Part shown: positions 1 through 63,205 of the stretch, piece after piece
How the letters are laid out: each line of letters starts with the position of its first letter
How positions within the stretch are numbered: position 1 is the first letter of the stretch
DNA from: an uncultured Gammaproteobacteria bacterium
Lineage (GTDB): Bacteria; Patescibacteriota; Patescibacteriia; Magasanikbacterales; UBA922
Direction of reading: 5' to 3'
Length of the DNA stretch: 63,205 nt
Assembly: GCA_964612105.1 (NCBI GenBank)
Contig: CAZTEU010000004.1
Span: 60,897 to 124,101, forward strand
Program-made: the position numbers and the translations under genes
Notes under the pieces: generated by a model
Databases searched by the model: none
Seen by the model: the letters and a program-made list of their open reading frames with translations, nothing else
Told to the model about the DNA's origin: nothing

Positions 1-2
1 TA

Positions 3-290
3 GATGAGCATGGGAAAAAGTTAGATGAGCACGGGAAAAAACTAGACGATCATGGTGAACAATTGGAAACCATAGCAACCTATGTTCTTGATAATAGGAT
101 TAAGATTGACAACGTGTCGCTGAACGTAGAAAAGATTCTCAAAAGAATACCAGAAAATCTTGCAGAAACCTTAGATGCTATTAGAGGAAAAGAAAAAACA
201 CACGACCAAGAGCTTGTTTTTGTGAATGAACACCTAAAAAGAATAGACAAAGACATCGACAAAATCAAACCACTTGTTGGTCTCGCATAA
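3..290 (+). CDS. 5'-truncated coiled-coil protein with heptad repeats (LDEHGKK)
   Basis: Frame is open from the window edge: DEHGKK-LDEHGKK-LDDHGEQ-LETIA, continuing into ORF 63..290. Confidence 0.7.
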   Translation, partial: DEHGKKLDEHGKKLDDHGEQLETIATYVLDNRIKIDNVSLNVEKILKRIPENLAETLDAIRGKEKTHDQELVFVNEHLKRIDKDIDKIKPLVGLA

Positions 291-342
291 TTATAAACAA
301 AAAGCACTCACAATTTGAGTGTTTTTTTGGTATAATAAACGC

Positions 343-2040
343 ATGGATAATATTTTCTTACAAACAAGTGCGCTGTTGGGTATAACAGTTAGCATTGCAT
401 TTGTCATTCGTTTTTTGCGACAGCCACTTTTGGTGGCATACATCATAGCTGGAGTGGTAGCAGGACCTCTTTTCTTGAATTTGCTTCATGGAGATACAGA
501 GCTGTTTAGGGCATTTTCAGAATTTGGAGTTGTGTTACTTCTTTTTGTTGTTGGGCTGAGTTTAAACTTTGACCATATTAAGAGAATAGGTAAGACCTCT
601 CTTGTTACTGGGCTGGGACAAGTCACCTTTACTGGTATTATAGGTTATCTGATATTGACTAGGCTTGGCTTCGATAGCATCACGTCAATTTACGTTGCAA
701 TTGCGCTTACATTTTCTAGCACTATTATAATAGTTAAATTGCTTGGAGATAAGAAGGACAATCAGTCTGTTTATGGAAGGCATGTGATAGGGCTTATGGT
801 TGTTCAAGACCTTATTGCTGTGTTTGTAATGGTCTTTATTACCTCATTAAAGGGAGATGGCGACATTTGGACAACCTCAAGTATTCTAGTGCTAAAATTA
901 CTTGCTCTCACAGGCTTTGTGTTTCTGCTTGCGAGGTATTTACTGCCTTGGATATTGGATAAGGTGGCCAGCTCATCGGAATTCTTATTTATATTTACAA
1001 TAGCTTGGTGTTTTGGGATAGCAAGCCTGTTGTACGCTATAGGGTTCTCTATAGAAATAGGGGCTATAATTGCCGGGCTTACCTTGGGATCTTCTCCATA
1101 TCAGCCAGAAATTAGTAGTCGTATAAAACCACTCCGCGACTTTTTTATTGTTCTATTTTTTGTAATCTTGGGAAGCGAGATGCAGTTTACAGATGTTTCT
1201 GCCCTGCTTGTGCCAGCGTCTGTTATTTCTTTGTTTATATTATTCGGAGACTCTCTTGTCTTGTTTGTGTTGTTTCGTATCCTAAAATTTACACGCAGGA
1301 ACAGCTTTCTTGCCGCTGTCACTGCATCCCAGGTAAGTGAGTTTGGTTTTATTTTGTTGTTTGTAGCAATCCAGGCAGGGCATATCTCTGGGGCAGTTAT
1401 ACCAATGTTTACCATGGTAGCGTTGGTAACCATTTTTGTTTCTTCATATGCCATCACATATAATGAACAACTATACCAGCTCCTTATTCCAATATTTAAT
1501 TTATTTGGAAAGGACAAGTATCAGCAAATGGAGGATGAGACGGAGCCATACACTGTTTGGGTGTTTGGGTATCATAGGATTGGTTGGAAAGTTGTACAAG
1601 CTTTGTTGGACAAGAAGATTAGGTTTGCAGTAGTAGACTTTGACCCAAAAGCAGTCTCAAGACTAAAACACAGAGGAATAGATGGTTACTTTGGCGATGC
1701 AGCGGATGTTGAGTTCTTATCTACCCTTCCCCTAGAGAAAGCAAAACTAATAGTATCAACTTTGCCAGAATCGGACGATCAGGTGACGTTAATTAAGCAT
1801 GTACGAAGTGCTTCTGACAAACCAAAAATTATGGCTAATCTTTACGAAAATAAATATCTAGAAGATCTATACGAAGCTGGAGCAGACTATGTCATGATGC
1901 CACATTTGCTTGGTGGTAGTTGGGTTGCGAATATATTAACAAATGAACCTTGGACAAAGAGAACTTTCCAGCAATTAAGACAAGATCAGAAAAAGGAAAT
2001 GAAATTACGATCTAATTCCCCTCTCGTAGAACAGTCTTGA
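343..2040 (+). CDS. CPA2 cation:proton antiporter (Kef-type) with C-terminal TrkA-N/KTN domain
   Basis: About 12 hydrophobic segments with FSSTIIIVK and QDL motifs; Rossmann-like VFGYHRIG and GYFGDAAD. ATG at 343 preferred. Confidence 0.9.
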   Translation: MDNIFLQTSALLGITVSIAFVIRFLRQPLLVAYIIAGVVAGPLFLNLLHGDTELFRAFSEFGVVLLLFVVGLSLNFDHIKRIGKTSLVTGLGQVTFTGIIGYLILTRLGFDSITSIYVAIALTFSSTIIIVKLLGDKKDNQSVYGRHVIGLMVVQDLIAVFVMVFITSLKGDGDIWTTSSILVLKLLALTGFVFLLARYLLPWILDKVASSSEFLFIFTIAWCFGIASLLYAIGFSIEIGAIIAGLTLGSSPYQPEISSRIKPLRDFFIVLFFVILGSEMQFTDVSALLVPASVISLFILFGDSLVLFVLFRILKFTRRNSFLAAVTASQVSEFGFILLFVAIQAGHISGAVIPMFTMVALVTIFVSSYAITYNEQLYQLLIPIFNLFGKDKYQQMEDETEPYTVWVFGYHRIGWKVVQALLDKKIRFAVVDFDPKAVSRLKHRGIDGYFGDAADVEFLSTLPLEKAKLIVSTLPESDDQVTLIKHVRSASDKPKIMANLYENKYLEDLYEAGADYVMMPHLLGGSWVANILTNEPWTKRTFQQLRQDQKKEMKLRSNSPLVEQS

Positions 2041-2080
2041 CACAGCATATACAGCCTGCTATAATGATGGCGTTTCATAC

Positions 2081-2153
2081 GGGCCGATAGCTCATCTGGT
2101 AGAGCGCCGCATTTGCACTGCGGAGGTGGCGGGTTCAAGTCCTGTTCGGTCCA
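2081..2153 (+). tRNA. tRNA-Ala(TGC)
   Basis: Acceptor GGGCCGA/TCGGTCC, anticodon loop TTTGCAC, T-loop TTCAAGT. Confidence 0.93.
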
Positions 2154-2161
2154 CAAATTAC

Positions 2162-2185
2162 ATCGTCCATCCGAGGATGGACGAT
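2162..2185. other. Perfect hairpin in the tRNA spacer
   Basis: ATCGTCCATC-CGAG-GATGGACGAT. Confidence 0.6.
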
Positions 2186-2194
2186 TGTTATTAA

Positions 2195-2266
2195 GCCGAG
2201 GTAGCTCAGTGGTAGAGCAGGGGCCTGAAGAGCCTCGTGTCGTGAGTTCGATTCTCACCCTCGGCA
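2195..2266 (+). tRNA. tRNA-Phe(GAA)
   Basis: Acceptor GCCGAGG/CCTCGGC, anticodon loop CTGAAGA, T-loop TTCGATT. Confidence 0.95.
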
Positions 2267-2280
2267 CATAGCCACAAAAC

Positions 2281-2354
2281 CGGAGTGTAGCTCAGTTGGC
2301 TAGAGCACTGCGTTTGGGACGCAGGGGTCGAAGGTTCAAGTCCTTTCACTCCGA
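2281..2354 (+). tRNA. tRNA-Pro(TGG)
   Basis: Acceptor CGGAGTG/CACTCCG, anticodon loop TTTGGGA. Confidence 0.95.
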
Positions 2355-2404
2355 CTAATTAAACTCCATCGTAATATGCATGGAGTTTATTATTTAACAA
2401 AAAT

Positions 2405-3142
2405 ATGGGCAATGAAATAAAACTACTACTAGTGCAGGTTCGCAAAGAACAAGAAATGGCAGACCATGAATTTTCTGTTATAGCGCGTACAGCAGAGCTT
2501 CCAGAAGATAGCTTTGATCGTATTAACGTTGTAAAAGGGGAAAAAATAGAACTAGAAAAGCTAAAAGAATACGATGCAGTAATTATTGGAGGCTCTGGAG
2601 GGTTTTCTGTGCTTGGTGGAGATAGTTTTAACGAACACCTCAAGGATATAACAAGATACTGCAAGGAAAACAACATACCATTTCTCGGGCTTTGTTATGG
2701 TTTCCAGATAGCTGTACAAGCTTTAGGGGGGAAAGTAATCAATGATCTATCAAGCATGGAAACAGGAACATTTGTAGCAAAACGCACAGATAATTCAGAT
2801 AACGATCCTCTAATTGGCACACTACCAAAAGAGTTTCCGGTTGCTTGTGGTAGGCAGGACAGGGCAGAGATTCTACCAGAAGGGGTTGCAAACTATGTAT
2901 CGACAGAAAAGTGTCCTTATCATTACATTACATTCCCTGGAACTAACTTTTTTGCAGCACAGTTCCATCCAGAGCTTTGGAAGAGGGAAGATAATCTGGT
3001 GCGTATAACATTCTACAGAGAAAAATATGGTTTGAGTGAGGAAGAGTATAATAAACAGACCGAATTATTCTCAGATGCTCCAGAAAGTGCAAAAATATTG
3101 AGTAATTTTATGCAGAACGTTGTTATAGCAAACAAAAGATAG
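2405..3142 (+). CDS. Class I glutamine amidotransferase-like protein
   Basis: GLCYGFQ nucleophile elbow and QFHPE His-Glu motif. Confidence 0.85.
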   Translation: MGNEIKLLLVQVRKEQEMADHEFSVIARTAELPEDSFDRINVVKGEKIELEKLKEYDAVIIGGSGGFSVLGGDSFNEHLKDITRYCKENNIPFLGLCYGFQIAVQALGGKVINDLSSMETGTFVAKRTDNSDNDPLIGTLPKEFPVACGRQDRAEILPEGVANYVSTEKCPYHYITFPGTNFFAAQFHPELWKREDNLVRITFYREKYGLSEEEYNKQTELFSDAPESAKILSNFMQNVVIANKR

Positions 3143-3177
3143 GGGTGAAGACAGAGAAGAAGTATAAAAAAAGCATA

Positions 3178-3270
3178 AATAAAAGCACCTCCCAAAAGGA
3201 GGTGCTTTTATTGTATTGCCATACAATGGGAGGAATGATTTACATTTATCCCTCGGGCTTTCACCCGATG
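3178..3270 (-). ncRNA. Candidate small RNA (promoter, two hairpins, terminator, no ORF)
   Basis: Minus-strand TTGACT-16-TATAAT (3303-3276); hairpins TCGGG/CCCGA and ATTGTAT/ATACAAT; terminator AAAAGCACCTCC/GGAGGTGCTTTT. Confidence 0.35.
3181..3209. terminator. Bidirectional intrinsic terminator
   Basis: AAAAGCACCTCC-CAAAA-GGAGGTGCTTTT. Confidence 0.75.
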
Positions 3271-3376
3271 GAAACATTATAGCATAATATCCAAAAAAGT
3301 CAAAAGGGCTACTTGTCCACAAGGGGGAAAGGGCTAAATAAACAAAAAAACACCACAAATGTGATGTTTCTAAGTG

Positions 3377-3448
3377 AGCGGCAGACCGGACTTGAACCGG
3401 CGACCTCTTCCTTGGCAAGGAAGCGTTCTACCACTGAACTACTACCGC
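3377..3448 (-). tRNA. tRNA-Gly(GCC)
   Basis: Reverse complement folds with acceptor GCGGTAG/CTGCCGC and anticodon loop TTGCCAA. Confidence 0.95.
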
Positions 3449-3467
3449 ATAGTCCAATACTACTTTG

Positions 3468-3540
3468 TTGCGGGGGCCGGACTTGAACCGGCGACCTCTG
3501 GGTTATGAGCCCAGCGAGCTGCCAACTGCTCCACCCCGCG
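3468..3540 (-). tRNA. Initiator tRNA-Met(CAT)
   Basis: C1:A72 mismatch, three G-C pairs in anticodon stem, loop CTCATAA. Confidence 0.93.
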
Positions 3541-3593
3541 ATATTGCGTAGAGAGTATATCAGAAGAGGAAAAATAAATCAAGGGTACCTAGG

Positions 3594-4655
3594 CTAGCAA
3601 TCAAAAAGAAGCTCAAAGTCATTTATAACTATTAGGCGAAGAAAATGCTTCATTGCATATCTTAGCTTGGGGCTACTCTGGTTTGCTAGGTATTCATCTA
3701 TATTAAATATAAGCTGGAACAGCAAATAACCCTTTAATGCCGTCTTTATCAATTCATTTTCCTCTTTTATCTTCATACCACTTCTTCCATACTTTTTCCT
3801 ATAATCCTCCAACCCTTTTCTTATCCTATCTTTCCTGTAAATCCCATCTTTTACTCCTCCATAGTAATAACAAGATTGAGCAATTGTAGCTGCAATATCT
3901 ACAGACCTGTGATCAAACCTAATCCAATCAAAATCAAAGATGCCAGACACAGTATCCCCTATATAATGAACATTTCCAGGATGTAAATCAAAATGTACAA
4001 TTTGTTTTGGTAAACTCCCAAACTTCTTTTCTAAAAACTCTGCCTGAGTCTGTTTTATAAACAAGCGAATCTCATCTTCGTGCCTAGTAAACACAGAACC
4101 AAGAGCTGTTTTGCGCAGAGGGCCTATACGTTTATTAAATTCCTTTGTCATTCCATTAACATAGTCCGCTAGCTCTACATTTTTTATTCGTAAATCCGTA
4201 TTAAAGCCCTTGACCTCCTTGGAGAAGAGGGTGCTAGCCTCAAAAAAACTCTTTGCTTTTTTAGTATCAAATCTTTTTAAGTTATCCCAACTTCCAACAG
4301 CTTTTCCTGGTAAATAATCTTGTAGAGTATAGAAAGTATTTCTGTGAGAGACCAAATATTTCTCCTTATCATTTTTTATTATTCGAGCAGTAAGACCAAA
4401 ACCTCTTTTGTGCAGATATTCTAACACCTGCACCTCCAGCAGAATATGATTTTTCTTCGTTCCTCTACGAGATTCTCTCAATATATATTTCTCTTTGCTA
4501 GAACCAATAGTTACACGGTATACATTGTTAACCAAACCTGTAGAGTTTTGCTCTATGGTAATTTCCTTATTATCAAAAAACCCTCCCCAACTCTTTAGCA
4601 CCTTTAATAGCAAACCGTACTTTTCCTTGGAGATCTTTTTATATATCTTGTTCAT
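3594..4655 (-). CDS. Phosphotransferase, APH/homoserine kinase type II family
   Basis: IVHFDLHPGNV (Brenner motif) and IFDFD. Confidence 0.85.
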   Translation of the reverse strand: MNKIYKKISKEKYGLLLKVLKSWGGFFDNKEITIEQNSTGLVNNVYRVTIGSSKEKYILRESRRGTKKNHILLEVQVLEYLHKRGFGLTARIIKNDKEKYLVSHRNTFYTLQDYLPGKAVGSWDNLKRFDTKKAKSFFEASTLFSKEVKGFNTDLRIKNVELADYVNGMTKEFNKRIGPLRKTALGSVFTRHEDEIRLFIKQTQAEFLEKKFGSLPKQIVHFDLHPGNVHYIGDTVSGIFDFDWIRFDHRSVDIAATIAQSCYYYGGVKDGIYRKDRIRKGLEDYRKKYGRSGMKIKEENELIKTALKGYLLFQLIFNIDEYLANQSSPKLRYAMKHFLRLIVINDFELLFDC

Positions 4656-4753
4656 ATATATAGATTATATCAGATTTCTTAACACACAACTTGTATATTG
4701 ACAAAACAGGCACTATAGTGTAGTGTTTTATTAACAAAACAGAGAGGTGAATC

Positions 4754-4999
4754 ATGGCACAATGTCCTTCATGCGGACACCTGTACGGACTGTTCAAGGT
4801 GAGGCGCAGACCGTCTGTCCAGTCCTGTCCCAGTTGTGGGTGGGATCCGACCTCGTCGTCGAGTAGCGACGACGACTACGATCCCAATATGGATCCCTAT
4901 CACGACCCAAGAAGTGGGAGGGGGTCTCGCTACCAGAGCGGTGGCATTCCTGGCGGAGGAAGCACCGGAAGCGGAAGTCGTGGTGGGCGTGGACGTTAG
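4754..4999 (+). CDS. Small GC-rich orphan with two CxxC motifs and a Gly/Arg/Ser-rich tail
   Basis: CPSCG twice; upstream TTGACA-17-TATAGT and GAGGTG SD. Confidence 0.65.
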   Translation: MAQCPSCGHLYGLFKVRRRPSVQSCPSCGWDPTSSSSSDDDYDPNMDPYHDPRSGRGSRYQSGGIPGGGSTGSGSRGGRGR

Positions 5000-5014
5000 T
5001 CTGCACACATTCTA

Positions 5015-5084
5015 AGGGGGAGACGATCGTGAAAACAGTAGGGATCGTCAAACTCAAAACAACACCTGTAAAGGTGTTTTTTTG
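5015..5084 (+). repeat. 70-bp direct repeat, copy 1 (hairpin plus terminator)
   Basis: Identical to 5430-5499; GACGATC/GATCGTC stem, then AACACCT-GTAA-AGGTGTT-T run. Confidence 0.9.
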
Positions 5085-5244
5085 TTTTATGACATTAGAA
5101 AAATAATTAATTCAGTTGATTTTAAACGAGCATCTATTGACAGCCGGCCGTTTTTGCGCTACGCTAACATCACTTAATCCGAGCCTAGAAATATAAACCT
5201 ACGGCTGCGGAAATTAGCGCTATATGCGCAGAGAGGTGAGAGTG

Positions 5245-5409
5245 ATGACATTTTGGAGAAACTGGGAGTGGAGGAGCTGTTCTTCCTGCTTTGGAACGGG
5301 CTGGGTAAGTGTCATGCGACATGACGACGATGTAGATGGTGATGAAGTGAGGTGCACTGTGTGCAACGGCAGAGGAAAGGTCAAGGTCGCCAAGGATGAC
5401 GACGACTGA
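5245..5409 (+). CDS. DnaJ-type CxxCxGxG zinc-finger microprotein
   Basis: CSSCFGTG and CTVCNGRG; GAGGTG SD; upstream TTGACA. Confidence 0.7.
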   Translation: MTFWRNWEWRSCSSCFGTGWVSVMRHDDDVDGDEVRCTVCNGRGKVKVAKDDDD

Positions 5410-5429
5410 GACGTCTTCATAAAATTTAT

Positions 5430-5499
5430 AGGGGGAGACGATCGTGAAAACAGTAGGGATCGTCAAACTCAAAACAACACCTGTAAAGGTGTTTTTTTG
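5430..5499 (+). repeat. 70-bp direct repeat, copy 2
   Basis: Identical to 5015-5084. Confidence 0.9.
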
Positions 5500-5581
5500 A
5501 TCTAGGATTGAGGGGTGCTAGAAGCGAGTATTTATTGACTTCCCTAGCTATTCTCTATAAAATATGTTTTAGGAGGTAAAA

Positions 5582-5797
5582 ATGTCTGGTACCAATAACA
5601 AGCACAGCTCGTCCTGTGAGAAAAGACAAATGCCAGCTCGCTCACTTGCAGAAGCATGTGAAATCGCACTCGATCCCAACAGGTGGAGCGACGAGACGAT
5701 AGAGCAAATGGAGCGTTTCCAACGCTACTGTGGCGTGTGTGAGCGTGTCGGGTGTGATTGCCTGTTCATCTTCAGGGACAGGGGAATGCGCAGATGA
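5582..5797 (+). CDS. Small Cys-containing orphan
   Basis: TTGACT-17-TATAAA promoter, AGGAGG SD, CGVC and CDC motifs; terminator AACACCT/AGGTGTT at 5884-5907. Confidence 0.55.
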   Translation: MSGTNNKHSSSCEKRQMPARSLAEACEIALDPNRWSDETIEQMERFQRYCGVCERVGCDCLFIFRDRGMRR

Positions 5798-5917
5798 GGT
5801 GGCACTCATGGTCTTTGCAGACAAAGGGAGCCCGAACACTCACGATGCACGAGCATACGGAGAAAGTTCGGGGCATCATAAAGAACACCTATAAAGGTGT
5901 TTTTTTGATATAAAGAT

Positions 5918-5945
5918 AAACGGGCTTATTAGAGGGCGTTAGAGC
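5918..5945. repeat. Array core copy A (degenerate, 10 mismatches)
   Basis: AAACGGGCTTATTAGAGGGCGTTAGAGC followed by TTTTTGTAC as after copy B. Confidence 0.6.
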
Positions 5946-5953
5946 TTTTTGTA

Positions 5954-6679
5954 CTACTTATTCTGCTCCCAAAGCATTGTAAACATAGCATCAAAAATAT
6001 CCACCATTGCTGGAACAGCAATAACCACAGCGAGGGAAGAAAGTTCTGGGCTCACTATCAACACCTTGTCTTTAAAAATATCCATCGTACTTTTGAAACC
6101 ATATTTCTTTGGTAAAAATTTCACCTCGCGTAACAGCTCCTTACTTGTAGGACTATCTTTTCTGGATTCCTCTGTAAGAAGAAGTTTTGTCTTTATTTTT
6201 GCCTTTGCTCTGTCTTTTCTGTATTGCACAAAGAATTCTTTATCCAATCCTTGCCAATGCTTTGCTGTTCCAATAATCTTGTACTCTTTTCCTTTATGCT
6301 CTTCTAACACTTCGTCATAAAACTTTTTTAATTCGTCCACTGTTTCAATAAATCTAAGCCCAACCATGTTGAGCTGTTTTTTTTCTAGTGATTCTAGAGA
6401 GGGGATAAGGTCTTCAAAAGAGGACACCTTCTTTTTGTAATGGTCTGCCACTCGTTGGGGCTTGTCTGCGTAAAATAACTGCTTATTCTTTCTGTAATAC
6501 ATCGTCACAAACCCTTTTTTTGACAGAGCCTTAAGAGTTGCGTACACGGTTGTGCGTTTTATACCCACATCTTTGGCTACCGCACTAGCAATAGCTCCGC
6601 CAGAGCGTAGAAGCGAGACATATATGTCTGCTTCTTGGTCAGAGAGCCCAAGATCCTTTAATGCTTGTTTTGAGGCCAT
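5954..6679 (-). CDS. TrmB-like HTH transcriptional regulator
   Basis: LKDLGLSDQEADIYVSLL...IKRTTVYATLKAL winged-HTH N-terminus. Confidence 0.85.
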   Translation of the reverse strand: MASKQALKDLGLSDQEADIYVSLLRSGGAIASAVAKDVGIKRTTVYATLKALSKKGFVTMYYRKNKQLFYADKPQRVADHYKKKVSSFEDLIPSLESLEKKQLNMVGLRFIETVDELKKFYDEVLEEHKGKEYKIIGTAKHWQGLDKEFFVQYRKDRAKAKIKTKLLLTEESRKDSPTSKELLREVKFLPKKYGFKSTMDIFKDKVLIVSPELSSLAVVIAVPAMVDIFDAMFTMLWEQNK

Positions 6680-6723
6680 ATTACTGTTGTCTAAATATTA
6701 AGACACTTTTTTACTATGCTTAT

Positions 6724-6800
6724 ATTATAGCTTATTTTAGCCATATTGTCAAGCCCTTATGTCTAAAACGGTTGACAAAAGCGGGAAAATAGGGTATAAT
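6724..6800. promoter_or_regulatory. Divergent sigma70 promoters
   Basis: Minus: TTGACA (6752-6747)-17-TATAAT (6729-6724); plus: TTGACA (6772-6777)-17-TATAAT (6795-6800). Confidence 0.8.
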
Positions 6801-6847
6801 GCTCTGTTAACAATCAAGAAGGTTGGAACAAAACATCGCTCTTTAAA

Positions 6848-6938
6848 ACATTCCCGCCCCCACCCATCTGCTTGGAGAGAGGCATATGAGTGGAGGCAGG
6901 GAATTATCCTTGGACCAAACGACCCTGGGAGGGGAAAA
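6848..6938 (+). ncRNA. Conserved structured 5' leader, copy 1
   Basis: Aligns without gaps to 9776-9686 with compensatory base-pair changes. Confidence 0.65.
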
Positions 6939-7490
6939 ATGTGTAAGAAAACCATTTCTATCGTTCAGGCAGTGCGTATGTCCGAGCTCGGTGAGGATGA
7001 GGTGATCATCACGCCAGTCATCGTGGGTCGCAAGCGCGTTTCCGCACTCGTGGAGTTCCGCGCAGCACCTGGGCTCGCAACACTGGTGGATTACCGTGAC
7101 GTCTATCACGGTACCAGAGGTATCCTGCTTGTTGCTGGGCGCGCATTTTACAATGTGTGTGGTTGCTGCCCAGCGCGACGCCCGGATGGGTTGCCTCGGG
7201 AGTACAAGGTCTATGAGGTCTTCCTTACGGGACGTCGAGAGAGGGAGGACATTCCCCACCTCGTTAAGCACTACAACGATGCCTATGCGGAGGGGCTTCG
7301 GAAGGCGATCGCACGTTCCGGTGTGAAAACGGTGGCCGTACGCGAGGCGGGCGAGTTCCAGAGCAAGTTCCGAGATCTCGGTGCGGAGATCGTGGAGCAC
7401 AACAAGTTCCGAAAGCATCTCAAGTGGGATCTCCCCGCGCGTGAGGTGGAGTCGATCTTGGATCGGCTCAAATACATCAAGGAGGACTAG
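6939..7490 (+). CDS. GC-rich orphan protein (183 aa)
   Basis: ATG after GGGAGGGG SD; the longer track ORF runs through the promoter and leader. Confidence 0.7.
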   Translation: MCKKTISIVQAVRMSELGEDEVIITPVIVGRKRVSALVEFRAAPGLATLVDYRDVYHGTRGILLVAGRAFYNVCGCCPARRPDGLPREYKVYEVFLTGRREREDIPHLVKHYNDAYAEGLRKAIARSGVKTVAVREAGEFQSKFRDLGAEIVEHNKFRKHLKWDLPAREVESILDRLKYIKED

Positions 7491-7636
7491 TCGCCGACAA
7501 GCGACAACAACAAAGGTTAAATGGCCGAGTACCTATACAAAATCTCGGCCCAATTCAAAAGAACATCTCACAAAGGTGTTCTTTTGTTTTAGGTTATTTG
7601 TTGTATGGTATAATTACTTCGTTATCAAATATTAAT

Positions 7637-9019
7637 ATGAGTTCAATTCTAATATTATTAGGAATAATCTTTTCCATTTTTGTAATTATACGTCCGTTTA
7701 GGGTTGGTAAAATTAAGATAGACATGGCTTCTGGACCCCTGCTTGTCCTGCTTGTTCTGTTGTTAATTAGGGTAATAGACCTAGATACAATATCTTTTGG
7801 AATATTAGGTGATGGACAAATAAAACCATGGGAAATAATGATAATATTCTTTTCTGTGGCATATGTGAGTATTAGTACAGATGTGACAGGTATTTTTGAT
7901 TATCTTGCGTATAAGGTTGTGCAGGCAGCAAAAGGAAGTGGAATAAAATTATTTGTGTTCTTCTACCTGTTTGCTGGAGTGTTAAGTATTTTTACATCCA
8001 ACGATATAGTTATACTTACGCTAACACCAATAATTTTCTACCTAAGTAAACATGCAAAAATTAATATTCTTCCTCTTTTGTTTGCAGAGTTTTTTGCTGC
8101 AAACACAATGAGCATGTTTTTGTATATAGACAATCCAACAAATATAATGGTTGTAAGTTCGTCAGGGATTGGATTTCTTGAATATGTAAAAGTAATGTGG
8201 TTACCAACGGTTGTTGCTGGTGTAAGCACAATCACTCTTCTTTATCTGGTGTTTAGGAACAAAATTACTAGGAAGTACAAAAGAACCAAAGCAACCATGT
8301 TTGAAGTGCGTAATTGGTTTGATGCAGTATTAAGCAGTGGGCTACTCCTTACAATGCTTATATTCCTTTCTGTTTCTCAGCACGTTGGAATGGATATTTG
8401 GAAAATAACTTTGTTTTTTTGTGTAGTGTTTATTGCAGAAGACATTTGTTTTGGTCTGTACTACAGAATGAGAGAACATAGTCTTACAGACACGCAAAAG
8501 AAAAAGAGTTTGGATGTGTTTAATATTCCAAAAGAGAAGAACGAGTTCTTAATTGCACTAAGAAGAATGCCATGGAAAATATTCCCATTTATTTTTACAT
8601 TCTTTGTGCTAGTGCAAGCATTAAATGATGTGGGTGTGATCTCGTCTATTGCTGTTTTTGTTTCTTCGTTTGCTACTTCACTTTGGTCCAGCATACTAGG
8701 CGTTGGCGCACTAAGTATAGTTTTGGCTAATGTTATGAATAATCAGCCAATGACAATTTTACTCCTAAACGTGCTATTAGATGATAGCTTTAGTCCGACA
8801 GGGATTGTTCATCAGGGGGCAGTATATGCTGTAATAGTTGCAAGTAATTTAGGGGCAAACATTACAATTGTTGGAGCTTTAGCTGGGTTAATGTGGAGAA
8901 AAATTCTAAGGACAAAGAATATAGAAATTTCGTATCTAGACTTTCTAAAGGTCGGAGTTCTAATTACTCCAATTGTGTTCTTAATAACAATAGCTACTCT
9001 TTATTTTGTTATTGCTTAA
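7637..9019 (+). CDS. ArsB/NhaD (ion transporter superfamily) permease
   Basis: SIFTSNDIVILTLTP, NPTNI, ANVMNNQP and ASNLGANITIVGALAGLMW motifs. Confidence 0.85.
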   Translation: MSSILILLGIIFSIFVIIRPFRVGKIKIDMASGPLLVLLVLLLIRVIDLDTISFGILGDGQIKPWEIMIIFFSVAYVSISTDVTGIFDYLAYKVVQAAKGSGIKLFVFFYLFAGVLSIFTSNDIVILTLTPIIFYLSKHAKINILPLLFAEFFAANTMSMFLYIDNPTNIMVVSSSGIGFLEYVKVMWLPTVVAGVSTITLLYLVFRNKITRKYKRTKATMFEVRNWFDAVLSSGLLLTMLIFLSVSQHVGMDIWKITLFFCVVFIAEDICFGLYYRMREHSLTDTQKKKSLDVFNIPKEKNEFLIALRRMPWKIFPFIFTFFVLVQALNDVGVISSIAVFVSSFATSLWSSILGVGALSIVLANVMNNQPMTILLLNVLLDDSFSPTGIVHQGAVYAVIVASNLGANITIVGALAGLMWRKILRTKNIEISYLDFLKVGVLITPIVFLITIATLYFVIA

Positions 9020-9031
9020 TCTTACACATAC

Positions 9032-9091
9032 AAAACAACGCCTTATTAGGCGCTGTTTTTGTTTGAGCTGGATACTAGAGGACGTTAGAAC
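9032..9091. repeat. Array junction B: hairpin plus 28-bp core (9064-9091)
   Basis: AAAACAACGCC/GGCGCTGTTTT then TGAGCTGGATACTAGAGGACGTTAGAAC. Confidence 0.9.
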
Positions 9092-9214
9092 TTTTTGTAC
9101 ACAAAAAATCACCTGATAAGGGTGATTCTTTGTTATCTTTTTTGTACAAACAAGAATGTGCCGAGTTTACGTGACGGCTGCACGGGGTGGCGAGTCCAAT
9201 CTTGCCAATTCCTC

Positions 9215-9685
9215 CTACAGAATTTTGAAGTTGAGCCTCACGGAGACGGACACCAGGTCCACCCCGCCGGCATAGCTGATGTATGCCACGGGAGTGGCAA
9301 CTTTCAGCGTCTTGCTGACTGGGAAGATCGGTACGATCGCCCCGCCAACGGCATAGGTGTTCTTTTTGGGGACCCAGCGCGTCAGTCCAGTGGCGCCAAC
9401 CAAGAAGTGCTTGTTCACTTTCTTGATAGCCCCGACGATCATCTGCGGCTGTACCACCAACTTGGTAGTCGGAGTGAACACTCCAACCTCCAGGAAAGCT
9501 GCCCAACCATCAGCGATGGGTTGTACAGCGTGGATTCCCAGGGCTGCGCCGACAGGCAGATCTTTGTCGACGTTGATGGCCTTTGGGAAAGCCATGTAGG
9601 TTCCCAGACCCAACGAGGCTCCCTGCGCCTCGAAGGCGATGAGGGAACAGAACAACGAAATGAGAAAGAACGAAGTGCGAGTCAT
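9215..9685 (-). CDS. GC-rich secreted orphan with beta-strand-rich (barrel-like) pattern
   Basis: Signal peptide (…AFEAQGA), alternating hydrophobic strands, C-terminal SVSVRLNFKIL. Confidence 0.6.
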   Translation of the reverse strand: MTRTSFFLISLFCSLIAFEAQGASLGLGTYMAFPKAINVDKDLPVGAALGIHAVQPIADGWAAFLEVGVFTPTTKLVVQPQMIVGAIKKVNKHFLVGATGLTRWVPKKNTYAVGGAIVPIFPVSKTLKVATPVAYISYAGGVDLVSVSVRLNFKIL

Positions 9686-9776
9686 GATTTCCCTCCCAGG
9701 GAAGTGTGGGGTCGGGCTTATTCCCGATCTCCACTCATATGCCTCTCTCTAGGCAGATGGGTGAAAATGGGAATGT
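9686..9776 (-). ncRNA. Conserved structured 5' leader, copy 2
   Basis: Homologous to 6848-6938; promoter TTGACA (9824-9819)-17-TATAAT (9801-9796). Confidence 0.65.
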
Positions 9777-9932
9777 CTTAACTTAATAACACAGCATTAT
9801 ATCATAAAAAACTATACTTGTCAAGTCTTTTTGGCTAAGTAAAGCCAAATATAGTCATTATGTATCTGATAATCAAACTACTTATTTGACAAAATGCCTA
9901 TAAATTAGCATAATACTACTGTCATAAATTAT

Positions 9933-11081
9933 GTGACAGAATATAGTATGAAACTAACGCCCCTAGGTTTTTCAAAAAACGAAGAGAAAGTTTATCTTTC
10001 TTTGTTTGAATTAGGTAAAACTCGTGCTGGAAAAGTGATAGAACACACTTCCCTGCATAGAAATTTGGTCTATACTGCTCTTGAGGCACTTTTGGAGCGT
10101 GATTTAATAACAAAGACACTGCAAGGAGGTGTAAGTGTGTTCTCAGCAAATAATCCAGATAGGTTAGTTGAAGAAATTGAAAGTAAAAAAAGTGAAGCAA
10201 TAGCAATAGCAGAAGAATTAAAGAAGAAAGTTGACCTACAAACAAGAGAAGTTGTAATTTTTGAGGGGGCTGAAGGTATAGAAAGAGCAATGCGCCAGAA
10301 TCTACAAGCTCAAAAAGGAAAAACAGTCTACGCATTGGGTGCTTCCGCAAATAACGAGACATCAGAATCGCAAATGTTTTCAAGAAAATATCATAATGAA
10401 TTGATTGAAAAAGGAATTTCTTTTAAAGCTCTGTACGGAAGAAATGTTGAGGACGGTATTGTTGAAGAAAAAAAGAAATTATCCAACGCAGAAGTAAAAT
10501 ATATGCCAACAAGCATTGAAGCACCCATGTGGTTTAATATTTGTGGGGATGTTAGTTCAATTATTTCAATGGACAAGAACCCCTTGGCAATCAACATAAA
10601 AAGTGAGTCCATTGCGGAAGGATTAAAACAATACTTTAATCACTTATGGAATCAAAAAGTAATGACATTTGAGGGAGACAGAGGGTTTAAACATGCATTT
10701 GGTGATATTTTAAAAACACTCCAAAGAGGAGATGAGCTAATGATTTTGGGAATTCCTGAATTTGATCAAGAGTTTATAAATATGATAAGGGATTTTCATA
10801 AAAAAAGAGCAGGGCAGGGAATTATTTCTAGAATACTGTTAAATGAGGGTGCAAAAGATATGGGAGAGACGCTTAGAAAAATTGCACACACCAAAATTAA
10901 ATATATGCAGCGCGGTGTAGTTACTCCTGCTGCCCTCTTAATTTACAAAAATAAAACATTAATTAGTCTGCCAAGCAGGAGGACTTTTATGCAGATAGAT
11001 GACAAAGAGACTACGCAGTCTTTCACACACCACTTCAATGAGCTGTGGAGTACAAAAGAAAAACAAGATTTAAAAATGTAG
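9933..11081 (+). CDS. TrmB-like regulator with duplicated C-terminal effector domain
   Basis: LGFSKNEEKVYLSLFELG HTH; two VVIFEG/VMTFEG-initiated domains. Confidence 0.8.
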   Translation: MTEYSMKLTPLGFSKNEEKVYLSLFELGKTRAGKVIEHTSLHRNLVYTALEALLERDLITKTLQGGVSVFSANNPDRLVEEIESKKSEAIAIAEELKKKVDLQTREVVIFEGAEGIERAMRQNLQAQKGKTVYALGASANNETSESQMFSRKYHNELIEKGISFKALYGRNVEDGIVEEKKKLSNAEVKYMPTSIEAPMWFNICGDVSSIISMDKNPLAINIKSESIAEGLKQYFNHLWNQKVMTFEGDRGFKHAFGDILKTLQRGDELMILGIPEFDQEFINMIRDFHKKRAGQGIISRILLNEGAKDMGETLRKIAHTKIKYMQRGVVTPAALLIYKNKTLISLPSRRTFMQIDDKETTQSFTHHFNELWSTKEKQDLKM

Positions 11082-11098
11082 ATTTGCAATATTCATAA

Positions 11099-11159
11099 AA
11101 AAACAACGCTAATCCCAGCGCTGTTTTTATTTGAGGTGGTTACTGGATGATGTTAGAAC
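11099..11159. repeat. Array junction C (core 11132-11159)
   Basis: Hairpin plus TGAGGTGGTTACTGGATGATGTTAGAAC; overlaps the stop codon of the neighbouring toxin-like gene. Confidence 0.85.
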
Positions 11160-11524
11160 TGGGTCTTCTCAAAGTTCCCCTGATCAATGTCTTCGATTGC
11201 ACTATCTAATGAATTAAGAATTAGAATCTTTGCTTTTTTATTATTCATTGACAGGTTTTCGCCAAACACCTTATCCTTTTTTAATCTAATCACAATTGGA
11301 ATGACAAGATTCTTTTGTTTATACATGAAAACAATTAATCTACCTGCCACCTTGTGAACCATTCTTAATTTAAATAGTTCTCCACCTGTATATCCCAGGT
11401 TCGAGAGTCGTACTTTCTGGCCACGCAATTTGTTTACAGCTTTTTTGATATCCTCCAACGAATAATATTTTTTAATCAGTTTGTATTCTTTTTGAAGAAA
11501 TGATTTCGTCAAAATCAGTATCAT
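11153..11524 (-). CDS. Putative RelE/ParE-like toxin
   Basis: Small basic protein, MILILTKSF start, LFKLRM..GRLIVF; downstream of an RHH-like gene. Confidence 0.5.
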   Translation of the reverse strand: MILILTKSFLQKEYKLIKKYYSLEDIKKAVNKLRGQKVRLSNLGYTGGELFKLRMVHKVAGRLIVFMYKQKNLVIPIVIRLKKDKVFGENLSMNNKKAKILILNSLDSAIEDIDQGNFEKTQF

Positions 11525-11529
11525 ACCTC

Positions 11530-11775
11530 CTATATATTTATTTTTTTGAGTGACTTACTTAGCTTATTTGTTTTTTCTATAATTTCTTTATCTGCAAATA
11601 CATCATCGTAGAATTCATTTTTTGCGTGCAAAGAAATACGCAAATCATCGTGAATATAAGCACGCATTGCCATTGTTAGTAATGCTTTTAGTGTTATTCC
11701 CTCTCTTTTTGTTTTTTTGAGTGCCTTCTCTTTTAGTTTTGCATCGCTCATGAATGTGACTTGTGTTTGGTTCAT
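11530..11775 (-). CDS. Putative RHH antitoxin (RelB/DinJ-like)
   Basis: QVTFMSDAKLKEKALKKTKREGITLKALL; own TTGACA-17-TATAGT promoter. Confidence 0.55.
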   Translation of the reverse strand: MNQTQVTFMSDAKLKEKALKKTKREGITLKALLTMAMRAYIHDDLRISLHAKNEFYDDVFADKEIIEKTNKLSKSLKKINI

Positions 11776-11836
11776 ATTGCTATATAGTTTATTACTACAT
11801 TTAAACTATATATTATGATTGAGTGTTTGTCAAGTA

Positions 11837-11897
11837 AAAAACAATACTAATCCTAGCGCTGTTTTAATTTGGGCTGGCTACTAGAGGACGTTAGAAC
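11837..11897. repeat. Array junction D (core 11870-11897)
   Basis: Hairpin plus TGGGCTGGCTACTAGAGGACGTTAGAAC. Confidence 0.9.
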
Positions 11898-12029
11898 TGG
11901 AATAATAAAAAAAGAACAAATTGTTCTTGTATGAAAGTCCATGTCCGCCCGCCCGTGCTTGTTGCTCGATGAGCGGACACGGACGGACGCGCTCCTTCTG
12001 GGCTCGTGCAGCGAAGGGGTGTAACACGG

Positions 12030-12335
12030 TCAGACTCTTGCGTGCTTTTGTACACGGGCTGCTTCGCTGGTAAGTCGTGGCTCTACGATCGAGGTGTCCT
12101 TTCCGTAACCTCGTGACCCATTGTTGACTATACAGCCGTTTTCCCAGGTGAGGTGGTGTGTGTGGCCTCTGTGAATGCAGCGGGCCACTTTGATCGGCTC
12201 CCAGTCTGCAAATCCTCTGGCGTATCCGACAAACAACCACTCAATTCCATCATTCCCCACAAGACTGTCTCCGCAGGTCAAACTCTCAAACTCATCTTGT
12301 GTGATTGCAGTCTTTTCAATGAGGTGTTGTAACAT
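12030..12335 (-). CDS. GC-rich orphan
   Basis: GGAGG SD upstream of ATG; 101-aa ORF. Confidence 0.6.
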   Translation of the reverse strand: MLQHLIEKTAITQDEFESLTCGDSLVGNDGIEWLFVGYARGFADWEPIKVARCIHRGHTHHLTWENGCIVNNGSRGYGKDTSIVEPRLTSEAARVQKHARV

Positions 12336-12602
12336 ATTGTCCTCCGTGCAAGGGGTATAAGCAAGTCAGGGTAGTATAATAATAGATGTGGGAGAAATAG
12401 GCAAGTTGGGATACAATGAGATGTATTGTGGTTGTAATAGAAAATAGCTTAAGTTAGTCAAACAAACGCTTAGACCTATTGACAAAAGGAGTTTTTTGTG
12501 TTAAGGTCTTTCCAGTTTTTCCTCTCGAGGATTTATCGTCAAGTGTGAAAGTCATACAAAGCGCGGTGATGGTCTCTGAGGGGTAATTCCTAGGAGGTCA
12601 TT

Positions 12603-12851
12603 ATGACAGCGCAGCCAGTAGAGGTCACTATCCTGTGGAATGGAGGATGGGATAGATACCTCGTCGACACAAGTATCACCGTCAGTGTTCCTGAAGCAGA
12701 GCTTCAGGGGAACGCCCGAATGTGGCCAACATTCGAGTGTGAGGAAGCCGAAGGTTCGTTCCTCAAAGCAAGCTTTAGTTCGGTCTTGAAAAAGTCCGTT
12801 ACCGAAGGTTGTGGGGTTCGCATTCTGAGGCGCCTCGGCGGCGGCGACTAA
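12603..12851 (+). CDS. GC-rich orphan
   Basis: AGGAGG SD; TTGACA at about 12479; about 100-nt leader. Confidence 0.6.
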   Translation: MTAQPVEVTILWNGGWDRYLVDTSITVSVPEAELQGNARMWPTFECEEAEGSFLKASFSSVLKKSVTEGCGVRILRRLGGGD

Positions 12852-12900
12852 TCGATGGCAAAAAAGCGGTACCTTTCGGGGTGCCGCTATTCTTTTCTAA

Positions 12901-12961
12901 AAAAACAACACCAGTCTTAATGTTGTTTTTAGGTGAGCCGAGTACTAGAGAGCGTCAGAGC
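12901..12961. repeat. Array junction E (core 12934-12961, 7 mismatches)
   Basis: Hairpin AAAAACAACA/TGTTGTTTTT plus TGAGCCGAGTACTAGAGAGCGTCAGAGC. Confidence 0.75.
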
Positions 12962-12981
12962 TGGGTGGGTGGTGTAAATTT

Positions 12982-13245
12982 CTACTTATAGACTTGCTCG
13001 TGTCCACCAACATCAATAAATATTACGTGAGTGTAGTTATTGTATTCTTCGAATATTAAGCGTATATTTCCCGAGACTGACACGGCTCTTTTTCCCAGCA
13101 TCAGACCTCGAAGTTTGTGGTTTTTTAGTGAAGTGTCGCTTGGGTCTTTTATAAGCCTTTCTATTGTTTTTGTAATTTTACTCTGAAGTTTGCATGGAAG
13201 CTTCTTAAATTGTTTTGTAAATCTTTTACTATAACTAATCTTCAT
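12982..13245 (-). CDS. RelE/YafQ-family type II toxin
   Basis: MKISYSKRFTKQFKKL...LKNHKLRG...VGGHEQVY. Confidence 0.9.
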   Translation of the reverse strand: MKISYSKRFTKQFKKLPCKLQSKITKTIERLIKDPSDTSLKNHKLRGLMLGKRAVSVSGNIRLIFEEYNNYTHVIFIDVGGHEQVYK

Positions 13246-13517
13246 AGTTTTTTCAGATAAGCTATCGCTTCATCTGCCTCCATTGGCTCGGTCACATTTA
13301 TTCCTTTCTTTGCCTCTTTACCTGCTTTTAATATTTCTTTTTCTTGTTGTACAGTGAGGCCGTTTTCTGTAATAAGAGGAAAAGGAACACCTTTTTGTAA
13401 TGTTATTTGTTTTAAGTAGAGTTTAATAGCTGTACTCATGTCTAATCCAAGACGATCTAGTATTTTTTTTGCAGAGGTCTTTGTTTTTTTGTCTACACGA
13501 ATTTGTATTGTAGTCAT
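13242..13517 (-). CDS. RelB/DinJ-family antitoxin
   Basis: MTTIQIRVDKKTK...LGLDMSTAIKLYLKQI...GVPF; 4-bp overlap with toxin. Confidence 0.9.
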   Translation of the reverse strand: MTTIQIRVDKKTKTSAKKILDRLGLDMSTAIKLYLKQITLQKGVPFPLITENGLTVQQEKEILKAGKEAKKGINVTEPMEADEAIAYLKKL

Positions 13518-13592
13518 AAATATATATTTGTATAAATACATAATAACATGTCTGTAGTGATGTTGTCAATACAGCTAATATTATTTCATCTT

Positions 13593-13697
13593 TCCAGACT
13601 GTCCCGCTACCCAATGTTAGAATAAAAAACACTGCCGTATGTAGCAGTGTTTTAGCTCTTTCAGAAAATTGAGCTGGCTACCAGAGGACGTTAGAAC
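13593..13697. repeat. Array junction F, long type (core 13670-13697)
   Basis: TTCCAG…CCCAATGTTAGAAT, hairpin AAAACACTGC/GCAGTGTTTT, then TGAGCTGGCTACCAGAGGACGTTAGAAC. Confidence 0.9.
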
Positions 13698-13702
13698 CCA
13701 AG

Positions 13703-14545
13703 TTAGGGCAAGAATTTAATGCTATCAACCATTTCATCTAATATTGTTTCAAAATTATTTATATCACCTCTTTCAATAATGGTTTGCGAGGTGATAACTA
13801 TGCTACTAAGTTCATTTTTTGGATTAAATAAGTAGTATTGTGCTGCTAGGGGTCCAGGAGATGGGTATATCGGAGAAAAACTTACTTTTGCTACTGTTAT
13901 ACCATGGGTGTTTTGAGATATGGTGCATTTTTTAATATCGCCCCACACCATTAGAGATTTACCGCTGTTTTTATAATCATATTCGCCGCTATCGATCCAC
14001 TTACAAACAGACTCAACCTTTTCTTTGTTCAGCCCCAGAGCGTCATCTTCCCAAGATAATCCGCGGTCTCCGCCCAGCCCGGATTTTCCATCAGTTATTG
14101 CTATGTATCGAGGGCTTCCAAAAAAATTTGAGAGTGTTAGATAGTAAAAGGGAATTCCCTCTTTTCCTTGTTCAACAATTTCTCTTGGGCTTATGCCATG
14201 CGGTTGCTGCACCTGTCCGATTTCACCAAAAGAGGCTGGGTACTCAAACGTGATGCCTAGATTTGAATCTGAAAATGCTTTTTTAATTGTGTTCTCAGGG
14301 TTGTTTATTAAATTAGTGAGTCTATCTATCTGCTCTTTTTTTATTCTTTTGGCTTCGTAATATCTGTCTGAATTTTCTTTGTTTGGGTCAATAACAGTTT
14401 GTTTAGGTGTCTCATCTTCACTAGAAATTTTTAAGGAGAAGTCCCCTTTGGTGTTTTGAGTAGAAGACATAATGACAAACACTAGCGCGAAAGATGTGGC
14501 CAGCAAAGGAATCCAAAATTCCTGACTCTTAAAATCTATCTTCAT
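13703..14545 (-). CDS. Membrane-anchored/secreted hypothetical protein
   Basis: Single N-terminal hydrophobic segment; 280 aa. Confidence 0.7.
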   Translation of the reverse strand: MKIDFKSQEFWIPLLATSFALVFVIMSSTQNTKGDFSLKISSEDETPKQTVIDPNKENSDRYYEAKRIKKEQIDRLTNLINNPENTIKKAFSDSNLGITFEYPASFGEIGQVQQPHGISPREIVEQGKEGIPFYYLTLSNFFGSPRYIAITDGKSGLGGDRGLSWEDDALGLNKEKVESVCKWIDSGEYDYKNSGKSLMVWGDIKKCTISQNTHGITVAKVSFSPIYPSPGPLAAQYYLFNPKNELSSIVITSQTIIERGDINNFETILDEMVDSIKFLP

Positions 14546-14604
14546 ATTTTTTATTTAATATGTTGTGATTATACCACAGTTCGGCATTCCAGTCCCCAGT
14601 AACA

Positions 14605-14665
14605 AAAAACAACGCTAATCTTAGCGCTGTTTTCATTTGAGCTGGCTACTAGAGGGCGTTAGAAC
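14605..14665. repeat. Array junction G (core 14638-14665)
   Basis: Hairpin plus TGAGCTGGCTACTAGAGGGCGTTAGAAC. Confidence 0.9.
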
Positions 14666-14672
14666 TTTTTGT

Positions 14673-15206
14673 CTACTTAGGGCCTAGTAAATCCTTGTGA
14701 AATTCATACAAAGAGCTTCCAACCATTTCAATTGCTTGTGTTTCTTTGTTATCGCTATTTATCAATACAGATTGAGCTTTTTCTGTGTCAACAAGCGCCA
14801 TTTCTACTGTTCCGTCTTTGTGCCCCTCCATGTAATACCCTCTTTTCTTTATCTTTTTAAGAATATTCGCATAATCTGAGTTTGTCATTGAGCGAACTCT
14901 CCAGACCTCATGTTTTTTGTGCTTGTTAAATTCCTCAAATATTTTATCGACTGTAAAAAGACGTTCGTTCACCTTCTGCCTGAAATTATCTGGATCCTCT
15001 ATTTTGTAATAATATCTGTTTCCCATTTTTGAGTGGTTAATAAAACCCTTTTCTTCCAAAGAGCGCAGATATTCCTGGCAACTTGTTCGTAGTATTCCTG
15101 TTTTGTCCGCGAGCTCAGATACTTTTGCACTTCCAAGTCTAAGAAGAGTTCTATATACAAGAATTTCTTTATCAGAAAAATTAAATTGTCTTAATAATTG
15201 TTCCAT
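14673..15206 (-). CDS. TrmB-like HTH regulator
   Basis: FNFSDKEILVYRTLLRLG...ILRTSCQEYLRSLEEKGF. Confidence 0.8.
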   Translation of the reverse strand: MEQLLRQFNFSDKEILVYRTLLRLGSAKVSELADKTGILRTSCQEYLRSLEEKGFINHSKMGNRYYYKIEDPDNFRQKVNERLFTVDKIFEEFNKHKKHEVWRVRSMTNSDYANILKKIKKRGYYMEGHKDGTVEMALVDTEKAQSVLINSDNKETQAIEMVGSSLYEFHKDLLGPK

Positions 15207-15832
15207 ATATTTTGGTACATTTCGCTAACCTCTTTATTCTTAAAACCAAATACTTGTAATTGGTCCCCAAACTCTACAAAAGCAACCTTGTTACTCCAAA
15301 TAAATAGCATTACATCTCCTTTTCGTTCTTTCACCTTTGGTGCAATTCCTTTTTGGTTGGATCTTTTGTGGTAGAAGGGCCAATAATCTCCAAGGTAATT
15401 AGCCAAGTGACTACTTTGTCCAATTATATGCATTTTCTTTTTTTCTCGAAGTGATTTCTCCAGCAATATCTTTACTCCATGAACATCTTTGGAATATGAG
15501 CGCAGTCTTAAAGGTTGCTCTGTCTTCTTATATTCCTTATGCATCGCAGGCACAAACTTCCTTACAGCACTCTCTTGCCTTTTCACATACTGCTTTAATG
15601 CGCCAATAGGTAGGGCGCGGAAGTCCAATACATCTCTGTATTTAGTAGAAGTGACAAGCTTCTTTTTTTTGAGTGACTCTAATACTAAATATGTGGTTGG
15701 TCTTTTAGTCCCCGCTCTTTTTGATATACCTAAAACACCGCCCTTCTTCATTGAGAGTAGGGCGCTGTATACAAGAGCTTCCTTGTGAGAAAGTCCAAGG
15801 TTTTCTAGGGCTTTTATACGCTTAATATCCAT
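15191..15832 (-). CDS. TrmB-like HTH regulator
   Basis: LENLGLSHKEALVYSALL...TKRPTTYLVLESL. Confidence 0.8.
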   Translation of the reverse strand: MDIKRIKALENLGLSHKEALVYSALLSMKKGGVLGISKRAGTKRPTTYLVLESLKKKKLVTSTKYRDVLDFRALPIGALKQYVKRQESAVRKFVPAMHKEYKKTEQPLRLRSYSKDVHGVKILLEKSLREKKKMHIIGQSSHLANYLGDYWPFYHKRSNQKGIAPKVKERKGDVMLFIWSNKVAFVEFGDQLQVFGFKNKEVSEMYQNIWNNY

Positions 15833-15932
15833 ATTGCTGTCAATAATAACATCAATTATCAATATATAAATAATATTATATAGTGCACTGTCCGTCAAGG
15901 GGGCGGACATTCATTCTTTTTTGGAGGTCGTT

Positions 15933-16574
15933 ATGCTTGTTCATTCTACTAACTGCAGAAGGCGGACGATTCCGCGCCTGAAAAGACCGCGGAGCTGTTT
16001 CCGCGTTCCCACGAATACCGTGCTGGTCGTGGTCGATCCGCAGAAAGCCTTCGGTTCGGTCGTGTCAGTTCCGCATGTCGAAGAGGCGGTCTCCAACATG
16101 CGTAAGGTGATCTCTTACTGGCGCAAGCGCGGAGGGAAGGTGATCCTCACGAGGCACATCTACAAGGATGAGAGTTGCGTCGGATCGGTCTCAGATTTCA
16201 TCCCGCCGATTTTCGGCGTGTTGAGGGAAGGTTCGCCGATGGGCGAGTTCCATGATGGCATCTGGTTCGATGGCGTCATCATCATCGACAAAACCGAGTT
16301 CAACGCCTTCATCGGGACGACGCTCGAGAAGCAGCTCCGCAAGCTCGGCGCCTCCCATTTCCTCGTCTGCGGTCTCACGACCCCGATCTGCGTGGAGGGT
16401 ACTGCGCGTGGCGGTGTTGAGCGTGGTTTCAAGGTGACGGTCGTCTCGGACGCTTGTGCATCTCAGCCCATGGGTGAGGAATCCGCTCGGGAGGCACACG
16501 ACTCTGCCATCGTTCGACTCGGCTACATCTTCGCTAAGGTGGTCAGCACCGAGGATCTCCTGTCGCTGCAGTAG
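15933..16574 (+). CDS. Isochorismatase-like cysteine hydrolase (GC-rich)
   Basis: D-K-C triad motifs VVVDPQ, IDK, TPICV; GGAGG SD; terminator AACATCT/AGGTGTT at about 16620. Confidence 0.85.
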   Translation: MLVHSTNCRRRTIPRLKRPRSCFRVPTNTVLVVVDPQKAFGSVVSVPHVEEAVSNMRKVISYWRKRGGKVILTRHIYKDESCVGSVSDFIPPIFGVLREGSPMGEFHDGIWFDGVIIIDKTEFNAFIGTTLEKQLRKLGASHFLVCGLTTPICVEGTARGGVERGFKVTVVSDACASQPMGEESAREAHDSAIVRLGYIFAKVVSTEDLLSLQ

Positions 16575-16639
16575 GCAAAAAGGTTTCCGCGTTTTCCTGA
16601 AAAAACGCGAGCACAAAAGAACATCTGTAAAGGTGTTTT

Positions 16640-16770
16640 TTTGTTTAGTTCCAACCTCCCCACACCATTCCAGTCGCCAGTACCCAAGGTTAGAACCAAA
16701 AACACTGCTAGATTTAGCAGTGTTTTAACTCTTTCGGGAAAATGAGCTGGCTACTAGAGGACGTTAGAAA
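16640..16770. repeat. Array junction H, long type (core 16743-16770)
   Basis: Same layout as F; TGAGCTGGCTACTAGAGGACGTTAGAAA. Confidence 0.9.
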
Positions 16771-16947
16771 TGGAATTGTACTACAGTGACTTAGTTTGTC
16801 TGCTAAGTCCCCACAACATGCTGAGTGTTGTTCTCATGAATTCTACAAAATCACCACCCTCAACTAAAATCAATTTTTTGGTTTGGAGAATATTCAAAAA
16901 TACTGCATAAATGCAGTATTTTTGAAGCGAATGTGAAAATCATGATT

Positions 16948-17424
16948 TTAATCAAGTTTTTTGAAATTAAGCCAAGTCCCGCTTGCCGACTTTTCATCTT
17001 CAGGGAGAAGGCCAACAAGAGCCTCTGTAAGACTATTGTTTTCATGGCCTGCTCTGAACAGAGCCCTTTCATCATCAATTCTCTCACCCTCTCTGAAGAC
17101 AGACCCCTCATGTAAATCTGCAGCCATTTGACGTAGAACACTATGTTGATGAGCCAGAACAATTTGTTTTGCAATGAGCTTCATATAAGATTCGTCTGCT
17201 TCTTCAATGGCATCGCCATAAGGGTCAGACTCTCTACTGGGAAGATGTTCTTTCCCGAGTTCACGAACCTCAGCAAGAACATCATCAAATGTCGGAACTT
17301 TATCTTGGTAAGCACGGTCAAGTTCCTCAAAATCAAGTCGATTATCCATCTCTGATTCTTGGTTAGAGGTATCGCTCTCAATATCTTTTTTGGGTACTTT
17401 CCTCCCCATTCCTTCATTATTCAT
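16948..17424 (-). CDS. Acidic hypothetical protein, copy 1
   Basis: 158-aa ORF; start uncertain. Confidence 0.6.
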   Translation of the reverse strand: MNNEGMGRKVPKKDIESDTSNQESEMDNRLDFEELDRAYQDKVPTFDDVLAEVRELGKEHLPSRESDPYGDAIEEADESYMKLIAKQIVLAHQHSVLRQMAADLHEGSVFREGERIDDERALFRAGHENNSLTEALVGLLPEDEKSASGTWLNFKKLD

Positions 17425-17544
17425 AATGAAATAATATAATTTATTAATAATATATTAACTATACACTAATTAATCCAAAGTTTCAAGACCTTTTGAATGC
17501 TGACCAATTCCTGTGGTAATTAATCAGACGTGTGGCTGACATTT

Positions 17545-17675
17545 CTTGTTCAGTTCTAATCTCCTCACACCATTCCAGTCGCCAGCACCCAAGGTTAGAA
17601 CCAAAAACACTGCTAGATTTAGCAGTGTTTTAACTCTTTCGGGAAAATGAGCTGGCTACTAGAGGACGTTAGAAA
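17545..17675. repeat. Array junction I (core 17648-17675)
   Basis: Core identical to H. Confidence 0.9.
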
Positions 17676-17852
17676 TGGAATTGTACTACAGTGACTTAGT
17701 TTGTCTGCTAAGTCCCCACAACATGCTGAGTGTTGTTCTCATGAATTCTACAAAATCACCACCCTCAACTAAAATCAATTTTTTGGTTTGGAGAATATTC
17801 AAAAATACTGCATAAATGCAGTATTTTTGAAGCGAATGTGAAAATCATGATT

Positions 17853-18329
17853 TTAATCAAGTTTTTTGAAATTAAGCCAAGTCCCGCTTGCCGACTTTTC
17901 ATCTTCAGGGAGAAGGCCAACAAGAGCCTCTGTAAGACTATTGTTTTCATGGCCTGCTCTGAACAGAGCCCTTTCATCATCAATTCTCTCACCCTCTCTG
18001 AAGACAGACCCCTCATGTAAATCTGCAGCCATTTGACGTAGAACACTATGTTGATGAGCCAGAACAATTTGTTTTGCAATGAGCTTCATATAAGATTCGT
18101 CTGCTTCTTCAATGGCATCGCCATAAGGGTCAGACTCTCTACTGGGAAGATGTTCTTTCCCGAGTTCACGAACCTCAGCAAGAACATCATCAAATGTCGG
18201 AACTTTATCTTGGTAAGCACGGTCAAGTTCCTCAAAATCAAGTCGATTATCCATCTCTGATTCTTGGTTAGAGGTATCGCTCTCAATATCTTTTTTGGGT
18301 ACTTTCCTCCCCATTCCTTCATTATTCAT
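17853..18329 (-). CDS. Acidic hypothetical protein, copy 2
   Basis: Identical to 16948..17424. Confidence 0.6.
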   Translation of the reverse strand: MNNEGMGRKVPKKDIESDTSNQESEMDNRLDFEELDRAYQDKVPTFDDVLAEVRELGKEHLPSRESDPYGDAIEEADESYMKLIAKQIVLAHQHSVLRQMAADLHEGSVFREGERIDDERALFRAGHENNSLTEALVGLLPEDEKSASGTWLNFKKLD

Positions 18330-18553
18330 AATGAAATAATATAATTTATTAATAATATATTAACTATACACTAATTAATCCAAAGTTTCAAGACCTTTTG
18401 AATGCTGACCAATTCCTGTGGTAATTAATCAGACGTGTGGCTGACATTTCTTGTTCAGTTCTAATCTCCTCACACCATTCCAGTCGCCAGCACCCAAGGT
18501 TAGAACCAAAAACACTGCTAGATTTAGCAGTGTTTTAAGGGTTTTGGAAAATG

Positions 18554-18625
18554 AGCGGACGACCGGAATCGAACCGGCATCATCGGCTTGGAAGGCCGAG
18601 ATAATAACCATTATACGACGTCCGC
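18554..18625 (-). tRNA. tRNA-Gly(TCC)
   Basis: Acceptor GCGGACG/CGTCCGC, anticodon loop CTTCCAA, T-loop TTCGATT. Confidence 0.95.
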
Positions 18626-18743
18626 GTGTATATAGGCTGGATTATTATAGTTAACTTACTGGTTTTTGTCAATAATGTGTTTAGTTTTGTAACTTGCCAA
18701 AAACTAAGTATTCTGCTAAAGTTAGTGAATACTATAATATAAT

Positions 18744-19475
18744 ATGATGAATAAAAAGATATTTGTTTTACAGTTTCGTACAGATCAGTCGGAGGCACAT
18801 GACCAGCTTTGCCTTAACCAAGCTCTAGAGGGAATGAATGTATCTTTCGTGTACTTCAATCCCACAAGGAATGAAATGCCAGAAAATCTGGATAATGCAG
18901 ACGCGTTAATACTTAGTGGGTCTGGAGAGTTTTTTGTAGGTAAGGAGCCAGGAAAAGATACTTGGATGCCACGTGTACTAGAATTAATGGATGAGGCCTT
19001 AGAAAAAGATGTTCCAATGTTAGGGCTATGCTTTGGTTCTCAGCTGTTAGCTAAGCATCAAGGAGCAAACATTACAGACGATAAGAAGCACATGGAGCTG
19101 GGAACTTTTGAAATTACAATGAACGAGAAAGCCAAAGATGATCCAATATTTTCTGCAATGCCAGAAAAATACTATGTGATACTAGGACACAAAGAAACAC
19201 CAATAGATATACCAGACAATTTGGAAATATTAGCAAGCTCAGAAAGAGTGCCTGCACAGGCAATCAGAGTAAAAGGAAAAAAAGCCTGGTCTGTCCTTTT
19301 CCATCCGGAAGTAAACAAGAAGCAGTTGCTAGAACGTTTGGAAATGTATCCAGAATACATGGAAGACCCAAGTAAGATAGATGAGTTTGAGGCTCAGCTG
19401 AATGAGGTTCCTCATGCACAAGAAGTTATATTATCATTTGCAAGATTTGTTATTAGTAATGAAATAAAAAGATAG
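18744..19475 (+). CDS. Class I glutamine amidotransferase-like protein
   Basis: GLCFGSQ and LFHPE. Confidence 0.85.
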   Translation: MMNKKIFVLQFRTDQSEAHDQLCLNQALEGMNVSFVYFNPTRNEMPENLDNADALILSGSGEFFVGKEPGKDTWMPRVLELMDEALEKDVPMLGLCFGSQLLAKHQGANITDDKKHMELGTFEITMNEKAKDDPIFSAMPEKYYVILGHKETPIDIPDNLEILASSERVPAQAIRVKGKKAWSVLFHPEVNKKQLLERLEMYPEYMEDPSKIDEFEAQLNEVPHAQEVILSFARFVISNEIKR

Positions 19476-19476
19476 T

Positions 19477-20040
19477 ATGGGAGATACAACAGATATTAAG
19501 AAAGGTGTTGCAATTAATCACAACAATGATATATATGTTGTGACAGATTTCCAGTTTACAAACCCTGGGAAAGGTGCAGCATTTACAAAAGTAAAAATGA
19601 AAAGTGTTGCTACTGGGAAAAGCATAGAAATAACGTATAAGAGTGGGGAATCTGTAAACACGGTTTATGTGAACAAACAAACAATGCAATATCTTTACGA
19701 AAGCAATAGTTTGTACTCCTTCATGAACAAAGAGACATACGAGACCATTGAGGCAAATGCAAGTGTTATCGGAGAAGACTCAAAATACCTCAAAGAAGGT
19801 TTAGATGTAATTGCTGTTGTTTATGAGGGTAATATAATTGCTATTGAGCTTCCAAAAAAAGTACAGTACAAAGTTGTGCAGGCAGAACCGGCGGTTAAGG
19901 GAGATACAGCTAGTGGTAATGTTACAAAAGATGTTACATTAGACAATGGAATGCACGTACAGGTACCTATATTTATAAAAGAAGGGGAAGAGGTTACTGT
20001 AAACACAGAAACTGGAGACTATGGTGGAAGGGTAAGTTAG
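19477..20040 (+). CDS. efp: Elongation factor P
   Basis: NPGKGAAF loop, AVKGDTA, VQVPIFIKEGE. Confidence 0.97.
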   Translation: MGDTTDIKKGVAINHNNDIYVVTDFQFTNPGKGAAFTKVKMKSVATGKSIEITYKSGESVNTVYVNKQTMQYLYESNSLYSFMNKETYETIEANASVIGEDSKYLKEGLDVIAVVYEGNIIAIELPKKVQYKVVQAEPAVKGDTASGNVTKDVTLDNGMHVQVPIFIKEGEEVTVNTETGDYGGRVS

Positions 20041-20107
20041 CAGGTAGTTAAAATTAATAGAGAAAACCGCCAATATGGCGGTTTTTTAATAGTAAACATT
20101 AGCTTTA

Positions 20108-22030
20108 TCACTTACTCATCATTTTCTTTGCATTTTTTACAATTCCACTGCTGTCTATGCCTGCTTCTTTATATAGGTCCTGCCATGTTCCAGAAAGTGC
20201 GTATTCTTCTACACCAAGATTTACAAACTTATCTACCACAATATTATTCTGAGTCAAATAACTTGCAAGTTGATTGCCTAGTCCAGACTGTACACAATGG
20301 TCTTGCACCACCAAGACTTTTTTTGTTTTCTTGATAGAGTTAATAAGTGTGTTATCGAATTTCTTTATTGAGCTTACCACAACTATCTCTGCATCAATTC
20401 CTTTGTCAGTTAATATATCTCTCGCTTTTACTGCCTCTGATGTAACACTACCCGCTGTTACAATAGTTATGTGTTTTCCTTTTCTCAATAAATCACATTT
20501 TCCATACTCATACTTATAACTTGCTCCGTAGAAAGGTTTTCCATTTGGTTTTGTAAGTACAGGCACCTTATGTCTGCCCATGCGTACATAGAAGTTTCCA
20601 AAGTGGTTTGCTATGTAGCGTATAATCCTATCGCAATGATTTGGGTCAGCAGGTTCTACAACCATCGTGTTTAATAGTCCTAGCACAGAACCAAGGTCGT
20701 CTATTGCTTGGTGTGTTGGTCCGTCTTCTCCTACAGATAATCCACAATGAGTTGCAACCATTTTTACATTTGTCTGGTTAATGTCATTTACTCTTGCTTG
20801 GTCTTTTGCACGACTTGTCATGAAAGCTCCAAAAGTAGAGCAGAATGGCACAAAACCGCTTAGGCTTAGTCCTCCAGAACAAGAAACCATTTGTTGCTCT
20901 GCAATTCCACACTCTATATGTCTTTCTGGAAACTCTTTCTTAATATACGTTGTCTTTACAGACACATCTACGTCTGCAGTAAGAGCCAAGATATTTTTGT
21001 TTTTCTTCGCTAAGTCTAACAGCGCCTTTCCATATGCTGTCCTACAGTCCGTGACCTCATCTGCAGGATAAAATTTTGCTCTGCCTGTCTTAATTCCTGT
21101 GTTAGCGAGAGGTTTTGGAAAACTTGGCTTATCTGGTCTCCACTTTATCTCTTTTTTAAACGCACCAATAAGAACATCTTCTTCTTTTGTTAGTTTGAGT
21201 TGTCTAACAGCATCTTTTGCCTGCTCTTCTTTGGTTGTCTTCCCGTGCCATGTCGCCCTGTGGTGCTCTCCTTCTTTTTGCATGAAGTCTACACCTTGCC
21301 CCATTGTGGTATGACCAAGCAAAAGGGTTGGTTTGTGCTTTACCTTACTTGCTAGACTTAATGCTAACCACATGTCCTCATAGTCATGTCCGTTTACTTC
21401 TATTACATGCCAACCTCCGGCTGTGAACCAAGCTTTTGGATCATATGGCATAACCTTTTTTATGGAATCGCTCAGCTGAACCTCATTATAGTCCATGAAA
21501 GTTATAAAATTATTGAGCTTGTACTTATGTGCAAAGTTCATCATTTCGTATACCTGCCCCTCTTGTGATTCACCATCTCCAATAACAGCAAACACGTGCT
21601 TTTTGCTGTTCTTTAGTTTTTCTGCGAGAGCAAAGCCTGTGCCAGCAGAAACTCCGGCACCCAGTGGACCTGTTCCATACCAGACACCAGGAACTTGGCG
21701 AGTTACATGACCTTCATATTTATATCCAGCTTTACGAAACCCTTTTATTACATCTTTCTTTGGAATATATCCAAGCTCTGCAAGAACACTATATACAGCA
21801 GGGGATATGTGTCCGATAGAAATAACAGATGTCTCTCCGGTTTGGCTTATGATAAATGAGTAGATAAGTGATAAGTAGTCTATTGAGGAAAGAGAGCCAC
21901 CAGGATGTCCACTTCCTGCAGTTGTTGTCATTTGTATTATAGAACTACGACAACTCTTCGCAAAAGCAGACAAAAAGGCCTTTTGGTCTTTGTTTAGTTT
22001 TGTACCTAGTTTTGGAACGGAGAAACTCAT
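20108..22030 (-). CDS. tkt: Transketolase
   Basis: GSGHPGGSLS, GDGESQEG TPP motif, GEDGPTHQ. Confidence 0.93.
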   Translation of the reverse strand: MSFSVPKLGTKLNKDQKAFLSAFAKSCRSSIIQMTTTAGSGHPGGSLSSIDYLSLIYSFIISQTGETSVISIGHISPAVYSVLAELGYIPKKDVIKGFRKAGYKYEGHVTRQVPGVWYGTGPLGAGVSAGTGFALAEKLKNSKKHVFAVIGDGESQEGQVYEMMNFAHKYKLNNFITFMDYNEVQLSDSIKKVMPYDPKAWFTAGGWHVIEVNGHDYEDMWLALSLASKVKHKPTLLLGHTTMGQGVDFMQKEGEHHRATWHGKTTKEEQAKDAVRQLKLTKEEDVLIGAFKKEIKWRPDKPSFPKPLANTGIKTGRAKFYPADEVTDCRTAYGKALLDLAKKNKNILALTADVDVSVKTTYIKKEFPERHIECGIAEQQMVSCSGGLSLSGFVPFCSTFGAFMTSRAKDQARVNDINQTNVKMVATHCGLSVGEDGPTHQAIDDLGSVLGLLNTMVVEPADPNHCDRIIRYIANHFGNFYVRMGRHKVPVLTKPNGKPFYGASYKYEYGKCDLLRKGKHITIVTAGSVTSEAVKARDILTDKGIDAEIVVVSSIKKFDNTLINSIKKTKKVLVVQDHCVQSGLGNQLASYLTQNNIVVDKFVNLGVEEYALSGTWQDLYKEAGIDSSGIVKNAKKMMSK

Positions 22031-22323
22031 AAGTTTTTTATATAAAACATGATCAGAATTATTTGGATAGCTAATATAACAGACATTCCTGCTTGGAAGG
22101 ATATTTTTCTTGTTTTATGCCTAAAGAATTTCATAGCTACTATTGCACCAATGGAACCACCAATTGCAGATAATACCCAAAGAGAGGTTTCTGAAACCCG
22201 TCTAGACTGAATCTTAGCTTTTATTTTATCAATACCAAAATAAAAAAATGTAACAACATTAATCAGTACAAAATATGACAGCATAAGCTGATGAAGAAAG
22301 TCTAGAGAAAGGAACCACCTCAT
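22027..22323 (-). CDS. DUF1294 family membrane protein
   Basis: DKIKA...RVSE..L...GGSIGA..AMKFFRHKT. Confidence 0.85.
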   Translation of the reverse strand: MRWFLSLDFLHQLMLSYFVLINVVTFFYFGIDKIKAKIQSRRVSETSLWVLSAIGGSIGAIVAMKFFRHKTRKISFQAGMSVILAIQIILIMFYIKNL

Positions 22324-22324
22324 G

Positions 22325-22900
22325 TTATTTGTTTATAGACTCATTATAATGATATTTTCTGTCCTCGTGAGCAAGTCTAATTAAAGCCTCTCTTATTTTA
22401 TTTGGGGCAGAAACATCGTGAGCAATAATATTTACGTTTACAGAAGCTGTCTTTATAGCCACCTTCCCGTAGTTGAAAAACGTAGCCACAACTCCCTGCA
22501 CATCACTTGTAACGTCTTGTATGCGGAACAGGTCTACCTCAGAAACAGATCTGGAAAACAGCCCCAGTTGCTCTACGTCTATAATACGATCATTTGTAAT
22601 AATCCACACATCTAGATAGAACTCAATAAATTGAGCAAAGAAAAACAGATAAACACTTAGTAGATACACGCTAGTAAACATTACAGCTAATGGGTAGATA
22701 ACAGGACCATCAAAGATAAGCGGATACATGTTTGTGAGGAGTAAATACAGTATTGCAGGAATGCAGAGTAGCACTAAAAACAAGATTATTTTTGGAATAA
22801 AAGTAATAGGATGACGACGTAGGACATGTTCTATTTTTTCATATGACTTTTGTCGAATAAGCTCATCTATTTTCATACTAGAAAGTGCTACTGTTACCAA
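22325..22900 (-). CDS. Membrane protein with bacterial PH domain
   Basis: Two TM segments then WIITNDRIID...IQDV...FNYG; start uncertain. Confidence 0.75.
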   Translation of the reverse strand: MVTVALSSMKIDELIRQKSYEKIEHVLRRHPITFIPKIILFLVLLCIPAILYLLLTNMYPLIFDGPVIYPLAVMFTSVYLLSVYLFFFAQFIEFYLDVWIITNDRIIDVEQLGLFSRSVSEVDLFRIQDVTSDVQGVVATFFNYGKVAIKTASVNVNIIAHDVSAPNKIREALIRLAHEDRKYHYNESINK

Positions 22901-23150
22901 ATATCCCAGGTAGCCAGTCTGCGCTAAAAAGTGTTACAGGCTGTGTCCACCCTAAACCAACCAATAGTTGGAAAGTAAAATAAAGAGTATATATGGTAAG
23001 TACCATTATAAAGAGTGTCATTGTAAAACTTGCTAGTGTAAAACTTGCTGTAGCAAAGATGTGATATATGTGTACGAAAGAAAAAACAAGAAACACACAC
23101 AAAAAAGCGAGATACAGAAACAGGAATACGTAAAGTGGAATTGTGATCAT
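22878..23150 (-). CDS. Small membrane protein
   Basis: Two hydrophobic helices; in the ruvB operon. Confidence 0.6.
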
Positions 23151-24175
23151 AGCAGGTTTGATTGTGTGGAATTGCTCATGTGCTCGTGTGCAAGAGGTGT
23201 CACTTTTCTTCCGCGAGGTGTTCGTTCCAACATTCCTATCTGTAGAAGATATGGTTCGTAGATAGTTTCTATTGTGTCTACATCCTCAGCAACAGATGCT
23301 GCTAAAGTTCCAAGCCCCACAGGACCTCCCCCAAACTTACTTACAATAGTTTCTAATATCTTACGATCCACGGAATCTAGCCCGTGCTTGTCTATATTAA
23401 GCAACTCTAGTGCACTGTTTGCAATGTCTCCTGTAATTATACCATTGTGACGCACCTGAGCATAATCACGAACCCTCCTAAGCAGACGATTTGCTACGCG
23501 AGGGGTTCTTCTTGCACGACCTGCTAACATCTGAGATGCTTTTTCGTCTATCTCTACATCTAATAATGAGGCGTTTCTACGAAGAATTTTATCAATATCT
23601 AGAGGTTCGTAAAAATTGAGATGGTATACATGCCCAAACCTGTCACGAAGAGGGCTGGACAATAGGTTTAGTTTAGTTGTAGCGCCAATAAGAGTAAATC
23701 TTTCAAGGGGCATACGTAGAGTTCTGGCAGTAGGCCCTTTACCGACAATTATATCCAGTACATAGTCCTCCATCGACGAATATAATACTTCCTCTATGGC
23801 CTTACTCATTCTATGTATCTCATCTATAAAAAGCACGTCTCCTTCAGATAAGTTAGATAGGATAGCTGCTAAATCTCCCACTCTCTCCAAAGCTGGACCA
23901 GCTGTAACTCTCAGATTAACATTCATTTCTTTTGCAATAATAGAAGCCAAAGTAGTCTTTCCTAATCCTGGATTTCCGTACAGCAAAATATGCTCAATTG
24001 CTTCATCACGACCCTTTGCTGCTTCAATGGAGATGCCAAGAGGCTCTTTTATGTGGAGCTGTCCAACAAACTCACCCAAGGTCTTTGGTCTGAGGGTAGC
24101 CTCAATCTGAGACTCATCTGGTTCTGAGCTGTCTGAAGGCATTCCACTAACAATTCTTGATTCTTCTGTATCCAT
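23147..24175 (-). CDS. ruvB: Holliday junction branch migration helicase RuvB
   Basis: [15 protein letters not shown] Walker A, FIDEIHR, RTPRGR. Confidence 0.97.
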
Positions 24176-24388
24176 AGTACGTGTATTGTACGGTGTTGTT
24201 CCATTAAAATCAAACAATCAGGCAAAGTTTGCGACCTTTTGATTATTTATGAAGAATAATTGTGTGGATAACTTTTGGGAACAAAACCAAAGAGGCGATT
24301 TAATGGCTAATCTTAGAAAAATTTAATGCGTCGCACAACAATTTGGTGACTTGAAATAAAATATGGTATAATCCTTTTACCCTCAAAA

Positions 24389-24436
24389 ACACAATATATA
24401 GTGGTTGAAAACCATTTGAATACGCATATATAGTAA
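24389..24436. promoter_or_regulatory. Tandem NrdR boxes
   Basis: ACACAATATATAGTGG (24389) and TACGCATATATAGTAA (24421), 32 bp apart, upstream of nrdA. Confidence 0.75.
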
Positions 24437-24516
24437 ATCTGGCCTGTCACAATTCATCTATTACGTTAGTAATAGATATTTTTTCCCCAAAATAACAATT
24501 TATTATTTATTAATTA

Positions 24517-27432
24517 ATGCTTGTCATTATGTCAAAATCCTCTATTCCAAATATTAAAAAAAGAAGCGGTGAAATCGTTGAGTTTGAGGTTGAGAAAATT
24601 AAAAGAGCCGTTGCTGGTGCCGTTTCTGAAATAATGGGAAACGAGGACAATAAACTAATTGATAATGTTTGTGATGATATCATTTCTAAACTGGAAAGAC
24701 GCTTTGAAGGAAAAGTACCTTCAGTGGAAGATGTACAAAACATTACAGAAATGTCACTTATGGCAATAGGTCAGTTTGCTGTAGCGAAGGCTTACATTAT
24801 TTACAGGTACGAACACCAGAAACAGCGACAGGTCAAGAAGAGAGAAGCCCAAGAAAAAATAGAAGAAGGTGGTCTGCGAGTGATAAAAAGATCTGGCGAA
24901 ACAGAAATATTTTCAGTTGATAAACTAAAGAAGAGTATTAATTTCTACGCTGTCGGATATGAAGACATTGTAGACGTATCAATTGTAGCTAACCAGGTTC
25001 GTTCTGAAATTTACGAGGATATTAAAACTAGTGATATTGAGAGAGCAATAATAATGGTTCTGCGCTCTTGGATTGAACAAGACCCAGCATATTCATTTGT
25101 TGCTGCAAGAGCTTTGCTAATTAGGAATTATAAAGATGTCATAGGATATGACAGAATTGATTTTGATAATTTAGAAAGACAGTTAAAAAATGCTTTTGTA
25201 ACAAACATAACAAAAGGTGTTTCTGCAGGAAAACTAGATCCACGGATGTTGGCTTTTGATATGAATGATTTGGTTGCCGAAATGGACTTTTCCAGAGACA
25301 AGAGTCATACATACTTGAGTGCACAAACATTGGTTGATAGATATTTCTTGCGCAACCCAGAAACCAAAGAGGTTTTAGAAACTCCACAGGCATTTTGGAT
25401 GCGTGTTGCAATGGGTCTTTCAATAAATGAGTCAGATCGGAACGCAAAAGCAAAAGAATTCTATGGAGTAATGAGTCAACTGTTGTTTGTTCCTTCAACC
25501 CCTACACTATTTCACTCTGGAACAAGCCACTCTCAACTCAGCTCTTGCTATCTTACAACTATCGAAGATTCTCTCACTCATATATTCAAGAGTATTTCAG
25601 ATAATGCACAGCTTTCAAAGTGGAGCGGTGGGATTGGTAATGATTGGACAAGCCTAAGAGGAATTGGAGCCTTAATTAAGGGAACTGGTGTGGCTAGTCA
25701 AGGAGTTATTCCTTTCCTAAAGATTGCAAATGATACCACAGCTGCCATTAACCGTAGTGGAAGACGTAGGGGTGCAACCTGCGCGTATCTGGAAACATGG
25801 CACTGGGATATTGAGGACTTCTTGGAGCTAAGAAAAAATACAGGAGACGAACGTCGTAGGACACATGACATGAATACATCAAACTGGATTCCTGATTTGT
25901 TTATGCAACGCGTTAAGGAAGATGGAATGTGGAGCCTGTTCTCTCCAGATGAAACCCCAGACTTGCACCATGCATACGGTAAGGAGTTTGAAAAGTTGTA
26001 CACTCAATATGAGCAAAAAGGTAAGATGGGCGAGATGTCACTTTATAAGGAAATAAAAGCGAAGGATTTGTGGAAAAAAATGCTAACGATGTTGTATGAG
26101 ACGGGACATCCTTGGATAACCTTTAAAGATCCTTGCAATCTTCGTTCACCTCAAGATCATGTTGGTGTTGTACATAGTTCAAATCTTTGTACAGAAATAA
26201 CACTCAACACATCTTCAGATGAGACAGCAGTGTGTAACTTAGGGTCAATAAATCTTGAGAAGCATGTGGCAGAAGGAAAATTAGACGAAATATTGGTGGC
26301 TAAAACAGTAAAAACTGGAATGAGGATGTTGGACAATGTAATAGATATTAATTTTTATCCAACACAAGAAGCTAAGGCATCCAACATGCGTCATCGTCCG
26401 GTAGGGTTTGGAATTATGGGATTCCAAAACGCACTATACAAAATGGGAATTAATTTCGATAGCGAGGCATCAGTAGAGTTTGCAGACTACTCGCAAGAGG
26501 TCGTGTCATATCATGCAATATCAGCTTCCGCAGATTTGGCCAGGGAAAGAGGCGCATACTCCACTTTTAAGGGATCAAAATGGGATAGAGGAATATTTCC
26601 AGTAGATACAATAGGCGTGTTAGAGCAAGAACGTGGTGAAAGCATAGACGTAAACAGAAACACCAAGTTAGACTGGTCACCTGTCCGCAATGCTGTCAGT
26701 CAGTTTGGAATGAGAAACTCAAACACAATGGCAATAGCGCCTACAGCAACAATTTCAAATATCTCAGGAACAACCCCAACGATAGAACCAATCTATAAAA
26801 ACATTTATGTAAAGTCCAATCAGGCAGGAGACTTTACAATTGTAAATCCATATCTTGTAGAAGAGCTAAAGAAGCTTAACCTATGGGACAGCGAAATGTT
26901 AGGTAAACTAAAATATCATGACGGAAGAGTATCAGAAATACAAGAGATACCTCAAGATATAAAAGATAAATATAAAGAAGTTTTCGAGATTGCTCCACGC
27001 TGGTTAATAAAAGTAGCAGCACATCGTGGTAAATGGGTGGACCAGAGTCAGTCCTTAAACATATTCTATTCTGGGCAATCAGGAAAAGAGATTTCAGATA
27101 TATACACATATGCATGGGAAATGGGACTAAAGACAACATACTACATGCGTACTCTAGCTGTGTCTCAAGTGGAAAAGTCTACAGTAAACACAACAGAGTT
27201 TGGTCAGACACATAACAGAAAACAAACAGACACGCCTCAGAAAGAAGAAGGAGGTGCTCCAGCTGTACCAACACCACCAGTTGCAATGACTGTTCCTGCA
27301 CCTGCTGGACCTCTTGCGCCAACGCCACAACCAATAGAAGTAAGAGCCCCAATTGCTCAGGTGCAAAGACCAACCACTCCAGAGGTAAAACTATGTAGAA
27401 TAGAAGATCCAGACTGTGAAGCTTGCCAATAA
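24517..27432 (+). CDS. nrdA: Class I ribonucleotide reductase alpha subunit with two ATP-cones
   Basis: Two cone starts (IKKRSG, VIKRSG); SSCY, SNLCTE, KTTYYMR; C-terminal CEACQ. Confidence 0.96.
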   Translation: MLVIMSKSSIPNIKKRSGEIVEFEVEKIKRAVAGAVSEIMGNEDNKLIDNVCDDIISKLERRFEGKVPSVEDVQNITEMSLMAIGQFAVAKAYIIYRYEHQKQRQVKKREAQEKIEEGGLRVIKRSGETEIFSVDKLKKSINFYAVGYEDIVDVSIVANQVRSEIYEDIKTSDIERAIIMVLRSWIEQDPAYSFVAARALLIRNYKDVIGYDRIDFDNLERQLKNAFVTNITKGVSAGKLDPRMLAFDMNDLVAEMDFSRDKSHTYLSAQTLVDRYFLRNPETKEVLETPQAFWMRVAMGLSINESDRNAKAKEFYGVMSQLLFVPSTPTLFHSGTSHSQLSSCYLTTIEDSLTHIFKSISDNAQLSKWSGGIGNDWTSLRGIGALIKGTGVASQGVIPFLKIANDTTAAINRSGRRRGATCAYLETWHWDIEDFLELRKNTGDERRRTHDMNTSNWIPDLFMQRVKEDGMWSLFSPDETPDLHHAYGKEFEKLYTQYEQKGKMGEMSLYKEIKAKDLWKKMLTMLYETGHPWITFKDPCNLRSPQDHVGVVHSSNLCTEITLNTSSDETAVCNLGSINLEKHVAEGKLDEILVAKTVKTGMRMLDNVIDINFYPTQEAKASNMRHRPVGFGIMGFQNALYKMGINFDSEASVEFADYSQEVVSYHAISASADLARERGAYSTFKGSKWDRGIFPVDTIGVLEQERGESIDVNRNTKLDWSPVRNAVSQFGMRNSNTMAIAPTATISNISGTTPTIEPIYKNIYVKSNQAGDFTIVNPYLVEELKKLNLWDSEMLGKLKYHDGRVSEIQEIPQDIKDKYKEVFEIAPRWLIKVAAHRGKWVDQSQSLNIFYSGQSGKEISDIYTYAWEMGLKTTYYMRTLAVSQVEKSTVNTTEFGQTHNRKQTDTPQKEEGGAPAVPTPPVAMTVPAPAGPLAPTPQPIEVRAPIAQVQRPTTPEVKLCRIEDPDCEACQ

Positions 27433-27436
27433 TCTT

Positions 27437-28471
27437 ATGCCAATTACAAAAACCACAGAAAAAGTAGATATTAACAAAAGACGTATAATAAACGGAGTAG
27501 ATGCAGATGTTATGCAACTATATCCCATGAAACATACGTTTGCTTGGGATGCATATAATGCTGGTAATGCTAACCACTGGTTGCCTACAGAAATAATAAT
27601 GCAGAATGATATAGAACAATGGCGAGCACAAGGTATGCTAAGTGAAGAAGAAAGACATGCGTTCAAGACAGTGCTTGGTTTCTTCACTACAGCAGATTCC
27701 ATTGCTGCAAATAACATAGTTATTGCTGCATACAAACACATAACATCACCAGAGTGTAGGATGTACTTGCTACGCCAAGCCTACGAAGAAGCAATTCACA
27801 CGCATGCGTATCAGTATATTGTAGAAAGCCTAGGACTAGACGAGGGTGAAATATTTAACATGTACAGAGAAGTAGATGCAATATATAACAAGGCATCATT
27901 TATTCTATCCTTTAATGAAGGAATCTTTAATCCAAACTTTAAGACAGGTACTTTCGAGAGTGATCAGAAGTTTTTGGAAAACATAATTGTATTCTCACTA
28001 ATAATGGAAGGCATATTCTTTTACAGCTCGTTTGCTGTGATGTTTGGTTTCCAGAGACAAAACAAAATGGTTGGTTCTGCAGAGCAGATACAATATATTA
28101 TGAGAGATGAGTCACAGCATCTCAACTTTGGTATAAACATGATAAACACAATAAAAGAAGAGCAACCAGAGCTTTGGACACCGGAGTTTCAGCAACATAT
28201 TATTAATTTGGTAAGAGAGGGTGCAATATTGGAATATACTTTTGCTAATACAGTGTTTCCAAGAGGTATATTTGGAATGAATGCAGAAGGCTTTAAACAG
28301 TATATAGAACACATCAGTGACAGGCGACTAGCACGCATTGGATTACCTGCACAGTTTAACGTAAATAACCCATTCCCTTGGATGAGTGAGGCTATAGACC
28401 TAAACAAAGAAAAGAATTTCTTTGAGACCAGAGTAACAGAATATTCCACTGGTGGAACATTGGATTGGTAA
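27437..28471 (+). CDS. nrdB: Class Ia ribonucleotide reductase beta subunit
   Basis: EEAIHTHAY with radical Tyr; EGIFFY; RDESQH; NFFETRV. Confidence 0.95.
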   Translation: MPITKTTEKVDINKRRIINGVDADVMQLYPMKHTFAWDAYNAGNANHWLPTEIIMQNDIEQWRAQGMLSEEERHAFKTVLGFFTTADSIAANNIVIAAYKHITSPECRMYLLRQAYEEAIHTHAYQYIVESLGLDEGEIFNMYREVDAIYNKASFILSFNEGIFNPNFKTGTFESDQKFLENIIVFSLIMEGIFFYSSFAVMFGFQRQNKMVGSAEQIQYIMRDESQHLNFGINMINTIKEEQPELWTPEFQQHIINLVREGAILEYTFANTVFPRGIFGMNAEGFKQYIEHISDRRLARIGLPAQFNVNNPFPWMSEAIDLNKEKNFFETRVTEYSTGGTLDW

Positions 28472-28517
28472 AATCATGATTATTTTATAAAAAACCCTCG
28501 TAGAGCCCGAGGGTTTT

Positions 28518-29222
28518 TTATTTTCCTTTATTCCTTTTCTGCTCATGGAACCAGTCTACTGCGGTTTGTAGGTCATCAGATGAAAAGGCAGGCCATTTTA
28601 TCTTCGGGAAGTATAGTTCTGCATATGTACTCTGCCATGGCAACCAACCAGACATTCTTTGGTGGTCAGAAGTGCGTATCATTAGGTCTACATCTGGCAT
28701 ATCTTTAGTGTCTAGGTATTCTTGGAAAGATTCCTCTGTTATTTCGTTTGGATTAATACCAGATTCTACTATCTTCTTTGTAGCACGCACTATTTCATCG
28801 CGTCCTCCATAGTTAATAGCAAGTGTAAGTACAGTACCTGTATGATTCTTTGTGTTTTCCTTCAGCTCTTGCATGGCTATCTGCACTTTCTCTGGTAGTT
28901 TTGTGAGGTCTCCAATTGTGTTAAACTTCACGTTGTATTTTATAAAATCATCCTTGTAGTTAATTATCTTGGATGCCAAAGAAAAGAGGTGTTCTAACTC
29001 TTTCTCCCCACGATTCTTTAGATTTTCTGTAGAGAGTGCCCACATTGTAAGGAAGGGGATTTTCATTTCTGATGCAGAGACAGCAATACGGCGAAGATTC
29101 TTTGCACCTTCTGTGTGCCCCAAAAGCTTAGGCATACCTTTAGCAGTGGCCCAAGTTCTGTTACCGTCCATTATGATAGCAATGTGTTGTAGTGTTTCCA
29201 TATTTAGAAATAATACCTGCAA
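28518..29222 (-). CDS. uppS: Undecaprenyl diphosphate synthase
   Basis: HIAIIMDGNR, STEN, DLMIRTS, RMSGWLPWQ. Confidence 0.95.
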   Translation of the reverse strand: MQVLFLNMETLQHIAIIMDGNRTWATAKGMPKLLGHTEGAKNLRRIAVSASEMKIPFLTMWALSTENLKNRGEKELEHLFSLASKIINYKDDFIKYNVKFNTIGDLTKLPEKVQIAMQELKENTKNHTGTVLTLAINYGGRDEIVRATKKIVESGINPNEITEESFQEYLDTKDMPDVDLMIRTSDHQRMSGWLPWQSTYAELYFPKIKWPAFSSDDLQTAVDWFHEQKRNKGK

Positions 29223-29293
29223 TGGTAAAAAAAATCAAGGGACAGACTTGATTTATCTTACATTTTCATGATAGTATGCATTTATTGCACAAA

Positions 29294-29375
29294 GGGCCAG
29301 TGGTGGAATTGGTATACACGAGGGACTTAAAATCCCTTGCCGCAAGGATTGTGAGTTCGAGTCTCACCTGGCCCA
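29294..29375 (+). tRNA. tRNA-Leu(TAA)
   Basis: Acceptor GGGCCAG/CTGGCCC, loop CTTAAAA, long variable arm. Confidence 0.95.
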
Positions 29376-29421
29376 CAAAAAAAGCACCATGAAGGTGCTT
29401 TTGTAATATAGGCAGATAATA

Positions 29422-30492
29422 CTAATTATGCGATAGTTCGTGGTTGTAGTAGTGGTTGTAGATAGACATTATAGCTAGGTATAGGGAAACTAGAATAGGA
29501 CCTATTACAAATCCAGACACCCCAAACAGAAATATACCTCCAAGAGTGGAAAATAGGACAAGTAGAGGATGCATTTCTACATCTTTACCAATAAGCGGTG
29601 GTCGTAATAGGTTGTCTATCATACTAATTATAAATGTACCAACAGTTAGGATAATAACACCTTCCCAGATATTTCCAAGAGCAAGCATAATTATTCCAGC
29701 TGGTAGCCACACAATTACAGATCCAATTGCGGGTATTACAGATAATATTGTCATAATAACTCCCCAGATTAGCGCTCCTTGCACACCAACCACCCAAAAC
29801 ATTATTCCAGCTAGGAAGCCCTGTATACCACCAATAATAAACGTACTTTTCATTGTCGCTCTTGTGACAGAATTAAATCTATCAAACATCATCTGCTCAT
29901 ATTTATCTCCAAGAGGCGATAAATACATTAGTCTTTTTAACATCCTTTCTCCATCCTTAAAGAAGTAATATAGTGTGTAGAAAAGAAGGAAGAGCATCAT
30001 CATAAACCTAGCAGAGTTTTTGGTAAGATCTGCTGACCATGCAAGAATAGCACCTGTAACTTTTTCAGAGACAGTGGCTATGTATTGAGGCCAGTTTTCT
30101 GTTGCCTCATCTACAAAAGGCATTAAAGGTGTGCTTTCCACCCACTTACCAACACTACTTATGTCTGCAGAAATATCTCTGTTACTAATTGTTTGGTACA
30201 TCTCAAATGACTGGTTTACAATTAATGTAGATAGTACAGTTAACGGAATAACTAGCACTAGCAAGACTACAGACAACATTACAAAAGAAGTTATTGCAGG
30301 GTGGTGTATTTTTTTTAATAACCACTTGTACATTGGTGCAAACATTACAGCTATTATTGCTGCCCAGAATATTGGGTAAAAGAATGGTTGGAATAGATAC
30401 AACATTGCTATTGTAAGAATTACAATCAGTGCGAAGAAGAAAATAATTCTCATTCGATCAAAACTTAGTGTTTGTTTTCTTGATTTAGGCAT
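29422..30492 (-). CDS. AI-2E family transporter
   Basis: Multi-TM; DNLLRPPLIG and LGGIFLFGVSGFVIGP. Confidence 0.9.
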   Translation of the reverse strand: MPKSRKQTLSFDRMRIIFFFALIVILTIAMLYLFQPFFYPIFWAAIIAVMFAPMYKWLLKKIHHPAITSFVMLSVVLLVLVIPLTVLSTLIVNQSFEMYQTISNRDISADISSVGKWVESTPLMPFVDEATENWPQYIATVSEKVTGAILAWSADLTKNSARFMMMLFLLFYTLYYFFKDGERMLKRLMYLSPLGDKYEQMMFDRFNSVTRATMKSTFIIGGIQGFLAGIMFWVVGVQGALIWGVIMTILSVIPAIGSVIVWLPAGIIMLALGNIWEGVIILTVGTFIISMIDNLLRPPLIGKDVEMHPLLVLFSTLGGIFLFGVSGFVIGPILVSLYLAIMSIYNHYYNHELSHN

Positions 30493-30570
30493 ATATAATG
30501 TTTATTGCTTACAGTATAGCAAAAACAAAGTATTAGACCAAATAAAAAATCCCGCGTTAGCGGGATTATA

Positions 30571-30900
30571 TTACGCTGCTGTTTTATATTCCGTCTGATC
30601 TGGTGTGTCAGGGGTGTTTTCAATCTTATCCCTGACCAAGTCAGCTTTTACTAAGTCCTCAGCTTCTTGTTCGCTCATAGAATCCACCGCTCTTAGTTTG
30701 TCTGTACCTTCTACTCCAGAAAGGTTGTGAGCGCGCTCAACATCTTCTGCTCTGTGAAGAGGAATGTCTTCATCTACTATTTTTTGTGCCGCTTCTACAT
30801 CAGGAGCGTCTTCTAGTTTTTGTAGGCGAGCAACATCAGCCTTTGGTGATTCTTGCTTTACTTCTTTTGGCCTAAAGCCAAACATTTCTCTTAAACCCAT
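30571..30900 (-). CDS. Hypothetical protein
   Basis: 109-aa acidic ORF followed by terminator hairpin. Confidence 0.7.
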   Translation of the reverse strand: MGLREMFGFRPKEVKQESPKADVARLQKLEDAPDVEAAQKIVDEDIPLHRAEDVERAHNLSGVEGTDKLRAVDSMSEQEAEDLVKADLVRDKIENTPDTPDQTEYKTAA

Positions 30901-30969
30901 ATGTGTTTGTTAAAAATCTAATTATGCCCTGAGTATAGCACAAAAACACTGTTTTGTCAATATCTGCAG

Positions 30970-31728
30970 CTAACTACCAGATACAGCAGAATCAGCTGGA
31001 TTATCCTCAACTTCTGTCTTAATAGTATCAGATCGTAGCCCTCTAACTTTTCCAATACCAACACCAGTATCTCCGGTAAACTCCCCGCTTCCAACATGAG
31101 GCACATCTTCTGTGTCTGCCCCACCCTCAAGAGAGGCTAAATCGTTTTGCACACCACTTATTTTATTATCCAATTCGGTGCGTTCATCTGGGTTTGCTAC
31201 CATCTCCCTCTGTTTTTTAAGTATAGATATACGAAGCTTTCTTAATTCTACCTCTGCGGGGACTACAGTCTCCTTGTTCACTACCCCAAGGGCTTCCTCA
31301 AAAGAAGGGATATATGATAGAAACTCTTTTACTTGATCATGTAATAATTGTTTTTGTTCTTCTAGTTTTTCTGGACTCTCTCCCTTGTTTTTCTTCAGCA
31401 TCTTTTTTGTTTTTGCTACATCTTTCATTGTCTGCGAGATTGTTGGAGTATACGAAGGGAACACTTCTGCGATTTTCTGCTCTGCATGATTGGTCATTAA
31501 GGGGAGATTGTTTAGTTTGTTTTCGGAAGTACTATCCTTGTCATGCAACACACCTTCTAAAAGAGGCACATCATGAGTAATAATGTGCTTCATTTGTACG
31601 TACTCTGTTTTCATCATGAGAAACTCTCTTTCTTTGTCCTTAAACTTTTTTTCCAAGTCGGCAATTTGTTTTTCTGCATCTTGTTTTGCAAACTCTTGTT
31701 GAGGAGAATAGGCGTTAAAAGGTGTCAT
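30970..31728 (-). CDS. Coiled-coil hypothetical protein
   Basis: 252 aa, E/K-rich. Confidence 0.7.
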   Translation of the reverse strand: MTPFNAYSPQQEFAKQDAEKQIADLEKKFKDKEREFLMMKTEYVQMKHIITHDVPLLEGVLHDKDSTSENKLNNLPLMTNHAEQKIAEVFPSYTPTISQTMKDVAKTKKMLKKNKGESPEKLEEQKQLLHDQVKEFLSYIPSFEEALGVVNKETVVPAEVELRKLRISILKKQREMVANPDERTELDNKISGVQNDLASLEGGADTEDVPHVGSGEFTGDTGVGIGKVRGLRSDTIKTEVEDNPADSAVSGS

Positions 31729-31732
31729 ATGT

Positions 31733-32458
31733 TTATATTATATTTTCTTTCTTAACATATCTCCATTTTCCAACTGGCATTGTGCCTATTTTTAGCTTAG
31801 AGATGCGTGTACGTTTTAATGATACCAAATCATAACCTAACCTACCAAACATTTTCCTGATCTGTCTGTTCTTTCCTTCTGTAAGAATAACTGTAAGCAC
31901 AGTTCGTCTCCCAACTATATTTTGTTTTTTTATTTTTATTCCTTTAACTGTTTCGTTCCCAAGTTTCATGCCCCTGGACAGCACCTTTTTTGCATCGTTG
32001 GATAGTGGCTGATTTATTATTAATTCATATTCTTTTTCATGCTCATAGCGAGGATGAGTAAGTTTGTTAGCCATTTCCCCATCGTTTGTAAGCAACATAA
32101 GACCGCTAGAGTCCTTATCCAGCCTACCTACAGGATATACACGGGCCTTTAGTGGAGTTTTATACCTCCCTATTTGATTTTTCTGAGTCAACAGCTCCAT
32201 TACAGATACGCCCTGTGAGCTTGTTGTACTACTGACATAGTCTATAGGTTTGTTTAGTGCAATATATACCAAGTCACTGGATTTTGTAGGGGCATATCCT
32301 ACAATTTTTACTTTGTCTTTTTCTGGATCTACTTTTGTCCCAGCTTCTGTAATTCTTTTGCCATTAACTAATACTTTTCCTTCTGATATTAACACCTCAG
32401 CTTTTCTGCGAGAAGCGTATCCCAAATCTGCAATATGTTTTTGTAAACGTATTAGCAT
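31733..32458 (-). CDS. rRNA pseudouridine synthase (RsuA/RluB family)
   Basis: S4 domain, VGRLDKDSSG, EGKNRQIRKM. Confidence 0.93.
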   Translation of the reverse strand: MLIRLQKHIADLGYASRRKAEVLISEGKVLVNGKRITEAGTKVDPEKDKVKIVGYAPTKSSDLVYIALNKPIDYVSSTTSSQGVSVMELLTQKNQIGRYKTPLKARVYPVGRLDKDSSGLMLLTNDGEMANKLTHPRYEHEKEYELIINQPLSNDAKKVLSRGMKLGNETVKGIKIKKQNIVGRRTVLTVILTEGKNRQIRKMFGRLGYDLVSLKRTRISKLKIGTMPVGKWRYVKKENII

Positions 32459-32459
32459 A

Positions 32460-33680
32460 CTATTCTTTTGTTATCTCCACTATGTCTATGGTTTTGTTTT
32501 TCACGCTTGCTATTCTAACCGTAACATTATCAAAAACGATTTCCATATTTTTACTTGGGGTCTTTTTTACATGATCCATAATTATTTCTGAAATTGTAGA
32601 CAGCTCATCTCCAGGGAGATTTATGTTGAAGAAATTGTTTATATCTCGCAGATCCTCGTCTCCAGAAACTAAAATTGTGTTCTTATCCAACCGTTTAATT
32701 ATGTTGTCCTCAATATCATGCTCATCTGCTATCTCTCCCACTAATTCTTCCAAGACATCTTCCAAAGTTACAATTCCTTCTGTTCCGCCGTACTCATCTT
32801 GTACAACAGCTATGTGTGTTTTTGCTCTCTGAAACTCTTCCAATACGTCATCTAGGCGCATCTGACGCGGAATACGTAATATCTGGTGCATTATATCTTT
32901 TATAGACTTATTCTCCACGTCATGGGCATATGATACAAGAAGATCTCTTGTGTGAGCAAAGCCAATGATATTGTCTGGAGTAGACTTCACTACAGGAAAT
33001 CTAGTATGAGGGGACTCTTCTACAATTTTTGTTGCCTGCTTTATAGATAGGGTGTCTTCCAAATATGCACACTTTACACGTGGAGTCATTATATCTTCTG
33101 CTGTAATATCATTAAACCTAAACAACCTCTCAATCATTACTTGCTCATCTTCGTCTATTGCGCCCTGCTGTAATGCAGTTGTTGCTAGTGCACGCAATTC
33201 CTCTTCACTAACCCTTTCTTCTGCGTGCTCTCCAGCAAAGATATTGGTCATCCATTCAAAAATAAGAATAACAGGAAGAAGAATTATTTCTAGGAACCAT
33301 AAATATGGTGCTGCAAAGATTGCAAACTTTTTATTGTGGTTAGATGCATATGATTTTGGTATGATTTCCCCAAAGATTAGAATGAGAAGTGTCATTGTTC
33401 CTGTGGCTATACCAATTGCATTTGAGTGAGAATATTTTATTGCAATAACAGTGGCTAGAGAAGCAGCCCCAATGTTTACTAAATTATTTCCTATTAGAAT
33501 AGTAACTAGAACTCTGCGTGGATTTTTTTTGAGTAACTTAATTAGCTTTGCTCTCGGAAGCTTTCTCTTTACCATTGATTCAACTTTTGAATTTGTAAGA
33601 GAAACGAACGCAACCTCTGCCGCAGAAAAAAATGCCGATAGGCCAAGGGATACAATAAGTGCAATAATCTGTCTTGTCAT
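32460..33680 (-). CDS. CNNM/HlyC-CorC family protein (DUF21, CBS, CorC)
   Basis: FFSAAEVA, GEIIPK, DEYGGTEGIVTLED. Confidence 0.92.
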   Translation of the reverse strand: MTRQIIALIVSLGLSAFFSAAEVAFVSLTNSKVESMVKRKLPRAKLIKLLKKNPRRVLVTILIGNNLVNIGAASLATVIAIKYSHSNAIGIATGTMTLLILIFGEIIPKSYASNHNKKFAIFAAPYLWFLEIILLPVILIFEWMTNIFAGEHAEERVSEEELRALATTALQQGAIDEDEQVMIERLFRFNDITAEDIMTPRVKCAYLEDTLSIKQATKIVEESPHTRFPVVKSTPDNIIGFAHTRDLLVSYAHDVENKSIKDIMHQILRIPRQMRLDDVLEEFQRAKTHIAVVQDEYGGTEGIVTLEDVLEELVGEIADEHDIEDNIIKRLDKNTILVSGDEDLRDINNFFNINLPGDELSTISEIIMDHVKKTPSKNMEIVFDNVTVRIASVKNKTIDIVEITKE

Positions 33681-33683
33681 AAA

Positions 33684-34232
33684 TTACCAACTGAACTGTT
33701 TGTTGCGTTTCATATAGTCAAAACGAATAATGTTATATGAGATGAATTCATTTTCTATTTCTCCGGAAAGAGCCATTTTTACTGCCCGTTTAAGAGGTAC
33801 GAATTGAGGTTTTGTAAACTCTCCAAGCTCTTGTGGAAGCGGATCATGCACAAGCTCTTTTGCAACATAAATATAAATGTCCCAAAGAAGAGTATTGCTT
33901 GGTGATTTTTTATGAAGAAGTTTTATACGCTTGGCCCTAAAGCCTGTTTCTTCACGAAGTTCGCGCTGAGCTGCCTTACGCGGGGTGTCTCCATATTTAT
34001 CCATACGACCGCCAGGCAAGAACCATACATTTTTACCAGATCCGTAGCGAAACTCACGAATCATCAAAAGCTCATTTTTTTTATTAAAGGCAAGAGTGCT
34101 TACACTAGGTGGGCGCTCACAATATTCGAATACTGTTTTTTTACCGTCAGGTAACGTAACATTTCTTTCTTTTACAGCAAAAATCCTCCCCTTGTATCTA
34201 TTTCTAATTTTCCCGAGCTTTATGCCCTTCAT
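33684..34232 (-). CDS. NUDIX hydrolase
   Basis: PGG...AAQRELREETG Nudix box. Confidence 0.9.
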   Translation of the reverse strand: MKGIKLGKIRNRYKGRIFAVKERNVTLPDGKKTVFEYCERPPSVSTLAFNKKNELLMIREFRYGSGKNVWFLPGGRMDKYGDTPRKAAQRELREETGFRAKRIKLLHKKSPSNTLLWDIYIYVAKELVHDPLPQELGEFTKPQFVPLKRAVKMALSGEIENEFISYNIIRFDYMKRNKQFSW

Positions 34233-34367
34233 ATAGTGTAGATTAACCTATTTTGCAGTATTTTGCAATCGGTATTGACTTCTGTGAATATTAGATGGTA
34301 GTTTACTATATGGTTGAGCTTTTATTACAAGGAACCTCCTTGGGGAGGGACAAACAAGGAGTAATCA

Positions 34368-34892
34368 ATGGCGACTTTCCAAAGAATCATTGAAGTAGTG
34401 GTAGAAGCAGAAGATGAAGCGTTCGTCGCCAGACTCTTCAAAAGGCTGGACACAACGCTGTCCGAGTTTTCCGACAGTTTGGATGGCAAGCCAGTTAGCT
34501 TTGCCATCGTGAGGAATGACAAGGGTGCCAGCCTGGTTGGTCCAGACAAATGGCCTCTTAAGGCCGGTGATGTTGTCCAAACTGGTCGTGGTGGCCACAC
34601 TGCTGTGGTCGGTGAGCCCATGGAGCCTCAAGACTTCAAAAGTGGGACATCCTCAAGTGATCCGCACACATGGGTTGTGTGCTATGTCGCTGATCCAACT
34701 GCATCCTGGAGTCTCCCATCCGAGGATGCACTGTTCGATTGGCTGGAGGAGAATCAAGGTGGCGGTTCGATTAGTGTTTCAGCGAACAGGGGGGAGAACT
34801 GGGTGGATGTCACTGACCTCAAAAACGCCATGGAAGTAGAGAACTGCAGTGCGCTTGATGCATTTGGTCTGATCACCGGAGCAGGTGTCTAG
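34368..34892 (+). CDS. GC-rich orphan
   Basis: TTGACT promoter, AAGGAG SD, 3' hairpin and terminator. Confidence 0.65.
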   Translation: MATFQRIIEVVVEAEDEAFVARLFKRLDTTLSEFSDSLDGKPVSFAIVRNDKGASLVGPDKWPLKAGDVVQTGRGGHTAVVGEPMEPQDFKSGTSSSDPHTWVVCYVADPTASWSLPSEDALFDWLEENQGGGSISVSANRGENWVDVTDLKNAMEVENCSALDAFGLITGAGV

Positions 34893-34996
34893 ACACACAC
34901 AGCACTCCTCTCGGTCTCCTGTCATTGTGACGAGGCCGAGGGGGGAATCTAAAAAACCGACACAAGTCGATTTTTTATTTGTTTTATTTTCAAATA

Positions 34997-35298
34997 TTAG
35001 CACCTATAATGCTCTGGCTTATACGGCCCATCTTTTGCAACCCCAATATATTCCGCCTGCTCATCTGTCATTTCTGTAATACTTACTCCAAGTTTGTCTA
35101 GGTGCAATCTTGCAACCTCCTCGTCTAATTGTTTTGGAAGAGTGTATACCCCTACTTCATAATTATTTTTCACCAAATCAATCTGTGCAAGCACCTGATT
35201 ACTAAAACTATTGCTCATTACAAAACTTGGATGACCTGTAGCGCAACCAAGATTCATTAGGCGACCTTCTTCTACATAAATATTGAATGACCATCGTC
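34997..35298 (-). pseudogene. ahcY: Duplicated 3' fragment of ahcY
   Basis: Near-identical to 35888-36190 with a 1-nt indel near its 5' end; ends HYRC instead of HYRY. Confidence 0.9.
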
Positions 35299-35463
35299 TA
35301 TATTGAGCCCCGATTTTGCCTAATTTTACGTCTTTCATGCTTGTAGATTGGTCTATTTTAGGAGATTTGGCAATTAAAAAAGAGCCTTGTAAGGGGCTGT
35401 TAGAAAGGGGAACTCCTTGGAACCGACTCGCCCGTGGTGGACGAGCCGGTTCGTTGCTGATGT

Positions 35464-35796
35464 TTATGTATCAATTCCGACGGCGAGAGGGACCGGTCCA
35501 CCTGTTCTGGTGTGGTCGCCCCTTTTCCACAGTGTGAACCGCGACACTGGGTTGTGACCCTCATCTGGGTCGCAAGCTCCGCCAATTGAATCGCGTATCT
35601 CCACCGTCAGAGGATCATCCTCAGGTCCTGCATCTGCCAGAAGGACTCTGCACACCGCAACCCCTTTTCGTTTTGTGGGGGCCGTGATGACCTCCACCAT
35701 GGCTCCAGCAGGCAGGCTTCCGCCCTCTTTGGTCCAAACAGGAGTCAACACGTCGAGCTGATCTCCACTCCTCAATTCTTTAGCGAATAAGAACAT
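35464..35796 (-). CDS. GC-rich orphan
   Basis: AGGAGGTG SD, upstream TTGACA, 3' hairpin. Confidence 0.65.
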
Positions 35797-35887
35797 CGTG
35801 CACCTCCTTATGTTGAGCCTATCTCTTTTTTTAATATGTGTCAATAAAAAAATCAGCAGAAGCCGATTTTAGGTTTAAAATTTTGAG

Positions 35888-37300
35888 TTAGTACCTATAG
35901 TGTTCTGGCTTATACGGCCCATCTTTTGCAACCCCAATATATTCCGCCTGCTCATCTGTCATTTCTGTAATACTTACTCCAAGTTTGTCTAGGTGCAATC
36001 TTGCAACCTCCTCGTCTAATTGTTTTGGAAGAGTGTATACCCCTACTTCATAATTATTTTTCACCAAATCAATCTGTGCAAGCACCTGATTACTAAAACT
36101 ATTGCTCATTACAAAACTTGGATGACCTGTAGCGCAACCAAGATTCATTAGGCGACCTTCTGCTAACATAAATATTGAATGACCATCATCAAAAGTATAT
36201 TTGTCTACCTGTGGTTTTATATTTTCTTTTTTTACACTAGGGTCATTATTGAGAGGCTCTACTTCTATTTCGTTATCAAAATGACCAACATTACATACAA
36301 TTGCCTGGTCTTTCATCTTCTTCATGTGCTCAACACGAATTACATCCTTATTACCTGTAGTAGTCACATATATATCTCCACGACCAAGTGTATTTTCTAC
36401 TGTTGTAACTTCGTATCCTTCCATAGACGCCTGTAGTGCGCAGATTGGGTCTATCTCTGTGACTATCACCCTACAACCTTGTCCTCTGAGAGACTGGGCA
36501 GAACCTTTACCAACATCACCATAACCACATACGACGGCAACTTTACCTCCGAGCATTACGTCCATTGCGCGGTTTAGTCCATCTACTAGGGAGTGACGAA
36601 TTCCAAATACGTTATCGAACTTACTTTTTGTAACAGAATCATTAACGTTTATTGCAGGGAATAGCAACTCTCCTTTTTTCTGCATTTGGTAAAGCCTCAT
36701 TACACCAGTTGTTGTTTCCTCAGACACTCCAATTATATCTTTTGCAACACTAGTCCAGCGATTTGGGTTCTTGGAGTATAGCTCTTTCATTAGTTTTATG
36801 AGCTCTTGGAATTCTAAAGGTTCGTTTGAATAATCTTTTTCTAATTTCTCTGGATTTTTTTCTATATCCACCCCCAAGTGAACCATCAATGTAGCATCGC
36901 TTCCATCATCTACAATTAAATCTGGACCTTTTCCATCACCAAAATCTAATGCGCGTTCTGTGCACCACCAATATTCAGCGAGAGTTTCTCCTTTCCATGC
37001 AAAAACAGGCACACCACTCTTTGCAATTGCTGCGGCCGCATGATCTTGTGTAGAAAATATATTACAACTTGCCCAGCGCACATTCGCTCCGAGAGCAACC
37101 AACGTTTCTATAAGCACAGCTGTTTGGATTGTCATGTGTAGCGAGCCCATTACACTCTTTCCGGCAAGAGGCTTTTCTGATGCGTACTTTTCACGGATAG
37201 ACATAAGTCCAGGCATCTCTTTTTCTGCAATCTTAATCTCCTTGCGTCCAAAATCTGCAAGTGATATATCTTTTATCTTATAATTTTGTGTTTCATCCAT
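35888..37300 (-). CDS. ahcY: Adenosylhomocysteinase
   Basis: [44 protein letters not shown]. Confidence 0.97.
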
Positions 37301-37314
37301 AAAATTAACTTATA

Positions 37315-38277
37315 CTATCCTCGGAAGAGAACAAATGCTGTATAGCCTATATATAGTAGTATAAAGAAAGCACCTTGCCAACGCTGTAATACATGCCTTC
37401 CTCTTTTTCCTCCAACAAACATAAATAGGAATAAGAGGGTGGCAGCAAGTCCTGCAACAGCAATGTCTGTATTAATCTCCATGCTCACGTGCATAGGGGC
37501 GACAATAGGGGTGAGACCTAATACCCACAGCACATTAAATATATTGGAGCCTACTACATTTCCTATGGCTATGTCAACATGCCCCCTGTACGCTGCAATT
37601 GCAGAAGTTACAAGTTCTGGTAGGGATGTTCCTACGGCTGTAATGGTTAGTCCAATAAGAAGTTCAGACAGACCTGCTAATTTTGCAAGAATAACTGCAT
37701 TGTCCACCATTAACTTTCCACCAAGAGTAAGACTAATTATTCCACCAAGGATAAAAATAGCAGAGGTAGATAGTTTGTATGTTTCCACGTCCTCTTTTTC
37801 TCCTTCCACCTTTGTAAGACCGTATGTGTAGTAGATGAAAATAAGAAAATAACTAACAAGGACTAGACCATCACCTCTTGTGAGAACATTCTGCCCATTA
37901 TTTCCAAACATTACATCGTTTGTAAGTAAGAATAGTACAAAGACAACCAGCACACTAAAAGGTATTTCCTTCCAAGTTGTTCCACGCTTAACAGCTAGAG
38001 GTCTTATTAAAGCGGCTATACCAAGAACAAGTAATACATTAGAAATATTACTTCCAAGTATATTACCAAAAGCTATGTCACTTGCCCCGCTTACAGCAGA
38101 AAATAAGTTAATTACAAGCTCTGGGGCAGAAGTACCAAAAGCTACTACTGTAAGCCCAATTACAATGGGTGAAACACCAAAACGCTTTGCTATGGAAGAG
38201 GAACCTTTTACAAAAATATCTCCCCCGATAAGTAAGATTATTAGTCCGAGCAGAAGAAGTCCAATTGCTATATACAT
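37315..38277 (-). CDS. Ca2+/Na+ antiporter (YrbG family)
   Basis: Two GTSxPEL and GSNI alpha-repeats. Confidence 0.92.
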   Translation of the reverse strand: MYIAIGLLLLGLIILLIGGDIFVKGSSSIAKRFGVSPIVIGLTVVAFGTSAPELVINLFSAVSGASDIAFGNILGSNISNVLLVLGIAALIRPLAVKRGTTWKEIPFSVLVVFVLFLLTNDVMFGNNGQNVLTRGDGLVLVSYFLIFIYYTYGLTKVEGEKEDVETYKLSTSAIFILGGIISLTLGGKLMVDNAVILAKLAGLSELLIGLTITAVGTSLPELVTSAIAAYRGHVDIAIGNVVGSNIFNVLWVLGLTPIVAPMHVSMEINTDIAVAGLAATLLFLFMFVGGKRGRHVLQRWQGAFFILLYIGYTAFVLFRG

Positions 38278-38415
38278 AATATTTTTTTAAAACTGTCGCT
38301 ATTATAGCTATATTTAATAAGGTTTTCAAGAAGGTTACAAGGCTTTGTTATAAGTAGTTGACATATATAGTACATAATGTTATTATGATTTGTCACCAAC
38401 AAAAGGAGGTGTGAC

Positions 38416-38715
38416 ATGAACGAAGCACGTAGACAAACTCCGGCCTACAAGATCCTGCTGGAACTCCTGGAGCTCTCGGTTGGTCCCATGCCGGACACCA
38501 GCTCAGACCTGGATGTGAACTTTGGGCGCATCGGGCTGAACATGATGTGTGCCAGAATTGCTCACGGTATCGCCAACATGGAGATTCCAGAGGGGTACAC
38601 GGACAAGGTTCTGAACAGGTTGGAGGATATCCACCAACTTGCCCTTGAGGAGGGCAACACGAGTTGTGCCACCTCGGTACAGCTCGCCAGAACCACAATC
38701 TACACCCGAGAGTAG
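38416..38715 (+). CDS. GC-rich orphan
   Basis: TTGACA promoter, AGGAGGTG SD, terminator. Confidence 0.65.
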   Translation: MNEARRQTPAYKILLELLELSVGPMPDTSSDLDVNFGRIGLNMMCARIAHGIANMEIPEGYTDKVLNRLEDIHQLALEEGNTSCATSVQLARTTIYTRE

Positions 38716-38835
38716 CCAACAACTAGTGCTGTTCAAAAACCCCGCATGGTTTACCAATGTGGGGTTTCTTCTTTTTTGGTCGTTCTCCTTGACAAAAATA
38801 GAATTTTCCGCTATACTTCGCCAATTGTAAACATT

Positions 38836-40632
38836 ATGGATATTAGAAACATTGCAATTATTGCCCACGTAGATCATGGTAAGACAACTTTGACTGATGC
38901 ACTCATGCGTCAGACGGGAATGGTTGCAGATGACCAGTCTACTATGGATTCAAACGCTCTAGAACAAGAGCGTGGTATTACTATATATTCAAAAAATGCT
39001 TCTCTTAACTACAAGGATACAAAAATTAATATTGTAGACACTCCAGGACATGCAGATTTCGGATCAGAGGTGGAACGTGTGCTTCGTTCTATAGACTCTG
39101 TCTTACTATTGGTAGACGCACAAGAAGGTCCAATGCCACAAACTAAGTTTGTTCTCAAAAAAGCATTAGAACTTGGGCTAAAACCAATAGTTGTAATAAA
39201 CAAAATAGACAAACCAGCAGCAAGACCAGAAGAAGTGCACGATATGGTTCTAGAGCTTTTTATGGATCTTGGTGCCAATGATGAACAGCTCGACTTTATA
39301 ACTGTATATGCGATTGCTAAGCAAGGAATAGCTAAGAATAAAATGGAAGATGATTCGGACAACTTAGATCCTTTGTTGGGTACAATACTAGAGCATGTGC
39401 CACCAGCACCAAACGATACAGGCGCACCTTTTCGTATGCAACCATTTAACCTTGGTTATGATAGTTTTGTTGGGCGTTTAGCAGTTGGAAGAGTGTACGA
39501 AGGCGTAGTAAAAGTTGGTGATAATGTTTTTATTAAAAAACCAACCGGGGAAACAAGAAAAGGAAAGATTTCCAAATTATATACTTTTAAGGGGATGAAC
39601 AGAGTGGAATCTACAGAGGCCACTGCTGGAGATATAGTACAGATTGCTGGAATAGCAGATATATATATTGGAGAAACTATATCTGAGAGCGAAGATGCAG
39701 AGCCATTACCCGCCATTACAATAGATGAACCAACAATCTCTCTCTTCTTTCTTGTAAACAATTCTCCTTTTGCAGGACGAGAAGGGAAGTTTGTTACAAG
39801 TCGCCAGATTCGTGAACGATTAGAAAAAGAAGGGGAAGTAAACGTGGGTTTACGTATTGATTTTGCGGAAGGTGATGCGTTTAAGGTATACGGACGTGGA
39901 GAACTACACATTGCTATCCTTCTTGAAAACATGCGTCGCGAAGGTTTCGAACTGCAGATCTCACAACCTCAAGTTATATTAAAAGAAATAGATGGAGTAA
40001 AGAGTGAGCCTTTTGAGGAGGTAATAGTAGATGTACCAGAAGCAATGTCTGGAGCCGTGATTGAGAAACTATCCAAAAGAAAAGCATTAATGACAGCCAT
40101 GACACAGAATCATGGCCAAGCACGTCTTATTTTTGAGTGCCCAACCCGAGGACTACTCGGCTATCGTGGTGAATTTATTGTAGATACTCGCGGAGAAGGA
40201 ATTATGTCTAGTCGTGTAATTGGCTTCCGCCCATTTGTAGGGGAAATTAGCAAAAGCAACCTAGGCTCTATGATTTCTATGATTACAGGTAAGGCACTAG
40301 CTTTCTCACTTTTCAATTTACAAGATAGGGGCTCATTATATATTGGAGCCAATACAGAAGTATACGAAGGAATGGTTATTGGTAATACAGCAAAAGGATT
40401 GGACATGGCGGTTAATCCTATTAAAGGAAAACAACTTACAAACATGCGAGCTAGTGGAAGTGATGATGCTGTAAACTTAACCCCTCCGATTGAGATGACA
40501 CTAGAAAGAGGTCTAGAAATAATGAGCGACGATGAATATTTAGAGATAACCCCCGAAAGCATACGCCTAAGAAAACAGTTGCTAACTGAGAATGATAGGA
40601 TACGAGAGGGACGAGCTTCCAAGAAGAAATAA
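38836..40632 (+). CDS. typA: Translational GTPase TypA/BipA
   Basis: [36 protein letters not shown]. Confidence 0.97.
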
Positions 40633-40678
40633 AATAAAACCGGACATTTCCGGTTTTATTAATTACATTGCTAAACAA

Positions 40679-41614
40679 TTAAAATATGCCTTCGCTATAC
40701 GTCTTCTCATATCTTTCTCCAAACTCTTCCATAGTAAAACTATGATTCTGTGTTCCATAGTGTTCTATCGCATAACTCGCACACACACTAGCGACCTGCC
40801 CACAGACTTTGTATTCTAATCCTTTCGTATAAGCCCAGAAAAATCCTGCTCTGTACGCATCTCCAGCACCTGTTGGGTCTTCTATGGACTGAGGGGGGCA
40901 GGGGGCTATTTCTAGTATACCAAGCTTAGATGTAATAACAGATCCTTTTTCTCCAAGAGTAGTTATTAGCACTTCTACATGATTTAATAATTCTTTTGCA
41001 TCCCAACCAGTTTTTTCCTGTATTAATCTCATCTCATAATCGTTTCCAATAAGAAACTTTGCCTGCCCAATAGCTCCCATTAATTCTTGTGGGCTTAGTG
41101 CAGTGATTTGTTGACCTGGATCGAAACAAAATGGGATTTTTTCATCATAGCACTGCAATGCATGATTAATCATTACATCTTTCTGCGTTGGTGCAATGAT
41201 TGCAAGCTCTACACCTTCCGCATCTTTAACAGATAATGAGAGAGACTCTTCATCTGGTCCAGGGTGATATGCAGCCACCTGATTATCCTCTTTGTCTGTT
41301 GTAATATGAGCACTAGTTGTTAATTTATCTTTTGACTGAACAATATATTTTGTATCTATACCGTGTTTTTCAAACCAGCTAGCGTAATCTTTAGCATCTG
41401 TACCAAGTGCGCCAAATACAACTGGACTACCTCCAAGTAATTTTGTGGTATATGCAATATTACCCGCTGTACCACCAAAATTCCTCTCTAATCTGTTTAC
41501 TACAAAACATACATTCAATATATGTATCTGATCCGGCAATATATGGTTCTTAAAACTATCTGGAAAGGTCATTATATAGTCGTACGCAATGGAACCAGAG
41601 ATAAGAGTGGACAT
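40679..41614 (-). CDS. PfkB-family kinase (adenosine kinase-like)
   Basis: GSIAYD, GGTAGN, DPTGAGDAYRAG. Confidence 0.85.
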   Translation of the reverse strand: MSTLISGSIAYDYIMTFPDSFKNHILPDQIHILNVCFVVNRLERNFGGTAGNIAYTTKLLGGSPVVFGALGTDAKDYASWFEKHGIDTKYIVQSKDKLTTSAHITTDKEDNQVAAYHPGPDEESLSLSVKDAEGVELAIIAPTQKDVMINHALQCYDEKIPFCFDPGQQITALSPQELMGAIGQAKFLIGNDYEMRLIQEKTGWDAKELLNHVEVLITTLGEKGSVITSKLGILEIAPCPPQSIEDPTGAGDAYRAGFFWAYTKGLEYKVCGQVASVCASYAIEHYGTQNHSFTMEEFGERYEKTYSEGIF

Positions 41615-41715
41615 ATTCTTGTTTATTAATTTAGTCAGTCTAATTTAACAGATTTGGAGGTTTTTCTCAATGCCTCTTGACAAAACAACCATTTTTTGTA
41701 TATACTGGGGTCAAC

Positions 41716-41928
41716 ATGGAGGGTATCGTGTGCAAACAACCTGATCAACCTGAGACAGGCGACAGCCTTCTCACTTTGCCACAACGGCGCTTGGACGAGG
41801 TGTTCCACTTCTGGTCTTGCGATTGCGGACCGAGACAGTCTCACCTCTCACCTCTCTTCCTGGAGGCGTACAAGCCCCCGCCGGACGAGGGTGTTCTCAA
41901 GAAAGAGGACAAGCCGGAGGCGGCATGA
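41716..41928 (+). CDS. GC-rich small orphan (Cys-containing)
   Basis: TTGACA-17-TATACT promoter; start uncertain. Confidence 0.45.
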   Translation: MEGIVCKQPDQPETGDSLLTLPQRRLDEVFHFWSCDCGPRQSHLSPLFLEAYKPPPDEGVLKKEDKPEAA

Positions 41929-42044
41929 CCGACGAACAAACAGGCTGGAGCGAGGATTACAAGGAGGATCCAGCCACCCAGCCAAATAAAAAACGGCACT
42001 AGTGCCATTTTTTTATTATACAATTTTCTTTATTAACTATGTGC

Positions 42045-42521
42045 TTACACAAACTCCTTGGTTATCTTTTGCTTTCGCCTATACAGTATCAGCATTCCCA
42101 TGATAAACAATATTGTGGATGTTGTTGCAGAACCCATGCAGTATATGCATATTTCATGAAGTACAAATAATTGTAAATATACAAACCATGCGGAGGCGAG
42201 CAAGCCTGCTATAGGTGCCCAGGTGAGATACTTGAGCAAGAGACCTTTTTTTGTATCAAGGTAAGCAATGCTTATGATAAATATGCTTAAGTAGAACAAA
42301 GACCCACCCAAAGCTACAGGAATACCAAACACAGTAGAATATTTACTTGTTGTTACAGCATTACACCCACCGTGTACTCCACATGACAGTGCAGTACCAG
42401 AATAGTGTTTGAACGTGAGGAAAGTAGCGTCTGCAAATCCAAACAGAGCGACAACAAGCATTATTATTACAATATAATTAGTTGTTAATTGCTTCTTCGA
42501 TAAGAGCTTTAAACCCATCAT
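42045..42521 (-). CDS. Vitamin K epoxide reductase family (VKOR)
   Basis: C-x5-C loop, CIYC motif, four TM; start uncertain. Confidence 0.9.
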   Translation of the reverse strand: MMGLKLLSKKQLTTNYIVIIMLVVALFGFADATFLTFKHYSGTALSCGVHGGCNAVTTSKYSTVFGIPVALGGSLFYLSIFIISIAYLDTKKGLLLKYLTWAPIAGLLASAWFVYLQLFVLHEICIYCMGSATTSTILFIMGMLILYRRKQKITKEFV

Positions 42522-43107
42522 ATGATCCTGGATTAGTTATTTGTTTACCGTTTAGGAAAAACGTTGGTGTTCCAGATAATGAACTTGCGCTATCTTCATC
42601 TCGCTGTACCTTATCCCTAACCCCTTCACTGCTAAAGTCACTTTCAAACTGATCCAAATCTAAACCAAGAGATTCTGCAAGCTTCTCAAACAATATCTCT
42701 GGTGCAGGATCATTTTCCCAGGTTGACTGTGTATTAAAAATCATATCATGCATTTCCCAGAACTTTCCTTGTTTTCCAGCTGCTTCTGATGCTTGAGCAG
42801 CAGAAACTGCATTGTTGTGCATTTGTCTTAATGGATAGTGTCTGTAAACAAACTTCAGATCATTAGGAAACTCATTTACAAGCTGTTTTATTACAGGGTA
42901 CACTCCAGCACACCCAGGACATTGGAAGTCACTGTATTCCACTAGTACAGCCTTACCATTTTCCGCTCCTTTATAATTATCTTCTGAGGATACAGCAAGA
43001 GGTAGCGAGCCTCCTACTACTCCAGGACCACTGCTTAATTTTGCTAGTCCAAAAACCATTATTAATAATCCTCCAACTACAAGTGTCCAAAGTAAAGTTT
43101 TATTCAT
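42478..43107 (-). CDS. DsbA-family thiol-disulfide oxidoreductase
   Basis: EYSDFQCPGC and GTPTFF. Confidence 0.92.
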   Translation of the reverse strand: MNKTLLWTLVVGGLLIMVFGLAKLSSGPGVVGGSLPLAVSSEDNYKGAENGKAVLVEYSDFQCPGCAGVYPVIKQLVNEFPNDLKFVYRHYPLRQMHNNAVSAAQASEAAGKQGKFWEMHDMIFNTQSTWENDPAPEILFEKLAESLGLDLDQFESDFSSEGVRDKVQRDEDSASSLSGTPTFFLNGKQITNPGSYDGFKALIEEAINN

Positions 43108-43145
43108 AGGTATATATTATTTTATGACTAAAGTATTATAGCAAA

Positions 43146-44453
43146 TTATACGCGATCTAACACGCACAAGCCTTCTATATGTGGTGTGCGCGGGAAAAAG
43201 TTATAGAGTTTAATAAACGAGGGTCTATAATGCTCCTCCAGCAATCTAATATCGCGTGCTTGTGTTGCGATGTTGCATGACAGGTAGATAATTCTAGGTG
43301 GCTTTTTAATTAGTAATCTATTAATTATCTTGTGGTGCAGACCTGCTCTTGGAGGGTCCACAATGATTGTGTGATTACTTGTTATAACTTCTGTAATTTG
43401 TTCTGCAGGCATACAATGAGCCTCGCAATTATTAATTCCATTTATTTCTATATTCTGTTGAGCATACTCTATAGCTTCTTTATTGCTGTCCACTAAAATT
43501 GTTTCATCACGATTGTATGAGATAGGCAAACTAATTGCTCCAACTCCTGAATAAAAATCTATCAGAGGTGTTTTTGGTGAGACAAAAGCGTTTATGTCAT
43601 CCAATGCCTGAGAGAACATTGGAATATTTATCTGGAAAAAACTCAAAGCACCAAACTTTAGTTTTGTTCCCTTAATGTCTGCAATTAAATAGTCCTGCCC
43701 ATTGGAAAATAATAGTTTGGTGGGAACAGAAGCGGGGGATTTATGGGTAGAATAATATAATTGGAACCCTAAAAAATTCTCATTTAGTGGAGGGTATGAA
43801 TCAAATACCAGCTCATCTTTGATAAACAAGGCGCATATAGCTTTTCCATCTCCATTACTTCTTACAACTAGGCTTTTTAGGCTCCTCATTGGTATTTTTT
43901 GCTCATTAACCCATTTTAATATGTTCTGAGCTACCTCATTAATAACAGATTCTGCAAGAGAGCTCTCGTCTATTGGTGTTTTGTACTTTTGACCTCTCTC
44001 AAAAAAAGCTAGAGACACCGGCTCATATTCCGCACTGTTCTGATAATCCTGTTCCACATTAGTAGGAGCAAAACTAAACTCAATTTTATTCCTATACCCA
44101 TATTGCGTGTTATCACAAGCAATCTCTGGAGGATTGGAAGAAAGAATAAGTCCTCCTATTTTTCCGTACTGCTCTATCGCTATATTTTTTTTGTAATAAT
44201 TCTCCCTGTCCCAATCCAAGATTTGCCATGGAGAGGAGGAGAGAAAATGAGGGTCTTGTGATGCTACTCTCTCTGGAGATGCTTTAATGATATTTCTTGC
44301 TACAGCTTCTGTATAGTCCTTTTTCCTTTTAATAACCTCAATTTCCACTTCTTCACCAGGAAGAGCATTCCACACAAAAACCACCTGCCCGTTTTCTAGA
44401 CGAGCTAAACCCTGCCCTCCATTTACAAGTTTTTCTATTACAACTTTTTCCAT
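43146..44453 (-). CDS. RNA m5U methyltransferase (RlmD/TrmA family)
   Basis: TRAM domain, DFYSGVG, DPPRAG, LSCN, FFPRTPHIE. Confidence 0.9.
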   Translation of the reverse strand: MEKVVIEKLVNGGQGLARLENGQVVFVWNALPGEEVEIEVIKRKKDYTEAVARNIIKASPERVASQDPHFLSSSPWQILDWDRENYYKKNIAIEQYGKIGGLILSSNPPEIACDNTQYGYRNKIEFSFAPTNVEQDYQNSAEYEPVSLAFFERGQKYKTPIDESSLAESVINEVAQNILKWVNEQKIPMRSLKSLVVRSNGDGKAICALFIKDELVFDSYPPLNENFLGFQLYYSTHKSPASVPTKLLFSNGQDYLIADIKGTKLKFGALSFFQINIPMFSQALDDINAFVSPKTPLIDFYSGVGAISLPISYNRDETILVDSNKEAIEYAQQNIEINGINNCEAHCMPAEQITEVITSNHTIIVDPPRAGLHHKIINRLLIKKPPRIIYLSCNIATQARDIRLLEEHYRPSFIKLYNFFPRTPHIEGLCVLDRV

Positions 44454-44555
44454 AATGAGCTCTACTTTGCCATACATGCAGTAAACAATCAAGGTTGACA
44501 AAACAGCATGTGTGATGTATAAGTGTAATTAACCAGAACCTATGGAGGGAGAACC

Positions 44556-44906
44556 ATGAGAAACCCCGAGAGAAAGGAGGTCCTTTGTCGCTTGCGAAGC
44601 CACGCGTTGCAACACCGAAGAGTGCCTGGGAAGATGTTGGCGAAGAAGCATCTTCGCACAGCTATGATTCTCAGTCATATGCTTCGGAGTCGTAAACCTG
44701 TGGTTGAAAACACCACATGTCGACTTGCAAGAGCTGTTCGTGAGAACGATACCTATGTCGCAAAGCTGATGTGCTTGGCACTCAAGCAAATGAAGTTGTC
44801 ATACTCCGAGACAGCGAAACTCGTCAGCATTGCTGCGACTGCCAGTACAAGTGAAATGCAGTGTGCGATTAGTTCCACTGTTGCTCACATACGCTGCGCC
44901 GAGTGA
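44556..44906 (+). CDS. Basic GC-rich orphan
   Basis: TTGACA promoter, GGAGG SD, 3' hairpin. Confidence 0.6.
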   Translation: MRNPERKEVLCRLRSHALQHRRVPGKMLAKKHLRTAMILSHMLRSRKPVVENTTCRLARAVRENDTYVAKLMCLALKQMKLSYSETAKLVSIAATASTSEMQCAISSTVAHIRCAE

Positions 44907-45037
44907 ATGAAGGAGAACAACCTGCTCCGAGGTGTACAATTGAGTCCACCTCGGTTGCACACTTCATAAAACTGCGAAAGCAGGTTTTTTTATTTTGTAT
45001 ATAATGTTAATATAAATAGGTATTAATAATTATATAT

Positions 45038-45679
45038 ATGAATAAACTAAACAAGCTTGCCACACTACTATTTATGCTGGTAATTATTGGTGCGGGTTGT
45101 AGCGTAGCAACACCTGCAGATGTTGAAGAACAAGACGAAGTAAAACAGATTGAGGAAGTAGAGAAGGTGGCTGATGTGGCTATTGAAAAAATAAAGAAAC
45201 AGGAAACACCTTCCGCACCAAAGACAGAAGAAGTTCCAGTAGTGGATACATCTGAAAAAGACACAGTAAAAGAAACACCTGTCGAGGAGAAAGTAAAAAC
45301 CTTTTCGTTTACAGGAAAAAGACTTGCAGGCAACAACGCTCCGTTTATAGATTTCAATAAGACGGACTACGATAATGCTCTAAGGGAGAACAGAGTTGTT
45401 ATGTTGTATTTCTATGCAACGTGGTGTCCTTTATGCATAGCAGAATTAAAAGAAACCAGAACATTTTTTAATGAACTAGAAGACAAAAGAGTGGTTGGCT
45501 TGCGTGTAAACTTCAAAGATGGGAACACAGATGATTTCGAAAAACAACTTGCAAAAGAGTTTGGGGTGGCTTATCAGCACACAAAAGTTATATTAAAAGA
45601 TGGTGTAAGGGTGCTAAAGAAGCCAGACACATGGAGAAAAGATCGTTATCATGAAGAAATAAATAAAATATTAAACTAA
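45038..45679 (+). CDS. Thioredoxin-like lipoprotein
   Basis: Lipobox-like IGAGC; FYATWCPLC. Confidence 0.85.
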   Translation: MNKLNKLATLLFMLVIIGAGCSVATPADVEEQDEVKQIEEVEKVADVAIEKIKKQETPSAPKTEEVPVVDTSEKDTVKETPVEEKVKTFSFTGKRLAGNNAPFIDFNKTDYDNALRENRVVMLYFYATWCPLCIAELKETRTFFNELEDKRVVGLRVNFKDGNTDDFEKQLAKEFGVAYQHTKVILKDGVRVLKKPDTWRKDRYHEEINKILN

Positions 45680-45683
45680 TAAT

Positions 45684-46388
45684 ATGCAAGAAGGAACATT
45701 ATTATTTGCACTTGTGGCAGGAGCTGTCTCGTTTCTGTCGCCGTGTGTTTTACCTATTATTCCAGGCTATCTTTCGTATCTAGCGGGAGGTTCTGGAAAA
45801 GACGGAGAAGCTACGCGTAAAGATATATTTGTTACAAGTATATTTTTTGTGCTTGGTTTTTCTGCTGTATTTTCTGCTGTAGGCGTCCTACTAAACTCAG
45901 CTCTAGAAGCGGTTGCTTATGATGCGCAGCTTTGGATGTCCAGGATTGGTGGGGTAATTATTATTTTCTTTGGTCTTTACCTAATGGGATTATTAAAGAT
46001 AAAATTTTTGCAAGGAGAGCACAGGTTACGAATAACACATAAGTTTAAGTCTAAAAAATTATCCGCATTTGTTTTTGGTTCCGCTTTTGCGGTTGGTTGG
46101 AGCCCTTGTGTGGGAGCTGTACTAGGAGGAATATTAGCCTTGGCTGCAACACAACCAGGCATAGCGTTTAGTTTGCTGTTAAGCTATTCAATAGGTTTTG
46201 GTATTCCATTTTTAATTGTAGGGGCATTTACTAGTCAGGCAGCGAATATAATTAATAAATATGCTCACATATTGAAGTATATAAATATCTTTTTTGGATT
46301 ATTACTTATCGTACTAGGTGTGCTTATTTTCAATCAAACACTTAGTCAGTACGCAAGTTTTGAGATATTAAACAACCTACTCTACTAA
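45684..46388 (+). CDS. Cytochrome c biogenesis CcdA / DsbD-like protein
   Basis: SFLSPCVLP and WSPCVG. Confidence 0.92.
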   Translation: MQEGTLLFALVAGAVSFLSPCVLPIIPGYLSYLAGGSGKDGEATRKDIFVTSIFFVLGFSAVFSAVGVLLNSALEAVAYDAQLWMSRIGGVIIIFFGLYLMGLLKIKFLQGEHRLRITHKFKSKKLSAFVFGSAFAVGWSPCVGAVLGGILALAATQPGIAFSLLLSYSIGFGIPFLIVGAFTSQAANIINKYAHILKYINIFFGLLLIVLGVLIFNQTLSQYASFEILNNLLY

Positions 46389-46469
46389 TAATAAACACAA
46401 AAGAGCCTATTAGGGCTCTTTTTGATTGACAAAAACCTATTTTTATGTAAAACTGTTAATGTTTATAAC

Positions 46470-46703
46470 ATGGAGGTGATTGTGCACTGGGCTGAGAAAG
46501 CAAACCGCATCGTGCGTTTTGTCATCCTCATTATGGTCTGCATCCTGCTTGTTCAGTTGAGCGAGTGTGGTCTGTACTATTGTAGGTTGCAGATTGTGTC
46601 TTTGGTTAAATCCAAGCGCATCGTCTTGGTTGAGGTCGAGAAGGTAATCGACCAAAAAACCAAGATTGTCTGCGATGAGAGTGGGGAAGGTGTCTGTTTG
46701 TAA
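46470..46703 (+). CDS. Small orphan with one TM segment
   Basis: TTGACA-17-TAAAACT, GGAGGTG; hydrophobic N-terminal half. Confidence 0.45.
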   Translation: MEVIVHWAEKANRIVRFVILIMVCILLVQLSECGLYYCRLQIVSLVKSKRIVLVEVEKVIDQKTKIVCDESGEGVCL

Positions 46704-46788
46704 CCCTGTGGCACACAAAGGAGTAAAATACCCGCCACAATGTGTGTTTCCAATAATTGGAACTATACATTGGTGCGGGTATTTTGTT

Positions 46789-47415
46789 TTATTTATTATT
46801 TCTTATCTTGTTCGAGATAGTGTCATTACCACTCTTGTTTCTTGCTGTACTAAAGACTCTTCCATACATTATCATACGCAATGTAAAAAACCTCCACTCT
46901 TTTTTTGGGATAAGTTTCATTAAATCTTGCTCTATCCTTTTTGCATCTTTATGTTTTGTTAATCCAAACTGTCTAGACAGTCTAATAACATGAGTATCTA
47001 CCGCTATTCCTTCTGTAATATTATAAGCAGAAGCAAGAAAGACGTTTGCTGTTTTTCTTCCAACACCAGGAAGTGTGATTAGTTCCGCAATTGTTTTTGG
47101 GATTCTTCCCCCAAACTCTTTCTTAATTTTTTTTGCGGAATGTACAATGTTTTTAGCCTTGTTTTTATAAAGTCCAATGGAATTTATATCTCTTTCAAAA
47201 GTTTTTATGTTTTCCCTTGCAAAATCATCTAGTTTTTTATATTTTTTAAACAAATTTTTTGTAACCTTGTTTACCTGTTTGTCTGTTGTCTGTGCAGATA
47301 GTATTATTGCTACTAAAAACTGAAACCTGCTTCTATAGTTTAGGGCAGGTCTTACTTTTGGGAATAGTTTTTTTAACTCTCTAAGTATAATTTTTACTCG
47401 CTCTTCTTTTTTCAT
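46789..47415 (-). CDS. nth: Endonuclease III-like HhH-GPD glycosylase lacking the Fe-S cluster
   Basis: LSAQTTD, LPGVGRKTANV, AVDTH; no cysteines. Confidence 0.88.
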   Translation of the reverse strand: MKKEERVKIILRELKKLFPKVRPALNYRSRFQFLVAIILSAQTTDKQVNKVTKNLFKKYKKLDDFARENIKTFERDINSIGLYKNKAKNIVHSAKKIKKEFGGRIPKTIAELITLPGVGRKTANVFLASAYNITEGIAVDTHVIRLSRQFGLTKHKDAKRIEQDLMKLIPKKEWRFFTLRMIMYGRVFSTARNKSGNDTISNKIRNNK

Positions 47416-47422
47416 ACCTTTT

Positions 47423-48694
47423 TTACTCTGTCCTTATGGCATCTATTGGGTCTAGTTCTGCAGCTTTTCTTGCTGGGTATAGTCCAAACAATAATCCTAC
47501 AGCTGTAGAAAAGGACACGCTTAATAGTATAGAGAATATAGATATCCTAAAGGTCCAGGCTAGTCCTTGGTATTGTGCTCCAAACGCAATTAGTCCAGAC
47601 ACAAGTACTCCAAAGAATATACCAACAACCCCACCTATACCTGTTATTACAACTGCTTCTGTAAGGAATTGGTGCAAAATATCTTTTTTGGATGCTCCTA
47701 CAGATTTTCTTAAGCCTATCTCAAAGGTTCTTTCTGCAACAGAAACATACATCACATTCATAATACCAACCCCTCCTACTAATAGTGAAATTGCAGACAA
47801 TGCAATAAGGAGCCAGGTTATTCCTAAGATAATTGTGCCAACTATCTCTAATGATTCTGTCATGGTAGTTACAGAGAAATCATCTTTGTCTGGATCTGTG
47901 ATATCGTGGCGATCACGCATAAGCCACCTAATTTCCTCAGCTGTTGTCTCAGCGATGCTATTGTCTATGGTCTGCCCAATAATCCATAAGACATGGTCTA
48001 CTCCCATAATCTTTTTTTGCACAGTTTTTAGGGGGATATACACCAGGGAATCCATATCGAAAAAACCAGCAGAACCTTTACTTTCCATCACTCCTAGTAC
48101 TTCGAAGGATTTTCCATCTACTTTTATTTGCTTACCAGAAGGATCTTCATTTCCAAACAGCGTTTCAGCTGTTTTAGCGCCCAGCACAATCACCTGAGAC
48201 GCAGATTTTTCTTCACTGCTTGTAAAAAACCTTCCTGTTTTGGGCTTACCTTTATCTATTTCAAAAAATTCAGCAGTTACACTAAATACCGTTGGTCTTA
48301 TCTTCTCACTTTGGTATGACGTAACAACCTGCGTTGTAATACCTGCATACGCGTTTCCAATATTATCTAGATCACGTATAGCCTCCATATCTTTTCTTGT
48401 AAGAGACGTTATACTAACCCCGCGTGCGAGCCCTTGAACATTGTCCATAGAGGCTTTACCAGTGGAAGGAACTTTTATTTCTACATCTATCCAGTTATCA
48501 CCAAAAGAAGAAATCTCCTCCATTATTATTCCCCTAAGACCATGTCCTGCCGATAACACAATAATCACCATCCCTATACCAATCATAACTCCAAAGACTG
48601 TCAAAAAACTACGTATCTTATTTTTCTTAAACGTCTCAAACGCAGATATGAAAATTGCTTCCCAGTGATTTTTATTCATAACGCAATGCATCAA
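47423..48694 (-). CDS. ABC permease (MacB/FtsX family)
   Basis: RSFLTVFGVMIG, GGVGIMNVM, ERTFEIGLRKSVGA. Confidence 0.92.
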   Translation of the reverse strand: MMHCVMNKNHWEAIFISAFETFKKNKIRSFLTVFGVMIGIGMVIIVLSAGHGLRGIIMEEISSFGDNWIDVEIKVPSTGKASMDNVQGLARGVSITSLTRKDMEAIRDLDNIGNAYAGITTQVVTSYQSEKIRPTVFSVTAEFFEIDKGKPKTGRFFTSSEEKSASQVIVLGAKTAETLFGNEDPSGKQIKVDGKSFEVLGVMESKGSAGFFDMDSLVYIPLKTVQKKIMGVDHVLWIIGQTIDNSIAETTAEEIRWLMRDRHDITDPDKDDFSVTTMTESLEIVGTIILGITWLLIALSAISLLVGGVGIMNVMYVSVAERTFEIGLRKSVGASKKDILHQFLTEAVVITGIGGVVGIFFGVLVSGLIAFGAQYQGLAWTFRISIFSILLSVSFSTAVGLLFGLYPARKAAELDPIDAIRTE

Positions 48695-49898
48695 TAGGAT
48701 TAAGCTCCGCAGCTTTTTTTGCTGGGACTATACCAAAAACAAGGCCGATTATAGAAGAAACTCCGAATGCAACAACAATAGAAGTGGGGGATATTATGAA
48801 AGAGTAATCATATCCAAGAGACTGGACAATCTTTGCTATTACAAATGATATTAACAAGCCAAGTATCACCCCGATTGCTCCAGCAACAGCAGAGATAACA
48901 ACTGTTTCGGACAGGAACTGTAGCATGATGTCCCTGCTTTTTGCTCCTACAGACTTACGCAAACCTATTTCTTTTGTTTTTTCTCTTACAGCAATAAGCA
49001 TAATGTTCATTATCCCCACGCCTCCCACAAAAAGAGAGATTGCTGCTATGGCTACAAGAAAAAACTTTAATGAGTTTGTTATTGTTGTTAGCATTGTTAA
49101 CATGTCTTCTAGTGTGCGTACTGAGAAGTCAGTGTCATTGTGTCTCTCAAAAAGAGTTTGCTTAATTTCCTCAACACTTTGACGAAGATATTTTTCATCA
49201 TCAATTCTTATTCTTAGGAATGAAACATGTCTAACACCCATAAGATCTCTTTGTGCTGTTGGCAATGGGATAAGTACAGCATTGTCTAGGTTCTCAAATC
49301 CGCTAGACCCTTTTTCCTTGAGAACACCAATTACCTTAAACTGTTTTCTCTTTAGTTTTACATTTTCTCCTATTGGGCTTTGGTTAGAAAACAACTCTTT
49401 TGCTATTTCAGAACCCAAGATCATTACACGTGAGTGTCCAGCCTCTTCTCCTTCATCAAAAAATCTTCCTAAATCCATTTCTCCTTTCTCCTGCTCTAGA
49501 TAACTTGCGTTTGTGCCAGTGTATGTGACAGAACGCTCTACATTTTGGTATCTTAGGATATCATTTCCAGAAATATAACTGGTTACGAGGCGGACATGAG
49601 AGGTATTGTGCCTGTCCAACAAAGCTTTACCATCTTCATCTGTGAGGGTTGTTATAATAATTCCCATTGCTTGTGCAGGAGGACCCGTTTCTTCTGATGC
49701 TCCTGCAAGTACAGCAATCTGGTCTGTACCACGGCGTTGTATTTGATTGGTAATTAGGCTTTGCGCACCAGCACCTACTGACATAACTAGTACAACAGAC
49801 ATGATTCCAATAATAAGACCAAGCATCGTAAGAATCGTGCGTCTTCTGTTAACGTGTAAATTATTCCAGGCGATTTTAGCCACCTCTTTATTTTCCAT
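48672..49898 (-). CDS. ABC permease (MacB/FtsX family)
   Basis: RTILTMLGLIIG, GGVGIMNIM, EIGLRKSVGA. Confidence 0.92.
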   Translation of the reverse strand: MENKEVAKIAWNNLHVNRRRTILTMLGLIIGIMSVVLVMSVGAGAQSLITNQIQRRGTDQIAVLAGASEETGPPAQAMGIIITTLTDEDGKALLDRHNTSHVRLVTSYISGNDILRYQNVERSVTYTGTNASYLEQEKGEMDLGRFFDEGEEAGHSRVMILGSEIAKELFSNQSPIGENVKLKRKQFKVIGVLKEKGSSGFENLDNAVLIPLPTAQRDLMGVRHVSFLRIRIDDEKYLRQSVEEIKQTLFERHNDTDFSVRTLEDMLTMLTTITNSLKFFLVAIAAISLFVGGVGIMNIMLIAVREKTKEIGLRKSVGAKSRDIMLQFLSETVVISAVAGAIGVILGLLISFVIAKIVQSLGYDYSFIISPTSIVVAFGVSSIIGLVFGIVPAKKAAELNPIDALRYE

Positions 49899-49908
49899 GC
49901 AAAAGACT

Positions 49909-50631
49909 CTATTTGTTCAATTTGCCTTTTCTTGCTGTTCGGCAATTATGATTTTTCCCGTCACTTTCCACCTTTCCATCTCTTAGGCAGATAATTCTTT
50001 TTGCGTGCTCTGCGGTTTCTTTTTCATGAGTGACCATAATTACAGTGCGTCCTTTCTCACTTATGTCTTGAAGGATTTGCAATATTTGGTTACCTGTTGT
50101 CGAATCTAGGTTTCCAGTAGGCTCATCTGCAAATAATATATATGGATCATTAACAATAGCACGTGCTATGGCAACTCGTTGCTTTTCTCCACCAGAAAGT
50201 TGATTTGAATGATTGTTTATTCTATTGGTGAGCCCTACAGCTTCTATAGCATCTTCTACTGCTTTTTTATCATTTGGGCGATCACTGTATACCAAAGGAA
50301 GTCTTACGTTATCGAAAACACTGGTTCTTGGAAGAAGATTAAAAGCCTGGAACACAAAACCTATATTTTTATTTCTCATCTTTGCCAAGGCTTCATCATC
50401 AAACTTACTTACATCCTTCCCCTGGAACAAGTACTTTCCTTTTGTTGATGTGTCTAGAAAACTAAGAATATGCATAAGGGTTGATTTTCCAGAACCACTG
50501 GGACCCATAATCGCGATAAACTCACCTTCCTCTATTTTTAAATTAATGTTATGAAGAACCGGCGTCACAATTTCGCCGGTTACATACTCTTTATATATAT
50601 CTTTAGTCTCAATTAGGGTTTTTTTACTCAT
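49909..50631 (-). CDS. ABC transporter ATP-binding protein (LolD/MacB-like)
   Basis: [26 protein letters not shown]. Confidence 0.95.
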
Positions 50632-50637
50632 ACCTCT

Positions 50638-52422
50638 TTAATTCTCCTTTATAAATGTAATAATTTCGTCACCTTCCTCAACTCCAGATGTGATTTCTAT
50701 CAAACCACCGTTGCCTCTTAATCCTGTTTCCACTTCTTTTTTATCAAACTTACCTTTTGTTTTGTTAGTAAGAACTCTAATATATTTTTTTCCACTTTCA
50801 TTGATAATTGAGCGCTGTGGAGCCACGAGCACACCTTCTTTTGTCTCTGTTATTATTTCGACATTTGCTGTCATTCCAGATCTAATTGGTAAATCAGATG
50901 TATCAGAAAGAAGAATGTCTGTATTATAATAGATAACCCCAGAAACCTCTGTCTTGCCCGGCTCTACTGACACAACCTTTCCCATAAGTTCCACATCATC
51001 TCCAAAGGCATCAAGCGTAATCACAACATCATCATCTACAGATACTTTTGCAACATCAGATTCGGAAATATCTACCTCTATACTTTTTTCTGGTGAAACA
51101 AGAGTAATTACTGGGTCTAGTGCTGTGACATTCTCACCAACATTTACATCTAATTTTGCAACGACACCATCCGCAATTGCCCTAAGCTCTGTCTTACTTA
51201 CTTCGTTTTGAGCAGACTGCACACTTGCACTGTATCTGTTTACATCAGCTCTTAAGGAACCAAGATCCACATCTCTAGGTGCTGCAACTAGCAAGTCATA
51301 AGCAGCTTGGGCTTGTGCAAGATCTGCTTTTGCTATCTTTATGTCTGCCTCAGCCTGCTTTTTCTTGTTTTCTAAATTATTCTTTGCTTTGTTATATGCA
51401 ATTTCATATCCAGCAAGACTATTTTTTGCAGAAGACACTGCTTGTACAGAATTCGTAAGGTTTGTGCTCGCTGTATTTACACTGACTAGAGCAGCGTTTA
51501 TGTCTGATTTAAGGGTTTCCAGGTTTGACTCTGTCATACCAAGAACTGCTCGTGAAGCTGTAAGCATGGCTTGCATGTCTACAAGATGGCTTTGGATTTG
51601 AGCCACAGTGTTCTGTGTAGGACTAATTGAGAGATCTACTTTGTCGTTCGGGCTAGAGATTTGTAAGGCAAAGACTCCGGCCTTAGCTGCATTATACGCA
51701 GACCTTGCTTTTTTGTAGCTAGTCTCTGCAGTGAACAAAGTGCCTGGAGAAGCAGAGCCCAAACCATCCTCAAATACATCATTAGCTGTTGCATTGTCTA
51801 TACCTATTATGTTATCTGACTCTGTTAAGGCGTCTGACAAGGAAGCCATTGTTGATTTTAATGTATTGATAAGGTCATCGTATGCATCTCTTACTATTTT
51901 ACTATCTTCGCCAGCTTCTACTAGTTTTAGGTCATTTTCAGCATCACTAAACTCTTTTTTAGCAGTATCTACTGTGGAAGCAGAGGAAGCCTCTGTTTTG
52001 TCCAGCGATGCCCTCTTTTGGTCTACCAAAGCAAGTGCTTTTGTCCTTTCTGCATCACTTGCTCCAGCTATCCTTAAATCTAGAGAAGCTTGTGCAGAAC
52101 GAAGTTGAGCAACAGACTGAGCCAGAGCGCTACGTTGCTGTACATTTTGTAACTTAGCAATAAGATCTCCTTTCTCTACTGTATCTCCACTTTTTTTACT
52201 AATTTGAGCAACACGACCGCTTACCTCCCAACCATATGATATGTCCAATTCACCTGATATAGAACCTGTTTCACTGACTGACTGCACTAATTCAGTACGC
52301 TCAACAGAAGTATGAGAAAACTCAGGAGTCTTGTCTCCACGAGATTTAGAAAAAACAACAAGTAAAATAATTACAACTATAGTGGTAATTATCCAAAACT
52401 TTTTAGATCTAGGTATGCTCAT
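50638..52422 (-). CDS. Efflux periplasmic adaptor (HlyD/MacA-like) with long coiled coil
   Basis: N-terminal TM, long helical hairpin, GMTANVEI. Confidence 0.88.
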   Translation of the reverse strand: MSIPRSKKFWIITTIVVIILLVVFSKSRGDKTPEFSHTSVERTELVQSVSETGSISGELDISYGWEVSGRVAQISKKSGDTVEKGDLIAKLQNVQQRSALAQSVAQLRSAQASLDLRIAGASDAERTKALALVDQKRASLDKTEASSASTVDTAKKEFSDAENDLKLVEAGEDSKIVRDAYDDLINTLKSTMASLSDALTESDNIIGIDNATANDVFEDGLGSASPGTLFTAETSYKKARSAYNAAKAGVFALQISSPNDKVDLSISPTQNTVAQIQSHLVDMQAMLTASRAVLGMTESNLETLKSDINAALVSVNTASTNLTNSVQAVSSAKNSLAGYEIAYNKAKNNLENKKKQAEADIKIAKADLAQAQAAYDLLVAAPRDVDLGSLRADVNRYSASVQSAQNEVSKTELRAIADGVVAKLDVNVGENVTALDPVITLVSPEKSIEVDISESDVAKVSVDDDVVITLDAFGDDVELMGKVVSVEPGKTEVSGVIYYNTDILLSDTSDLPIRSGMTANVEIITETKEGVLVAPQRSIINESGKKYIRVLTNKTKGKFDKKEVETGLRGNGGLIEITSGVEEGDEIITFIKEN

Positions 52423-52468
52423 ACTTAAATTATCTTAATACTACCTTAATTATTAGTCAACTGGGGAA

Positions 52469-52900
52469 TTATATTATTTTTAGTTTTTTTAACCAAAGCT
52501 TCCATATTTTTTCTAGCTTCAACTTTTTTATTTCTTTTGGGGTATACCATCCTATTGATTTTGCTTCTGTGTAATTTCTTTGTACTTTTCCTTCCACTTC
52601 ACACTCAAAGACGTACCAGTGGTGATTGTCTATTCCTCTGCTACAGGTGTTGTCCACTATTTCTTCTTCCAGCACTAGGTGCAGATTTGTAACATCTAAT
52701 CCTGTTTCTTCACCAACCTCTCTTTTTATTGCCTGTTCCTTATTCTCCCATTCGTCAACGTGTCCGGCAGGACATGCAAACCCATAAGGAGGATTAACAC
52801 GATCCAACAGCAAATATTTACCATCCTTTTTTATTATTGCACCGACAGAATAATGCATTGGCTCTCCCTTTTTTGAAGGATGAAGCTTAGGGTCTAACAT
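52469..52900 (-). CDS. NUDIX hydrolase
   Basis: PAGH...AIKREVGEETG. Confidence 0.88.
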   Translation of the reverse strand: MLDPKLHPSKKGEPMHYSVGAIIKKDGKYLLLDRVNPPYGFACPAGHVDEWENKEQAIKREVGEETGLDVTNLHLVLEEEIVDNTCSRGIDNHHWYVFECEVEGKVQRNYTEAKSIGWYTPKEIKKLKLEKIWKLWLKKLKII

Positions 52901-52909
52901 AACAAAAAT

Positions 52910-55102
52910 TTATTCGAAAATTGCTGAGTTCCAATTTCTCCATACACTGTCCGCAGCCTTTCCTCTTACAGAATAATCCGGTAGTAAAGGCATTTCATAT
53001 CTAGAATAACCTATGTGGTTTAGTCCTATTGCCCAGCTAGAATCTTTTATCTTTGTAATAAAAGCATCAACAACACGTGCATGCTGATATTCACTATATG
53101 AGTGTGTTTGCCAGTCTTCCTCAGAATCTAATCTAGTTGGAATTTTACCAGTCCCATAATGATCTTTACCCTTCCACGATTTGTCTACAGGCAAGTAAGA
53201 GATTTCAAACCAGATAGATTTGTTGTGATATTTCTTTAGAACAAGACCACCGGATATTATAGCATTGACCCCGCTTTGCAGAGCTGTGTCACCAACAGAC
53301 TCGTCTAAGGAAAGAGGTTCATCTATTTGTAAATAGAAGAAATTAGCAAGCTTGCCCCATGATATATAGTCTGGTTCTGGTATGGTAGTTTGTGTTTCAA
53401 GCACATCTCTAGAAGCAGACACACCTAGGCCAACTTCCACACCAGATAGAGACTTCATAGAATTAACAATGTCAGTCATTCTATCATGCTCTAAATTAAT
53501 AACTTCACTTCCATTACCTTCTCCAACTATAGGCGAGGTATAAAACATTTTATCTACACCCTCTTCCAGAGCTAATTTACTATAATAATCTGTCATCTCT
53601 CTTATTTCATCAAAGTATGCCTTGTACCATTCTATATTATGACCACTAAAATCTATATCTGTACAACATGCCTTTGGTCCCAACAGAACCTTTAGACCTT
53701 CTGCCTTAAGTGCTCTTATATCTTTTTTTAATATATCATCTGGTGTTACTTTTCTAAGAACAGGAAGGGGAGATGTCTGTTCCCAGTCCCATGAAGGATA
53801 TAAAACAGCCCAGTTATATTCACCAGCAACTAATTCTTTTGCTGTGGTAGCAATTGTATCTTCTGTTCCACTAACATAATCTGTTATCCCTTGACCAGAA
53901 TGAAAATCAACCTTCCCATCACGATCTGGGAATTTATTACCTGTGCTTCCTAGTTCTTGTATACTTTCTGGAGTGACGGCTCCACTTGGGAACCATCTCC
54001 ATCTTTCTACCTCGTCTGTTTGAGTTTTTTCATTTGCAAAAACAGTCTTCCTTCCTCGATTATCTGTAAAATGAGTCAGTGTATCGTTCTCCAAATAATC
54101 CGCTGTAGCAAACCCTTCTCCATTACGACTATATCTATAAGAAACCTCATACTCTCCAGCGCTGTTTACATTAAAGAAAACATCTGTGTCACTAAACTCC
54201 TTTGTAAATTGCTGATTTCCTATTGAGTCCATCTTAACACCATCATTTTTACCTGCTAAGTGTATATAAATTGAGTCTTCAGCTGGTGTGTTTTCTGGAA
54301 CTGTGACAAGGAAAGTCATTGTTCCTTTTGGTGAAACTGCTACTTTTACCTCCGGTGGTGTTTGTTTTGCAACGTTAGAATTATCCTGTGCTGGGTCAGA
54401 GACCAAGCTCTGTGAGGTCACTTCTTCGTCTACTCTTGTCATGCTAGAAAATATGGCCTGTGATATATCACGAACATCATTTTTCTGTGAGTTTCTTAGG
54501 CTATCCTTTACTTTCTTTAGTTTTCCATCAGACACTACATATATCTGAGTTGTCCCAACCTCTCTTACAACTTGTCCATTGTGAGGAACTGTTTCTTGTA
54601 TTGTAGAACCCACATCTAGATTTGCATCAAATACATCAGATAAGTCTCTCACAACACTTGCCCAGTTTTCCCCGTATAAATCTTTCGCAACTTCTTCACT
54701 TGCTATCTTGTGCTTCATGTTTCCAGGACCAACAGCGTACACGTTAGGTGATATGGTTGTCTTAACAAGACGTGACCCTGGACGGAAGTTAATACCACCA
54801 CCAGATGGGTAGTTGTCTACACAAACATTTGGGATCACTGTTATGTTTGAGAAGTCTTCATACCAAGTGTGATATACCTCACTATTTGGGAAGTACATCC
54901 TTTTCATGTCCTTGTTAACAAGATAAACAGCACTGTTTGTTGGAACCTTAAACAAATCACCAGCAGACAAAGATGTGCATGTCTCTGCAAGAGAGTAAGG
55001 TGTTCCGTGTATTGCAAATAAAAACGCAAAAACAAGGAAGGACAGAAGGGTCATTATTATGTGATGTTGCTCAAACTGAGCCAGTTTTTTATAAATGCTC
55101 AT
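52910..55102 (-). CDS. Large secreted protein, possible CBM20-like plus glycoside-hydrolase-like TIM barrel
   Basis: Signal/TM segment; MTFLVTVPENTP..IYIHLAG CBM-like; C-terminal region resembles GH113-like barrels (inference). Confidence 0.55.
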   Translation of the reverse strand: MSIYKKLAQFEQHHIIMTLLSFLVFAFLFAIHGTPYSLAETCTSLSAGDLFKVPTNSAVYLVNKDMKRMYFPNSEVYHTWYEDFSNITVIPNVCVDNYPSGGGINFRPGSRLVKTTISPNVYAVGPGNMKHKIASEEVAKDLYGENWASVVRDLSDVFDANLDVGSTIQETVPHNGQVVREVGTTQIYVVSDGKLKKVKDSLRNSQKNDVRDISQAIFSSMTRVDEEVTSQSLVSDPAQDNSNVAKQTPPEVKVAVSPKGTMTFLVTVPENTPAEDSIYIHLAGKNDGVKMDSIGNQQFTKEFSDTDVFFNVNSAGEYEVSYRYSRNGEGFATADYLENDTLTHFTDNRGRKTVFANEKTQTDEVERWRWFPSGAVTPESIQELGSTGNKFPDRDGKVDFHSGQGITDYVSGTEDTIATTAKELVAGEYNWAVLYPSWDWEQTSPLPVLRKVTPDDILKKDIRALKAEGLKVLLGPKACCTDIDFSGHNIEWYKAYFDEIREMTDYYSKLALEEGVDKMFYTSPIVGEGNGSEVINLEHDRMTDIVNSMKSLSGVEVGLGVSASRDVLETQTTIPEPDYISWGKLANFFYLQIDEPLSLDESVGDTALQSGVNAIISGGLVLKKYHNKSIWFEISYLPVDKSWKGKDHYGTGKIPTRLDSEEDWQTHSYSEYQHARVVDAFITKIKDSSWAIGLNHIGYSRYEMPLLPDYSVRGKAADSVWRNWNSAIFE

Positions 55103-55199
55103 ATATGTATTAATATGTATCTATTGTAGCAGATTTTTATAAAACAAAAAACCACCTGACGGTGATTTTTTTCTTTCAGCCTTATTCGTGGTGTTAGGG

Positions 55200-56342
55200 T
55201 TATATAACATTGTGAGGATACTCCTTTCCTCTATTCTGGAAAGAAAGTATTTTAGGGTTTTGTATTACCCCATCACGGATTTCCATTGCCTTAGATATTG
55301 TCTCATTTTTTGCCCACTCATTAGGGCCTCCCATTACTACAGGCAAGAAAGGTATTAAAGCTTTGGATATTTCCCATGAGGCAGAGTTCCAATACCAGCT
55401 TGGACTGTGATCCACTGCATAGTAGTATTTTCCATCAGACTGGAACATTGGGTTGTCAAAAGTGGTTGGTTTTGCACACCAGAAGCCCATTCCCTCATCA
55501 CAGCTAATATCTATAATAAGCGCCCCGTTTCTCAACTTATGTGAATCCATTGCGCCAACAAATGTCTTTGGATTTTCTGGGTTCTGCATCGTACCATTAA
55601 CTATTATTTCTACGTCAGAGAGTGCGTCTGCAAATAGTTTTATGCTTCCATCTTCCTCTACAGCCAACATATTTCCAGAGTCATTTTTTCTCATTTGCTT
55701 ATACACCACTCCCGGTAACTGATCCTTCACCTGTGTAGATGGGCGACCTGTATATACAGTAATGTCATTAAACCCTTGCCCTTGTAGTGCGTATACAGCC
55801 CCCCGACTTACAGACCCAAAACTAATTACCACAGCTTTTCTTTGTTTTCCATAGTTTCCATCTACTCCAATTAAACTAAGTGCGTGTTTTACACCTGCAT
55901 ATCCTGCAATCTCATTGTTCTTATAAAAAGTATGCAACTCACTATTACCCGCCTTTCCCCAAGAGAACATTGCTTCCCATGCTATTACAGATAGTTTTCT
56001 GTCTATAGAAACTTGAGTAATTTCTTTCTGTTGCACAAAATGAGGCCATCCCCACACAAGAGAACCTTCTTTTACCTGCGCTAAATCTTCTGCCAGAGGT
56101 TTTGGCATTAACACGCAATCAAAGTTATTTAGTATTTCGTGACTATTAGCTACACGCCCAGATGTAAGATTAGCAAGCTCTCCATCTGTCATCCCAAACT
56201 TAATACCATATCCTTGTTCGAAAGTAATCAATCTTCTTAGTTCTTCCGGTATAAGCGCTATGTGTTCTGGATGGATAGGTACTCTATTCTCATTTTCCTT
56301 GCGTGATTTTCCTACTACTCCTACTGTTAGGTATTGTGACAT
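55200..56342 (-). CDS. N5-(carboxyethyl)ornithine synthase-like (AlaDH/PNT family)
   Basis: KENENRVPIHP, SFGSVSRGA, DISCDEGMGF, YAVDHSPS. Confidence 0.8.
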   Translation of the reverse strand: MSQYLTVGVVGKSRKENENRVPIHPEHIALIPEELRRLITFEQGYGIKFGMTDGELANLTSGRVANSHEILNNFDCVLMPKPLAEDLAQVKEGSLVWGWPHFVQQKEITQVSIDRKLSVIAWEAMFSWGKAGNSELHTFYKNNEIAGYAGVKHALSLIGVDGNYGKQRKAVVISFGSVSRGAVYALQGQGFNDITVYTGRPSTQVKDQLPGVVYKQMRKNDSGNMLAVEEDGSIKLFADALSDVEIIVNGTMQNPENPKTFVGAMDSHKLRNGALIIDISCDEGMGFWCAKPTTFDNPMFQSDGKYYYAVDHSPSWYWNSASWEISKALIPFLPVVMGGPNEWAKNETISKAMEIRDGVIQNPKILSFQNRGKEYPHNVI

Positions 56343-56377
56343 ATATTGTATAAATAAAATGCAGTGTACATTATATA

Positions 56378-56575
56378 TTAGTCCTTGTAAACCTTTGCAA
56401 CTCTCCCAACCTGCCCAGACTCTAGTCTTACTTTTATACCCCTATGATGAGCAGGGGAGCTAGTAAGAATATCTTTTACGATTCCGTATGTTATTTCACC
56501 TGTAGGCTGATCTTTTTTTAATATTATAGCCACCTTTGAACCCCTCTCAATATCTTTCCTTTGTGTTCCATCCAT
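56378..56575 (-). CDS. YwbE/DUF2196 family protein
   Basis: ILKKDQPTG..T.GIVKDILTSS..H.RGIKVRL..GQVGRV. Confidence 0.85.
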   Translation of the reverse strand: MDGTQRKDIERGSKVAIILKKDQPTGEITYGIVKDILTSSPAHHRGIKVRLESGQVGRVAKVYKD

Positions 56576-56681
56576 ATATATTTATTAAATATATTATTAC
56601 TACACAGATTATTGCATACTTATGTTTTTTTTAAAATACCAAAGAACCGCCCAAAGGCGGTTCTATATAATTTATTATACC

Positions 56682-57065
56682 CTATACTTTCTGTGGCATG
56701 CTTGGGCCTGCTCCATATTTGTTGTTTCCTGGAGTGCTTCCCAAAACTAGAAATACAAACATAACGATAGAACCTACAAAAGGAACTAGTTGTATAAAAT
56801 ACCACCAGCCACTACGACCTGTGTCATGTAGTCTCCTTACCACTACAGATATACTAGGCAGTATCATTGCAACAATATACAACAGATATACTATAGAAAC
56901 TATGTTATAAAGAGTCTCTGACCCCTGTACTAGAGCTGCTAGTACAGCTATGCCCACTATAATTAACACATTTATAAGTAGAAACATCCAAAACTCTTTT
57001 CTACTTGCTCGTCCTGCAAAGGTAGCATATTTTTTTAGTGCACCTATATAATACTGCATATACAT
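56682..57065 (-). CDS. DUF805 family membrane protein
   Basis: FAGRASRKEFW, RRLHDTGRSGWW, NKYG. Confidence 0.9.
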   Translation of the reverse strand: MYMQYYIGALKKYATFAGRASRKEFWMFLLINVLIIVGIAVLAALVQGSETLYNIVSIVYLLYIVAMILPSISVVVRRLHDTGRSGWWYFIQLVPFVGSIVMFVFLVLGSTPGNNKYGAGPSMPQKV

Positions 57066-57124
57066 TATTTTAAATAAAAAACATGAATTAACTCATGCAT
57101 TATATCATATTTGCCCTTGTTTCA

Positions 57125-57556
57125 CTATATGGACTGCAAAATTGCCTGCTCTAAATCTTCTGGCTCATCTGTACCAATCCTGTACAACTTTCCATTCTCC
57201 ATTTCTATCTGCACAGCATCAAACCCAGACACATTAAATATCCACGCACGAGGCTTCACACTAAATTTTATTCCCCAGCCATAATACCAGTGATTTTTTA
57301 CTACTTTTGCAGATACAATATCTTCCAACTTAAATTTCTTCCTAAAAATCCCATAACCAAACCTTATCCGCAAATATTTTTCATTTATCATTACAGTAAG
57401 AGTGGTAAAAGAAGCAATAAGTAGTAAAATAATGACCATGAAAACGACAGCTGCTGGTTCGTAGCCTGTATATCTCAGTATAAACAAGAAATAGAAAACA
57501 AGAAAAACCAACACAGCTATCATTAAGTGACCAATTTGCGTGTGCTTATAAATCAT
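57125..57556 (-). CDS. Membrane protein with PH-like domain
   Basis: Two TM segments, then YGWGIK and RIGTDEPEDL. Confidence 0.7.
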   Translation of the reverse strand: MIYKHTQIGHLMIAVLVFLVFYFLFILRYTGYEPAAVVFMVIILLLIASFTTLTVMINEKYLRIRFGYGIFRKKFKLEDIVSAKVVKNHWYYGWGIKFSVKPRAWIFNVSGFDAVQIEMENGKLYRIGTDEPEDLEQAILQSI

Positions 57557-57568
57557 ACCTTCTTATGT

Positions 57569-58276
57569 CTATTTTTTTCTATAGAAATAAAAATCTGCAA
57601 AAGACTCCTTCTCCGGATCTTCTTTTAATGTAAATTCATTATCTATTTTTGTCATTAACTCCCAACCATGTAGATTTCTACTTATCCAATCTGTAAACTT
57701 CCTATGCTTCACATGTTGAGCAGGTGCTTTTGTTTGCCTGTCCGTGTTAGAAGAATAGATAATCACATACTTATTAGCAGAAGCAAACAAATCATTCATA
57801 TATTTCTCGTATACATCATCTTCCACCAAATGAAATATTACATCCAAAGACATTGTTGCATCTACGCTAAATGTTTTGAGGTTGTCATAAAAGTACTGAG
57901 GGTCATAAAGGAAAAATGATTTACTATTCTCTTTCTCAAACTTATCCTTACACACTGTAATACTCTTTTTTGAGACATCGAAACCAATGTACTTAGGGAT
58001 ATTAAACAAAGATAGCTGATGACCGTCTCCACAGCCAAACTCTAGTACAGTGTTTATATTTTTTTCTTTTATAAAATCATTAATCGCCTCAGCCTTAAAC
58101 TTCGCCAACCTTCCATACGAACCTGCCCCAGAGTTCCCCCCTGACTCATACCTCTCTTCCCAATACTTCTTAGAATTAAAATCCCTGTCCTTTCTTAACG
58201 AACGAAGTATAGACCGAGCAATAGAAGACAATAGCTTGTTCTTTTTTATTAGGTTTTTAAATATGGTCTTGCTCAT
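57569..58276 (-). CDS. Class I SAM-dependent methyltransferase
   Basis: VLEFGCGDG motif I, GFDVS, SLDVIFHL. Confidence 0.85.
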   Translation of the reverse strand: MSKTIFKNLIKKNKLLSSIARSILRSLRKDRDFNSKKYWEERYESGGNSGAGSYGRLAKFKAEAINDFIKEKNINTVLEFGCGDGHQLSLFNIPKYIGFDVSKKSITVCKDKFEKENSKSFFLYDPQYFYDNLKTFSVDATMSLDVIFHLVEDDVYEKYMNDLFASANKYVIIYSSNTDRQTKAPAQHVKHRKFTDWISRNLHGWELMTKIDNEFTLKEDPEKESFADFYFYRKK

Positions 58277-58323
58277 ATTTTTATTTCATCTGGTAGTACC
58301 TTATTGTTCTGCATCTTTTAGTA

Positions 58324-58680
58324 TTACCTAATAATGCAATGGGAAAAAAACTTCTCACGAAAATTTACAGCTTCTTCAATTTCTTCATCTGATAATGAAA
58401 CACCTTCCGGAACCAGTATTAGCTTATCGTCGTCATCTTCATGTCTGTGTATTATGGCTATACAAACCCCAGTTACTTTTTCTAAAGGTGTTTGTGGTCC
58501 TATATAATATGCATCTAATTCTTCTCCGTCAGGAGCTAAGGTTCCAGGAACATATCCATAATTCTGAGTATACAAAGCTCCTTTGTAATAAGTTCCATAT
58601 GCTTGGTCTATAATAATTGAGACTTTTTCGCCCAGGTACTCTTTACACATTTCCAAAGATTTAGAGTTGTTCATTTTCAT
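58324..58680 (-). CDS. Small inorganic pyrophosphatase-like protein
   Basis: NYGYVPGTLAPDGEELDAY and DDDK. Confidence 0.8.
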   Translation of the reverse strand: MKMNNSKSLEMCKEYLGEKVSIIIDQAYGTYYKGALYTQNYGYVPGTLAPDGEELDAYYIGPQTPLEKVTGVCIAIIHRHEDDDDKLILVPEGVSLSDEEIEEAVNFREKFFSHCIIR

Positions 58681-58736
58681 AAAGCACAGCTGTTTTATAC
58701 ATTTATATTTGCGTATATATTAGACAATAACAACAA

Positions 58737-59288
58737 TTAATTCAACCAAGGTGGCTTAGATTTAATAACCTTATTGTATATTTTACAACTCTTAATATGA
58801 GCTCCCTTTAGGTAACCTGTACTAACTAAAAACTCATTTACTATCTCACCACCTGTAAACTTAAATGTTTTTTTAAATAACTTTGTCCATTCCTCTCTTG
58901 TAAGAGGATAATTCTTGCCCAACCACTTCTTAAAAGAACCAAACTCTTCTTGGATTTGTAGTATTACGTTTGCATTATGAATAGTAGCATCAATTTTTAG
59001 CCTGTTACGAATAATTCCAGCATCGTTCAATAATCTTTGCCTATCTTTTTCCTTATACGATGCAACTTTTGCAATATTAAAATTATCAAATGCTTTCTTA
59101 AAATTCTTCCTCTTCTTTAGTATTGTTGTCCAACTCAATCCAGCCTGGTTAATCTCCAGTATTAGACGTTCGAACAGCTCATTATCATTATCAATAGCAA
59201 AACCATAAGCTGTGTCATGATATATGCGATGTACGTTAGTTTTATCGAAGCCCCCTACAGCTTCGCAGTATGATTTAGGTTTTTCCAT
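58737..59288 (-). CDS. tag: DNA-3-methyladenine glycosylase I
   Basis: YHDTAYG, LILEINQAGLSW..IL.KR, IIRNRLKI, FKFTG. Confidence 0.92.
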   Translation of the reverse strand: MEKPKSYCEAVGGFDKTNVHRIYHDTAYGFAIDNDNELFERLILEINQAGLSWTTILKKRKNFKKAFDNFNIAKVASYKEKDRQRLLNDAGIIRNRLKIDATIHNANVILQIQEEFGSFKKWLGKNYPLTREEWTKLFKKTFKFTGGEIVNEFLVSTGYLKGAHIKSCKIYNKVIKSKPPWLN

Positions 59289-59307
59289 TCCTATAATATA
59301 TAACAAG

Positions 59308-59556
59308 TTATTTACCACCCCTATCTTTAACAATAATTACTAATATCCAAATGATGGAGATAGCAAATATTACTGCTGTTATAAGCATGGTTATATAGTC
59401 CCATACAATATAACAAGGTAAAGAAGTGACTATTTCTTGCTTACAAGGAAAAAAGTAATTGTATGATTTTCCAATAATTAGCTCTGTATTTGAAAAATGG
59501 TAGATCAAAGCAGATATTATTGCGGAGACAAGAGGGATTTTTATTTTTTTTATCAT
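59308..59556 (-). CDS. Small two-TM hypothetical protein (cassette-like)
   Basis: Start at 59556 preferred; the track ORF extends into the attC-like site. Confidence 0.6.
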   Translation of the reverse strand: MIKKIKIPLVSAIISALIYHFSNTELIIGKSYNYFFPCKQEIVTSLPCYIVWDYITMLITAVIFAISIIWILVIIVKDRGGK

Positions 59557-59692
59557 AATTACATTATAGTGTGTAAATAAAACTTTTAATTTTACATAAC
59601 GTTTGCGTATATGCGAACGTTGTGAATACTTGTATGCCAACATTGGCGAAGCCAACGTACAAGTATGAGTAATTTGGGCGGAGCCCATGGAC

Positions 59693-59920
59693 TTATTTTT
59701 TCCCTTTTCTAAAGTCGCCTTCTTTTAATCCACTGTGAAGCAAAATCGACTGAAATGTACCATGTGGTATTTCCTTCTTCCTAACTTTAATAGTGACTTT
59801 TAATGTTTTCCCTTTTGTAGCTTTTTCATATCTGGCATGCGATCCTTTTTGCCTAACAAAAAAGAAGCCCTTTTCTGATAGGACTTTTAGTACAATTTTT
59901 AATGAAATTGGTCTAGGCAT
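59693..59920 (-). CDS. HicA-family toxin
   Basis: KGFFFVRQKGSH and EIPHGTFQSIL. Confidence 0.9.
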   Translation of the reverse strand: MPRPISLKIVLKVLSEKGFFFVRQKGSHARYEKATKGKTLKVTIKVRKKEIPHGTFQSILLHSGLKEGDFRKGKK

Positions 59921-60131
59921 GTTGGAATTTAAGTCGTTCCAACACAGGACGCTCTATTTTTTGTATTTTAGAAAGAGGAACATCTTCAAGATGAAGTTCC
60001 AGCGCCTCCTGTAATGATTCTAGGGCTTCTTTTTTGGAATCACCAAAACTGGAAACTCCTGTATTAAGATTCCAAGATACATAGTGTTTACCCTCTTTCC
60101 ACACGACATTTTTTAAGTCGATTTTGCGCAT
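59913..60131 (-). CDS. HicB-family antitoxin (short)
   Basis: GVSSFGDSKKEALESLQEALELHLE. Confidence 0.88.
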   Translation of the reverse strand: MRKIDLKNVVWKEGKHYVSWNLNTGVSSFGDSKKEALESLQEALELHLEDVPLSKIQKIERPVLERLKFQHA

Positions 60132-60221
60132 ATTTCTAAGATAATTATACTTGTACTTTACTTAAAAAGAAAAAATAAGTCAAATTGGGCGTAGCCGGTT
60201 ATATGTTGTTATGTGATGCGC

Positions 60222-60461
60222 TTAAAAATTAAAATCTTTTTCCAAACATTCAACATATATTCTCTGTGCTTCTAATTCCATCTCTTCACTTACTTTTATG
60301 AAGTTTTTAGGTGGAAATTCTTCTTGTGTTGTGTTTGTGACTTTAGAATATGCTTCGCTCCAGCAGTTTTTAACTTTTGAGCCAGTTATTAAAAACCAAA
60401 TAAAGATAATGACACCGAGTAGCATAATTACAATGAATGTCCATTTTATTATTTTTTTCAT
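60222..60461 (-). CDS. Small membrane-anchored cassette protein
   Basis: N-terminal TM; lies between attC-like ends. Confidence 0.65.
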   Translation of the reverse strand: MKKIIKWTFIVIMLLGVIIFIWFLITGSKVKNCWSEAYSKVTNTTQEEFPPKNFIKVSEEMELEAQRIYVECLEKDFNF

Positions 60462-60491
60462 ATTTGTATTTTAATAATTATTAAGCATTTC

Positions 60492-60583
60492 ACACAACGT
60501 TTCGGCATAGCCGAAGTTTTGCAGTGGTAAAATGGGAGCGCTAGCGACCCACCACTGCAAAATTTGGGTGAGCGAGCGTTAAA
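60492..60583. repeat. attC-like site 2 (right arm missing)
   Basis: ACACAAC-GTTTC-GGCATA, internal stem TTTTGCAGTGG/CCACTGCAAAA, AATTTGGGTGAGC motif. Confidence 0.55.
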
Positions 60584-60642
60584 AATAAAATCACTTAAAA
60601 CAGTTGTTTAATTCCAAAGACTAGGAGACCGATAACTCCTAA

Positions 60643-60798
60643 AAACAAAATCTATTCTTTGCTTTCTTTTATAATATACTCGCTATACCACTTGCCGCTG
60701 CTGGTTTCTTAAATCCTATTGTTGCGGCTGTTGCTATGAGCTTAAGCAGTGTTTCTGTGGTCGGGAATAGCTTAAGAATTAGGAGGAAAGGATTTTAA
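60643..60798 (+). pseudogene. C-terminal remnant of a heavy-metal P1B-type ATPase
   Basis: [45 protein letters not shown]; in-frame stop immediately upstream. Confidence 0.85.
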
Positions 60799-60938
60799 TA
60801 TTTTCTCTATCAATCACTTGGGGCTATCTTTTGATTAAGAAGACTAACTTTTATAAGGTTGACAAGTTTGCCCTCCCGTGCTATATATAACCCCACAAAA
60901 CCCGCCCTTTAGTCTGGGCACGTTCTTTGGAGAATCAA

Positions 60939-61424
60939 ATGAAGAAAGTAGTACTTTCTGCACTTCCTTTTATGGTGTACGGTATTGTGGCGTATTTGAT
61001 CTCGGCTCATGTCTTCTATGCGGCGTCTGGTTCTTTCAACGCATCTACCGCATTTGCCGCCAGATTAGCTACCTTCACTGCCGTATACACCACCTTCCTC
61101 TCTGCAGCCACTATCAGTGATACTTTCAGAAGTACTATCGCCGATCTGGGCTTCGCCGTCGCTTTTGCTTTCGCTTGCGCTTACATCATCACTGTCTTCT
61201 CCACCAACCTCACCAACACTACCTTCTTTGCCTACTTTGTCACCCTTGTTTTCGCCGCTGCCTACGCTGCCGCCATGCCCACCATAATCGGCGGTATCAG
61301 TGGCTCCATCGATCTAGGCGAGTATCCAGTCAATGTGGTCTACTGGAAGGCTTTCCTTGTCTATCTTCTTGAGGCGATAGCCATCTTCACATTCGTCTAC
61401 TTCTACCATATCAGTGTTGAATGA
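60939..61424 (+). CDS. GC-rich multi-TM orphan
   Basis: TTGACA promoter, GGAG SD, 3' GC hairpin and CACCT/AGGTG terminator. Confidence 0.65.
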   Translation: MKKVVLSALPFMVYGIVAYLISAHVFYAASGSFNASTAFAARLATFTAVYTTFLSAATISDTFRSTIADLGFAVAFAFACAYIITVFSTNLTNTTFFAYFVTLVFAAAYAAAMPTIIGGISGSIDLGEYPVNVVYWKAFLVYLLEAIAIFTFVYFYHISVE

Positions 61425-61571
61425 TATAATGGAGGAGAACCTAACCCCTCGTGCCCACCGACTAAGCATCGGCTGGGCACGGGCGGGCAAACACAATTAA
61501 CCACCTAAATAGGTGTTTTTTTATTTGCCCCAAGAGATTGATAGTGTAAAAAAAGAAATGGGAAAACAATT

Positions 61572-61677
61572 TCGTACAACGTTTCGGCATATCTGATGTT
61601 TGCCGTAGCGTAGCGGAGGCAAATATGGGTGGAGGCTTTTGTATAAAAGCCGTAACCAGATATGCCGTGTTGTACGA
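61572..61677. repeat. attC-like site 3 (complete)
   Basis: TCGTACAAC-GTTTC-GGCATATCTG … CAGATATGCC-GT-GTTGTACGA. Confidence 0.8.
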
Positions 61678-61735
61678 TGTAATGAAAAATTCTTAATTCG
61701 CGATAGCGAATTATTTAATCGGGCAAATTTATTTT

Positions 61736-62554
61736 TTAAGTTTTTTCTTGCAATTTCAAATCTTCTTTCGAGACACCTAATAATTCATGTAGATATTGAT
61801 ATACTTCTTCAGTATTATCTCTGGAAAATTTTGCAATAATTTCATCCTTTGAAACATAGTCAGGTATTAAATATTCATCTTCTTCTAATCCAAAATGATT
61901 GTCCGTATTACTGTTTATTACAGAATCAATTGGAATTTTAAGAACATAAATTTCATATTGAAGCTGTTCTGCTGCGTCCGGTACATTTCCAGTACCAGCC
62001 TCTGCACAAGGAATACTGGTTGTGGCCGAAATGAATGACGAACCACCTCTTTGACTTTGTTTCATAGCAAGTTCTTCTGCGATACTTTGGGAAGATGGTT
62101 TGGCTACTGTAAGATAACGTTCATCTCCATAAATTGCATAACCGACTTCGTCTGATGATTGAAGTTGTTCCGTTAACTGTTTGGTTGATAATTTTCCATA
62201 TCCATAGGTTCTTGTGTAAAAACCTTTCTCGTCTAAATTAGGATGATCCCCGCGTAGTAAATAAATAAAACCGTCTTTGATAAATTTTGGATTTAACGTA
62301 GTTTTCCATAATTCAAATTGTAATTCAGAAATTCTTGTTCTATCTTGGTATCCATTTTCTCTAAGAATTTCCTCAATATCACGACTGGAATATAATAAAC
62401 TTTTCCTATCAAATAAAGAAACGAGTTCCGGGTTATCTTTGATATTTTCCCAGTTCGCCCAAAGATTATCTAATCGTTCTTTACGTTGTTCTAGATTTTC
62501 TTGTACTGCTTCTGGATTTTTTATGAATTGTGGGTCTCTGCCAAAATTTTCCAT
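61736..62554 (-). CDS. Cassette protein, putative R-S-E ADP-ribosyltransferase fold
   Basis: YLLRGD, SFISATTS and EEDEYL in the expected order. Confidence 0.5.
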   Translation of the reverse strand: MENFGRDPQFIKNPEAVQENLEQRKERLDNLWANWENIKDNPELVSLFDRKSLLYSSRDIEEILRENGYQDRTRISELQFELWKTTLNPKFIKDGFIYLLRGDHPNLDEKGFYTRTYGYGKLSTKQLTEQLQSSDEVGYAIYGDERYLTVAKPSSQSIAEELAMKQSQRGGSSFISATTSIPCAEAGTGNVPDAAEQLQYEIYVLKIPIDSVINSNTDNHFGLEEDEYLIPDYVSKDEIIAKFSRDNTEEVYQYLHELLGVSKEDLKLQEKT

Positions 62555-62625
62555 ATATGTAGATTTAAAAAATAAATTTGCCCCGATTAATTTGCCCGAC
62601 AGGGCAAAAAGAATTTTTCATTATT

Positions 62626-62811
62626 TCGTACAATGTACCTGCATAAGAGAAGTTGCGCCGTCTAAATCATCGAGATCGTCATCATCAAGCATACAGTATA
62701 GATACCATCAATCGTCAATATCAGTAGCGCAATTTGGGAGAGGGGAAACGCAACACCTTATCAAAATTAAATTTTTGCTTTTCCCCGAACCTCTTATGCA
62801 GTGTTATAAGA
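62626..62811. repeat. attC-like site 4 (long loop)
   Basis: TCGTACAAT-GTACC-TGCATAAGAG … CTCTTATGCA-GT-GTTATAA. Confidence 0.75.
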
Positions 62812-62829
62812 TGTAATCAAAAGCCGCCG

Positions 62830-63174
62830 TTATTTACCGTTTAGTTTTCTAATCCTTTTAATAACTGAATCTTGGTACAATCTAAAAGCTTTTCGTTTCT
62901 CCTTTGGGTATAGATATGGCGTCCCAAGAACTTCTCTACAATGTCCGCATGTTAGTTTAGGAATACTTTTCAGGCTTATATTTTGAAGATCAATAAATTT
63001 TGTTGGGTGAAGTATTCGATCCATATATAAGCGCCGTAAGTTCCCAGAACCGTCTTTTTGATACACCAAAAGTAATTTTTCACACTTACGACAGGACACA
63101 TTCAACAACCTTGAGTGTCCGCCCCGACTCGATTTATACTTATCTCGTTTAAACGAAAAGCTTGTTCTCTTCAT
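62830..63174 (-). CDS. Basic zinc-ribbon cassette protein
   Basis: CRKC and CGHC; YQKDGSGNLRRLY. Confidence 0.7.
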   Translation of the reverse strand: MKRTSFSFKRDKYKSSRGGHSRLLNVSCRKCEKLLLVYQKDGSGNLRRLYMDRILHPTKFIDLQNISLKSIPKLTCGHCREVLGTPYLYPKEKRKAFRLYQDSVIKRIRKLNGK

Positions 63175-63194
63175 ATAAGGCTTTTGATTATTTC

Positions 63195-63205
63195 ATATAA
63201 CGTTC
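63195..63205. repeat. Start of attC-like site 5 (cut by window edge)
   Basis: ATATAAC-GTTC, preceded by an inverted repeat of 62803-62825. Confidence 0.55.

Follow-up and report, generated by a model that had tools for sequence, protein, structure and literature searches.

The GC-rich islands dispersed along the window (the whole 63,205-nt stretch of DNA analysed here) are best explained as a second compositional class of genes, rather likely native to this Magasanikbacteria-like CPR lineage, whose members would be recombining, accessory and persistently GC-rich. These modules probably form a fast-changing accessory class that is GC-rich across related species, and not a group of fresh imports from one donor.

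A two-state GC segmentation revealed 14 non-tRNA islands of 273-653 bp, with 0.51-0.59 GC, in a backbone of 0.33-0.38 GC. The first-pass annotation had listed 15 solitary ORFs as GC-richer than the AT-rich backbone, and computation bore this out for 14 of them: segmentation islands matched ORFs 4754, 5582, 6939, 9215(-), 12030(-), 12603 and 15933 in the first half of the list and 34368, 35464(-), 38416, 41716, 44556 and 60939 in the second, ORF 5245 showed 0.52 GC in a 200-nt profile, and ORF 46470 was marginal (0.47 GC, with no island called there). The codon-usage check proposed at the same time revealed a radical difference, since GC at codon positions 1/2/3 was 0.56/0.44/0.60 for GC-rich ORFs vs 0.48/0.34/0.28 for the backbone, the Ile codon ATA fell from 0.46 in the backbone to 0.04 in GC-rich ORFs, and the Leu codons CTC+CTG rose from 0.12 to 0.69. 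GC3 ranged from 0.42 to 0.84 across the GC-rich ORFs. The phenomenon extends beyond the window, with ~90 GC-rich ORFs in the 0.95-Mb genome, and gene GC was bimodal in this MAG and likewise in a closed 1.23-Mb sister genome. The island edges were sharp and coincided with the transcript, as GC climbed directly 3′ of the -10 box and reached its plateau by +80 in 46 promoter-to-island cases. Moreover, the islands were 99.75-100% identical among independent assemblies from several samples, and the modules were flanked by housekeeping genes such as ahcY, typA, rlmD and nth.

Organization of the modules and their shared parts

Each unit is predicted to be transcribed independently: an AT-rich promoter of the sigma-70 type native to the genome is followed by a leader bearing a strong SD, then by the GC-rich body, and the unit closes with a GC-rich 3′ hairpin and an intrinsic terminator belonging to one of a few sequence families. 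Some units also have a palindromic putative operator and an adjacent, divergent, AT-rich gene for a TrmB-family regulator. The units as a whole may be regarded as individually regulated accessory genes. Their predicted products are mostly lineage-restricted small proteins, including zinc-ribbon mini-proteins, a secreted 8-stranded beta-barrel, a membrane protein and an isochorismatase-family enzyme. The features were as follows:

4698..5092, + strand, Module 1: promoter TTGACA-17-TATAGT (4698-4726); SD GAGAGGTG; CDS 4754-4999, 81 aa, two zinc-ribbon CxxC pairs (Zn_ribbon matches below cut-off) and a low-complexity D/S/G/R tail; 3′ end 5015-5092, shared 78-nt block with terminator 5061-5083
5137..5507, + strand, Module 2: promoter-like TTGACA at 5137; SD GAGAGGTG; CDS 5245-5409, 54 aa, DnaJ-type CXXCXGXG motif; 3′ end 5430-5507, second copy of the 78-nt block, terminator 5476-5498
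5535..5910, + strand, Module 3: promoter TTGACT-17-TAAAAT (5535-5563); SD AGGAGG; CDS 5582-5797, 71-aa Cys-rich orphan; GC-rich 3′ UTR; family terminator 5884-5906
5954..6752, - strand, regulator gene of the TrmB family, AT-rich (5954-6679), 12/12 promoter of its own (6752-6724), divergent from Module 4
6772..7590, + strand, Module 4: 12/12 promoter 6772-6800; shared structured leader 6848-6938; SD GGGAGG; CDS 6939-7490, 183 aa; hairpin GGCCGAGTACC...CTCGGCC (~7523-7550), found also in C5:96571 and L327; terminator 7556-7590
9105..9824, - strand, Module 5: 12/12 extended -10 promoter 9824-9796 with TTAGCCAA-type palindrome upstream; second copy of the Module 4 leader, 9776-9686; CDS 9685-9215, 156 aa, signal peptide and 8-stranded beta-barrel; terminator 9127-9107
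9933-11081, + strand, TrmB-like gene, divergent from Module 5
11937..12404, - strand, Module 6: GC island; weak promoter-like site 12404-12376; putative ORF 12335-12030, 101 aa, SD GGAGG, codon model without support
12479..12900, + strand, Module 7: TTGACA at 12479; SD AGGAGG; CDS 12603-12851, 82-aa orphan, CDS RNA z = -4.1; terminator 12865-12898
14673..16646, both strands, cassette: two TrmB genes, AT-rich, at 14673-15206 and 15191-15910 (- strand each), with Module 8 divergent from them
Within this cassette, + strand, Module 8: SD GGAGG; CDS 15933-16574, 213 aa, isochorismatase family (Pfam 3e-34, GC3 0.74); family terminator 16614-16646
34340..34985, + strand, Module 9: SD AGGAG; CDS 34368-34892, 174-aa acidic orphan; 3′ hairpin; terminator ~34950-34976
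34997..36190, - strand, insertion polymorphism: Module 10 between a truncated copy of the ahcY 3′ part (34997-35298) and intact ahcY, at its 3′ end (35888-36190)
35299-35887, - strand, Module 10: TTGACA at 35844; SD AAGGAGGTG; ORF 35796-35464, 110 aa
38358..38780, + strand, Module 11: promoter TTGACA-17-TATTAT with TG (38358-38386); SD AGGAGG; CDS 38416-38715, 99-aa orphan, coding status backed by the codon model, CDS RNA z -4.0 sense vs -0.6 antisense; terminator ~38736-38780
41677..42016, + strand, Module 12: promoter 41677-41706; short leader; putative ORF 41716-41928, 70 aa, weak SD; GC-rich 3′ part; terminator ~41990-42016
44520..44995, + strand, Module 13: promoter-like TTGACA-N17-TATAAG; SD GGAGGG; putative ORF 44556-44906, 116 aa, basic; 3′ hairpin; terminator ~44970-44993
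46455..46790, + strand, marginal member: ORF 46470-46703, 77 aa, no SD; long hairpin downstream
60490..61680, + strand, attC-bounded cassette of Module 15: attC-like hairpins 60490-60592 and 61572-61680; P-type ATPase 3′ stub 60652-60798
Within this cassette, + strand, Module 15: promoter 60859-60888; SD GGAG; CDS 60939-61424, 161-aa multi-pass membrane protein; 3′ hairpin; terminator 61494-61526

The autonomous, moron-like units proposed by the first-pass annotation were thus recovered as combinations of promoter, SD, ORF, hairpin and terminator, although the codon model leaves about six of the short ORFs as putative CDSs only. As for the suggestion that most have TTGAC promoters of their own, exact TTGACA-N16-18-TAnnnT sites were found upstream of 4754, 6939, 9215, 12603, 35464, 38416 and 41716, two of them being 12/12 matches to the consensus. 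Genome-wide, such sites had GC-rich DNA downstream in 27% of cases vs 9% expected, and the remaining 73% drive ordinary DNA; therefore, the promoter is of the genome's native type and is no mark of the modules. The strong SD was, as had been claimed, a mark of the GC-rich ORFs: an SD-like motif was absent in 74% of 853 backbone ORFs and GGAGG or better occurred in 1.4%, whereas the GC-rich set, which includes some wrong-frame ORFs, had an SD core of at least 4 nt in 44% and GGAGG or better in 18%. The anti-SD of the 16S was intact. The GC-rich units may need an SD because their mRNAs are predicted to fold about twice as stably per nt as the SD-less core mRNAs.

The terminator family AACAYCT-n-AGRTGTT was confirmed at 5061, 5476, 5884, 7562 and 16620, with a related one at 61500, and it proved to be tied to GC-rich genes in two species (6 of 7 sites in this genome and 7 of 8 in the sister species). 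Between 4600 and 17000, 23 terminator-like sites were observed vs 10.1 +/- 3.5 in shuffles. The sharing of regulatory parts by unrelated CDSs was also substantiated by the 78-nt 3′ block duplicated at 5015 and 5430, in which 75 of 78 positions were the same and the first 70 nt identical, and which begins ~15-30 nt past CDSs that cannot be aligned to each other, by a 94-nt leader common to 6848 and 9776, and by an 87-nt 3′ piece also present in an island on another contig. Five of the eight TrmB paralogues were placed divergently beside GC-rich genes.

The shorter islands (12030, 35464, 41716, 44556 and 46470) raise the question of whether several of them are structured non-coding RNA genes, with ORFs that would be accidental because GC-rich sequence is poor in stop codons. 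Overlapping ORFs in several frames and on both strands were present in every island, these five had no positive codon-model support, and their whole-module folding z was -3.3 to -4.9, save for 12030 at -0.6. However, an SD is properly spaced before the proposed ATG in 12030, 35464 and 44556, no island matched Rfam even at E <= 0.05, and no homologues were available for covariation. Furthermore, the antisense strands fold almost equally well, so that much of the fold signal reflects terminator hairpins and mosaic composition; in the CDS bodies, the excess of RNA structure was modest and did not differ significantly from antisense. For several of these shorter islands to be non-coding RNA genes is considered very unlikely.

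Homologues and the persistence of GC-richness

Searches of 200 genomes of the order returned no homologue for 13 of the 15 window ORFs, in agreement with the view that they are not conserved core genes; these 13 may yet have been imported recently, from donors not sampled so far. In that scenario, akin to the common donor suggested by the first-pass annotation, coding segments of one GC-rich source of ~55-60% GC (e.g. the host bacterium, a phage or a plasmid) would have come to lie, un-ameliorated and moron-like, behind resident promoters. It is favoured by the absence of these 13 ORFs from the related genomes, by composition, codon usage and SD use that are atypical for the genome, by codon-position GC like that of a ~55% GC genome, by the variation of one module between strains and by the toxin-antitoxin genes that share cassette arrays with modules. 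In addition, the closest relative of the isochorismatase outside the mosaic contig L037, at 52% identity, lies in a 64% GC genome, and the distant isochorismatases of relatives are AT-rich, a pattern that fits ordinary HGT.

We nevertheless regard such an import as unlikely. Neither island i6939 nor i34368 had a donor among 5.8 billion proteins: the latter matched itself only, and a full HMMER search of 1.84 billion proteins returned just 4 distant relatives of the former. Phage and defence homologues were absent from PHROGs and PADLOC searches, and the GC3 spread gives no hint of one common source. In other genera, homologues sharing 26-46% identity were still GC-rich. The i9215 family, checked in 5 other genera at 26-31% identity, was a GC-rich island every time (0.56-0.67 GC), its AT-rich promoter, operator and regulator being conserved along with the GC-rich body. 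A single donor or a recent import is thus not supported, in view of the native promoters and operators, five TrmB pairings, the lack of phage and defence matches, the near absence of relatives of i6939 and i34368 and the GC-rich homologues in other genera.

Comparison with the closed sister genome revealed a homologue for 57-88% of backbone genes, at a median of ~66% identity, vs 10-32% of GC-rich ORFs, at a median of ~35%. The GC-rich state was kept in 15 of 18 homologous pairs, and a GC-rich match occurred in 1 of 650 backbone pairs. Prs formed a GC-rich island in 4 genomes, at identities down to 46%, and had native composition in 3 relatives; since the relatives of i6939 were also only mildly GC-elevated (0.49), GC-richness is not universal within each family. 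Repeated swapping of GC-rich alleles between genera would imitate persistence. In the families with homologues, these sequence comparisons showed GC-richness to be a lasting property of the class rather than a signature of one recent donor that is wearing off.

Recombination and strain variation

The presence of empty sites, another check put forward with the original list, was verified for Module 10 (35464), a unit polymorphic for presence/absence within a near-clonal population: the ~890-bp unit was missing from a strain 99.95% identical, and the insert occurred in 8 contigs and not in 2. The description of the ORFs as solitary does not fit eight of the modules, which are situated within or next to a repeat-delimited tRNA-Gly array; three of these eight have a TrmB regulator partner.

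Site-specific cassette systems, either an integron (attC x IntI) or a tRNA-Gly integrase, might make the whole pattern, with composition reflecting the cassette metagenome. The attC-like bulged hairpins flanking module 60939 (DNA fold z = -4.6 to -7.5, layout R''/L''...L'/R'), with more copies at 59594, 62626 and 63195, point in this direction, together with a 27-28-nt core that recurs 7-9 times, always in the same orientation, from 5.9 to 17.7 kb, in an array ending at tRNA-Gly, and with four tyrosine recombinases in the genome, one of which scored 214 bits on the integron-integrase model. However, all of these recombinases fell short of the 265-bit IntI cut-off and are encoded outside this contig, no such site lies near six modules (34368, 35464, 38416, 41716, 44556 and 46470), the non-palindromic core is restricted to one 12-kb array, and module 35464 came with a 300-bp homology duplication and no att site. 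Unlike the usual integron cassette, each module comes with a promoter, and the array cassettes mix AT-rich and GC-rich genes, which means that the recombination unit differs from the GC unit. Cassettes as the source of the whole pattern are accordingly judged quite improbable; the capture mechanism previously suggested is represented by the attC-type cassette and the tRNA-Gly array for part of the set, but leaves GC-richness unexplained.

For a native class of accessory genes, the set would turn over and be re-assorted by recombination, a step shown in part, with units gathering in the tRNA-Gly repeat-delimited array, the attC-type cassette array and intergenic gaps. Likely signs of re-assortment are the strain-variable unit between ~300-bp ahcY copies, the foreign-ATPase stub and the near-identical non-coding blocks 3′ of unrelated CDSs. 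GC-richness might be maintained, as our preferred guess, by ongoing exchange inside a GC-rich pool of Patescibacterial cassettes, together with RNA selection or GC-biased repair. The guess of GC-biased repair applies to recombining segments.

Comparison with known systems

The TrmB regulators characterized so far act on sugar metabolism, for the most part in archaea and Thermotogae. As in TrmB systems, an HTH regulator is found here head-to-head with its presumed target, with a palindromic putative operator at the promoter; unlike them, five paralogues each stand beside a different GC-rich, mostly orphan gene.

The modules share with phage morons, a concept derived from HK97/HK022, the autonomous promoter-gene-terminator unit (PMC3594210). 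Unlike morons, they lie outside prophages, between housekeeping genes and without PHROGs matches, number ~90 per 0.95-Mb genome, and have an odd composition that lasts in homologues across genera, which the recent-import logic of morons does not predict.

Integron cassettes and CALINs, which are attC clusters without integrase (PMC4889954), likewise comprise small single-gene units in one orientation between structured recombination sites, together with toxin-antitoxin cassettes, and module 60939 lies between two such attC-like hairpins. In contrast, most modules lack an attC and all carry promoters of their own, no IntI reached the family cut-off, the second array uses a non-palindromic core beside a tRNA gene, and GC-richness tracks the transcript and not the cassette.

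In the same phylum, Gios et al. 2025 reported that HGT accounts for up to 13% of Patescibacteria genome length, mostly among Patescibacteria (PMC12455944), which is compatible with a cassette pool within the lineage; that study makes no mention of GC-rich genes, SD use or integrons. It sees composition as ameliorating over time, whereas the class described here is stable in its GC-richness, its use of SDs and its dedicated terminator family.

Finally, the lgr genes of Protochlamydia amoebophila are also lineage-restricted and far GC-richer than their AT-rich chromosome, with no homologues elsewhere (PMC2216083). These are six large paralogues encoding LRR proteins and derived from recent duplication, whereas the present class runs to dozens of genes, mostly small and unrelated to one another, that share non-coding parts and have regulators of their own.

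Composition and expression signals of the GC-rich modules

The stretch studied lies on contig C4 (60897-124101) of a 945-kb, eight-contig genome (G000), and its GC content was examined by two-state segmentation together with a 200-nt profile. Segmentation of the window returned 14 non-tRNA islands of 273–653 bp with 0.51–0.59 GC, against a backbone of AT-rich core genes at 0.33–0.38, and 14 of the 15 ORFs that the first-pass annotation had singled out as GC-rich coincided with islands or GC peaks. The ORF starting at 46470 (ORFs and their modules are named here by ORF start) was a marginal member, with 0.47 GC and no Shine-Dalgarno (SD) site. Genome-wide, about 90 of 950 ORFs formed a second GC mode at 0.50–0.62. 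Codon usage, proposed earlier as a check, was clearly distinct: GC at the first, second and third codon positions was 0.56/0.44/0.60 in GC-rich ORFs versus 0.48/0.34/0.28 in the backbone, and codon preference was reversed, the share of ATA among Ile codons falling from 0.46 in the backbone to 0.04 and that of ATC rising from 0.08 to 0.75, while the AAA share for Lys went from 0.65 to 0.20. A binning or assembly artefact was rejected as the source of this mosaic, since the islands lie inside contigs and recur at 99.75–100% identity in independent assemblies from several marine metagenomes, and a closed 1.23-Mb sister genome of the same genus (G001) is likewise bimodal in gene GC. The population is present in marine water-column samples (JGI 3300007504/7759/8735/8954 and the SUTE22/SCRA20 assemblies).

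Outside the window, members of the class include secreted Cys-rich repeat proteins of giant size, an asparaginase, a GCS2 ligase, PRPP synthetase (Prs) and ribose-5-phosphate isomerase B (RpiB). The giant secreted or lipoprotein-like proteins consist of 'CDDGNxCTxDxC' repeats (Pfam Dicty_CTDC). They are paralogues of one another, GC-rich without exception, and have homologues in the sister genome that are also GC-rich. Prs and RpiB are core-type enzymes and belong to the GC-rich class in both genomes.

Members of the GC-rich class on other contigs of G000
C3:129243-132398, Cys-rich repeat protein
C7:49316-51979, Cys-rich repeat protein
C5:7890-10130, Cys-rich repeat protein
C7:12142-14100, Cys-rich repeat protein
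C1:202292-204175, Cys-rich repeat protein
C6:46961-52981, Cys-rich repeat protein
C5:40533-41495, Prs
C1:172664-173203, RpiB

The first-pass annotation had also ascribed to most of these ORFs a promoter of their own and a strong SD rare among neighbouring housekeeping genes, and to several a shared terminator family; the observation was confirmed. The 16S anti-SD of the genome is intact; an SD-like motif was absent from 74% of backbone ORFs and GGAGG was found in 1.4%, whereas among GC-rich ORFs an SD core of 4 nt or longer was seen in 44% and GGAGG or AGGAGG in 18%. Every module presented a promoter-like site of its own, several preserving 11–12 of 12 consensus positions, and most of the listed ORFs were bracketed by a consensus promoter and an intrinsic terminator. 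Across the genome, GC-rich DNA lay downstream of 27% of exact TTGACA-N16-18-TAnnnT sites versus 9% expected, a threefold enrichment; the majority of these sites precede ordinary genes, and the module promoter is therefore of the native type. Averaged over 46 promoter-to-island cases, GC climbs right after the –10 box and reaches a plateau of 0.55 by +80, and the 100 nt upstream are extra AT-rich: the GC-rich segment is the transcript, with the promoter excluded. The terminator AACAYCT-n-AGRTGTT occurred at seven sites in this genome, six of them abutting GC-rich DNA, and at eight in the sister genome, seven of them in such a position; this family is real and conserved at the genus level.

Coding content, regulators and shared non-coding parts

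Among the listed ORFs, a curated family was found only for 15933, an isochorismatase (3e-34). ORFs 4754 and 5245 gave sub-threshold matches to a zinc ribbon and to the DnaJ CXXCXGXG motif, and no curated family was found for the others. A phage or defence origin was rejected, as neither PHROGs (searched with 10 island ORFs) nor PADLOC returned a meaningful match. The proteins i6939 and i34368, from the islands so numbered, found only themselves among 5.8 billion proteins; full HMMER against 1.84 billion representatives recovered four remote relatives of i6939, which gave an uninformative model when predicted alone by AlphaFold (pLDDT 32). In a survey of 200 genomes of the same order, homologues were detected only for i9215 and the isochorismatase, at 24–34% identity, so that the possibility that the listed ORFs are conserved core genes can be set aside. 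A codon model backed the proposed frames of 6939, 9215, 15933 and 38416, modestly that of 34368, and was not discriminating for the shortest ORFs. Structured RNA genes of known type were rejected as well, since Rfam, run at gathering thresholds and again with a cut-off of E ≤ 0.05, returned only seven tRNAs in the window, so that no island is a known RNA gene. A sub-threshold Rfam match to GcvB at 3177-3375 on the minus strand (30.5 bits versus a gathering threshold of 42, E = 0.007), beside a tRNA-Gly/Met pair, is probably due to chance. As a class, the GC-rich genes are enriched in secreted, surface and orphan proteins, and these probably mediate the episymbiotic lifestyle.

The ORF i9215 (9215-9685, minus strand) encodes a signal peptide followed by a predicted 8-stranded beta-barrel (pLDDT 85, from a four-sequence alignment), whose fold resembles OmpX, Ail and NspA (Foldseek probability 1.0, TM ~0.55). 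CPR bacteria are thought to be devoid of an outer membrane, and a predicted beta-barrel is unexpected in one of them. The family is present in at least five other genera. Of five homologues examined, drawn from five genera and three families, every one is a sharp island in AT-rich flanks; at 26–31% identity they retain 0.56–0.67 GC and a GC3 of 0.61–0.83. Moreover, three of the five share with the window copy the same palindrome, a TTGACAA –35 box and an extended –10 box. In four genera, palindromes (TTAGCTAA...TTAGCTAAA / GGCTAAAATAAGCTA) lie directly against the –35 box and may act as an operator. A search of 596 Gb of genomes with the operator-promoter pattern returned mostly chance matches, the pattern being too loose.

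Genes above the cut-off for the TrmB HTH domain (PF01978)
5954-6679, window
9933-11081, window
14673-15206, window
15191-15910, window
C5:97226, other contig
C7:38400, other contig

Within the window, TrmB neighbours were found for modules 6939, 9215 and 15933 only. Of the genome's eight TrmB-family genes, five are AT-rich and placed head-to-head with GC-rich genes (three in the window, two on other contigs), and the GC boundary therefore falls inside an apparent regulator-target unit. As in TrmB-regulated pairs, a TrmB HTH gene is adjacent, and the palindrome at the target promoter is a candidate operator.

The claim that unrelated coding sequences share regulatory parts was confirmed. Modules 4754 and 5245 have CDSs that cannot be aligned and a 78-nt block in common, running from about 15–30 nt past the stop codons to the terminator, in which 75 of 78 positions are the same and the first 70 nt identical; a 94-nt leader is common to modules 6939 and 9215; and the 3′ hairpin-plus-terminator piece of module 6939 is repeated beside an unrelated GC-rich ORF on contig C5. 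Such a sudden change from no similarity to near-identity is a mark of recombination rather than of in-place divergence. A homologue from another organism (L327), 44% identical, likewise carries the hairpin of module 6939 in its 3′ UTR, where the hairpin is more conserved than the protein-coding sequence that precedes it. A universal 3′ hairpin tag, GCCGAGT...CTCGGC, was rejected because its counts in relatives were at control level.

Occurrences of the 3′ hairpin GGCCGAGTACCTAT(C)ACAAAATCTCGGCC
7523-7550, window, module 6939
C5:96571-96596, G000
~1590-1620, L327

Origin and mobility of the modules

The modules combine the atypical composition and patchy distribution by which recently transferred islets are recognised, and the first-pass annotation had suggested a common donor or capture mechanism. 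Amelioration predicts that composition drifts toward the recipient with divergence, and no such drift was observed for i9215 or in 15 of 18 pairs of GC-rich ORFs and their homologues in the sister genome, in which the homologue is also GC-rich. In that comparison, 57–88% of backbone genes had a homologue (median identity ~66%; 1 of 650 GC-rich), versus 10–32% of GC-rich ORFs (median ~35%). Prs gave a mixed result on the amelioration test, being present in only 8 of 31 genomes, as a GC-rich island in four and with native composition in three, and the relatives of i6939 have only mildly raised GC.

Ordinary horizontal transfer fits the isochorismatase, the sole module with a candidate donor of matching composition (52% identity, on a contig of 64% GC), whose relatives form part of a conserved operon in genomes with 64% and 36% GC; no donor of matching composition was found in protein databases for i6939 or i34368. 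The APH kinase at 3594-4655 was rejected as an operon partner of the isochorismatase, as it bears no resemblance to the APH of the operon type. The homologue nearest to the isochorismatase (56%) sits on a contig of 5.4 kb (L037; JGI 3300010234, Ga0136261_1003908) with mosaic GC of 0.32–0.61 and full of orphan ORFs; this is probably a comparable array from a relative not yet sampled.

The i9215 islands across genera, the contrast between gene classes in the sister genome and the AT-rich TrmB partners argue against a single recent donor; the proposal of a common one is not supported. The modules are best read as a persistent, lineage-wide class of GC-rich accessory genes. From the initial interpretation, the picture of autonomous, partly mobile units with shared parts is retained, and that of fresh captures from one donor is not.

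Evidence of mobility came from three contexts. Eight modules lie in or beside a 12-kb array (5.9–18.6 kb) ending at tRNA-Gly(tcc), whose repeat consists of a terminator hairpin and a 27–28-nt core (GAGCTGGCTACTAGAGGACGTTAGAAC) present in 7–9 copies in one orientation and confined to this array in the whole genome. Both AT-rich genes (TrmB, RelB/ParE) and GC-rich genes are found in its cassettes, a RelB/ParE toxin-antitoxin pair at 12982-13541 being one cassette. The core starts with GAGC, like the tRNA-Gly 3′ end on the plus strand. At 16637-18551 the cassette adjoining the tRNA is duplicated in tandem (905 bp), and the junction repeat also precedes the tRNA.

In a second array, module 60939 is flanked on either side by an attC-like bulged hairpin (z = –4.6 to –7.5 for DNA folding), and its cassette matches the R''-L''...L'-R' architecture of an attC-type end; a strict pattern matched one site genome-wide, and no attC-like site was found beside the other 14 modules. 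Two small ORFs occupy 59693-60131 in an attC-like site region of this array. The cassette of module 60939 also holds an ATPase remnant, which has no intact copy in the genome and a 60% match in the sister genome.

Additional feature of the attC-bounded cassette
60652-60798, plus strand, C-terminal stub of a P-type (heavy-metal) ATPase, just upstream of the module 60939 promoter

The genome encodes four tyrosine recombinases, none of them on this contig and one of them on contig C8, the best scoring 214 bits on the integron-integrase model TIGR02249 against a cut-off of 265 bits; the window stops at the contig end.

Module 35464 is a presence/absence polymorphism, carried by eight contigs (one a 390-kb scaffold) and missing from two. 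Along with it, the carriers have a second, truncated ahcY 3′ end of 300 bp, and the module-free contigs represent a 99.95%-identical strain with a single ahcY. The structure fits a one-sided homology-anchored insertion, or loss by repeat recombination, and not an att-site event. In empty-site tests at genus level, synteny around typA was gone even at 85% TypA identity, and a metagenome scan found nothing between 76% and 100% identity.

Maintenance of high GC and comparison with known systems

Selection for RNA structure was considered as a general cause of the high GC. Whole modules fold far more stably than their dinucleotide shuffles (mean z = –3.3 versus 0.0 for backbone segments, p = 1e-5), and their antisense strands come close to this (z = –2.6). 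This signal is largely due to terminator hairpins and mosaic composition: CDS bodies alone gave z = –1.6 (p = 0.004), not significantly different from antisense, and were strongly structured only in 9215, 12603 and 38416. Excess structure can thus explain the high GC in part at best, and RNA-structure selection was rejected as the general cause. Per nucleotide, the folding of GC-rich bodies is nevertheless about two times as stable as that of core mRNAs, which may be why the SD is kept on GC-rich genes and not on core ones. GC-biased repair in often-recombining tracts and ongoing exchange inside a GC-rich Patescibacterial cassette pool are candidate mechanisms of upkeep. The island strains, from a nearly clonal population, were too similar for pN/pS.

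A broader reading is put forward tentatively, with rather less than an even chance of holding as a whole: Magasanikbacteria, and probably many Patescibacteria, would write two gene classes, or 'dialects', in one genome. The first would be an AT-rich, SD-less core inherited vertically, and the second an actively maintained set of GC-rich accessory genes that are led by an SD and draw on a parts kit of their own (a consensus promoter to which a TrmB operator may be added, a structured leader, a 3′ hairpin and a dedicated terminator family). The shared non-coding parts could also serve as portable homology arms, through which coding bodies would be swapped or placed at new sites without a dedicated recombinase. 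High GC might then be upheld by GC-biased repair of the recombining tracts, or by selection for mRNAs handled differently, for example more stable or more resistant to ribonucleases or toxins than the AT-rich bulk.

Atypical GC is a standard signal for calling recent horizontal transfer, and if the class does stay GC-rich in the long term across CPR bacteria, composition-based estimates of transfer in these organisms are biased. Such persistence would also mean that some force must act, such as biased gene conversion, RNA selection or a closed cassette pool. Moreover, composition is tied here to the mode of translation initiation, SD-led or SD-less, within a single cell, and regulation in organisms not yet genetically tractable can be approached through the promoter, leader and terminator parts that modules share and through the TrmB pairs.

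Abundant horizontal transfer, mostly within the phylum, was reported for Patescibacteria by Gios et al. 2025 (PMC12455944), where GC-rich genes, SD use and integrons go unmentioned. Literature searches on CPR genomes brought up no account of a bimodal gene class coupled to SD use. On a small scale, Protochlamydia offers a precedent: its lgr genes (PMC2216083) are GC-rich, confined to the lineage and carried by an AT-rich genome. Phage morons (as defined in PMC3594210) are autonomous promoter/terminator units of deviating GC, and the modules match them in both respects (0.51–0.59 versus 0.33–0.38); morons, however, are inserted among (pro)phage genes, whereas the flanks here are ahcY, typA, pfkB, VKOR, rlmD and nth. 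Integron cassettes mostly lack a promoter and depend on Pc for expression, in contrast to modules that each have their own promoter-like site. An integron would also have IntI (carrying an extra domain), attI and Pc next to its array; no tyrosine recombinase of the genome reaches the integron-integrase cut-off, and this contig has none. One module is an attC-type cassette, and the set as a whole does not fit the integron pattern.

Follow-up and report, generated by a model that had tools for sequence, protein, structure and literature searches.

tRNA-anchored arrays of gene cassettes: a candidate class in CPR bacteria of the Magasanikbacteria type

Integrons collect small, unrelated cassettes, mostly of orphan or toxin-antitoxin genes, with recombination sites in one orientation at the 3' end of the gene, sometimes with the stop codon inside the site. 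In integrase-less attC clusters (CALINs), the recombinase may act in trans. The arrays described here are similar in these respects, with an element of recombination type. In contrast to integrons, they lack an intI gene next to them, their element takes the form of a linear motif beside a terminator and not of a folding imperfect palindrome, the cassettes contain their own promoters and the anchor is the 3' end of a tRNA gene instead of attI. Xer-dependent modules, such as IMEX at dif and the pdif modules of Acinetobacter, are recombinase-less units with 28-bp sites which are moved by the host Xer proteins. Sites of the dif type have an 11-6-11 dyad-symmetric architecture, and pdif sites alternate in orientation. 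Several array-bearing genomes resemble this arrangement in having Xer as their only tyrosine recombinase; however, the core sequence of the arrays lacks the 11-6-11 dyad symmetry, all copies are direct and the arrays are associated with tRNA genes rather than with plasmids or the replication terminus.

Tandem insertion at the 3' ends of tRNA and tmRNA genes has precedents in the ssrA islands of Dehalococcoides (PMC3146451) and in the tycheposons and island remnants of Prochlorococcus (10.1101/2020.12.28.424599). The likenesses to the present arrays are serial insertion downstream of a small-RNA gene, modules delimited by direct repeats related to the 3' end of that gene, outward displacement of older elements by newer ones, some units without integration genes, and strain- or species-specific cargo. 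The repeats of those systems are exact RNA-end copies of 20-40 nt, whereas here a 5-11 nt copy of the tRNA is joined to a family-wide constant sequence. Their complete elements also bear a serine or tyrosine integrase, unlike the 23 arrays considered here, which have no recombinase nearby and modules of only ~1 kb. The tRNA-linked repeats (TLRs) of E. coli, of largely unknown function, likewise occur in one to five same-orientation copies behind tRNA or rRNA genes and end in a copy of the RNA 3' end (PMC8144298). These are short and non-coding, match the tRNA end over 18-19 identical nt and, unlike the present repeats, have no protein-coding cassettes between them. The cis-mobilizable elements (CIMEs) and accretion arrays of streptococcal ICEs and IMEs (PMC5704250) are similar as att-flanked units without recombination genes, placed in tandem at an integration site. 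CIMEs depend on a relative that occupies their own site and bears an integrase, and no such element was found in the array-bearing genomes.

Anatomy of the tRNA-Gly array

The window, that is, the whole stretch of DNA analysed (63,205 nucleotides), belongs to an uncultured CPR bacterium of the Magasanikbacteria type with a genome of 945 kb. Nine small gene modules are stacked 3' of a tRNA-Gly(TCC) gene, each closed by a 28-base signature, the core, and a terminator hairpin. The anchor is intact (18553-18625, minus strand; ARAGORN; Rfam tRNA, 62.5 bits) and adjoins the array with its 3' end, as the initial annotation had placed it. The nine same-strand, hairpin-preceded core copies listed there were recovered as well. 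Six contain exactly one mismatch (9064, 11870, 13670, 14638, 16743 and 17648, all on the plus strand; chance expectation 0), and two are diverged (11132, five mismatches; 12934, seven), these being the sole further matches genome-wide at up to seven mismatches. The copy at 5918 is decayed. Its 10 mismatches are at chance level by mismatch count alone (13 such 28-mers genome-wide), and it is backed by a profile match (E 9e-4), a 28-nt match to 9073-9100 (89%) and its own hairpin. Elsewhere in the 945-kb genome, the core does not occur. The farthest copy is indeed the most decayed, but the mismatches from far to near the tRNA (10, 1, 5, 1, 7, 1, 1, 1, 1) do not form a gradient.

Compared pairwise, the core copies are on average 83.5% identical, the 30 nt on their left 51% and the sequence further out ~30%, and the conservation island formed by the core has sharp limits. 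By inspection, there is no dyad symmetry of the tyrosine-recombinase core-site or dif-site kind; no pairing of the core with its own flanks was found, and the element matches no Rfam family. A CRISPR was rejected, as was an attC-type structure in general, the element being a linear motif that does not fold as an imperfect palindrome; the original exclusion of both was upheld. A separate and genuinely attC-like array lies in the same window, 41 kb from the tRNA-Gly array.

An A-run, a hairpin and a T-run precede all nine core copies. The hairpins fall into two array-specific families, A and B, and one generic terminator type, with covariation in the stem. Along the array, A-type hairpins alternate with B-type ones. 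The tRNA-adjacent junction (18459-18552, plus strand) consists of a left arm (18459-18497), GGTTAGAACC, a hairpin B (~18508-18537) and a 15-nt trailer (sp2). Outside the spacer, it matches the junctions at 16637 and 17542 with 90-94% identity. In the junction alignment, the 3' end of tRNA-Gly(TCC) (...CGTCCGCTCA) occupies the exact place of the core in internal junctions. Core copies 9 (17648-17675) and 8 (16743-16770) follow a hairpin B (~17603-17632 and ~16698-16727) and the 16-nt spacer sp1, with an inverted core-like arm near copy 9 (17554-17592). Copy 7 (14638-14665) follows a hairpin A (14604-14636), copy 6 (13670-13697) an older B-type hairpin (~13626-13653) and a 16-nt spacer, and copy 5 (12934-12961) a hairpin at 12900-12932. 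The left end of copy 5, GAGCCGAGTA, is of the type seen in the tRNA-Thr-anchored arrays of other genomes. Copies 4 (11870-11897) and 3 (11132-11159) follow hairpins A at 11836-11868, with a partly decayed stem, and 11098-11130; the TAA within copy 3 is the stop codon of the ORF at 11153-11524. Copy 2 (9064-9091) lies after a hairpin at 9031-9063. At the distal boundary, only the right two thirds of the decayed core (5918-5945) are recognisable after a generic terminator (5864-5914). This terminator is 90% identical to one located 390 bp from tRNA-Gly(TCC) in a genome of the same genus (G039), and 5918-18552 is thus an insertion relative to that genome. All core copies keep their orientation independently of that of the genes.

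Module 1 (5946-9063) carries a TrmB-like gene (5954-6679, minus), an orphan (6759-7490, plus) and a CitMHS/ArsB permease (7598-9019, plus). Module 2 (9092-11131) contains an orphan on which gene callers disagree (9095-9781, plus, or 9215-9685, minus) and a TrmB-like gene of 382 aa (9933-11081, plus) with indel variants among wild contigs. Module 3 (11160-11869, minus) has a consensus promoter at 11833-11805 and encodes two orphans, one of 81 aa (11530-11775) and one of 123 aa (11153-11524). Module 4 (11898-12933), which has the highest G+C of all modules (48%), holds two small orphans (12030-12335, minus; 12603-12851, plus). Module 5 (12962-13669, minus) encodes a RelB antitoxin (13242-13541) and a ParE/YafQ-like toxin (12982-13245), with a promoter at 13569-13540. 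The 280-aa orphan (13703-14545) of module 6 (13698-14637, minus) has no relatives among 5.8 billion proteins. Module 7 (14666-16742) comprises two TrmB-like genes (14673-15206 and 15191-15910, both minus) and an isochorismatase (15921-16574, plus) with its own terminators at 16587-16646. Modules 8 and 9 (16637-18446, minus) are two copies of a 905-bp unit, each with a 158-aa orphan (16948-17424 and 17853-18329) that has its own promoter and terminator. The four TrmB-like regulators, the permease and the hydrolase (the isochorismatase) of the first description were thus retained. Of the two toxin-antitoxin pairs named there, only RelB/ParE is supported; the 123-aa and 81-aa pair of module 3 has no family match. 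No recombinase gene is present inside the array.

The 905-bp units of the two tRNA-proximal modules form a tandem duplicate, identical at 899 of 905 positions with all 6 differences within the first 45 nt, and the unit is flanked on both sides by repeats of roughly 105 nt. The middle junction is a hybrid of the left arm of the right copy and the spacer of the left copy, which is the product predicted for an unequal crossover in an identical 46-nt hairpin segment. Since the crossover falls within this shared segment, the duplication looks like one recent event of homologous rather than site-specific recombination. Other assemblies from the same population contain one copy of the unit. Around 25 contigs from other metagenomes are colinear at 99.7-100% identity, and no gain or loss of cassettes was seen among them save for the 905-bp unit (one or two copies). 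Another 0.9-kb module in the window is flanked on both sides by a 278-nt segment, duplicated from the 3' end of a gene.

Related arrays across the order

Relatives of the core, missed by strict pattern scans, were detected with a junction model: 80 cores at 41 loci in about 40 genomes of the order, with a median spacing of 1033 nt and a preceding hairpin in 72 of the 80. In many genomes, from two families or more, full-length relatives form clusters with all copies on the same strand. Read in core orientation, 33 of the 41 loci have an antisense tRNA shortly after the cores (median distance 1042 nt); the DNA fetched for the other eight contains no tRNA. The anchors are mostly Gly(TCC), otherwise Thr(GGT), Gly(CCC), Gly(GCC) or Trp(CCA). 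Within each genome, the core is restricted to one or two loci linked to tRNA genes; the genome-wide scatter looked for was absent, and a dispersed REP or MITE element was rejected.

Support beyond the initial annotation comes from conservation of the element across families and covariation of its left end with the anchor. The right half (GAyGTTAGAAC) is constant across arrays, and both this box and TGAGC are kept across families whose Xer proteins are 31-42% identical. The left end is GAGC[T/G/A] in Gly-anchored arrays, GAGCCG in Thr(GGT)-anchored arrays and TTGCAGG in Trp-anchored ones. Identity with the 3' end of the anchor extends over 5-11 nt only, with 10 identical nt in one Thr(GGT)-anchored genome (G045); beyond GCTCA, the core of the window is no more similar to tRNA-Gly than to other tRNAs. 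In five genomes, the tRNA-adjacent junction has the same hairpin and spacer as the internal junctions. The variation of the core has a 3-nt periodicity (entropy by phase 0.85, 0.48 and 1.09; permutation p about 0.011).

Most array ORFs are singletons (146/177), and the Pfam matches of the cargo are diverse, including Fic, ResIII helicase, radical SAM and racemase. The comparison of module content and order with relatives, proposed at the outset, revealed differences: the flanks of congeneric genomes align but the array interiors do not, and G039 contains other genes and no core between the same flanks. Between two genomes of different families (G078, f1; G206, f4), a 183-nt stretch that spans a junction and the end of a cassette is 90% identical, against 65-75% in flanking housekeeping genes.

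A proposed cassette attachment site and its alternatives

With a probability of about one half, the region belongs to a class of tRNA-anchored cassette arrays found across this order of Magasanikbacteria-type CPR bacteria, in which the core would serve as the attachment site of a cassette and recombine with the tRNA 3' end by means of a trans-acting enzyme. Read toward the tRNA, each cassette measures ~0.5-3 kb and has a promoter of its own, with between one and three accessory genes, most of them orphans. The core in reverse complement, a 28-nt element (GTTCTAAC-RTC-about 12 variable nt-(A)GCTCA), closes the cassette. After it come a spacer of 4 or 16 nt and the hairpin of an intrinsic terminator, just as the anchor tRNA gene closes with its 3' end, trailer and terminator. 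All arrays have the constant part of the element in common, and the final 5-11 nt of the element repeat the 3' end of the anchor. We infer that the element is a DNA recombination site. Each cassette would bear the 28-nt element as its attachment site, the tRNA would remain intact after entry and each cassette would end up with the previous trailer and terminator behind it. The concept of a cassette array at a tRNA 3' end agrees with the initial annotation; its entry of modules one at a time at the tRNA end is confronted by the alternating hairpins A and B and the Thr-type core at 12934.

No such enzyme is encoded in or near the arrays and it would have to act in trans, the candidates being the housekeeping Xer-type recombinase or, equally possible, an unrecognised enzyme. 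No recombinase gene was found within about 10 kb of any of 23 arrays (this one and 22 others), which extends the earlier observation for this array and counts against an attachment site. So does the outcome of the search for a co-occurring serine or tyrosine recombinase: among 240 genomes, 107 encode relatives of the IntI/XerA-like recombinase of this genome, and their occurrence is not associated with that of the arrays. Three core-bearing genomes (G118, G196 and G218) encode a single tyrosine recombinase, G000 has no serine recombinase, and the only recombinase common to the array-bearing genomes examined is the housekeeping Xer-type enzyme. The attachment-site reading is also opposed by the lack of dyad symmetry and flank pairing, the colinear wild contigs with a sole recent event that fits homologous recombination, the short tRNA identity, which for the core of the window is non-specific beyond GCTCA, and the eight loci without a tRNA in the DNA fetched, and it leaves the 3-nt periodicity unexplained.

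It is rather unlikely that the element acts in RNA, where the reverse-complement core, spacer and terminator would resemble the end of the tRNA transcript and direct how accessory-gene mRNAs are processed, terminated or stabilised. The arrays would then be ordinary variable islands with genes that happen to have this 3' module in common. This would require no recombinase and agrees with the unit order in tRNA orientation and with the sense-strand ORFs that end at -25 to +60 nt of 48 of the 80 cores (median gap 14 nt). The element also ends like the anchor tRNA (GCTCA or CGGCTC) and starts with the T-loop-like GTTCTAAC, and the TLRs of E. coli lie behind tRNA genes with a similar ending (PMC8144298). 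However, the core is found at tRNA-linked loci and not at gene ends in general, its orientation is unchanged beside the permease, 382-aa TrmB-like and isochorismatase genes, which read the opposite way, and the genes of modules 7-9 are already terminated before the element. An acceptor-like helix would lack a pairing partner, an Rfam match is absent and the species differences in cargo between conserved flanks would be left unexplained.

The 905-bp unit, with its flanking repeats and hybrid junction, and the second 0.9-kb module would both suit accretion by homology, as would the several array-bearing genomes without a spare recombinase. Circular or linear DNA bearing a junction (hairpin and core, 60-130 nt) would then enter at any resident junction by RecA-dependent Campbell-type or double crossover, for instance after natural transformation, with the core as a homology handle kept uniform by gene conversion. 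As an origin of the arrays this is doubtful. A passive handle should not retain TGAGC and GAyGTTAGAAC across families, the conserved block is a sharply limited 28 nt beside a diverging hairpin, and A- and B-type junctions have little in common beyond the core. Shared sequence of about core length is near the lower limit for RecA-mediated exchange. Furthermore, each of the six good copies has a private mismatch, and there is no common conversion tract.

Decayed attL/attR scars of integrase-bearing islands, serially integrated in the tRNA gene and since deprived of their integrases, would account for the tRNA 3'-end position, the direct orientation and the decayed distal copy at 5918, and comparable remnants are described in Prochlorococcus islands (10.1101/2020.12.28.424599). 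This is very unlikely, as independent decay cannot converge on one non-tRNA consensus in about 40 genomes and at four different tRNAs, no integrase remnant occurs in the 23 arrays and the modules are far below the size of integrase-bearing islands. Least probable is a micro-peptide with its first residues, x-S-(W/C/S)-L-V-x-D-V-R-T, encoded by the core on the strand opposite the tRNA: the third codon positions are the most variable, pN/pS is 0.41 in the proposed frame against 0.65-1.8 in the other five and the frame is open in all but one intact copy examined (the decayed 5918 copy starts with a stop codon), but the strand is undecidable because the complementary frame has the same third positions, the first codon is often a non-start (TGG, GGG, GAG, GCG), a consistent ribosome-binding site is absent, the stop-to-stop frames of about 29 codons have unrelated tails and the region directly follows a terminator.

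The attachment-site reading is preferred at the strength given above. In dozens of related genomes, this signature recurs behind tRNA genes with other genes around it, which points to an undescribed route by which these bacteria may collect accessory genes.

The core repeat and its junctions beside tRNA-Gly(TCC)

The 28-nt core, TGAGCTGGCTACTAGAGGACGTTAGAAC, occurs with one mismatch at window positions 9064, 11870, 13670, 14638, 16743 and 17648, all six on the + strand and against a chance expectation of 0. Further copies lie at 11132 (5 mismatches) and 12934 (7 mismatches), and a search by mismatch count and profile across the eight contigs of the 945-kb genome returned no other 28-mer with 7 or fewer mismatches. 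The copy at 5918 carries 10 mismatches, a level reached by thirteen 28-mers genome-wide, and appears credible only through its right two thirds (89% identical to 9073-9100), a profile E-value of 9e-4 and its context. Mean pairwise identity falls from 83.5% in the core to 51% over the adjoining 30 nt on the left and to about 30% farther out; the conservation of the core has sharp borders. On inspection of the consensus, TGAGCTGGCTA and GACGTTAGAAC as arms do not form an inverted repeat, and no dyad symmetry of the general dif-like layout is seen in the core.

Every copy is preceded by an A-run, a hairpin and a T-run. Two hairpin families are specific to the array, family A ending 3-4 nt before the core and family B being separated from it by a 16-nt spacer. 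The distal copy at 5918 follows a terminator of a generic type that is also present elsewhere in the genome. At its other end, the array abuts an intact tRNA-Gly(TCC) gene (18553-18625, minus strand), the 3′ end of which takes the exact place that the core has in internal junctions. Immediately left of the tRNA, 18447-18551 matches the segments left of the cores at 16743 and 17648 with 90-94% identity. The repeat array described behind this tRNA in the initial annotation, with its copies on one strand and preceded by hairpins, is borne out by these data.

Left of hairpin B, at 17554-17592, lies an inverted core-like arm composed of TTCTAATCTCCTC, 9 nt and CAGTCGCCAGC, with 2 mismatches in 13 and a second block. 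The same arm recurs at 18459-18497, and a more diverged version is found at 16649-16687. Through this arm the tRNA-proximal junction becomes an imperfect palindrome of about 120 nt with the ends TTCTAAY...GTTAGAA, and beside the tRNA the arm pairs with the tRNA's own 3′ end (12/15). Single-strand folds pair the 17554-17592 arm with the core.

Consensus promoters (TTGACA-17-TATAAT) are located inside modules 1, 2, 3, 5, 7, 8 and 9. The gene content first proposed for the modules stands as stated for four TrmB-like regulators, a permease, a hydrolase and orphans; of the two toxin-antitoxin pairs only RelB/ParE is supported, the second finding no support in follow-up searches. Two orphans, of 158 aa and 280 aa, have 0 relatives among 5.8 billion proteins. 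As had been noted from the outset, no recombinase domain is found among the array ORFs.

Several known classes of element were considered and rejected. The whole-genome search proposed for the core placed all copies of this genome in a single locus, which argues against a dispersed repeat of the REP/MITE type. The intervals of 0.45-3.1 kb contain genes with their own promoters, not the unique 25-50-nt spacers that, with cas genes, mark a CRISPR. An attC-type fold in general was also rejected: the duplex of left flank and core is significant for the 17648 copy only (z = -3.2), the others being at background, and over 51 junctions a flank pairs with its own core no better than with others (p = 0.94). 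The earlier exclusion of attC and CRISPR holds, with the complementarity at the 17648 copy as the exception for attC. There is no signal for a tRNA-like minihelix of the core with its gene-side flank, the core fails the -10 criteria for a promoter and is absent from the promoters called, and no known RNA family matches. The GC skew of the contig is too noisy to place a replication terminus at the array.

An order-wide family matched to its anchor tRNA

Strict scans matched the window's own genome alone, both for a 27-mer with 3 or fewer mismatches in 107 family genomes and for exact degenerate patterns in genome contigs and JGI metagenome contigs; relatives carry 4-8 mismatches. The proposal that the core is a private repeat of this genome was refuted by blastn of the whole junction and then by a profile. 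Against 240 genomes of the order, the whole 128-nt junction gave matches of 77-78% in G162, a member of another family, and core-like 28-mers with 4-8 mismatches lie in arrays of G162, G029 and G017. A scan of IMG/VR returned one isolated 18-mer in a 161-kb viral contig, judged to be chance, and a scan of a phage collection returned 0 matches.

An alignment of 17 junctions gave a common plan of A-run, hairpin and T-run, a spacer of 4 or 16 nt and the core TGAGCT-nnn-T-nn-T-nGAGGAyGTTAGAAC. In the hairpin stem 76.9% of cells are paired, versus 68.4% in shuffles (0/500 reach the observed value) and 35-57% with slid partners, and six pairs show double changes; the stem is supported by these compensatory changes. 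A quick sequence model of the junction, the E-values of which are rough, matches 94/240 genomes. Full-length matches form clusters on one strand with a spacing of about 1 kb, G003 having six, G027 five and G218 four, for example.

Scanning 43 fetched regions with the core profile (threshold of at least 14 bits) yielded 80 cores in 41 loci, with the consensus ntGAGCtgntTngtnnanGAngTtAGAACtn. A hairpin precedes the core in 72 of the 80, and a sense-strand ORF ends within -25 to +60 nt of it in 48 (median gap 14 nt). Modules have a median length of 1033 nt, the intervals between cores being gene-bearing and 454-3146 nt long. Other genomes have one or two core loci each, the comparison genomes being species representatives and many of them fragmented.

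Just past the last core, a tRNA gene antisense to the core is present in 33/41 loci, at a median distance of 1042 nt; the other 8 are without an anchor tRNA inside the DNA fetched. The anchor is mostly Gly(TCC), with Thr(GGT) in G002, G024, G027, G045 and G092, Gly(CCC) in G027 and G131, and Gly(GCC) or Trp(CCA) at a few loci. Many arrays occupy the same interval as that of the window, from tRNA-Met/Gly(GCC) to tRNA-Gly(TCC).

The right half of the core is constant across loci and the left end varies with the anchor. Behind Gly the left end reads GAGC[T/G/A] and behind Trp it is TTGCAGG. Behind Thr(GGT) it is GAGCCG, the G045 version CCGAGCCGTT being equal to the tRNA end plus two trailer bases. 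Across genomes, 5-11 nt of the core are shared with the tRNA 3′ end. The idea that the core of the window copies the tRNA-Gly 3′ end was rejected: similarity is 11/20, not above that to other tRNAs, and what is shared is TGAGC and the position. Hairpin and spacer are common to tRNA-adjacent and internal junctions in the window's genome and in G137, G218, G219 and G002. Within the window, the Thr-type left end GAGCCGAGTA is found on the 12934 copy at the close of the RelB/ParE module, which suggests an element that moves together with the gene before it.

Cargo, local history and recombinases

The arrays and their surroundings contain 177 non-nested ORFs, 146 of them singletons. The sole recurrent cargo family, with eight members from five genomes, is that of the TrmB-like winged-helix proteins. 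Pfam matches in other arrays comprise Fic/DOC, ResIII helicase, radical SAM, Asp/Glu racemase, ClpP-like, transglutaminase-like and Bro-N domains, and no recombinase or transposase is among the array matches. The comparison of modules between relatives that the initial annotation had called for found array content to differ: in four species of one genus the flanks on both sides align at 72-98% and the array interiors do not. Between families f1 and f4, a stretch of 183 nt with 90% identity (L105:8239-8420 in G078; L113:8722-8903 in G206) spans the hairpin, the core and the end of a cassette gene of 70 aa, with housekeeping flanks at 65-75%. This match may represent a recent cassette transfer.

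The same-genus genome G039 shares the flanks of the array: tRNA-Gly(GCC) and tRNA-Met at one end, and at the other tRNA-Gly(TCC) with an amidotransferase gene after it. The genes in between are different, and the core is absent. The terminator at 5864-5914 is 90% identical, flanks included, to one located 390 bp from tRNA-Gly(TCC) in G039; compared with G039, the window thus has 5918-18552 inserted between terminator and tRNA. A contig with an amidotransferase gene 70% identical has yet other genes behind the tRNA. In array-less relatives, G+C-rich and palindrome-rich non-coding DNA lies behind tRNA-Gly(TCC), as at L024:16900-17265 (G039) and L035:1-300, for example CTGCCTGCCGGCAGGCAGGCG.

In some 25 contigs of other metagenomes (ENA, JGI, Logan) the locus is 99.7-100% identical with module order unchanged; the sampled population is thus clonal and gives little information on mobility. 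Metagenomes with this population include SRR8062318, SRR8062341, SRR9166043 and the ERZ234xxxxx source runs. The only structural difference from the window is the copy number of a 905-bp unit, which occurs twice in the window's genome (899/905 identical) and of which a 390-kb scaffold and one other contig have a single copy. The single-copy form has the order A'L-hairpin-sp1-core-module-AL-hairpin-sp2-tRNA, where A'L and AL are versions of the left arm, sp1 is the 16-nt spacer and sp2 a 15-nt trailer on the tRNA side, and the middle junction of the double-copy form is AL-hairpin-sp1. The crossover would therefore lie inside the 46-nt hairpin segment, which is identical in all copies. The event appears to have the marks of an unequal homologous exchange, or of an excision followed by re-entry via the hairpin segment, and says nothing about the first arrival of the cassette. 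The two-copy form may be an assembly artefact.

Other variation was recorded in and near the locus. The TrmB-like 382-aa gene varies at 10435-10452 and 10702-10732: it has an in-frame deletion of 18 nt in two wild contigs, L050 and L052, and in L040 it is split by the replacement of 29 nt with 45 nt. Within the population, the gene of this cassette is thus either polymorphic or in decay. An ENA contig of 1265 nt (L034) agrees with the window as far as 18896, a point within the amidotransferase gene, and continues with unrelated sequence, being either a chimeric contig or a rearranged variant. The stretch 4680-5915 contains three modules of about 410 bp in tandem on the + strand, each with a promoter and a Cys-rich micro-ORF (4754-4999, 5224-5409 and 5582-5797). 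After the first two, a 78-nt element (5015-5092 and 5430-5507, 96% identical) ends in the generic terminator, and wild contigs frequently break at 5015 or 5430.

No serine recombinase is encoded in the window's genome. It has four Xer-like tyrosine recombinases (C2:150184-151170, C8:9776-10588, C5:756-1709 and C1:227526-228425), all on contigs other than that of the array and within about 3.5 kb of a contig end. When the initial suggestion of a co-occurring recombinase was followed up, the IntI/XerA-like gene C8:9776-10588 showed no visible link to array presence, with relatives in 107/240 genomes regardless of it. A tblastn search with four Xer/IntI-like proteins gave 0 matches in 23 array regions. 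The array-positive genomes G118, G196 and G218 (97-100% complete) and the array-less G039 each have a single tyrosine recombinase, the orthologue of C2:150184-151170.

The C8 gene is the most IntI-like of the four (TIGR02249, 214 bits, below the cut-off) and lies 1.3 kb from tRNA-Ser(CGA); its homologues in many relatives are also at contig ends. It may belong to an attC-like cassette array at the end of the window's contig (59594-63205), where small minus-strand genes, including hicAB, lie between sites. The sites have complementary boxes, for example GTACAAC...GTTGTAC at 61572-61678 and GTACAAT...GTTATAA at 62626-62810, and the contig ends inside a further site. Together with a following GT (..AYAACGT), the boxes are similar to the GTTCTAACGT end of the element in the tRNA array.

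A proposed cassette-borne attachment site and its rivals

The closest known systems are the tandem islands that Dehalococcoides and Prochlorococcus carry at tmRNA/tRNA 3′ ends, together with integrons and CALINs, tRNA-linked repeats and modules that depend on Xer; the array misses at least one defining feature of each. In a complete integron intI adjoins the array, the attC is an imperfect palindrome with R''/R' and L''/L' boxes that folds single-stranded, and promoterless cassettes share a common Pc, whereas here the array has no recombinase domain, the core is not of this kind and modules carry their own promoters. As in tRNA-targeting islands, insertion is at the 3′ end of a tRNA that stays intact. 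Unlike the arrays, such islands encode an integrase, and their direct repeats usually copy at least 15-20 nt of the tRNA, compared with 5-11 nt in the cores. The IMEX/pdif site is also 28 bp in length, but has inverted arms of about 11 bp around a 6-bp centre, which the core does not. Such modules depend on the host XerC/D for mobility; that the Xer orthologue is the only tyrosine recombinase in G118, G196 and G218 is a circumstantial parallel. No published description of core-bounded arrays was found in the literature searched.

Fixed orientation, confinement to tRNA 3′ ends, a left end matched to the anchor, a right half that stays constant from family to family and the turnover of cargo from species to species are best fitted by an attachment site carried by the cassette. 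This element would recombine with the tRNA 3′ end, or with the element of another cassette, through an enzyme acting in trans. We give this reading a probability of roughly one half; the enzyme, the crossover point and present activity are what we infer. A more specific version, tentative and rated clearly lower, is a 'tRNA-integron' in which the tRNA 3′ end would serve as attI. The site on each cassette would be linear, unstructured and 28 nt long, its constant half recruiting the trans-acting enzyme, a housekeeping Xer recombinase or an unrecognised protein, and its variable end matched to the target tRNA.

The strongest rival, though an unlikely one, is an RNA 3′-end module that mimics the end of a tRNA transcript. 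It would be comparable to the tRNA-linked repeats of E. coli, in which the terminal 18-19 nt repeat the upstream tRNA or rRNA 3′ end without a mismatch (PMC8144298), a longer identity than the 5-11 nt of the cores. Against such a module stand the restriction of the element to one or two loci per genome, the cases of genes in the opposite orientation, the terminators that some genes have of their own before the element, and the lack of a helix partner. Insertion driven by homology, with no recombinase, is rather less probable. It draws on the 905-bp event and on a second repeat-bracketed module, although it does not readily account for a sharply bounded 28-nt motif that is deeply conserved. That second module, of about 0.6 kb, is bracketed by a direct repeat (34997-35274 and 35888-36165; 278 nt, 99% identical, spacing 891) and resembles the 905-bp unit near the tRNA in this respect. 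It is improbable that the arrays are fossil scars of integrase-bearing islands. Least probable of all is that the core is the start of a micro-peptide: its variation has a real 3-nt periodicity (permutation p about 0.011, from coding-signature tests run on non-independent sequences), the least variable phase being the second position of the frame xTG AGC TGG CTA CTA GAG GAC GTT AGA ACn (9063-9092 and related cores), but the start codon is inconsistent and the frames are short.

With the cassette-borne attachment site as the favoured reading, the array is a case of tRNA-anchored cassette accretion, in itself known, and only possibly a new capture system. An odd single locus has become a searchable family, with a consensus site, a fixed geometry behind tRNAs, dozens of instances and differing cargo that includes toxin-antitoxin, Fic, restriction-type helicase, regulator and transporter genes. 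If the element is an RNA element, it would be a new conserved 3′ module mimicking tRNA ends. If it is a recombination site, these bacteria would have a capture system similar to integrons, in which the type of site is new and the enzyme unknown or co-opted. The genomes of CPR/Patescibacteria are tiny, with many orphan genes and few mobile elements that can be recognised. To our knowledge, the means by which they acquire and shuffle accessory genes are largely unknown. The tRNA-integron, if true, would explain the exchange of accessory genes in genomes of about 1 Mb without the usual mobile elements.

Follow-up and report, generated by a model that had tools for sequence, protein, structure and literature searches.

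Two unrelated genes on opposite strands of one marine bacterial contig are preceded by nearly the same leader, and the question raised by this locus is what that leader does. The initial annotation had described it as a riboswitch-like or protein-binding translational control element. We analyzed the leader within the window, that is, the whole 63,205-nt stretch of DNA, and across the remaining genome of its host, a tiny marine CPR bacterium with a 0.94-Mb genome. To our knowledge, almost no cis-regulatory RNAs have been described in CPR bacteria (Patescibacteria), and we know of nothing on how compositionally odd GC-rich accessory genes are expressed in this group.

Two leader copies and their transcription units

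The leader copies, at 6846-6941 (+) and 9778-9683 (-), align without gaps as far as the ATG, as initially annotated, with 72 of 96 positions identical (75%). BLAST gave 76% identity over 89 nt, and an 88% figure for the pair is a column-majority measure, not a pairwise identity. Viewed as DNA, the copies form a 99-nt inverted repeat with a spacing of 2741 nt, enclosing the segment 6942-9682, and they lie about 2.7 kb apart in neighboring units of a repeat-delimited array. Chance likeness of the two leaders is excluded, because the 35-nt core has two exact occurrences in the window where 0 are expected, the core or element was found only twice in the host's own 0.94-Mb genome (BLAST and covariance model), and an independent JGI metagenome contig carries the identical core in the same two-copy arrangement and orientation. 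Each downstream gene forms its own unit of promoter, leader, ORF and terminator, and the units and their neighbors comprise the following features.

5954-6679 (-): TrmB-like regulator 1, in divergent orientation to leader 1, with 52% identity to the TrmB beside the P0001 homologue in locus L047
6772-6800 (+): promoter of leader 1 and P0001, TTGACA-17-TATAAT, 12/12 match
6939-7490 (+): P0001, 183 aa, 56-60% GC with codon periodicity, member of a rare family with an FxxVCGCC motif
7507-7590 (+): 3' trailer of P0001, with its terminator (stem 7556-7586)
9102-9127 (-): terminator-like hairpin with a T-run after P0002
9215-9685 (-): P0002, 156 aa, N-terminus resembling a signal peptide, body rich in beta structure
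9796-9824 (-): promoter of leader 2 and P0002, TTGACA-17-TATAAT with an extended -10 TG, 12/12 match
9933-11081 (+): TrmB-like regulator 2, in divergent orientation to leader 2, sharing just 25% identity with regulator 1

Both promoters thus read as had been annotated, with 12/12 matches and 17-nt spacers, and the predicted transcription starts lie ~40 nt (copy 1) and ~14 nt (copy 2) upstream of the leader stem described below. Protein comparison agreed with the earlier statement that the downstream proteins are unrelated. Their description as two orphans was right for P0002, for which the homologue search found only the protein itself, but too strict for P0001, which has four distant homologues with the common FxxVCGCC motif. 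A divergent TrmB-like gene stands beside three of the five known P0001-family members (P0001, P0007 and P0010). AlphaFold models of the two gene products had pLDDT values of 40 and 58, and Foldseek searches with these models returned no match. A reading of the GC-rich islands as large ncRNAs was rejected, since both ORFs are codon-periodic and P0001 has protein homologues; the leader as an N-terminal extension or other coding sequence was likewise rejected, given the in-frame stop in copy 2 and substitutions without a codon pattern. Untranslated modules are reused elsewhere in this genome: a 78-nt 3' element stands behind two microgenes, and an 84-nt 3' trailer is common to P0001 and a gene on contig C5, the P0001 trailer being 90% identical to C5:96532-96613 behind another GC-rich orphan gene.

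Identity between the two leaders is distributed as a mosaic, with 33/35 positions identical in the apical stem, 8/18 in the linker, 11/11 in the Shine-Dalgarno (SD) block and 4/17 in the spacers of the promoters; perfect matches between the copies extend over 22 nt at most. Around the leaders, the two regulators share 25% identity and the genes downstream are unrelated, which we also counted on the side of selection. This mosaic conservation argues for a leader pair kept by selection rather than produced by recent copying.

Folding of the leader and its pattern of substitutions

Each copy folds into a 55-nt imperfect hairpin of 21-22 pairs, with energies of -29.0 and -26.7 kcal/mol and z-scores of -4.2 and -6.1, respectively. 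The feet of the stem are ACATTCCC and GGGAAT, and the apical 35 nt are near-invariant, including two conserved mismatches, C19.A44 and C23.U40.

6850-6904 (+): main hairpin, copy 1 (columns 5-59), 21 pairs, 3 mismatches, bulged A53, loop GGAGAG
9720-9774 (-): main hairpin, copy 2 (columns 5-59), 22 pairs, 2 mismatches, bulged C53, loop AGAGAG

The compensatory changes claimed for one long stem (GCCCC/GAGGC versus ATTTT/GAGAT) were borne out column by column. Columns 11-52 (G-C in copy 1, A-U in copy 2) and 12-51 (C-G and U-A) are double compensatory changes, columns 13-50 and 15-48 (both C-G and U-G) are changed on one side, and columns 14-49 read C.A in copy 1 and U-A in copy 2, so that the main stem holds two double and three single-sided changes, counted over two sequences only. 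In the 5' arm, CCCC is replaced by UUUU opposite constant G's, and pairing is kept through G-U. When the same ten changes were placed at random in simulations, all pairs survived in 0.3% of cases starting from copy 1 and in 6% starting from copy 2; the resulting P of 0.003-0.06 is as much as two sequences can give. We regard this covariation as no more than suggestive. The sense RNA best preserves the pairing, and the antisense fold of copy 2 lacks these pairs. That the leader acts as sense-strand RNA is supported by U opposite unchanged G, by changes on both sides of pairs, and by the loss of pairs in the antisense fold.

The 3' foot GGGAAT can also pair in an alternative downstream hairpin, as the initial annotation had pointed out, and folding placed the SD in a further helix with the C-rich linker. 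A possible upstream ORF begins within the 3' arm.

6897-6912 (+): alternative hairpin, copy 1 (columns 52-57 with 62-67), incompatible with the base of the main stem and with outer anti-SD pairing
9712-9727 (-): alternative hairpin, copy 2 (columns 52-56 with 63-67), from folding and column comparison
6908-6935 (+): C-rich linker paired with the SD GGGAGGGG (6927-6934), copy 1, from folding
9691-9716 (-): C-rich linker paired with the SD GGGAGGG (9691-9697), copy 2, from folding
6886-7005 (+): possible upstream ORF, copy 1, 39 aa, with its AUG in the 3' arm, 7 nt past the SD-like loop
9718-9738 (-): possible upstream ORF, copy 2 (MSGDRE, stop)

The alternative helix carries two double changes, at columns 52-67 (C-G versus U-A) and 53-66 (A-U versus C-G), and column 52 co-varies with each of the two columns that it can pair with, 11 and 67. 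Simulation gave a P of ~0.07 for this helix from the two sequences. The alternative state is predicted to lie 2.8-4.8 kcal/mol above the minimum, and the SD would stay paired there, with the freed 5' arm. In the predicted folds of both copies, pairing involves most of the SD guanines, with paired probabilities in copy 1 of 0.84-0.95 except for G84 (0.14); the value for A85 was 0.19. The previously proposed hairpin CCCT-GGG-AGGG over the SD was not recovered, and folding instead pairs the SD with C-rich linker bases in columns 63-65 and 70-72. The SD is predicted to be sequestered, at a strength that is ordinary for this genome: the SD opening energies rank 20 and 66 among 179, and exceptional sequestration was rejected on this basis. 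The possible upstream ORF of copy 1 overlaps the P0001 start out of frame, and its length is not conserved between the copies (39 aa versus 6 aa).

Distribution of the leader and a class of hairpin leaders

Rfam 15 matched only tRNAs in the whole window at gathering thresholds, and a search of 6600-10000 at E up to 10 gave only microRNA-type noise of 17-20 bits on the hairpin, in line with the initial annotation, which had recognized no known family. A covariance model of the leader detected no copy in 60 relatives. It was also applied to the order (240 genomes) and the class (401 genomes), again without a credible copy; the one match in the class, at 24 bits, was judged to be chance because it has many non-pairs and no ATG. 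Exact-core scans of public genome, metagenome and viral contig collections returned nothing, and a 17-mer scan returned 25 loci, none with the leader structure. The regions upstream of the P0001 homologues are without the element. In L047, where an orthologous P0001 module occurs in another lineage, the promoter is shared with leader 1 by homology, spacer included, and the leader is different. In the data searched, the leader is confined to this organism, as two copies in one lineage. After the search of the 240 and 401 genomes, a "family" in the riboswitch sense is unsupported. Neither an Rfam match nor a homologue without covariation, which would have spoken against the element, was encountered, and the data searched held no further homologues.

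Directly 5' of the hairpin in copy 1 lies an AU-rich motif, present in copy 2 in a degenerate form only.

6836-6847 (+): AU-rich motif CGCTCTTTAAAA, an instance of TC[TA]TTA[CA]AA

This motif (TCWTTAMAA) recurs before long 5' hairpins elsewhere in the genome. Many other GC-rich genes have hairpins of 19-26 bp in their 5' UTRs, each different in sequence, and the strict motif lies at most 50 nt upstream of 7 of the 36 hairpins of at least 20 bp, compared with 0.09 expected. The mean GC content in the 150 nt downstream of those hairpins is 54%. Other leaders of the class form near-perfect duplexes of 20-26 bp, some of them between genes of one operon. Above curated cut-offs, the genome encodes RNase J (469 bits), RNase III (222 bits) and RNase Y (581 bits). 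The host thus has the 5'-end-dependent decay enzymes, RNase J and RNase Y, that stabilizer leaders presuppose, and the 21-22 pairs of the leader together with an encoded RNase III are also what would be expected of an RNase III substrate (a duplex of at least ~20 bp). The fit of the leader hairpin to this class of long 5' hairpins on GC-rich genes points to a role in mRNA stability or processing in preference to ligand sensing.

Competing readings and known systems

The reading that we favor, with a probability of about 0.45, is that of a 5' stabilizer or processing-type leader. The two paralogous copies of the element would form a structured 5' untranslated leader confined to one lineage. Each copy would be transcribed from a separate consensus promoter and stand before a single GC-rich accessory gene with its own terminator. 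Most likely, the 22-bp stem-loop near the mRNA 5' end would shield or define the end of the message, countering a Bacillus-type decay machinery of RNase Y, RNase J and possibly RNase III. The hairpin loop displays the SD-like GGAGAGAGG; translation would then be driven by the strong SD GGGAGGG, which is paired with the C-rich linker in a weak helix. The leader would represent one sequence family within the genome-wide class in which TCWTTAMAA and then a long hairpin precede GC-rich genes. We infer that the hairpin stabilizes the mRNA or undergoes processing; the conserved apical sequence may serve in ribosome docking, through an SD-like loop followed by AUG, and the leader probably senses no ligand. 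Four observations sit uneasily with this reading. A pure stabilizer needs no set sequence, yet the apical 35 nt are near-invariant; the alternative helix with its two double changes is left unexplained; the AU-rich motif is degenerate in copy 2; and, because the predicted starts lie ~14 and ~40 nt upstream of the stem, the hairpin would be 5'-terminal only if the RNA is processed, by cleavage at the AU-rich motif.

A true post-transcriptional switch, whether riboswitch-like, protein-binding or coupled to the upstream ORF, is in our view less likely. Recognition of the conserved apical stem by a factor, a ligand or the ribosome would select either the full hairpin, in which the anti-SD pairs with the SD, or the alternative helix 52-57/62-67, making the two genes a mini-regulon. 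Such a switch would suit an apical stem conserved at 33/35 with two non-canonical mismatches next to a linker at 8/18, the double changes of the alternative helix with column 52 tied to both 11 and 67, the mostly paired SD guanines, and an alternative state just 2.8-4.8 kcal/mol over the minimum; moreover, the loop GGAGAGAGG and the following AUG could open a short ORF whose translation would unzip the anti-SD. However, two copies from a single lineage are too few for covariation to become significant, the shuffle control was uninformative, and the alternative helix has a P of only ~0.07. In the alternative state as predicted, the freed 5' arm takes up the SD, leaving no clean ON state; the SD opening energy is only 20th and 66th of 179, the upstream ORF varies between 6 and 39 aa, and the orthologous P0001 module of another lineage is without the element. 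What remains of the riboswitch-like or protein-binding element initially annotated is a sense-RNA structure common to two genes, with some covariation and an exclusive helix; the translational control attributed to it is weakened by ordinary SD masking and by an alternative state that does not free the SD. The more specific proposal of a new class of lineage-specific translational switch, in which a ligand, a protein or the initiating ribosome reads the apical hairpin and toggles the SD-controlling helices of a two-gene regulon, seems to us a little less plausible still. Columns 11, 52 and 67 co-vary three ways, and the regulon would be layered over separate TrmB-like transcriptional regulators.

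We hold it to be improbable that the 22-bp duplex is an RNase III processing site, at which a cut would remove the 5' part of the leader and set stability or translatability. The stem does span about two helical turns, the enzyme is encoded in the genome, and near-perfect duplexes of 20-26 bp occur in other leaders of the class, but this stem has three mismatches and a bulge, and cutting would part the SD-like loop from the message. Similarly poor prospects attach to a functionless relic, a leader segment copied or gene-converted between neighboring units and then altered by drift and patchy conversion. That the copies occupy adjacent units of a repeat-delimited array, at a distance of 2.7 kb, and that other unrelated genes of the genome share UTR segments, would be expected of such a relic, whereas ten stem substitutions that leave every pair intact would not; nor would mosaic identity with no single contiguous tract and an 11-nt SD block that is identical past the 8/18 linker. 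An element acting in the DNA is very improbable, be it an operator for the divergent TrmB-like regulators or the bounds of an invertible segment (6942-9682) that swaps genes between promoters. Each copy is indeed divergent from a TrmB-like gene, as are three of the five P0001-family members, and the copies constitute a 99-nt inverted repeat 2741 nt apart. Yet three of the five changed stem positions are altered on one arm, which breaks DNA symmetry and keeps G-U pairing. The 55-bp nested symmetry far exceeds the short AT-rich palindromes at TrmB-like promoters (9919-9939; locus L010), and the apical stem is invariant while the regulators are 25% identical. As for inversion, the copies match perfectly over no more than 22 nt, and the independent assembly has the same orientation.

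The leader is real and uncatalogued, and it looks more like an mRNA stability or expression module than a riboswitch. It offers a compact, independently re-assembled case of apparent RNA-level selection on a CPR 5' UTR, and it led to the genome-wide pattern of an AU-rich motif and a long hairpin ahead of GC-rich genes, which may give these genes stable, well-translated messages or be the way in which they are processed. A switch, if true, would constitute a new regulatory RNA class; a stabilizer, if true, would be a useful but ordinary expression module.

Among known systems, SD-sequestering translational riboswitches and RNA thermometers (ROSE, fourU) resemble the predicted folds of the leader in having mutually exclusive helices in the 5' UTR and an SD that pairs with an upstream pyrimidine-rich segment. 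Unlike these, the leader is without an Rfam match at E up to 10, occurs as two copies in one lineage, masks its SD to an ordinary degree, and precedes genes whose functions offer no ligand logic. Riboswitches in general place an aptamer in many lineages before functionally related genes, and the genes downstream here are unrelated. The AGAGAGG-containing terminal loop on the leader stem is reminiscent of the PyrR-binding loop (RF00515), but a PyrR binding site was rejected, as the leader is absent among the genome matches at E up to 10; no PyrR protein was found in the genome, the best model match scoring 17.4 bits compared with a cut-off of 140. The hairpins of the class are like integron attC sites in that they keep structure, vary in sequence and adjoin compositionally foreign single-gene units. 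In contrast to attC, the leader hairpin lies between promoter and start codon, within the transcript, the units stand in opposite orientations, each with its own promoter and terminator, and no RYYYAAC/GTTRRRY cores were seen by inspection. The pairing pattern favors RNA (G-U), and a DNA operator or attC site is disfavored by one-arm changes that keep G-U pairs.

Bacillus-type 5' mRNA stabilizers include the aprE leader (a 5' stem-loop and a strong RBS), the cryIIIA STAB-SD, the ermC 5' elements and the gapA mRNA after RNase Y processing. Compared with these, the leader has a far longer stem (22 bp), placed 14-40 nt from the predicted start and preceded by an AU-rich motif common to other leaders of the genome; its apical sequence is conserved, and its stabilizing role is putative. 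Like them, it combines a stable stem-loop near the predicted 5' end with an SD-like sequence before the real RBS and a strong SD, in a host that encodes both RNase J and RNase Y.

A hairpin leader shared by two genes

Two copies of a 96-nt 5' leader were found in the 0.94 Mb source genome (8 contigs, 39% GC), each followed by one GC-rich ORF with its own terminator:

6846-6941, +: leader copy 1
6939-7490, +: P0001, 183 aa, the gene behind copy 1
9778-9683, -: leader copy 2
9685-9215, -: P0002, 156 aa, the gene behind copy 2

The copies align without gaps, both end at ATG and are identical at 72 of 96 positions. A 35-nt core has exactly two occurrences in the window, against an expectation of 0, and two genome-wide. 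Both copies recur letter for letter, in identical arrangement, in an independent JGI metagenome contig, so the pair is not an assembly artefact. Each is preceded by a TTGACA-17-TATAAT promoter (12/12 match), and the two proteins showed no relationship. The initial annotation had described the gapless leader, the promoters and the unrelated proteins in the same way.

Each copy folds into a 55-nt hairpin (alignment columns 5-59) of 21-22 pairs with 2 or 3 single mismatches, one bulge and the loop GGAGAG or AGAGAG, with energies of -29.0 and -26.7 kcal/mol (z = -4.2 and -6.1), respectively. Ten of the 24 differences between the copies lie within the hairpin without disrupting any pair. The compensatory block proposed earlier was recovered as two double changes accompanied by C-G/U-G changes.

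Main-stem pairs that differ between the copies (columns: copy 1; copy 2)
11-52: G-C; A-U
12-51: C-G; U-A
13-50, 15-48 and 27-36: C-G; U-G
14-49: C.A; U-A

When the same 10 changes were placed at random, all pairs were kept in 0.3% of trials from copy 1 and 6% from copy 2; a pairing-shuffle control on the alignment (137/500) is uninformative with n = 2. The block replaces CCCC in the 5' arm by UUUU facing unchanged G's, which is neutral for a sense RNA and not for an antisense RNA or a symmetric DNA site, and a DNA-level role is accordingly very improbable. In the antisense fold of copy 2, precisely the pairs of this block are lost. The alternative downstream hairpin of the initial annotation (columns 52-57 with 62-67) is likewise present in both copies and itself carries two double changes (52-67, C-G vs U-A; 53-66, A-U vs C-G; simulation P ~0.07 for two sequences). 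Column 52 changes with both 11 and 67 and thus co-varies with both possible partners.

Identity is distributed as a mosaic: 33/35 in the apical stem (columns 16-50), 11/11 in the SD block CCCTGGGAGGG, 8/18 in the linker (columns 60-77) and 4/17 in the promoter spacers. Together with the 25% identity of the flanking TrmB-like regulators, this argues against both a single recent copy and a single conversion tract. Judging from these sequences, particular parts of the leader are held constant.

Gene context and reused untranslated modules

The repeat TACTAGAGGACGTTAGAACT delimits an array in which the leaders occupy neighbouring units, each leader divergent from a TrmB-like regulator gene. The repeat family, ...GAGCTGGCTACTAGAGGACGTTAGAACT, separates successive gene units:

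5927-5954, 9030-9100, 11098-11160, 11836-11898, 12900-12962, 13608-13696, 14604-14674, 16681-16769 and 17586-17674: unit-delimiting repeats
16637-18551: 905-bp tandem duplication
18554-18625, -: tRNA listed with the array

The palindrome CTGTCATAAATTATGTGACAG (9919-9939), which overlaps the start codon of the second TrmB-like gene directly after its promoter (9886-9914), is likely an autoregulatory operator; relative L010 carries TTCTAAAATTTAGAA at the equivalent position.

P0001, initially annotated as an orphan, is not strictly so, as an exhaustive search of 1.8 billion representatives returned four distant relatives (loci L044-L049), in all of which an FxxVCGCC motif is invariant. The family is very rare, and three of its five members (P0001 and two relatives) have a divergent TrmB-like neighbour. 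At locus L047 the regulator is 52% and the P0001-type protein 49% identical to those in the window, and the promoter is homologous to that of copy 1, spacer included, and for ~20 nt beyond; further on, the leader differs completely, with a different gene and a different hairpin. It follows that the lineage of this genome acquired the hairpin leader, either as a gain or by a swap. Two consecutive genes of the L047 module, the ortholog in another lineage, share a ~45-nt SD-proximal leader of their own (960-1008 and 1440-1488; AACAAGTCCTGAC...AGG.AAGGAG), in which a small hairpin directly adjoins the SD, showing that leader sharing between genes recurs with different sequence.

The N-terminus of P0002 (9215-9685, -) is signal-peptide-like, and its alternating, beta-rich body ends in ...RLNFKIL. 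The protein is reminiscent of small outer-membrane beta-barrels, which would be odd for a presumably single-membrane CPR cell, and its model is of low confidence (pLDDT 40). A fold search with the low-confidence models of P0001 and P0002 gave no match.

Modules are also reused at 3' ends. The 84-nt trailer of P0001 (7507-7590), made up of a hairpin and a terminator, matches C5:96532-96613 at 90% identity; the latter is the trailer behind a further GC-rich orphan gene, which adjoins a TrmB-like gene and has a different 5' leader. Two different CxxC/Zn-ribbon microprotein genes, each with its own promoter and a AGAGGTGA-type SD, are followed by a 78-nt element with the stem GACGATC/GATCGTC and a terminator (5015-5092 and 5430-5507, 96% identical).

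Long 5' hairpins on GC-rich genes

ORF GC content in the genome is bimodal (modes ~37% and ~55%), and leader plus gene form islands of 55-60% GC within flanks of 31-36%; both ORFs show codon periodicity. Among the GC-rich ORFs are those of giant secreted proteins built from CDDGNxCTxDxC cysteine repeats, with GC3 near 0.8 vs 0.3 in housekeeping genes. Many other GC-rich genes carry long 5' hairpins (19-26 bp), every one different in sequence and some lying between genes of one operon.

Examples of class hairpins
C7:12071-12118; C7:49211-49264; C5:10118-10168 (-); C2:94026-94078 (-); C6:628-683, 2161-2216 and 3403-3452 (-); C1:172474-172527 (-)

Examples of GC-rich genes
C3:129243-132398; C7:12142-14100; C7:49316-51979

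Most class hairpins have the AU-rich motif TC[TA]TTA[CA]AA at most 50 nt upstream; its strict form precedes 7 of 36 hairpins of at least 20 bp (0.09 expected). The 150 nt 3' of motif-preceded hairpins average 54% GC, vs 43% for the remaining hairpins. Copy 1 has CGCTCTTTAAAA immediately 5' of its stem (motif plus hairpin, 6836-6904), and copy 2 has the motif in degenerate form only. Possible roles of the class hairpins are as signals for processing or stabilisation, or as boundaries of cassettes.

Function of the leader

The leader is a real, uncatalogued RNA-level element under selection, of which two sequences are known. In line with the initial annotation, which recognised no known family, a scan of Rfam 15 gave no match, even at E up to 10. 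The PyrR loop, the only known motif evoked by the AGAGAGG loop, was ruled out at RNA and protein level. The covariance-model search proposed there was run with a model built from two close copies, which distant relatives would escape; it found no third copy in the genome, none in 60 relatives or 240 genomes of the order, and a single, poorly paired 24-bit match in 401 genomes of the class. Exact-core scans of genome, metagenome and viral collections were empty, and 25 loci with a common 17-mer all lacked the leader structure.

These results weigh against riboswitch-like control, as does the state of the SD. Its guanines are paired with conserved linker C's (63-65, 70-72) in both minimum-energy folds, in line with the sequestration claimed, but the masking is unexceptional: opening the region -15 to +5 around the start costs 11.9 and 8.4 kcal/mol, ranking 20th and 66th among 179 SD-led starts in the genome. 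With the alternative helix forced, the SD is paired anew by the freed 5' arm, and the prediction thus offers no clear ON state. A genuine switch nevertheless keeps some, if limited, probability because of the conserved mismatches in the hairpin and the covarying alternative helix. That the leader is an RNase III site, or that the similarity is a functionless relic, appears improbable in either case.

The best reading, put forward tentatively (probability about 0.45), takes the leader for an expression element of the stabiliser or processing type. The leader would be one sequence family of the genome's class of motif plus long hairpin, and its apical part may be conserved because an SD-like site, made up by loop and 3' arm and with AUG after it, could dock ribosomes. 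The putative uORF from this AUG differs in length between the copies (39 aa in copy 1, 6 aa in copy 2), which speaks against a conserved peptide. The genome encodes RNase J, RNase Y and RNase III, all above curated cut-offs, and these together constitute a decay machinery of the Bacillus type; in such systems mRNAs are classically stabilised by 5' stem-loops and by SD-like sequences with bound ribosomes.

Follow-up and report, generated by a model that had tools for sequence, protein, structure and literature searches.

Cassette array behind a tRNA-Gly gene of a CPR bacterium: probable scars of elements carrying a large serine recombinase

Introduction

The stretch of 63,205 nucleotides analysed here (the window; C4:60897-124101 of the genome searched, 945 kb in 8 contigs) comes from a tiny marine CPR bacterium, which the relatives of its EF-P place in Candidatus Magasanikbacteria, a lineage of the CPR (Patescibacteria). 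Behind its gene for tRNA-Gly(tcc), a series of small gene cassettes is lined up, separated by copies of a short repeat, the core. At the end of this array, the tRNA gene's 3' end occupies the position of a core in front of the same junction sequence. What are the cores, how are they related to the tRNA end, and which enzyme may have built the array?

Results

The tRNA-Gly(tcc) gene and the array

The gene for tRNA-Gly(tcc) (18553-18625, minus strand; detected by ARAGORN, Rfam tRNA model 62.5 bits) is the only one of the tcc type genome-wide according to ARAGORN. It has a perfect promoter of the sigma-70 type (TTGACA-17-TATAAT, 18672-18644). The array as a whole (5918-18552, minus strand, 12.6 kb) comprises nine core-plus-hairpin units, with core starts at 5918, 9064, 11132, 11870, 12934, 13670, 14638, 16743 and 17648. 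On the plus strand the core reads GAGCTGGCTACTAGAGGACGTTAGAAC; its nine copies are co-oriented, each adjoins a terminator-like hairpin, and no copy was found elsewhere in the genome. Core H (16743-16772) and core I (17648-17677), both on the minus strand, are identical. The unit of core I and its hairpin scores 73.7 bits with R1, our covariance model of core plus hairpin.

The cassettes between the cores encode TrmB-type regulators, an ArsB/CitMHS transporter, a RelB/YafQ pair, an isochorismatase and orphan proteins, and have consensus promoters of their own. The tRNA-proximal cassette is a 158-aa orphan gene (17853-18329, minus strand; duplicate at 16948-17424), for the product of which a database search returned no match except itself. 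The RelB/YafQ-type toxin-antitoxin pair (12982-13541) has a distant homologue in the corresponding island of G001, the only relative of the same genus.

A junction of 105 nt is present in three copies (16637-16741, 17542-17646 and 18447-18551) at a spacing of exactly 905 nt. Copies 1 and 2 adjoin the 28-nt core, and copy 3 adjoins the 3' end of tRNA-Gly(tcc). An earlier, sequence-only reading of the locus had pointed to this arrangement before cores H and I and before the tRNA, and the observation is confirmed: it is real and exceeds chance by far. Three occurrences of the 30-nt pattern TTCCAGTCGCCAGNACCCAAGGTTAGAACC compare with none expected, the three sites of GCTCATTTTCC in the 945-kb genome are all at the junction copies, and the hairpin AAAACACTGCTA/TAGCAGTGTTTT is found at every copy. 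On the minus strand, tRNA-Gly(tcc), core H and core I all terminate with GCTCA followed by TTTTCC, again as that reading had described. The order in tRNA sense is the same in all three junctions: GCTCA TTTTCC, a patch of 9-10 nt and the hairpin AAAACACTGCTA...TAGCAGTGTTTT. The patch reads AAAACCCTT at the tRNA copy versus CGAAAGAGTT at the core copies.

GCTCA (18552-18556, minus strand; TGAGC on the plus strand) consists of the last acceptor bases, the discriminator and the CA of tRNA-Gly(tcc). It is the sole block common to the tRNA end and every core; a second copy of the tRNA 3' end was not found anywhere in the genome. Because GCTCA is the only block common to all cores, we infer that the exact crossover dinucleotide lies within GCTC(C)A, as judged from sequence comparison. 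The sharing of GCTCA could partly result from gene conversion among tandem units and not from a requirement for identity at the crossover.

A 905-bp duplication within the array

The three junction copies are not the traces of three integrations. The sequences at 16682-17632 and 17587-18537 are 100% identical. The middle junction (17542-17646, minus strand) is a hybrid and marks the joint of a tandem duplication of 905 bp: on its left it is identical to the tRNA-adjacent junction J2 (18447-18551), and on its right, with the patch CTCTTTCGGG and the core side, to junction J1 after core H (16637-16741, about 90% identical to J2; all on the minus strand). Such a hybrid joint is the predicted product of an unequal crossover inside the 46-nt identical hairpin segment and would not be expected from an exchange at GCTCA. 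The third junction copy thus stems from a recent homologous tandem duplication of 905 bp and not from a further integration.

In other assemblies of the same population a single copy is present (tRNA-junction-gene-core-junction), with no other difference. The short contigs L026 and L028, from other samples, begin in the hybrid junction and have a private deletion of 1 nt in common. The single-copy assemblies together with the hybrid-joint contigs show that the duplication is a real polymorphism. When strain variants of the array were sought, none of the other assemblies examined, which came from many samples, differed in the order of cassettes. The homologous duplication aside, these assemblies revealed no sign of recent movement in the array.

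The same architecture in related genomes

Searches with exact and degenerate core patterns against 100 relatives, genome contigs and metagenome contigs gave no match. The core is too diverged for pattern search, and relatives were reached by the covariance model only; a search with the hairpin led to core variants in G006, G015 and G034. Full-length matches to R1 of at least 40 bits are present in 22 of 107 genomes of the bacterial family. Among 17 array regions fetched from this family, 13 have a tRNA gene directly upstream and in the same orientation. Anchors of these arrays are tRNA-Gly (tcc, gcc and ccc), tRNA-Thr(ggt), tRNA-Trp(cca) and tRNA-Asn(gtt). In all 13, the tRNA 3' end occupies in the first unit the position that the core has in later units, at equal distance to an often near-identical hairpin.

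The terminal bases of the core match the anchor: cores end with GCTC(C)A behind Gly and Thr tRNAs and with CTGCA behind Trp tRNAs (in two genera), which narrows the shared block of the crossover region to GCTC(C)A for Gly/Thr anchors and to CTGCA for Trp anchors. A single genome, G033, has both forms, with cores ending in GCTCCA at a tRNA-Thr gene that encodes CCA and in CCGCTCA at tRNA-Gly(ccc).

Genus g15 allows a comparison in the style of an empty site. A homologous cassette of this genus consists of hairpin h4, the right arm and a gene of 275 aa. In G015 the cassette is preceded by core2 (...ACTAGGTGGCTCCA|TTGAAAAT...), and in G135 by the 3' end of tRNA-Thr (...GGATGACGGCTCA|GTTAAAAC...), which is a displaced 44-nt copy left by a later classical insertion into the tRNA. 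Homology between the two genomes (78%) starts directly after GGCTC(C)A, so the breakpoint lies at GGCTC(C)A, as had been proposed. Of the 11 nt within or near which the crossover had been placed, just GCTCA matters; the location at or beside it is supported by the g15 breakpoint, and the longer segment as a whole is not.

Could all this be no more than a usual terminator of the tRNA, multiplied within the locus by homologous recombination and gene conversion, with no site-specific event at GCTCA at any time? The hairpin resembles the terminator of the tRNA, hairpins are homogenised within each array, and homologous recombination did act here, as the 905-bp duplication came from a crossover inside the 46-nt identical hairpin segment. 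However, we regard this explanation as very unlikely. The sequence-only reading had asked whether relatives have the same junction behind tRNA-Gly; G001 has a different sequence downstream of tRNA-Gly(tcc), and the junction is absent from this same-genus relative. Moreover, the architecture recurs behind six tRNA species in many genera, the G015/G135 breakpoint is at GGCTC(C)A, and the unit is present as an attP inside a gene on a circular element (see below).

The core as the probable tail of a large serine recombinase gene

Read on the strand opposite to the tRNA, the core encodes a peptide that is conserved in many genera, xS(R/W/S)(L/V)(V/T)x(D/E)V(R/G)T. In core I the plus strand reads ATG AGC TGG CTA CTA GAG GAC GTT AGA (MSWLLEDVR). 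Codon changes are synonymous or conservative (GAC/GAT/GAA/GAG, GTT/GTC/GTG, AGA/AGG, ACT/ACC/ACG), and column entropy is highest at the third codon position (1.16 bits), followed by the first (0.62) and the second (0.26). The motif (D/E)V(R/G)T is encoded by 25 of 34 distinct cores. The core as a real micro-ORF (MSWLLEDVRT) was considered and dropped, because several genomes have no in-frame start codon.

This coding signature also bears on a function at the RNA level, with the core as a conserved 3'-UTR motif that mimics a tRNA end and is processed, or stabilises the mRNA, before the terminator. Indeed, every core lies between a minus-strand gene, on its upstream side, and a terminator hairpin, on its downstream side. 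Yet the orientation of the core is kept beside plus-strand genes too, the core is confined to one locus in the genome, its 3' end varies with the anchor tRNA, and its variation tracks the codon phase of the opposite strand. In an Rfam search the tRNA was the only family matched, and none was matched by the core. We therefore give an RNA element hardly any credence.

Genes for large serine recombinases (LSRs), with Resolvase, Recombinase and Zn ribbon domains, are present in 60 of the 107 family genomes. At the tRNA-proximal end of the array they are convergent to the anchor tRNA in G028, G101 and G103. The 546-aa LSR gene of G028 adjoins tRNA-Gly(tcc) on the opposite strand; its reading frame passes through a box (CGA GTA GAA CCA, RVEP), the hairpin KRKNSHFQTVFS and ACT TGG AGC (TWS) and then continues as tRNA antisense. 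In G101 (tRNA-Thr) and G103 (tRNA-Gly), the LSR frame likewise spans box and hairpin, reaches ...WS or ...VS and goes on as tRNA antisense. In G106, an LSR gene of the same type, at the proximal end of the array, is incomplete because the contig starts within it, and the tRNA falls outside the contig. Another eight LSR genes of the family terminate inside other tRNAs. The counterpart of GCTCA in the LSR genes of relatives is the codon pair TGG AGC or xTG AGC.

A total of 1,710 database homologues of the LSR were retrieved at E <= 1e-20. Most of them end with ...WSG, which represents the integrated form. Two homologues have a different end: P0019 ends with ...KRKNTPLESVFSRWS|SLVMDVRTVVAQLV, its tail being FSRWS|SLVMDVRT...*, and P0021 with ...QWS|CIVRQVST.... 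Both are intact LSR genes in which the core peptide forms the tail. The gene for P0019 is located on 6960-nt contigs from six sequencing runs, which are circular permutations of each other with a 30-nt end overlap, indicating a free circular element of 6.96 kb. R1 matches the 3' end of this gene on the opposite strand with 36.8 bits (E 3.6e-9). In tRNA sense, the attP of the circular element reads CAGTTCTAACATCCATAACCAATGAGCTCCA-TCTTG-hairpin-...-GGTTCTAACC, and this order equals that of the window units. The circle (L205-L208; Logan runs SRR31757423-29) carries the intact LSR gene and about ten small ORFs, and is a candidate for the free form of the cassette-carrying elements. The proposal that the core is the element-side attachment half-site thus gains support from the 13 arrays in which the tRNA end replaces the core, from the g15 comparison and from the attP order of the circular element.

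A similar correspondence applies to the long junction. J2 includes the box GGTTAGAACC (18498-18507) and the hairpin (18509-18536), and its order box-hairpin-xxS is the same as in the intact LSR 3' ends of L078, L202, L203 and L205. J2 would thus be what remains of an LSR gene's last about 35 codons before the crossover (the P' side); its hairpin would now act as terminator of tRNA-Gly, and J1 would be an older LSR 3' relic. At 18507-18576, R1 gives 32.5 bits. In tblastn searches with LSR tails and C-termini, the junction relic of the window gave noise-level E-values and no significant protein similarity; the proposed link between junction and LSR draws on the DNA model and the conserved order. 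The 9-10-nt patch that differs between junction copies lies in variable codons between hairpin and WS, and its difference fits two related yet distinct elements.

The geometry of the sites is in line with an LSR. The loose likeness of GTTCTAAC to a T-loop, noted in the sequence-only reading, held up in the covariance model: the sequences from T-loop to 3' end of several tRNAs align to the core over its full length. From the AGTTC box to GCTC, the core measures 28 nt versus 23 nt from T-loop to GCTC in the tRNA, and three tRNA rows of the model alignment show a single 5-nt gap against the core. In LSRs, the distance of the zinc-ribbon motif from the centre is reportedly about 5 bp greater for attP half-sites than for those of attB, and the 5 additional nucleotides of the core fit this rule. 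A second conserved box (GGTTnnAACC) is located 55-66 nt from GCTCA, too far for a standard LSR half-site. By comparison with relatives, the enzyme behind the array is probably an LSR whose gene spans attP. Core I would then represent the P arm and the displaced 3' tail of the LSR gene, and tRNA-Gly(tcc) would be the anchor of the array, with its segment from T-loop to 3' end serving as B arm of the putative attachment site.

The genome of the window has no match to PF07508 and thus no LSR gene. Together with the invariant order of cassettes, the missing gene makes the array look like a fossil. On the basis of the missing gene we take it to be inactive.

Tyrosine recombinases as an alternative

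Before the LSR genes were considered, we favoured a tyrosine recombinase or Xer acting on a folded site similar to attC. RNAalifold supports the central hairpin only, covariation of the outer boxes is weak and no recombinase or core-like site is co-localised; the evidence for an LSR led us to abandon this reading. In its wider form it assumes an integron-like platform with a tyrosine recombinase encoded elsewhere (Xer or tRNA-targeting integrases) and with core, hairpin and inverted box as the folded site. The units are indeed imperfect palindromes, the outer boxes of which pair in 76% of cells with one compensatory change. Of the four tyrosine recombinases encoded in the genome, two resemble integrases of a 17.8-kb element in a tRNA-Thr gene of G135, with 62% and 52% identity. 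None of the four is encoded within the window, however; no recombinase adjoins any array, and no core-like site adjoins any of the four genes. Arrays are also present in G001 and G015, where just one Xer-type gene is found, and the element of G135 uses a classical 44-nt tRNA repeat with the crossover in the anticodon arm and not the core. Further, a tyrosine recombinase leaves unexplained the coding signature of the core and the in-frame fusions between LSR and anchor tRNA. We consider such a platform improbable.

Two arguments against it concern integrons in particular. An integron-type integrase is absent from the genome: the best match to the integron-integrase model scores 214 bits, where the cut-off is 265, and falls into two separate stretches. 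The second argument is that the cassettes come with promoters of their own. In addition, the boxes GTTCTAAC and GTTAGAAC are one base longer than R'' (RYYYAAC) and R' (GTTRRRY) of attC and depart from the consensus. As IntI is missing, the cassettes are self-promoted and the boxes are unlike attC, the array is not an integron.

The element of G135 (L177, G135:C3:7201-27200) is inserted in tRNA-Thr(ggt) and flanked by the displaced 44-nt copy of the tRNA. Its cargo includes three tyrosine recombinases, a type III restriction-modification pair, an FtsK/SpoIIIE protein and a NERD nuclease. The homologues of its recombinases in the genome of the window (62% and 52%) are encoded at the end of contig C1 (227862) and at the start of C5 (1131).

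Discussion

A model for the origin of the array

We propose that the array probably consists of the scars of LSR elements which integrated serially at the 3' end of tRNA-Gly(tcc) and had their attP inside the 3' end of the LSR gene. With the core as the tail of an LSR gene, the 12.6-kb island appears to be a stack of old insertions. On the free circle, the LSR gene would be antisense to the future tRNA and end with ...ARLEP...KRKNxxxxxFSxWS | S(L/V)Vx(D/E)VRT...stop. The hairpin would be part of the codons that precede the bar, and the bar would lie within TGG AGC, the complement of GCTCCA. The attB would be formed by the tRNA from T-loop to 3' end plus the following sequence. Strand exchange would occur within GCTC(C)A, that is the last acceptor bases, the discriminator and the C(C)A of the tRNA, and the tRNA would thus be preserved.

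After integration, the tRNA would be followed by the hairpin of the element as terminator and then by the truncated LSR gene (P' side). The last about 10-30 codons of the LSR (core, P arm) would land at the far end of the element, against the former neighbour of the tRNA or the previous P' relic. Newer insertions would push older ones outward, and subsequent deletion of the LSR bodies would leave cargo cassettes separated by core-GCTCA-hairpin units. The long junction would be an LSR relic composed of box GGTTAGAACC, hairpin and a degenerate ...xS.

Serial insertion is inferred from the layout of the units and needs a hybrid site, tRNA-GCTCA-P', that can be used again as a target. Canonical LSRs recombine attP with attB only, and attL is no substrate unless a directionality factor is present. 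Repeated insertion at tRNA-GCTCA-P' would therefore need unusual site rules or prior decay of P'. It is conceivable, though rather doubtful, that the right half-site is the same in attP and attB and that the left arm alone differs (tRNA versus core, with the 5-bp offset), so that the target is regenerated and gene capture is reversible. If so, the tRNA would again offer a target after integration, and a site resembling attP would remain at the far end. Recombination between the tRNA end and any of the cores would become possible, and with it the excision of cassette blocks as circles and their reinsertion. Such a system would amount to an integron-like platform that is widespread in CPR bacteria and based on a serine recombinase which sacrifices and restores its own C-terminus, with the element also providing the terminator of an essential tRNA.

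Comparison with known systems

In its working, the system is most similar to SCC/SCCmec with its Ccr LSRs. There, too, insertion by an LSR takes place at the very 3' end of a single conserved gene, tandem composites with short direct repeats in between result from repeated insertions, and many units have no recombinase (pseudo-SCC). The target of SCC is rlmH/orfX, whereas a tRNA gene is used here. In contrast to SCC, attP is located in the recombinase's own reading frame, so that integration truncates the gene; the element supplies the terminator of the target gene, the units mostly contain one to three genes and the hosts are CPR bacteria.

The location of attP within the integrase gene is shared with the archaeal tyrosine integrases of the SSV type (type I), where integration into a tRNA splits the gene (PMC8371274). 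Both leave a gene fragment at each end of the element, and decayed insertions remain as integrase scars beside tRNAs. However, the SSV-type enzyme is a tyrosine integrase of archaeal hosts as opposed to a serine enzyme of CPR bacteria. Its att is a partial tRNA copy with the crossover inside the tRNA, while the core is no tRNA copy and the crossover is placed at the last bases of the tRNA.

Integrons and CALINs resemble the array by co-oriented small cassettes with imperfect palindromes of 60-110 bp in between, by additions at one fixed end with the oldest sites being most degenerate, and by toxin-antitoxin cassettes. The array differs from them in having no IntI, attI or Pc promoter, in its self-promoted cassettes and in a site that is a remnant of a protein-coding sequence. 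Tycheposons (bioRxiv 10.1101/2020.12.28.424599) and Islander-type islands are likewise located at tRNA genes, older elements are displaced outward by newcomers, and decayed elements and leftover pieces of att sites are dispersed over the island. The integrases of these islands are mainly of the tyrosine type, and the repeats copy part of the tRNA. In the present array, the tail of the integrase gene itself forms the repeat, which has just about 5 nt in common with the tRNA. As its repeats are not tRNA copies, the array is not a classical tRNA island; the 44-nt repeat of G135 is a true case of the latter, unlike the array of the window.

In the searchable literature we found no description of this core/tRNA array. 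A gene cut by its own recombination is known for archaeal tyrosine integrases, and no description for serine integrases was found in searchable papers. Such a cut may work as a built-in switch, since the integrated form has a different C-terminus. Some of the smallest bacterial genomes have few recognised mobile elements, and the proposed mechanism may explain how accessory genes build up in them. The serine integrases concerned, a family with more than 1,700 homologues, would target the last bases of tRNA genes and leave scars that can be read as a stratigraphy of past insertions. Its natural pairs of attP and tRNA-end attB are candidate tools for genome engineering.

Further observations at the arrays and in the window

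A recurrent protein was sought across the arrays, and just DEAD-box and other helicases recur, unlinked to the sites. Helicases of about 730-750 aa with C-terminal tandem repeats containing KGW motifs (L075:9097-11352, L088:9791-11974) are cassettes within tRNA-Thr arrays of two genera.

In G001 (L021, G001:C1; 19470-19865 and 11149-11190), the region downstream of tRNA-Gly(tcc) contains two mini-units (xCGCTCCA, 4 nt and a hairpin), and one core-type match of 38.8 bits is located 850 nt away. Short GC-rich palindromes, ACCTGCCTGCCGGCAGGCAGGC, lie beside both tRNA-Gly genes of this genome.

Past the distal end of the array in the window, a different 3' repeat follows small zinc-finger ORFs. 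It consists of a GACGATC/GATCGTC stem and an AACACCT...AGGTGTT terminator and is found at 5015-5092 and 5430-5507, with further positions at 5055, 5470, 5878, 9031, 16614 and 61494. Terminators of this type are found again throughout the window and also in G001. An apparent synteny anchor to G001 at 5874-5915 turned out to be no more than a common type of terminator and was rejected as unreliable. Paralogous class-I glutamine amidotransferase genes are located at 2405-3142 and 18744-19475, beside tRNA-Gly of the gcc and tcc type respectively.
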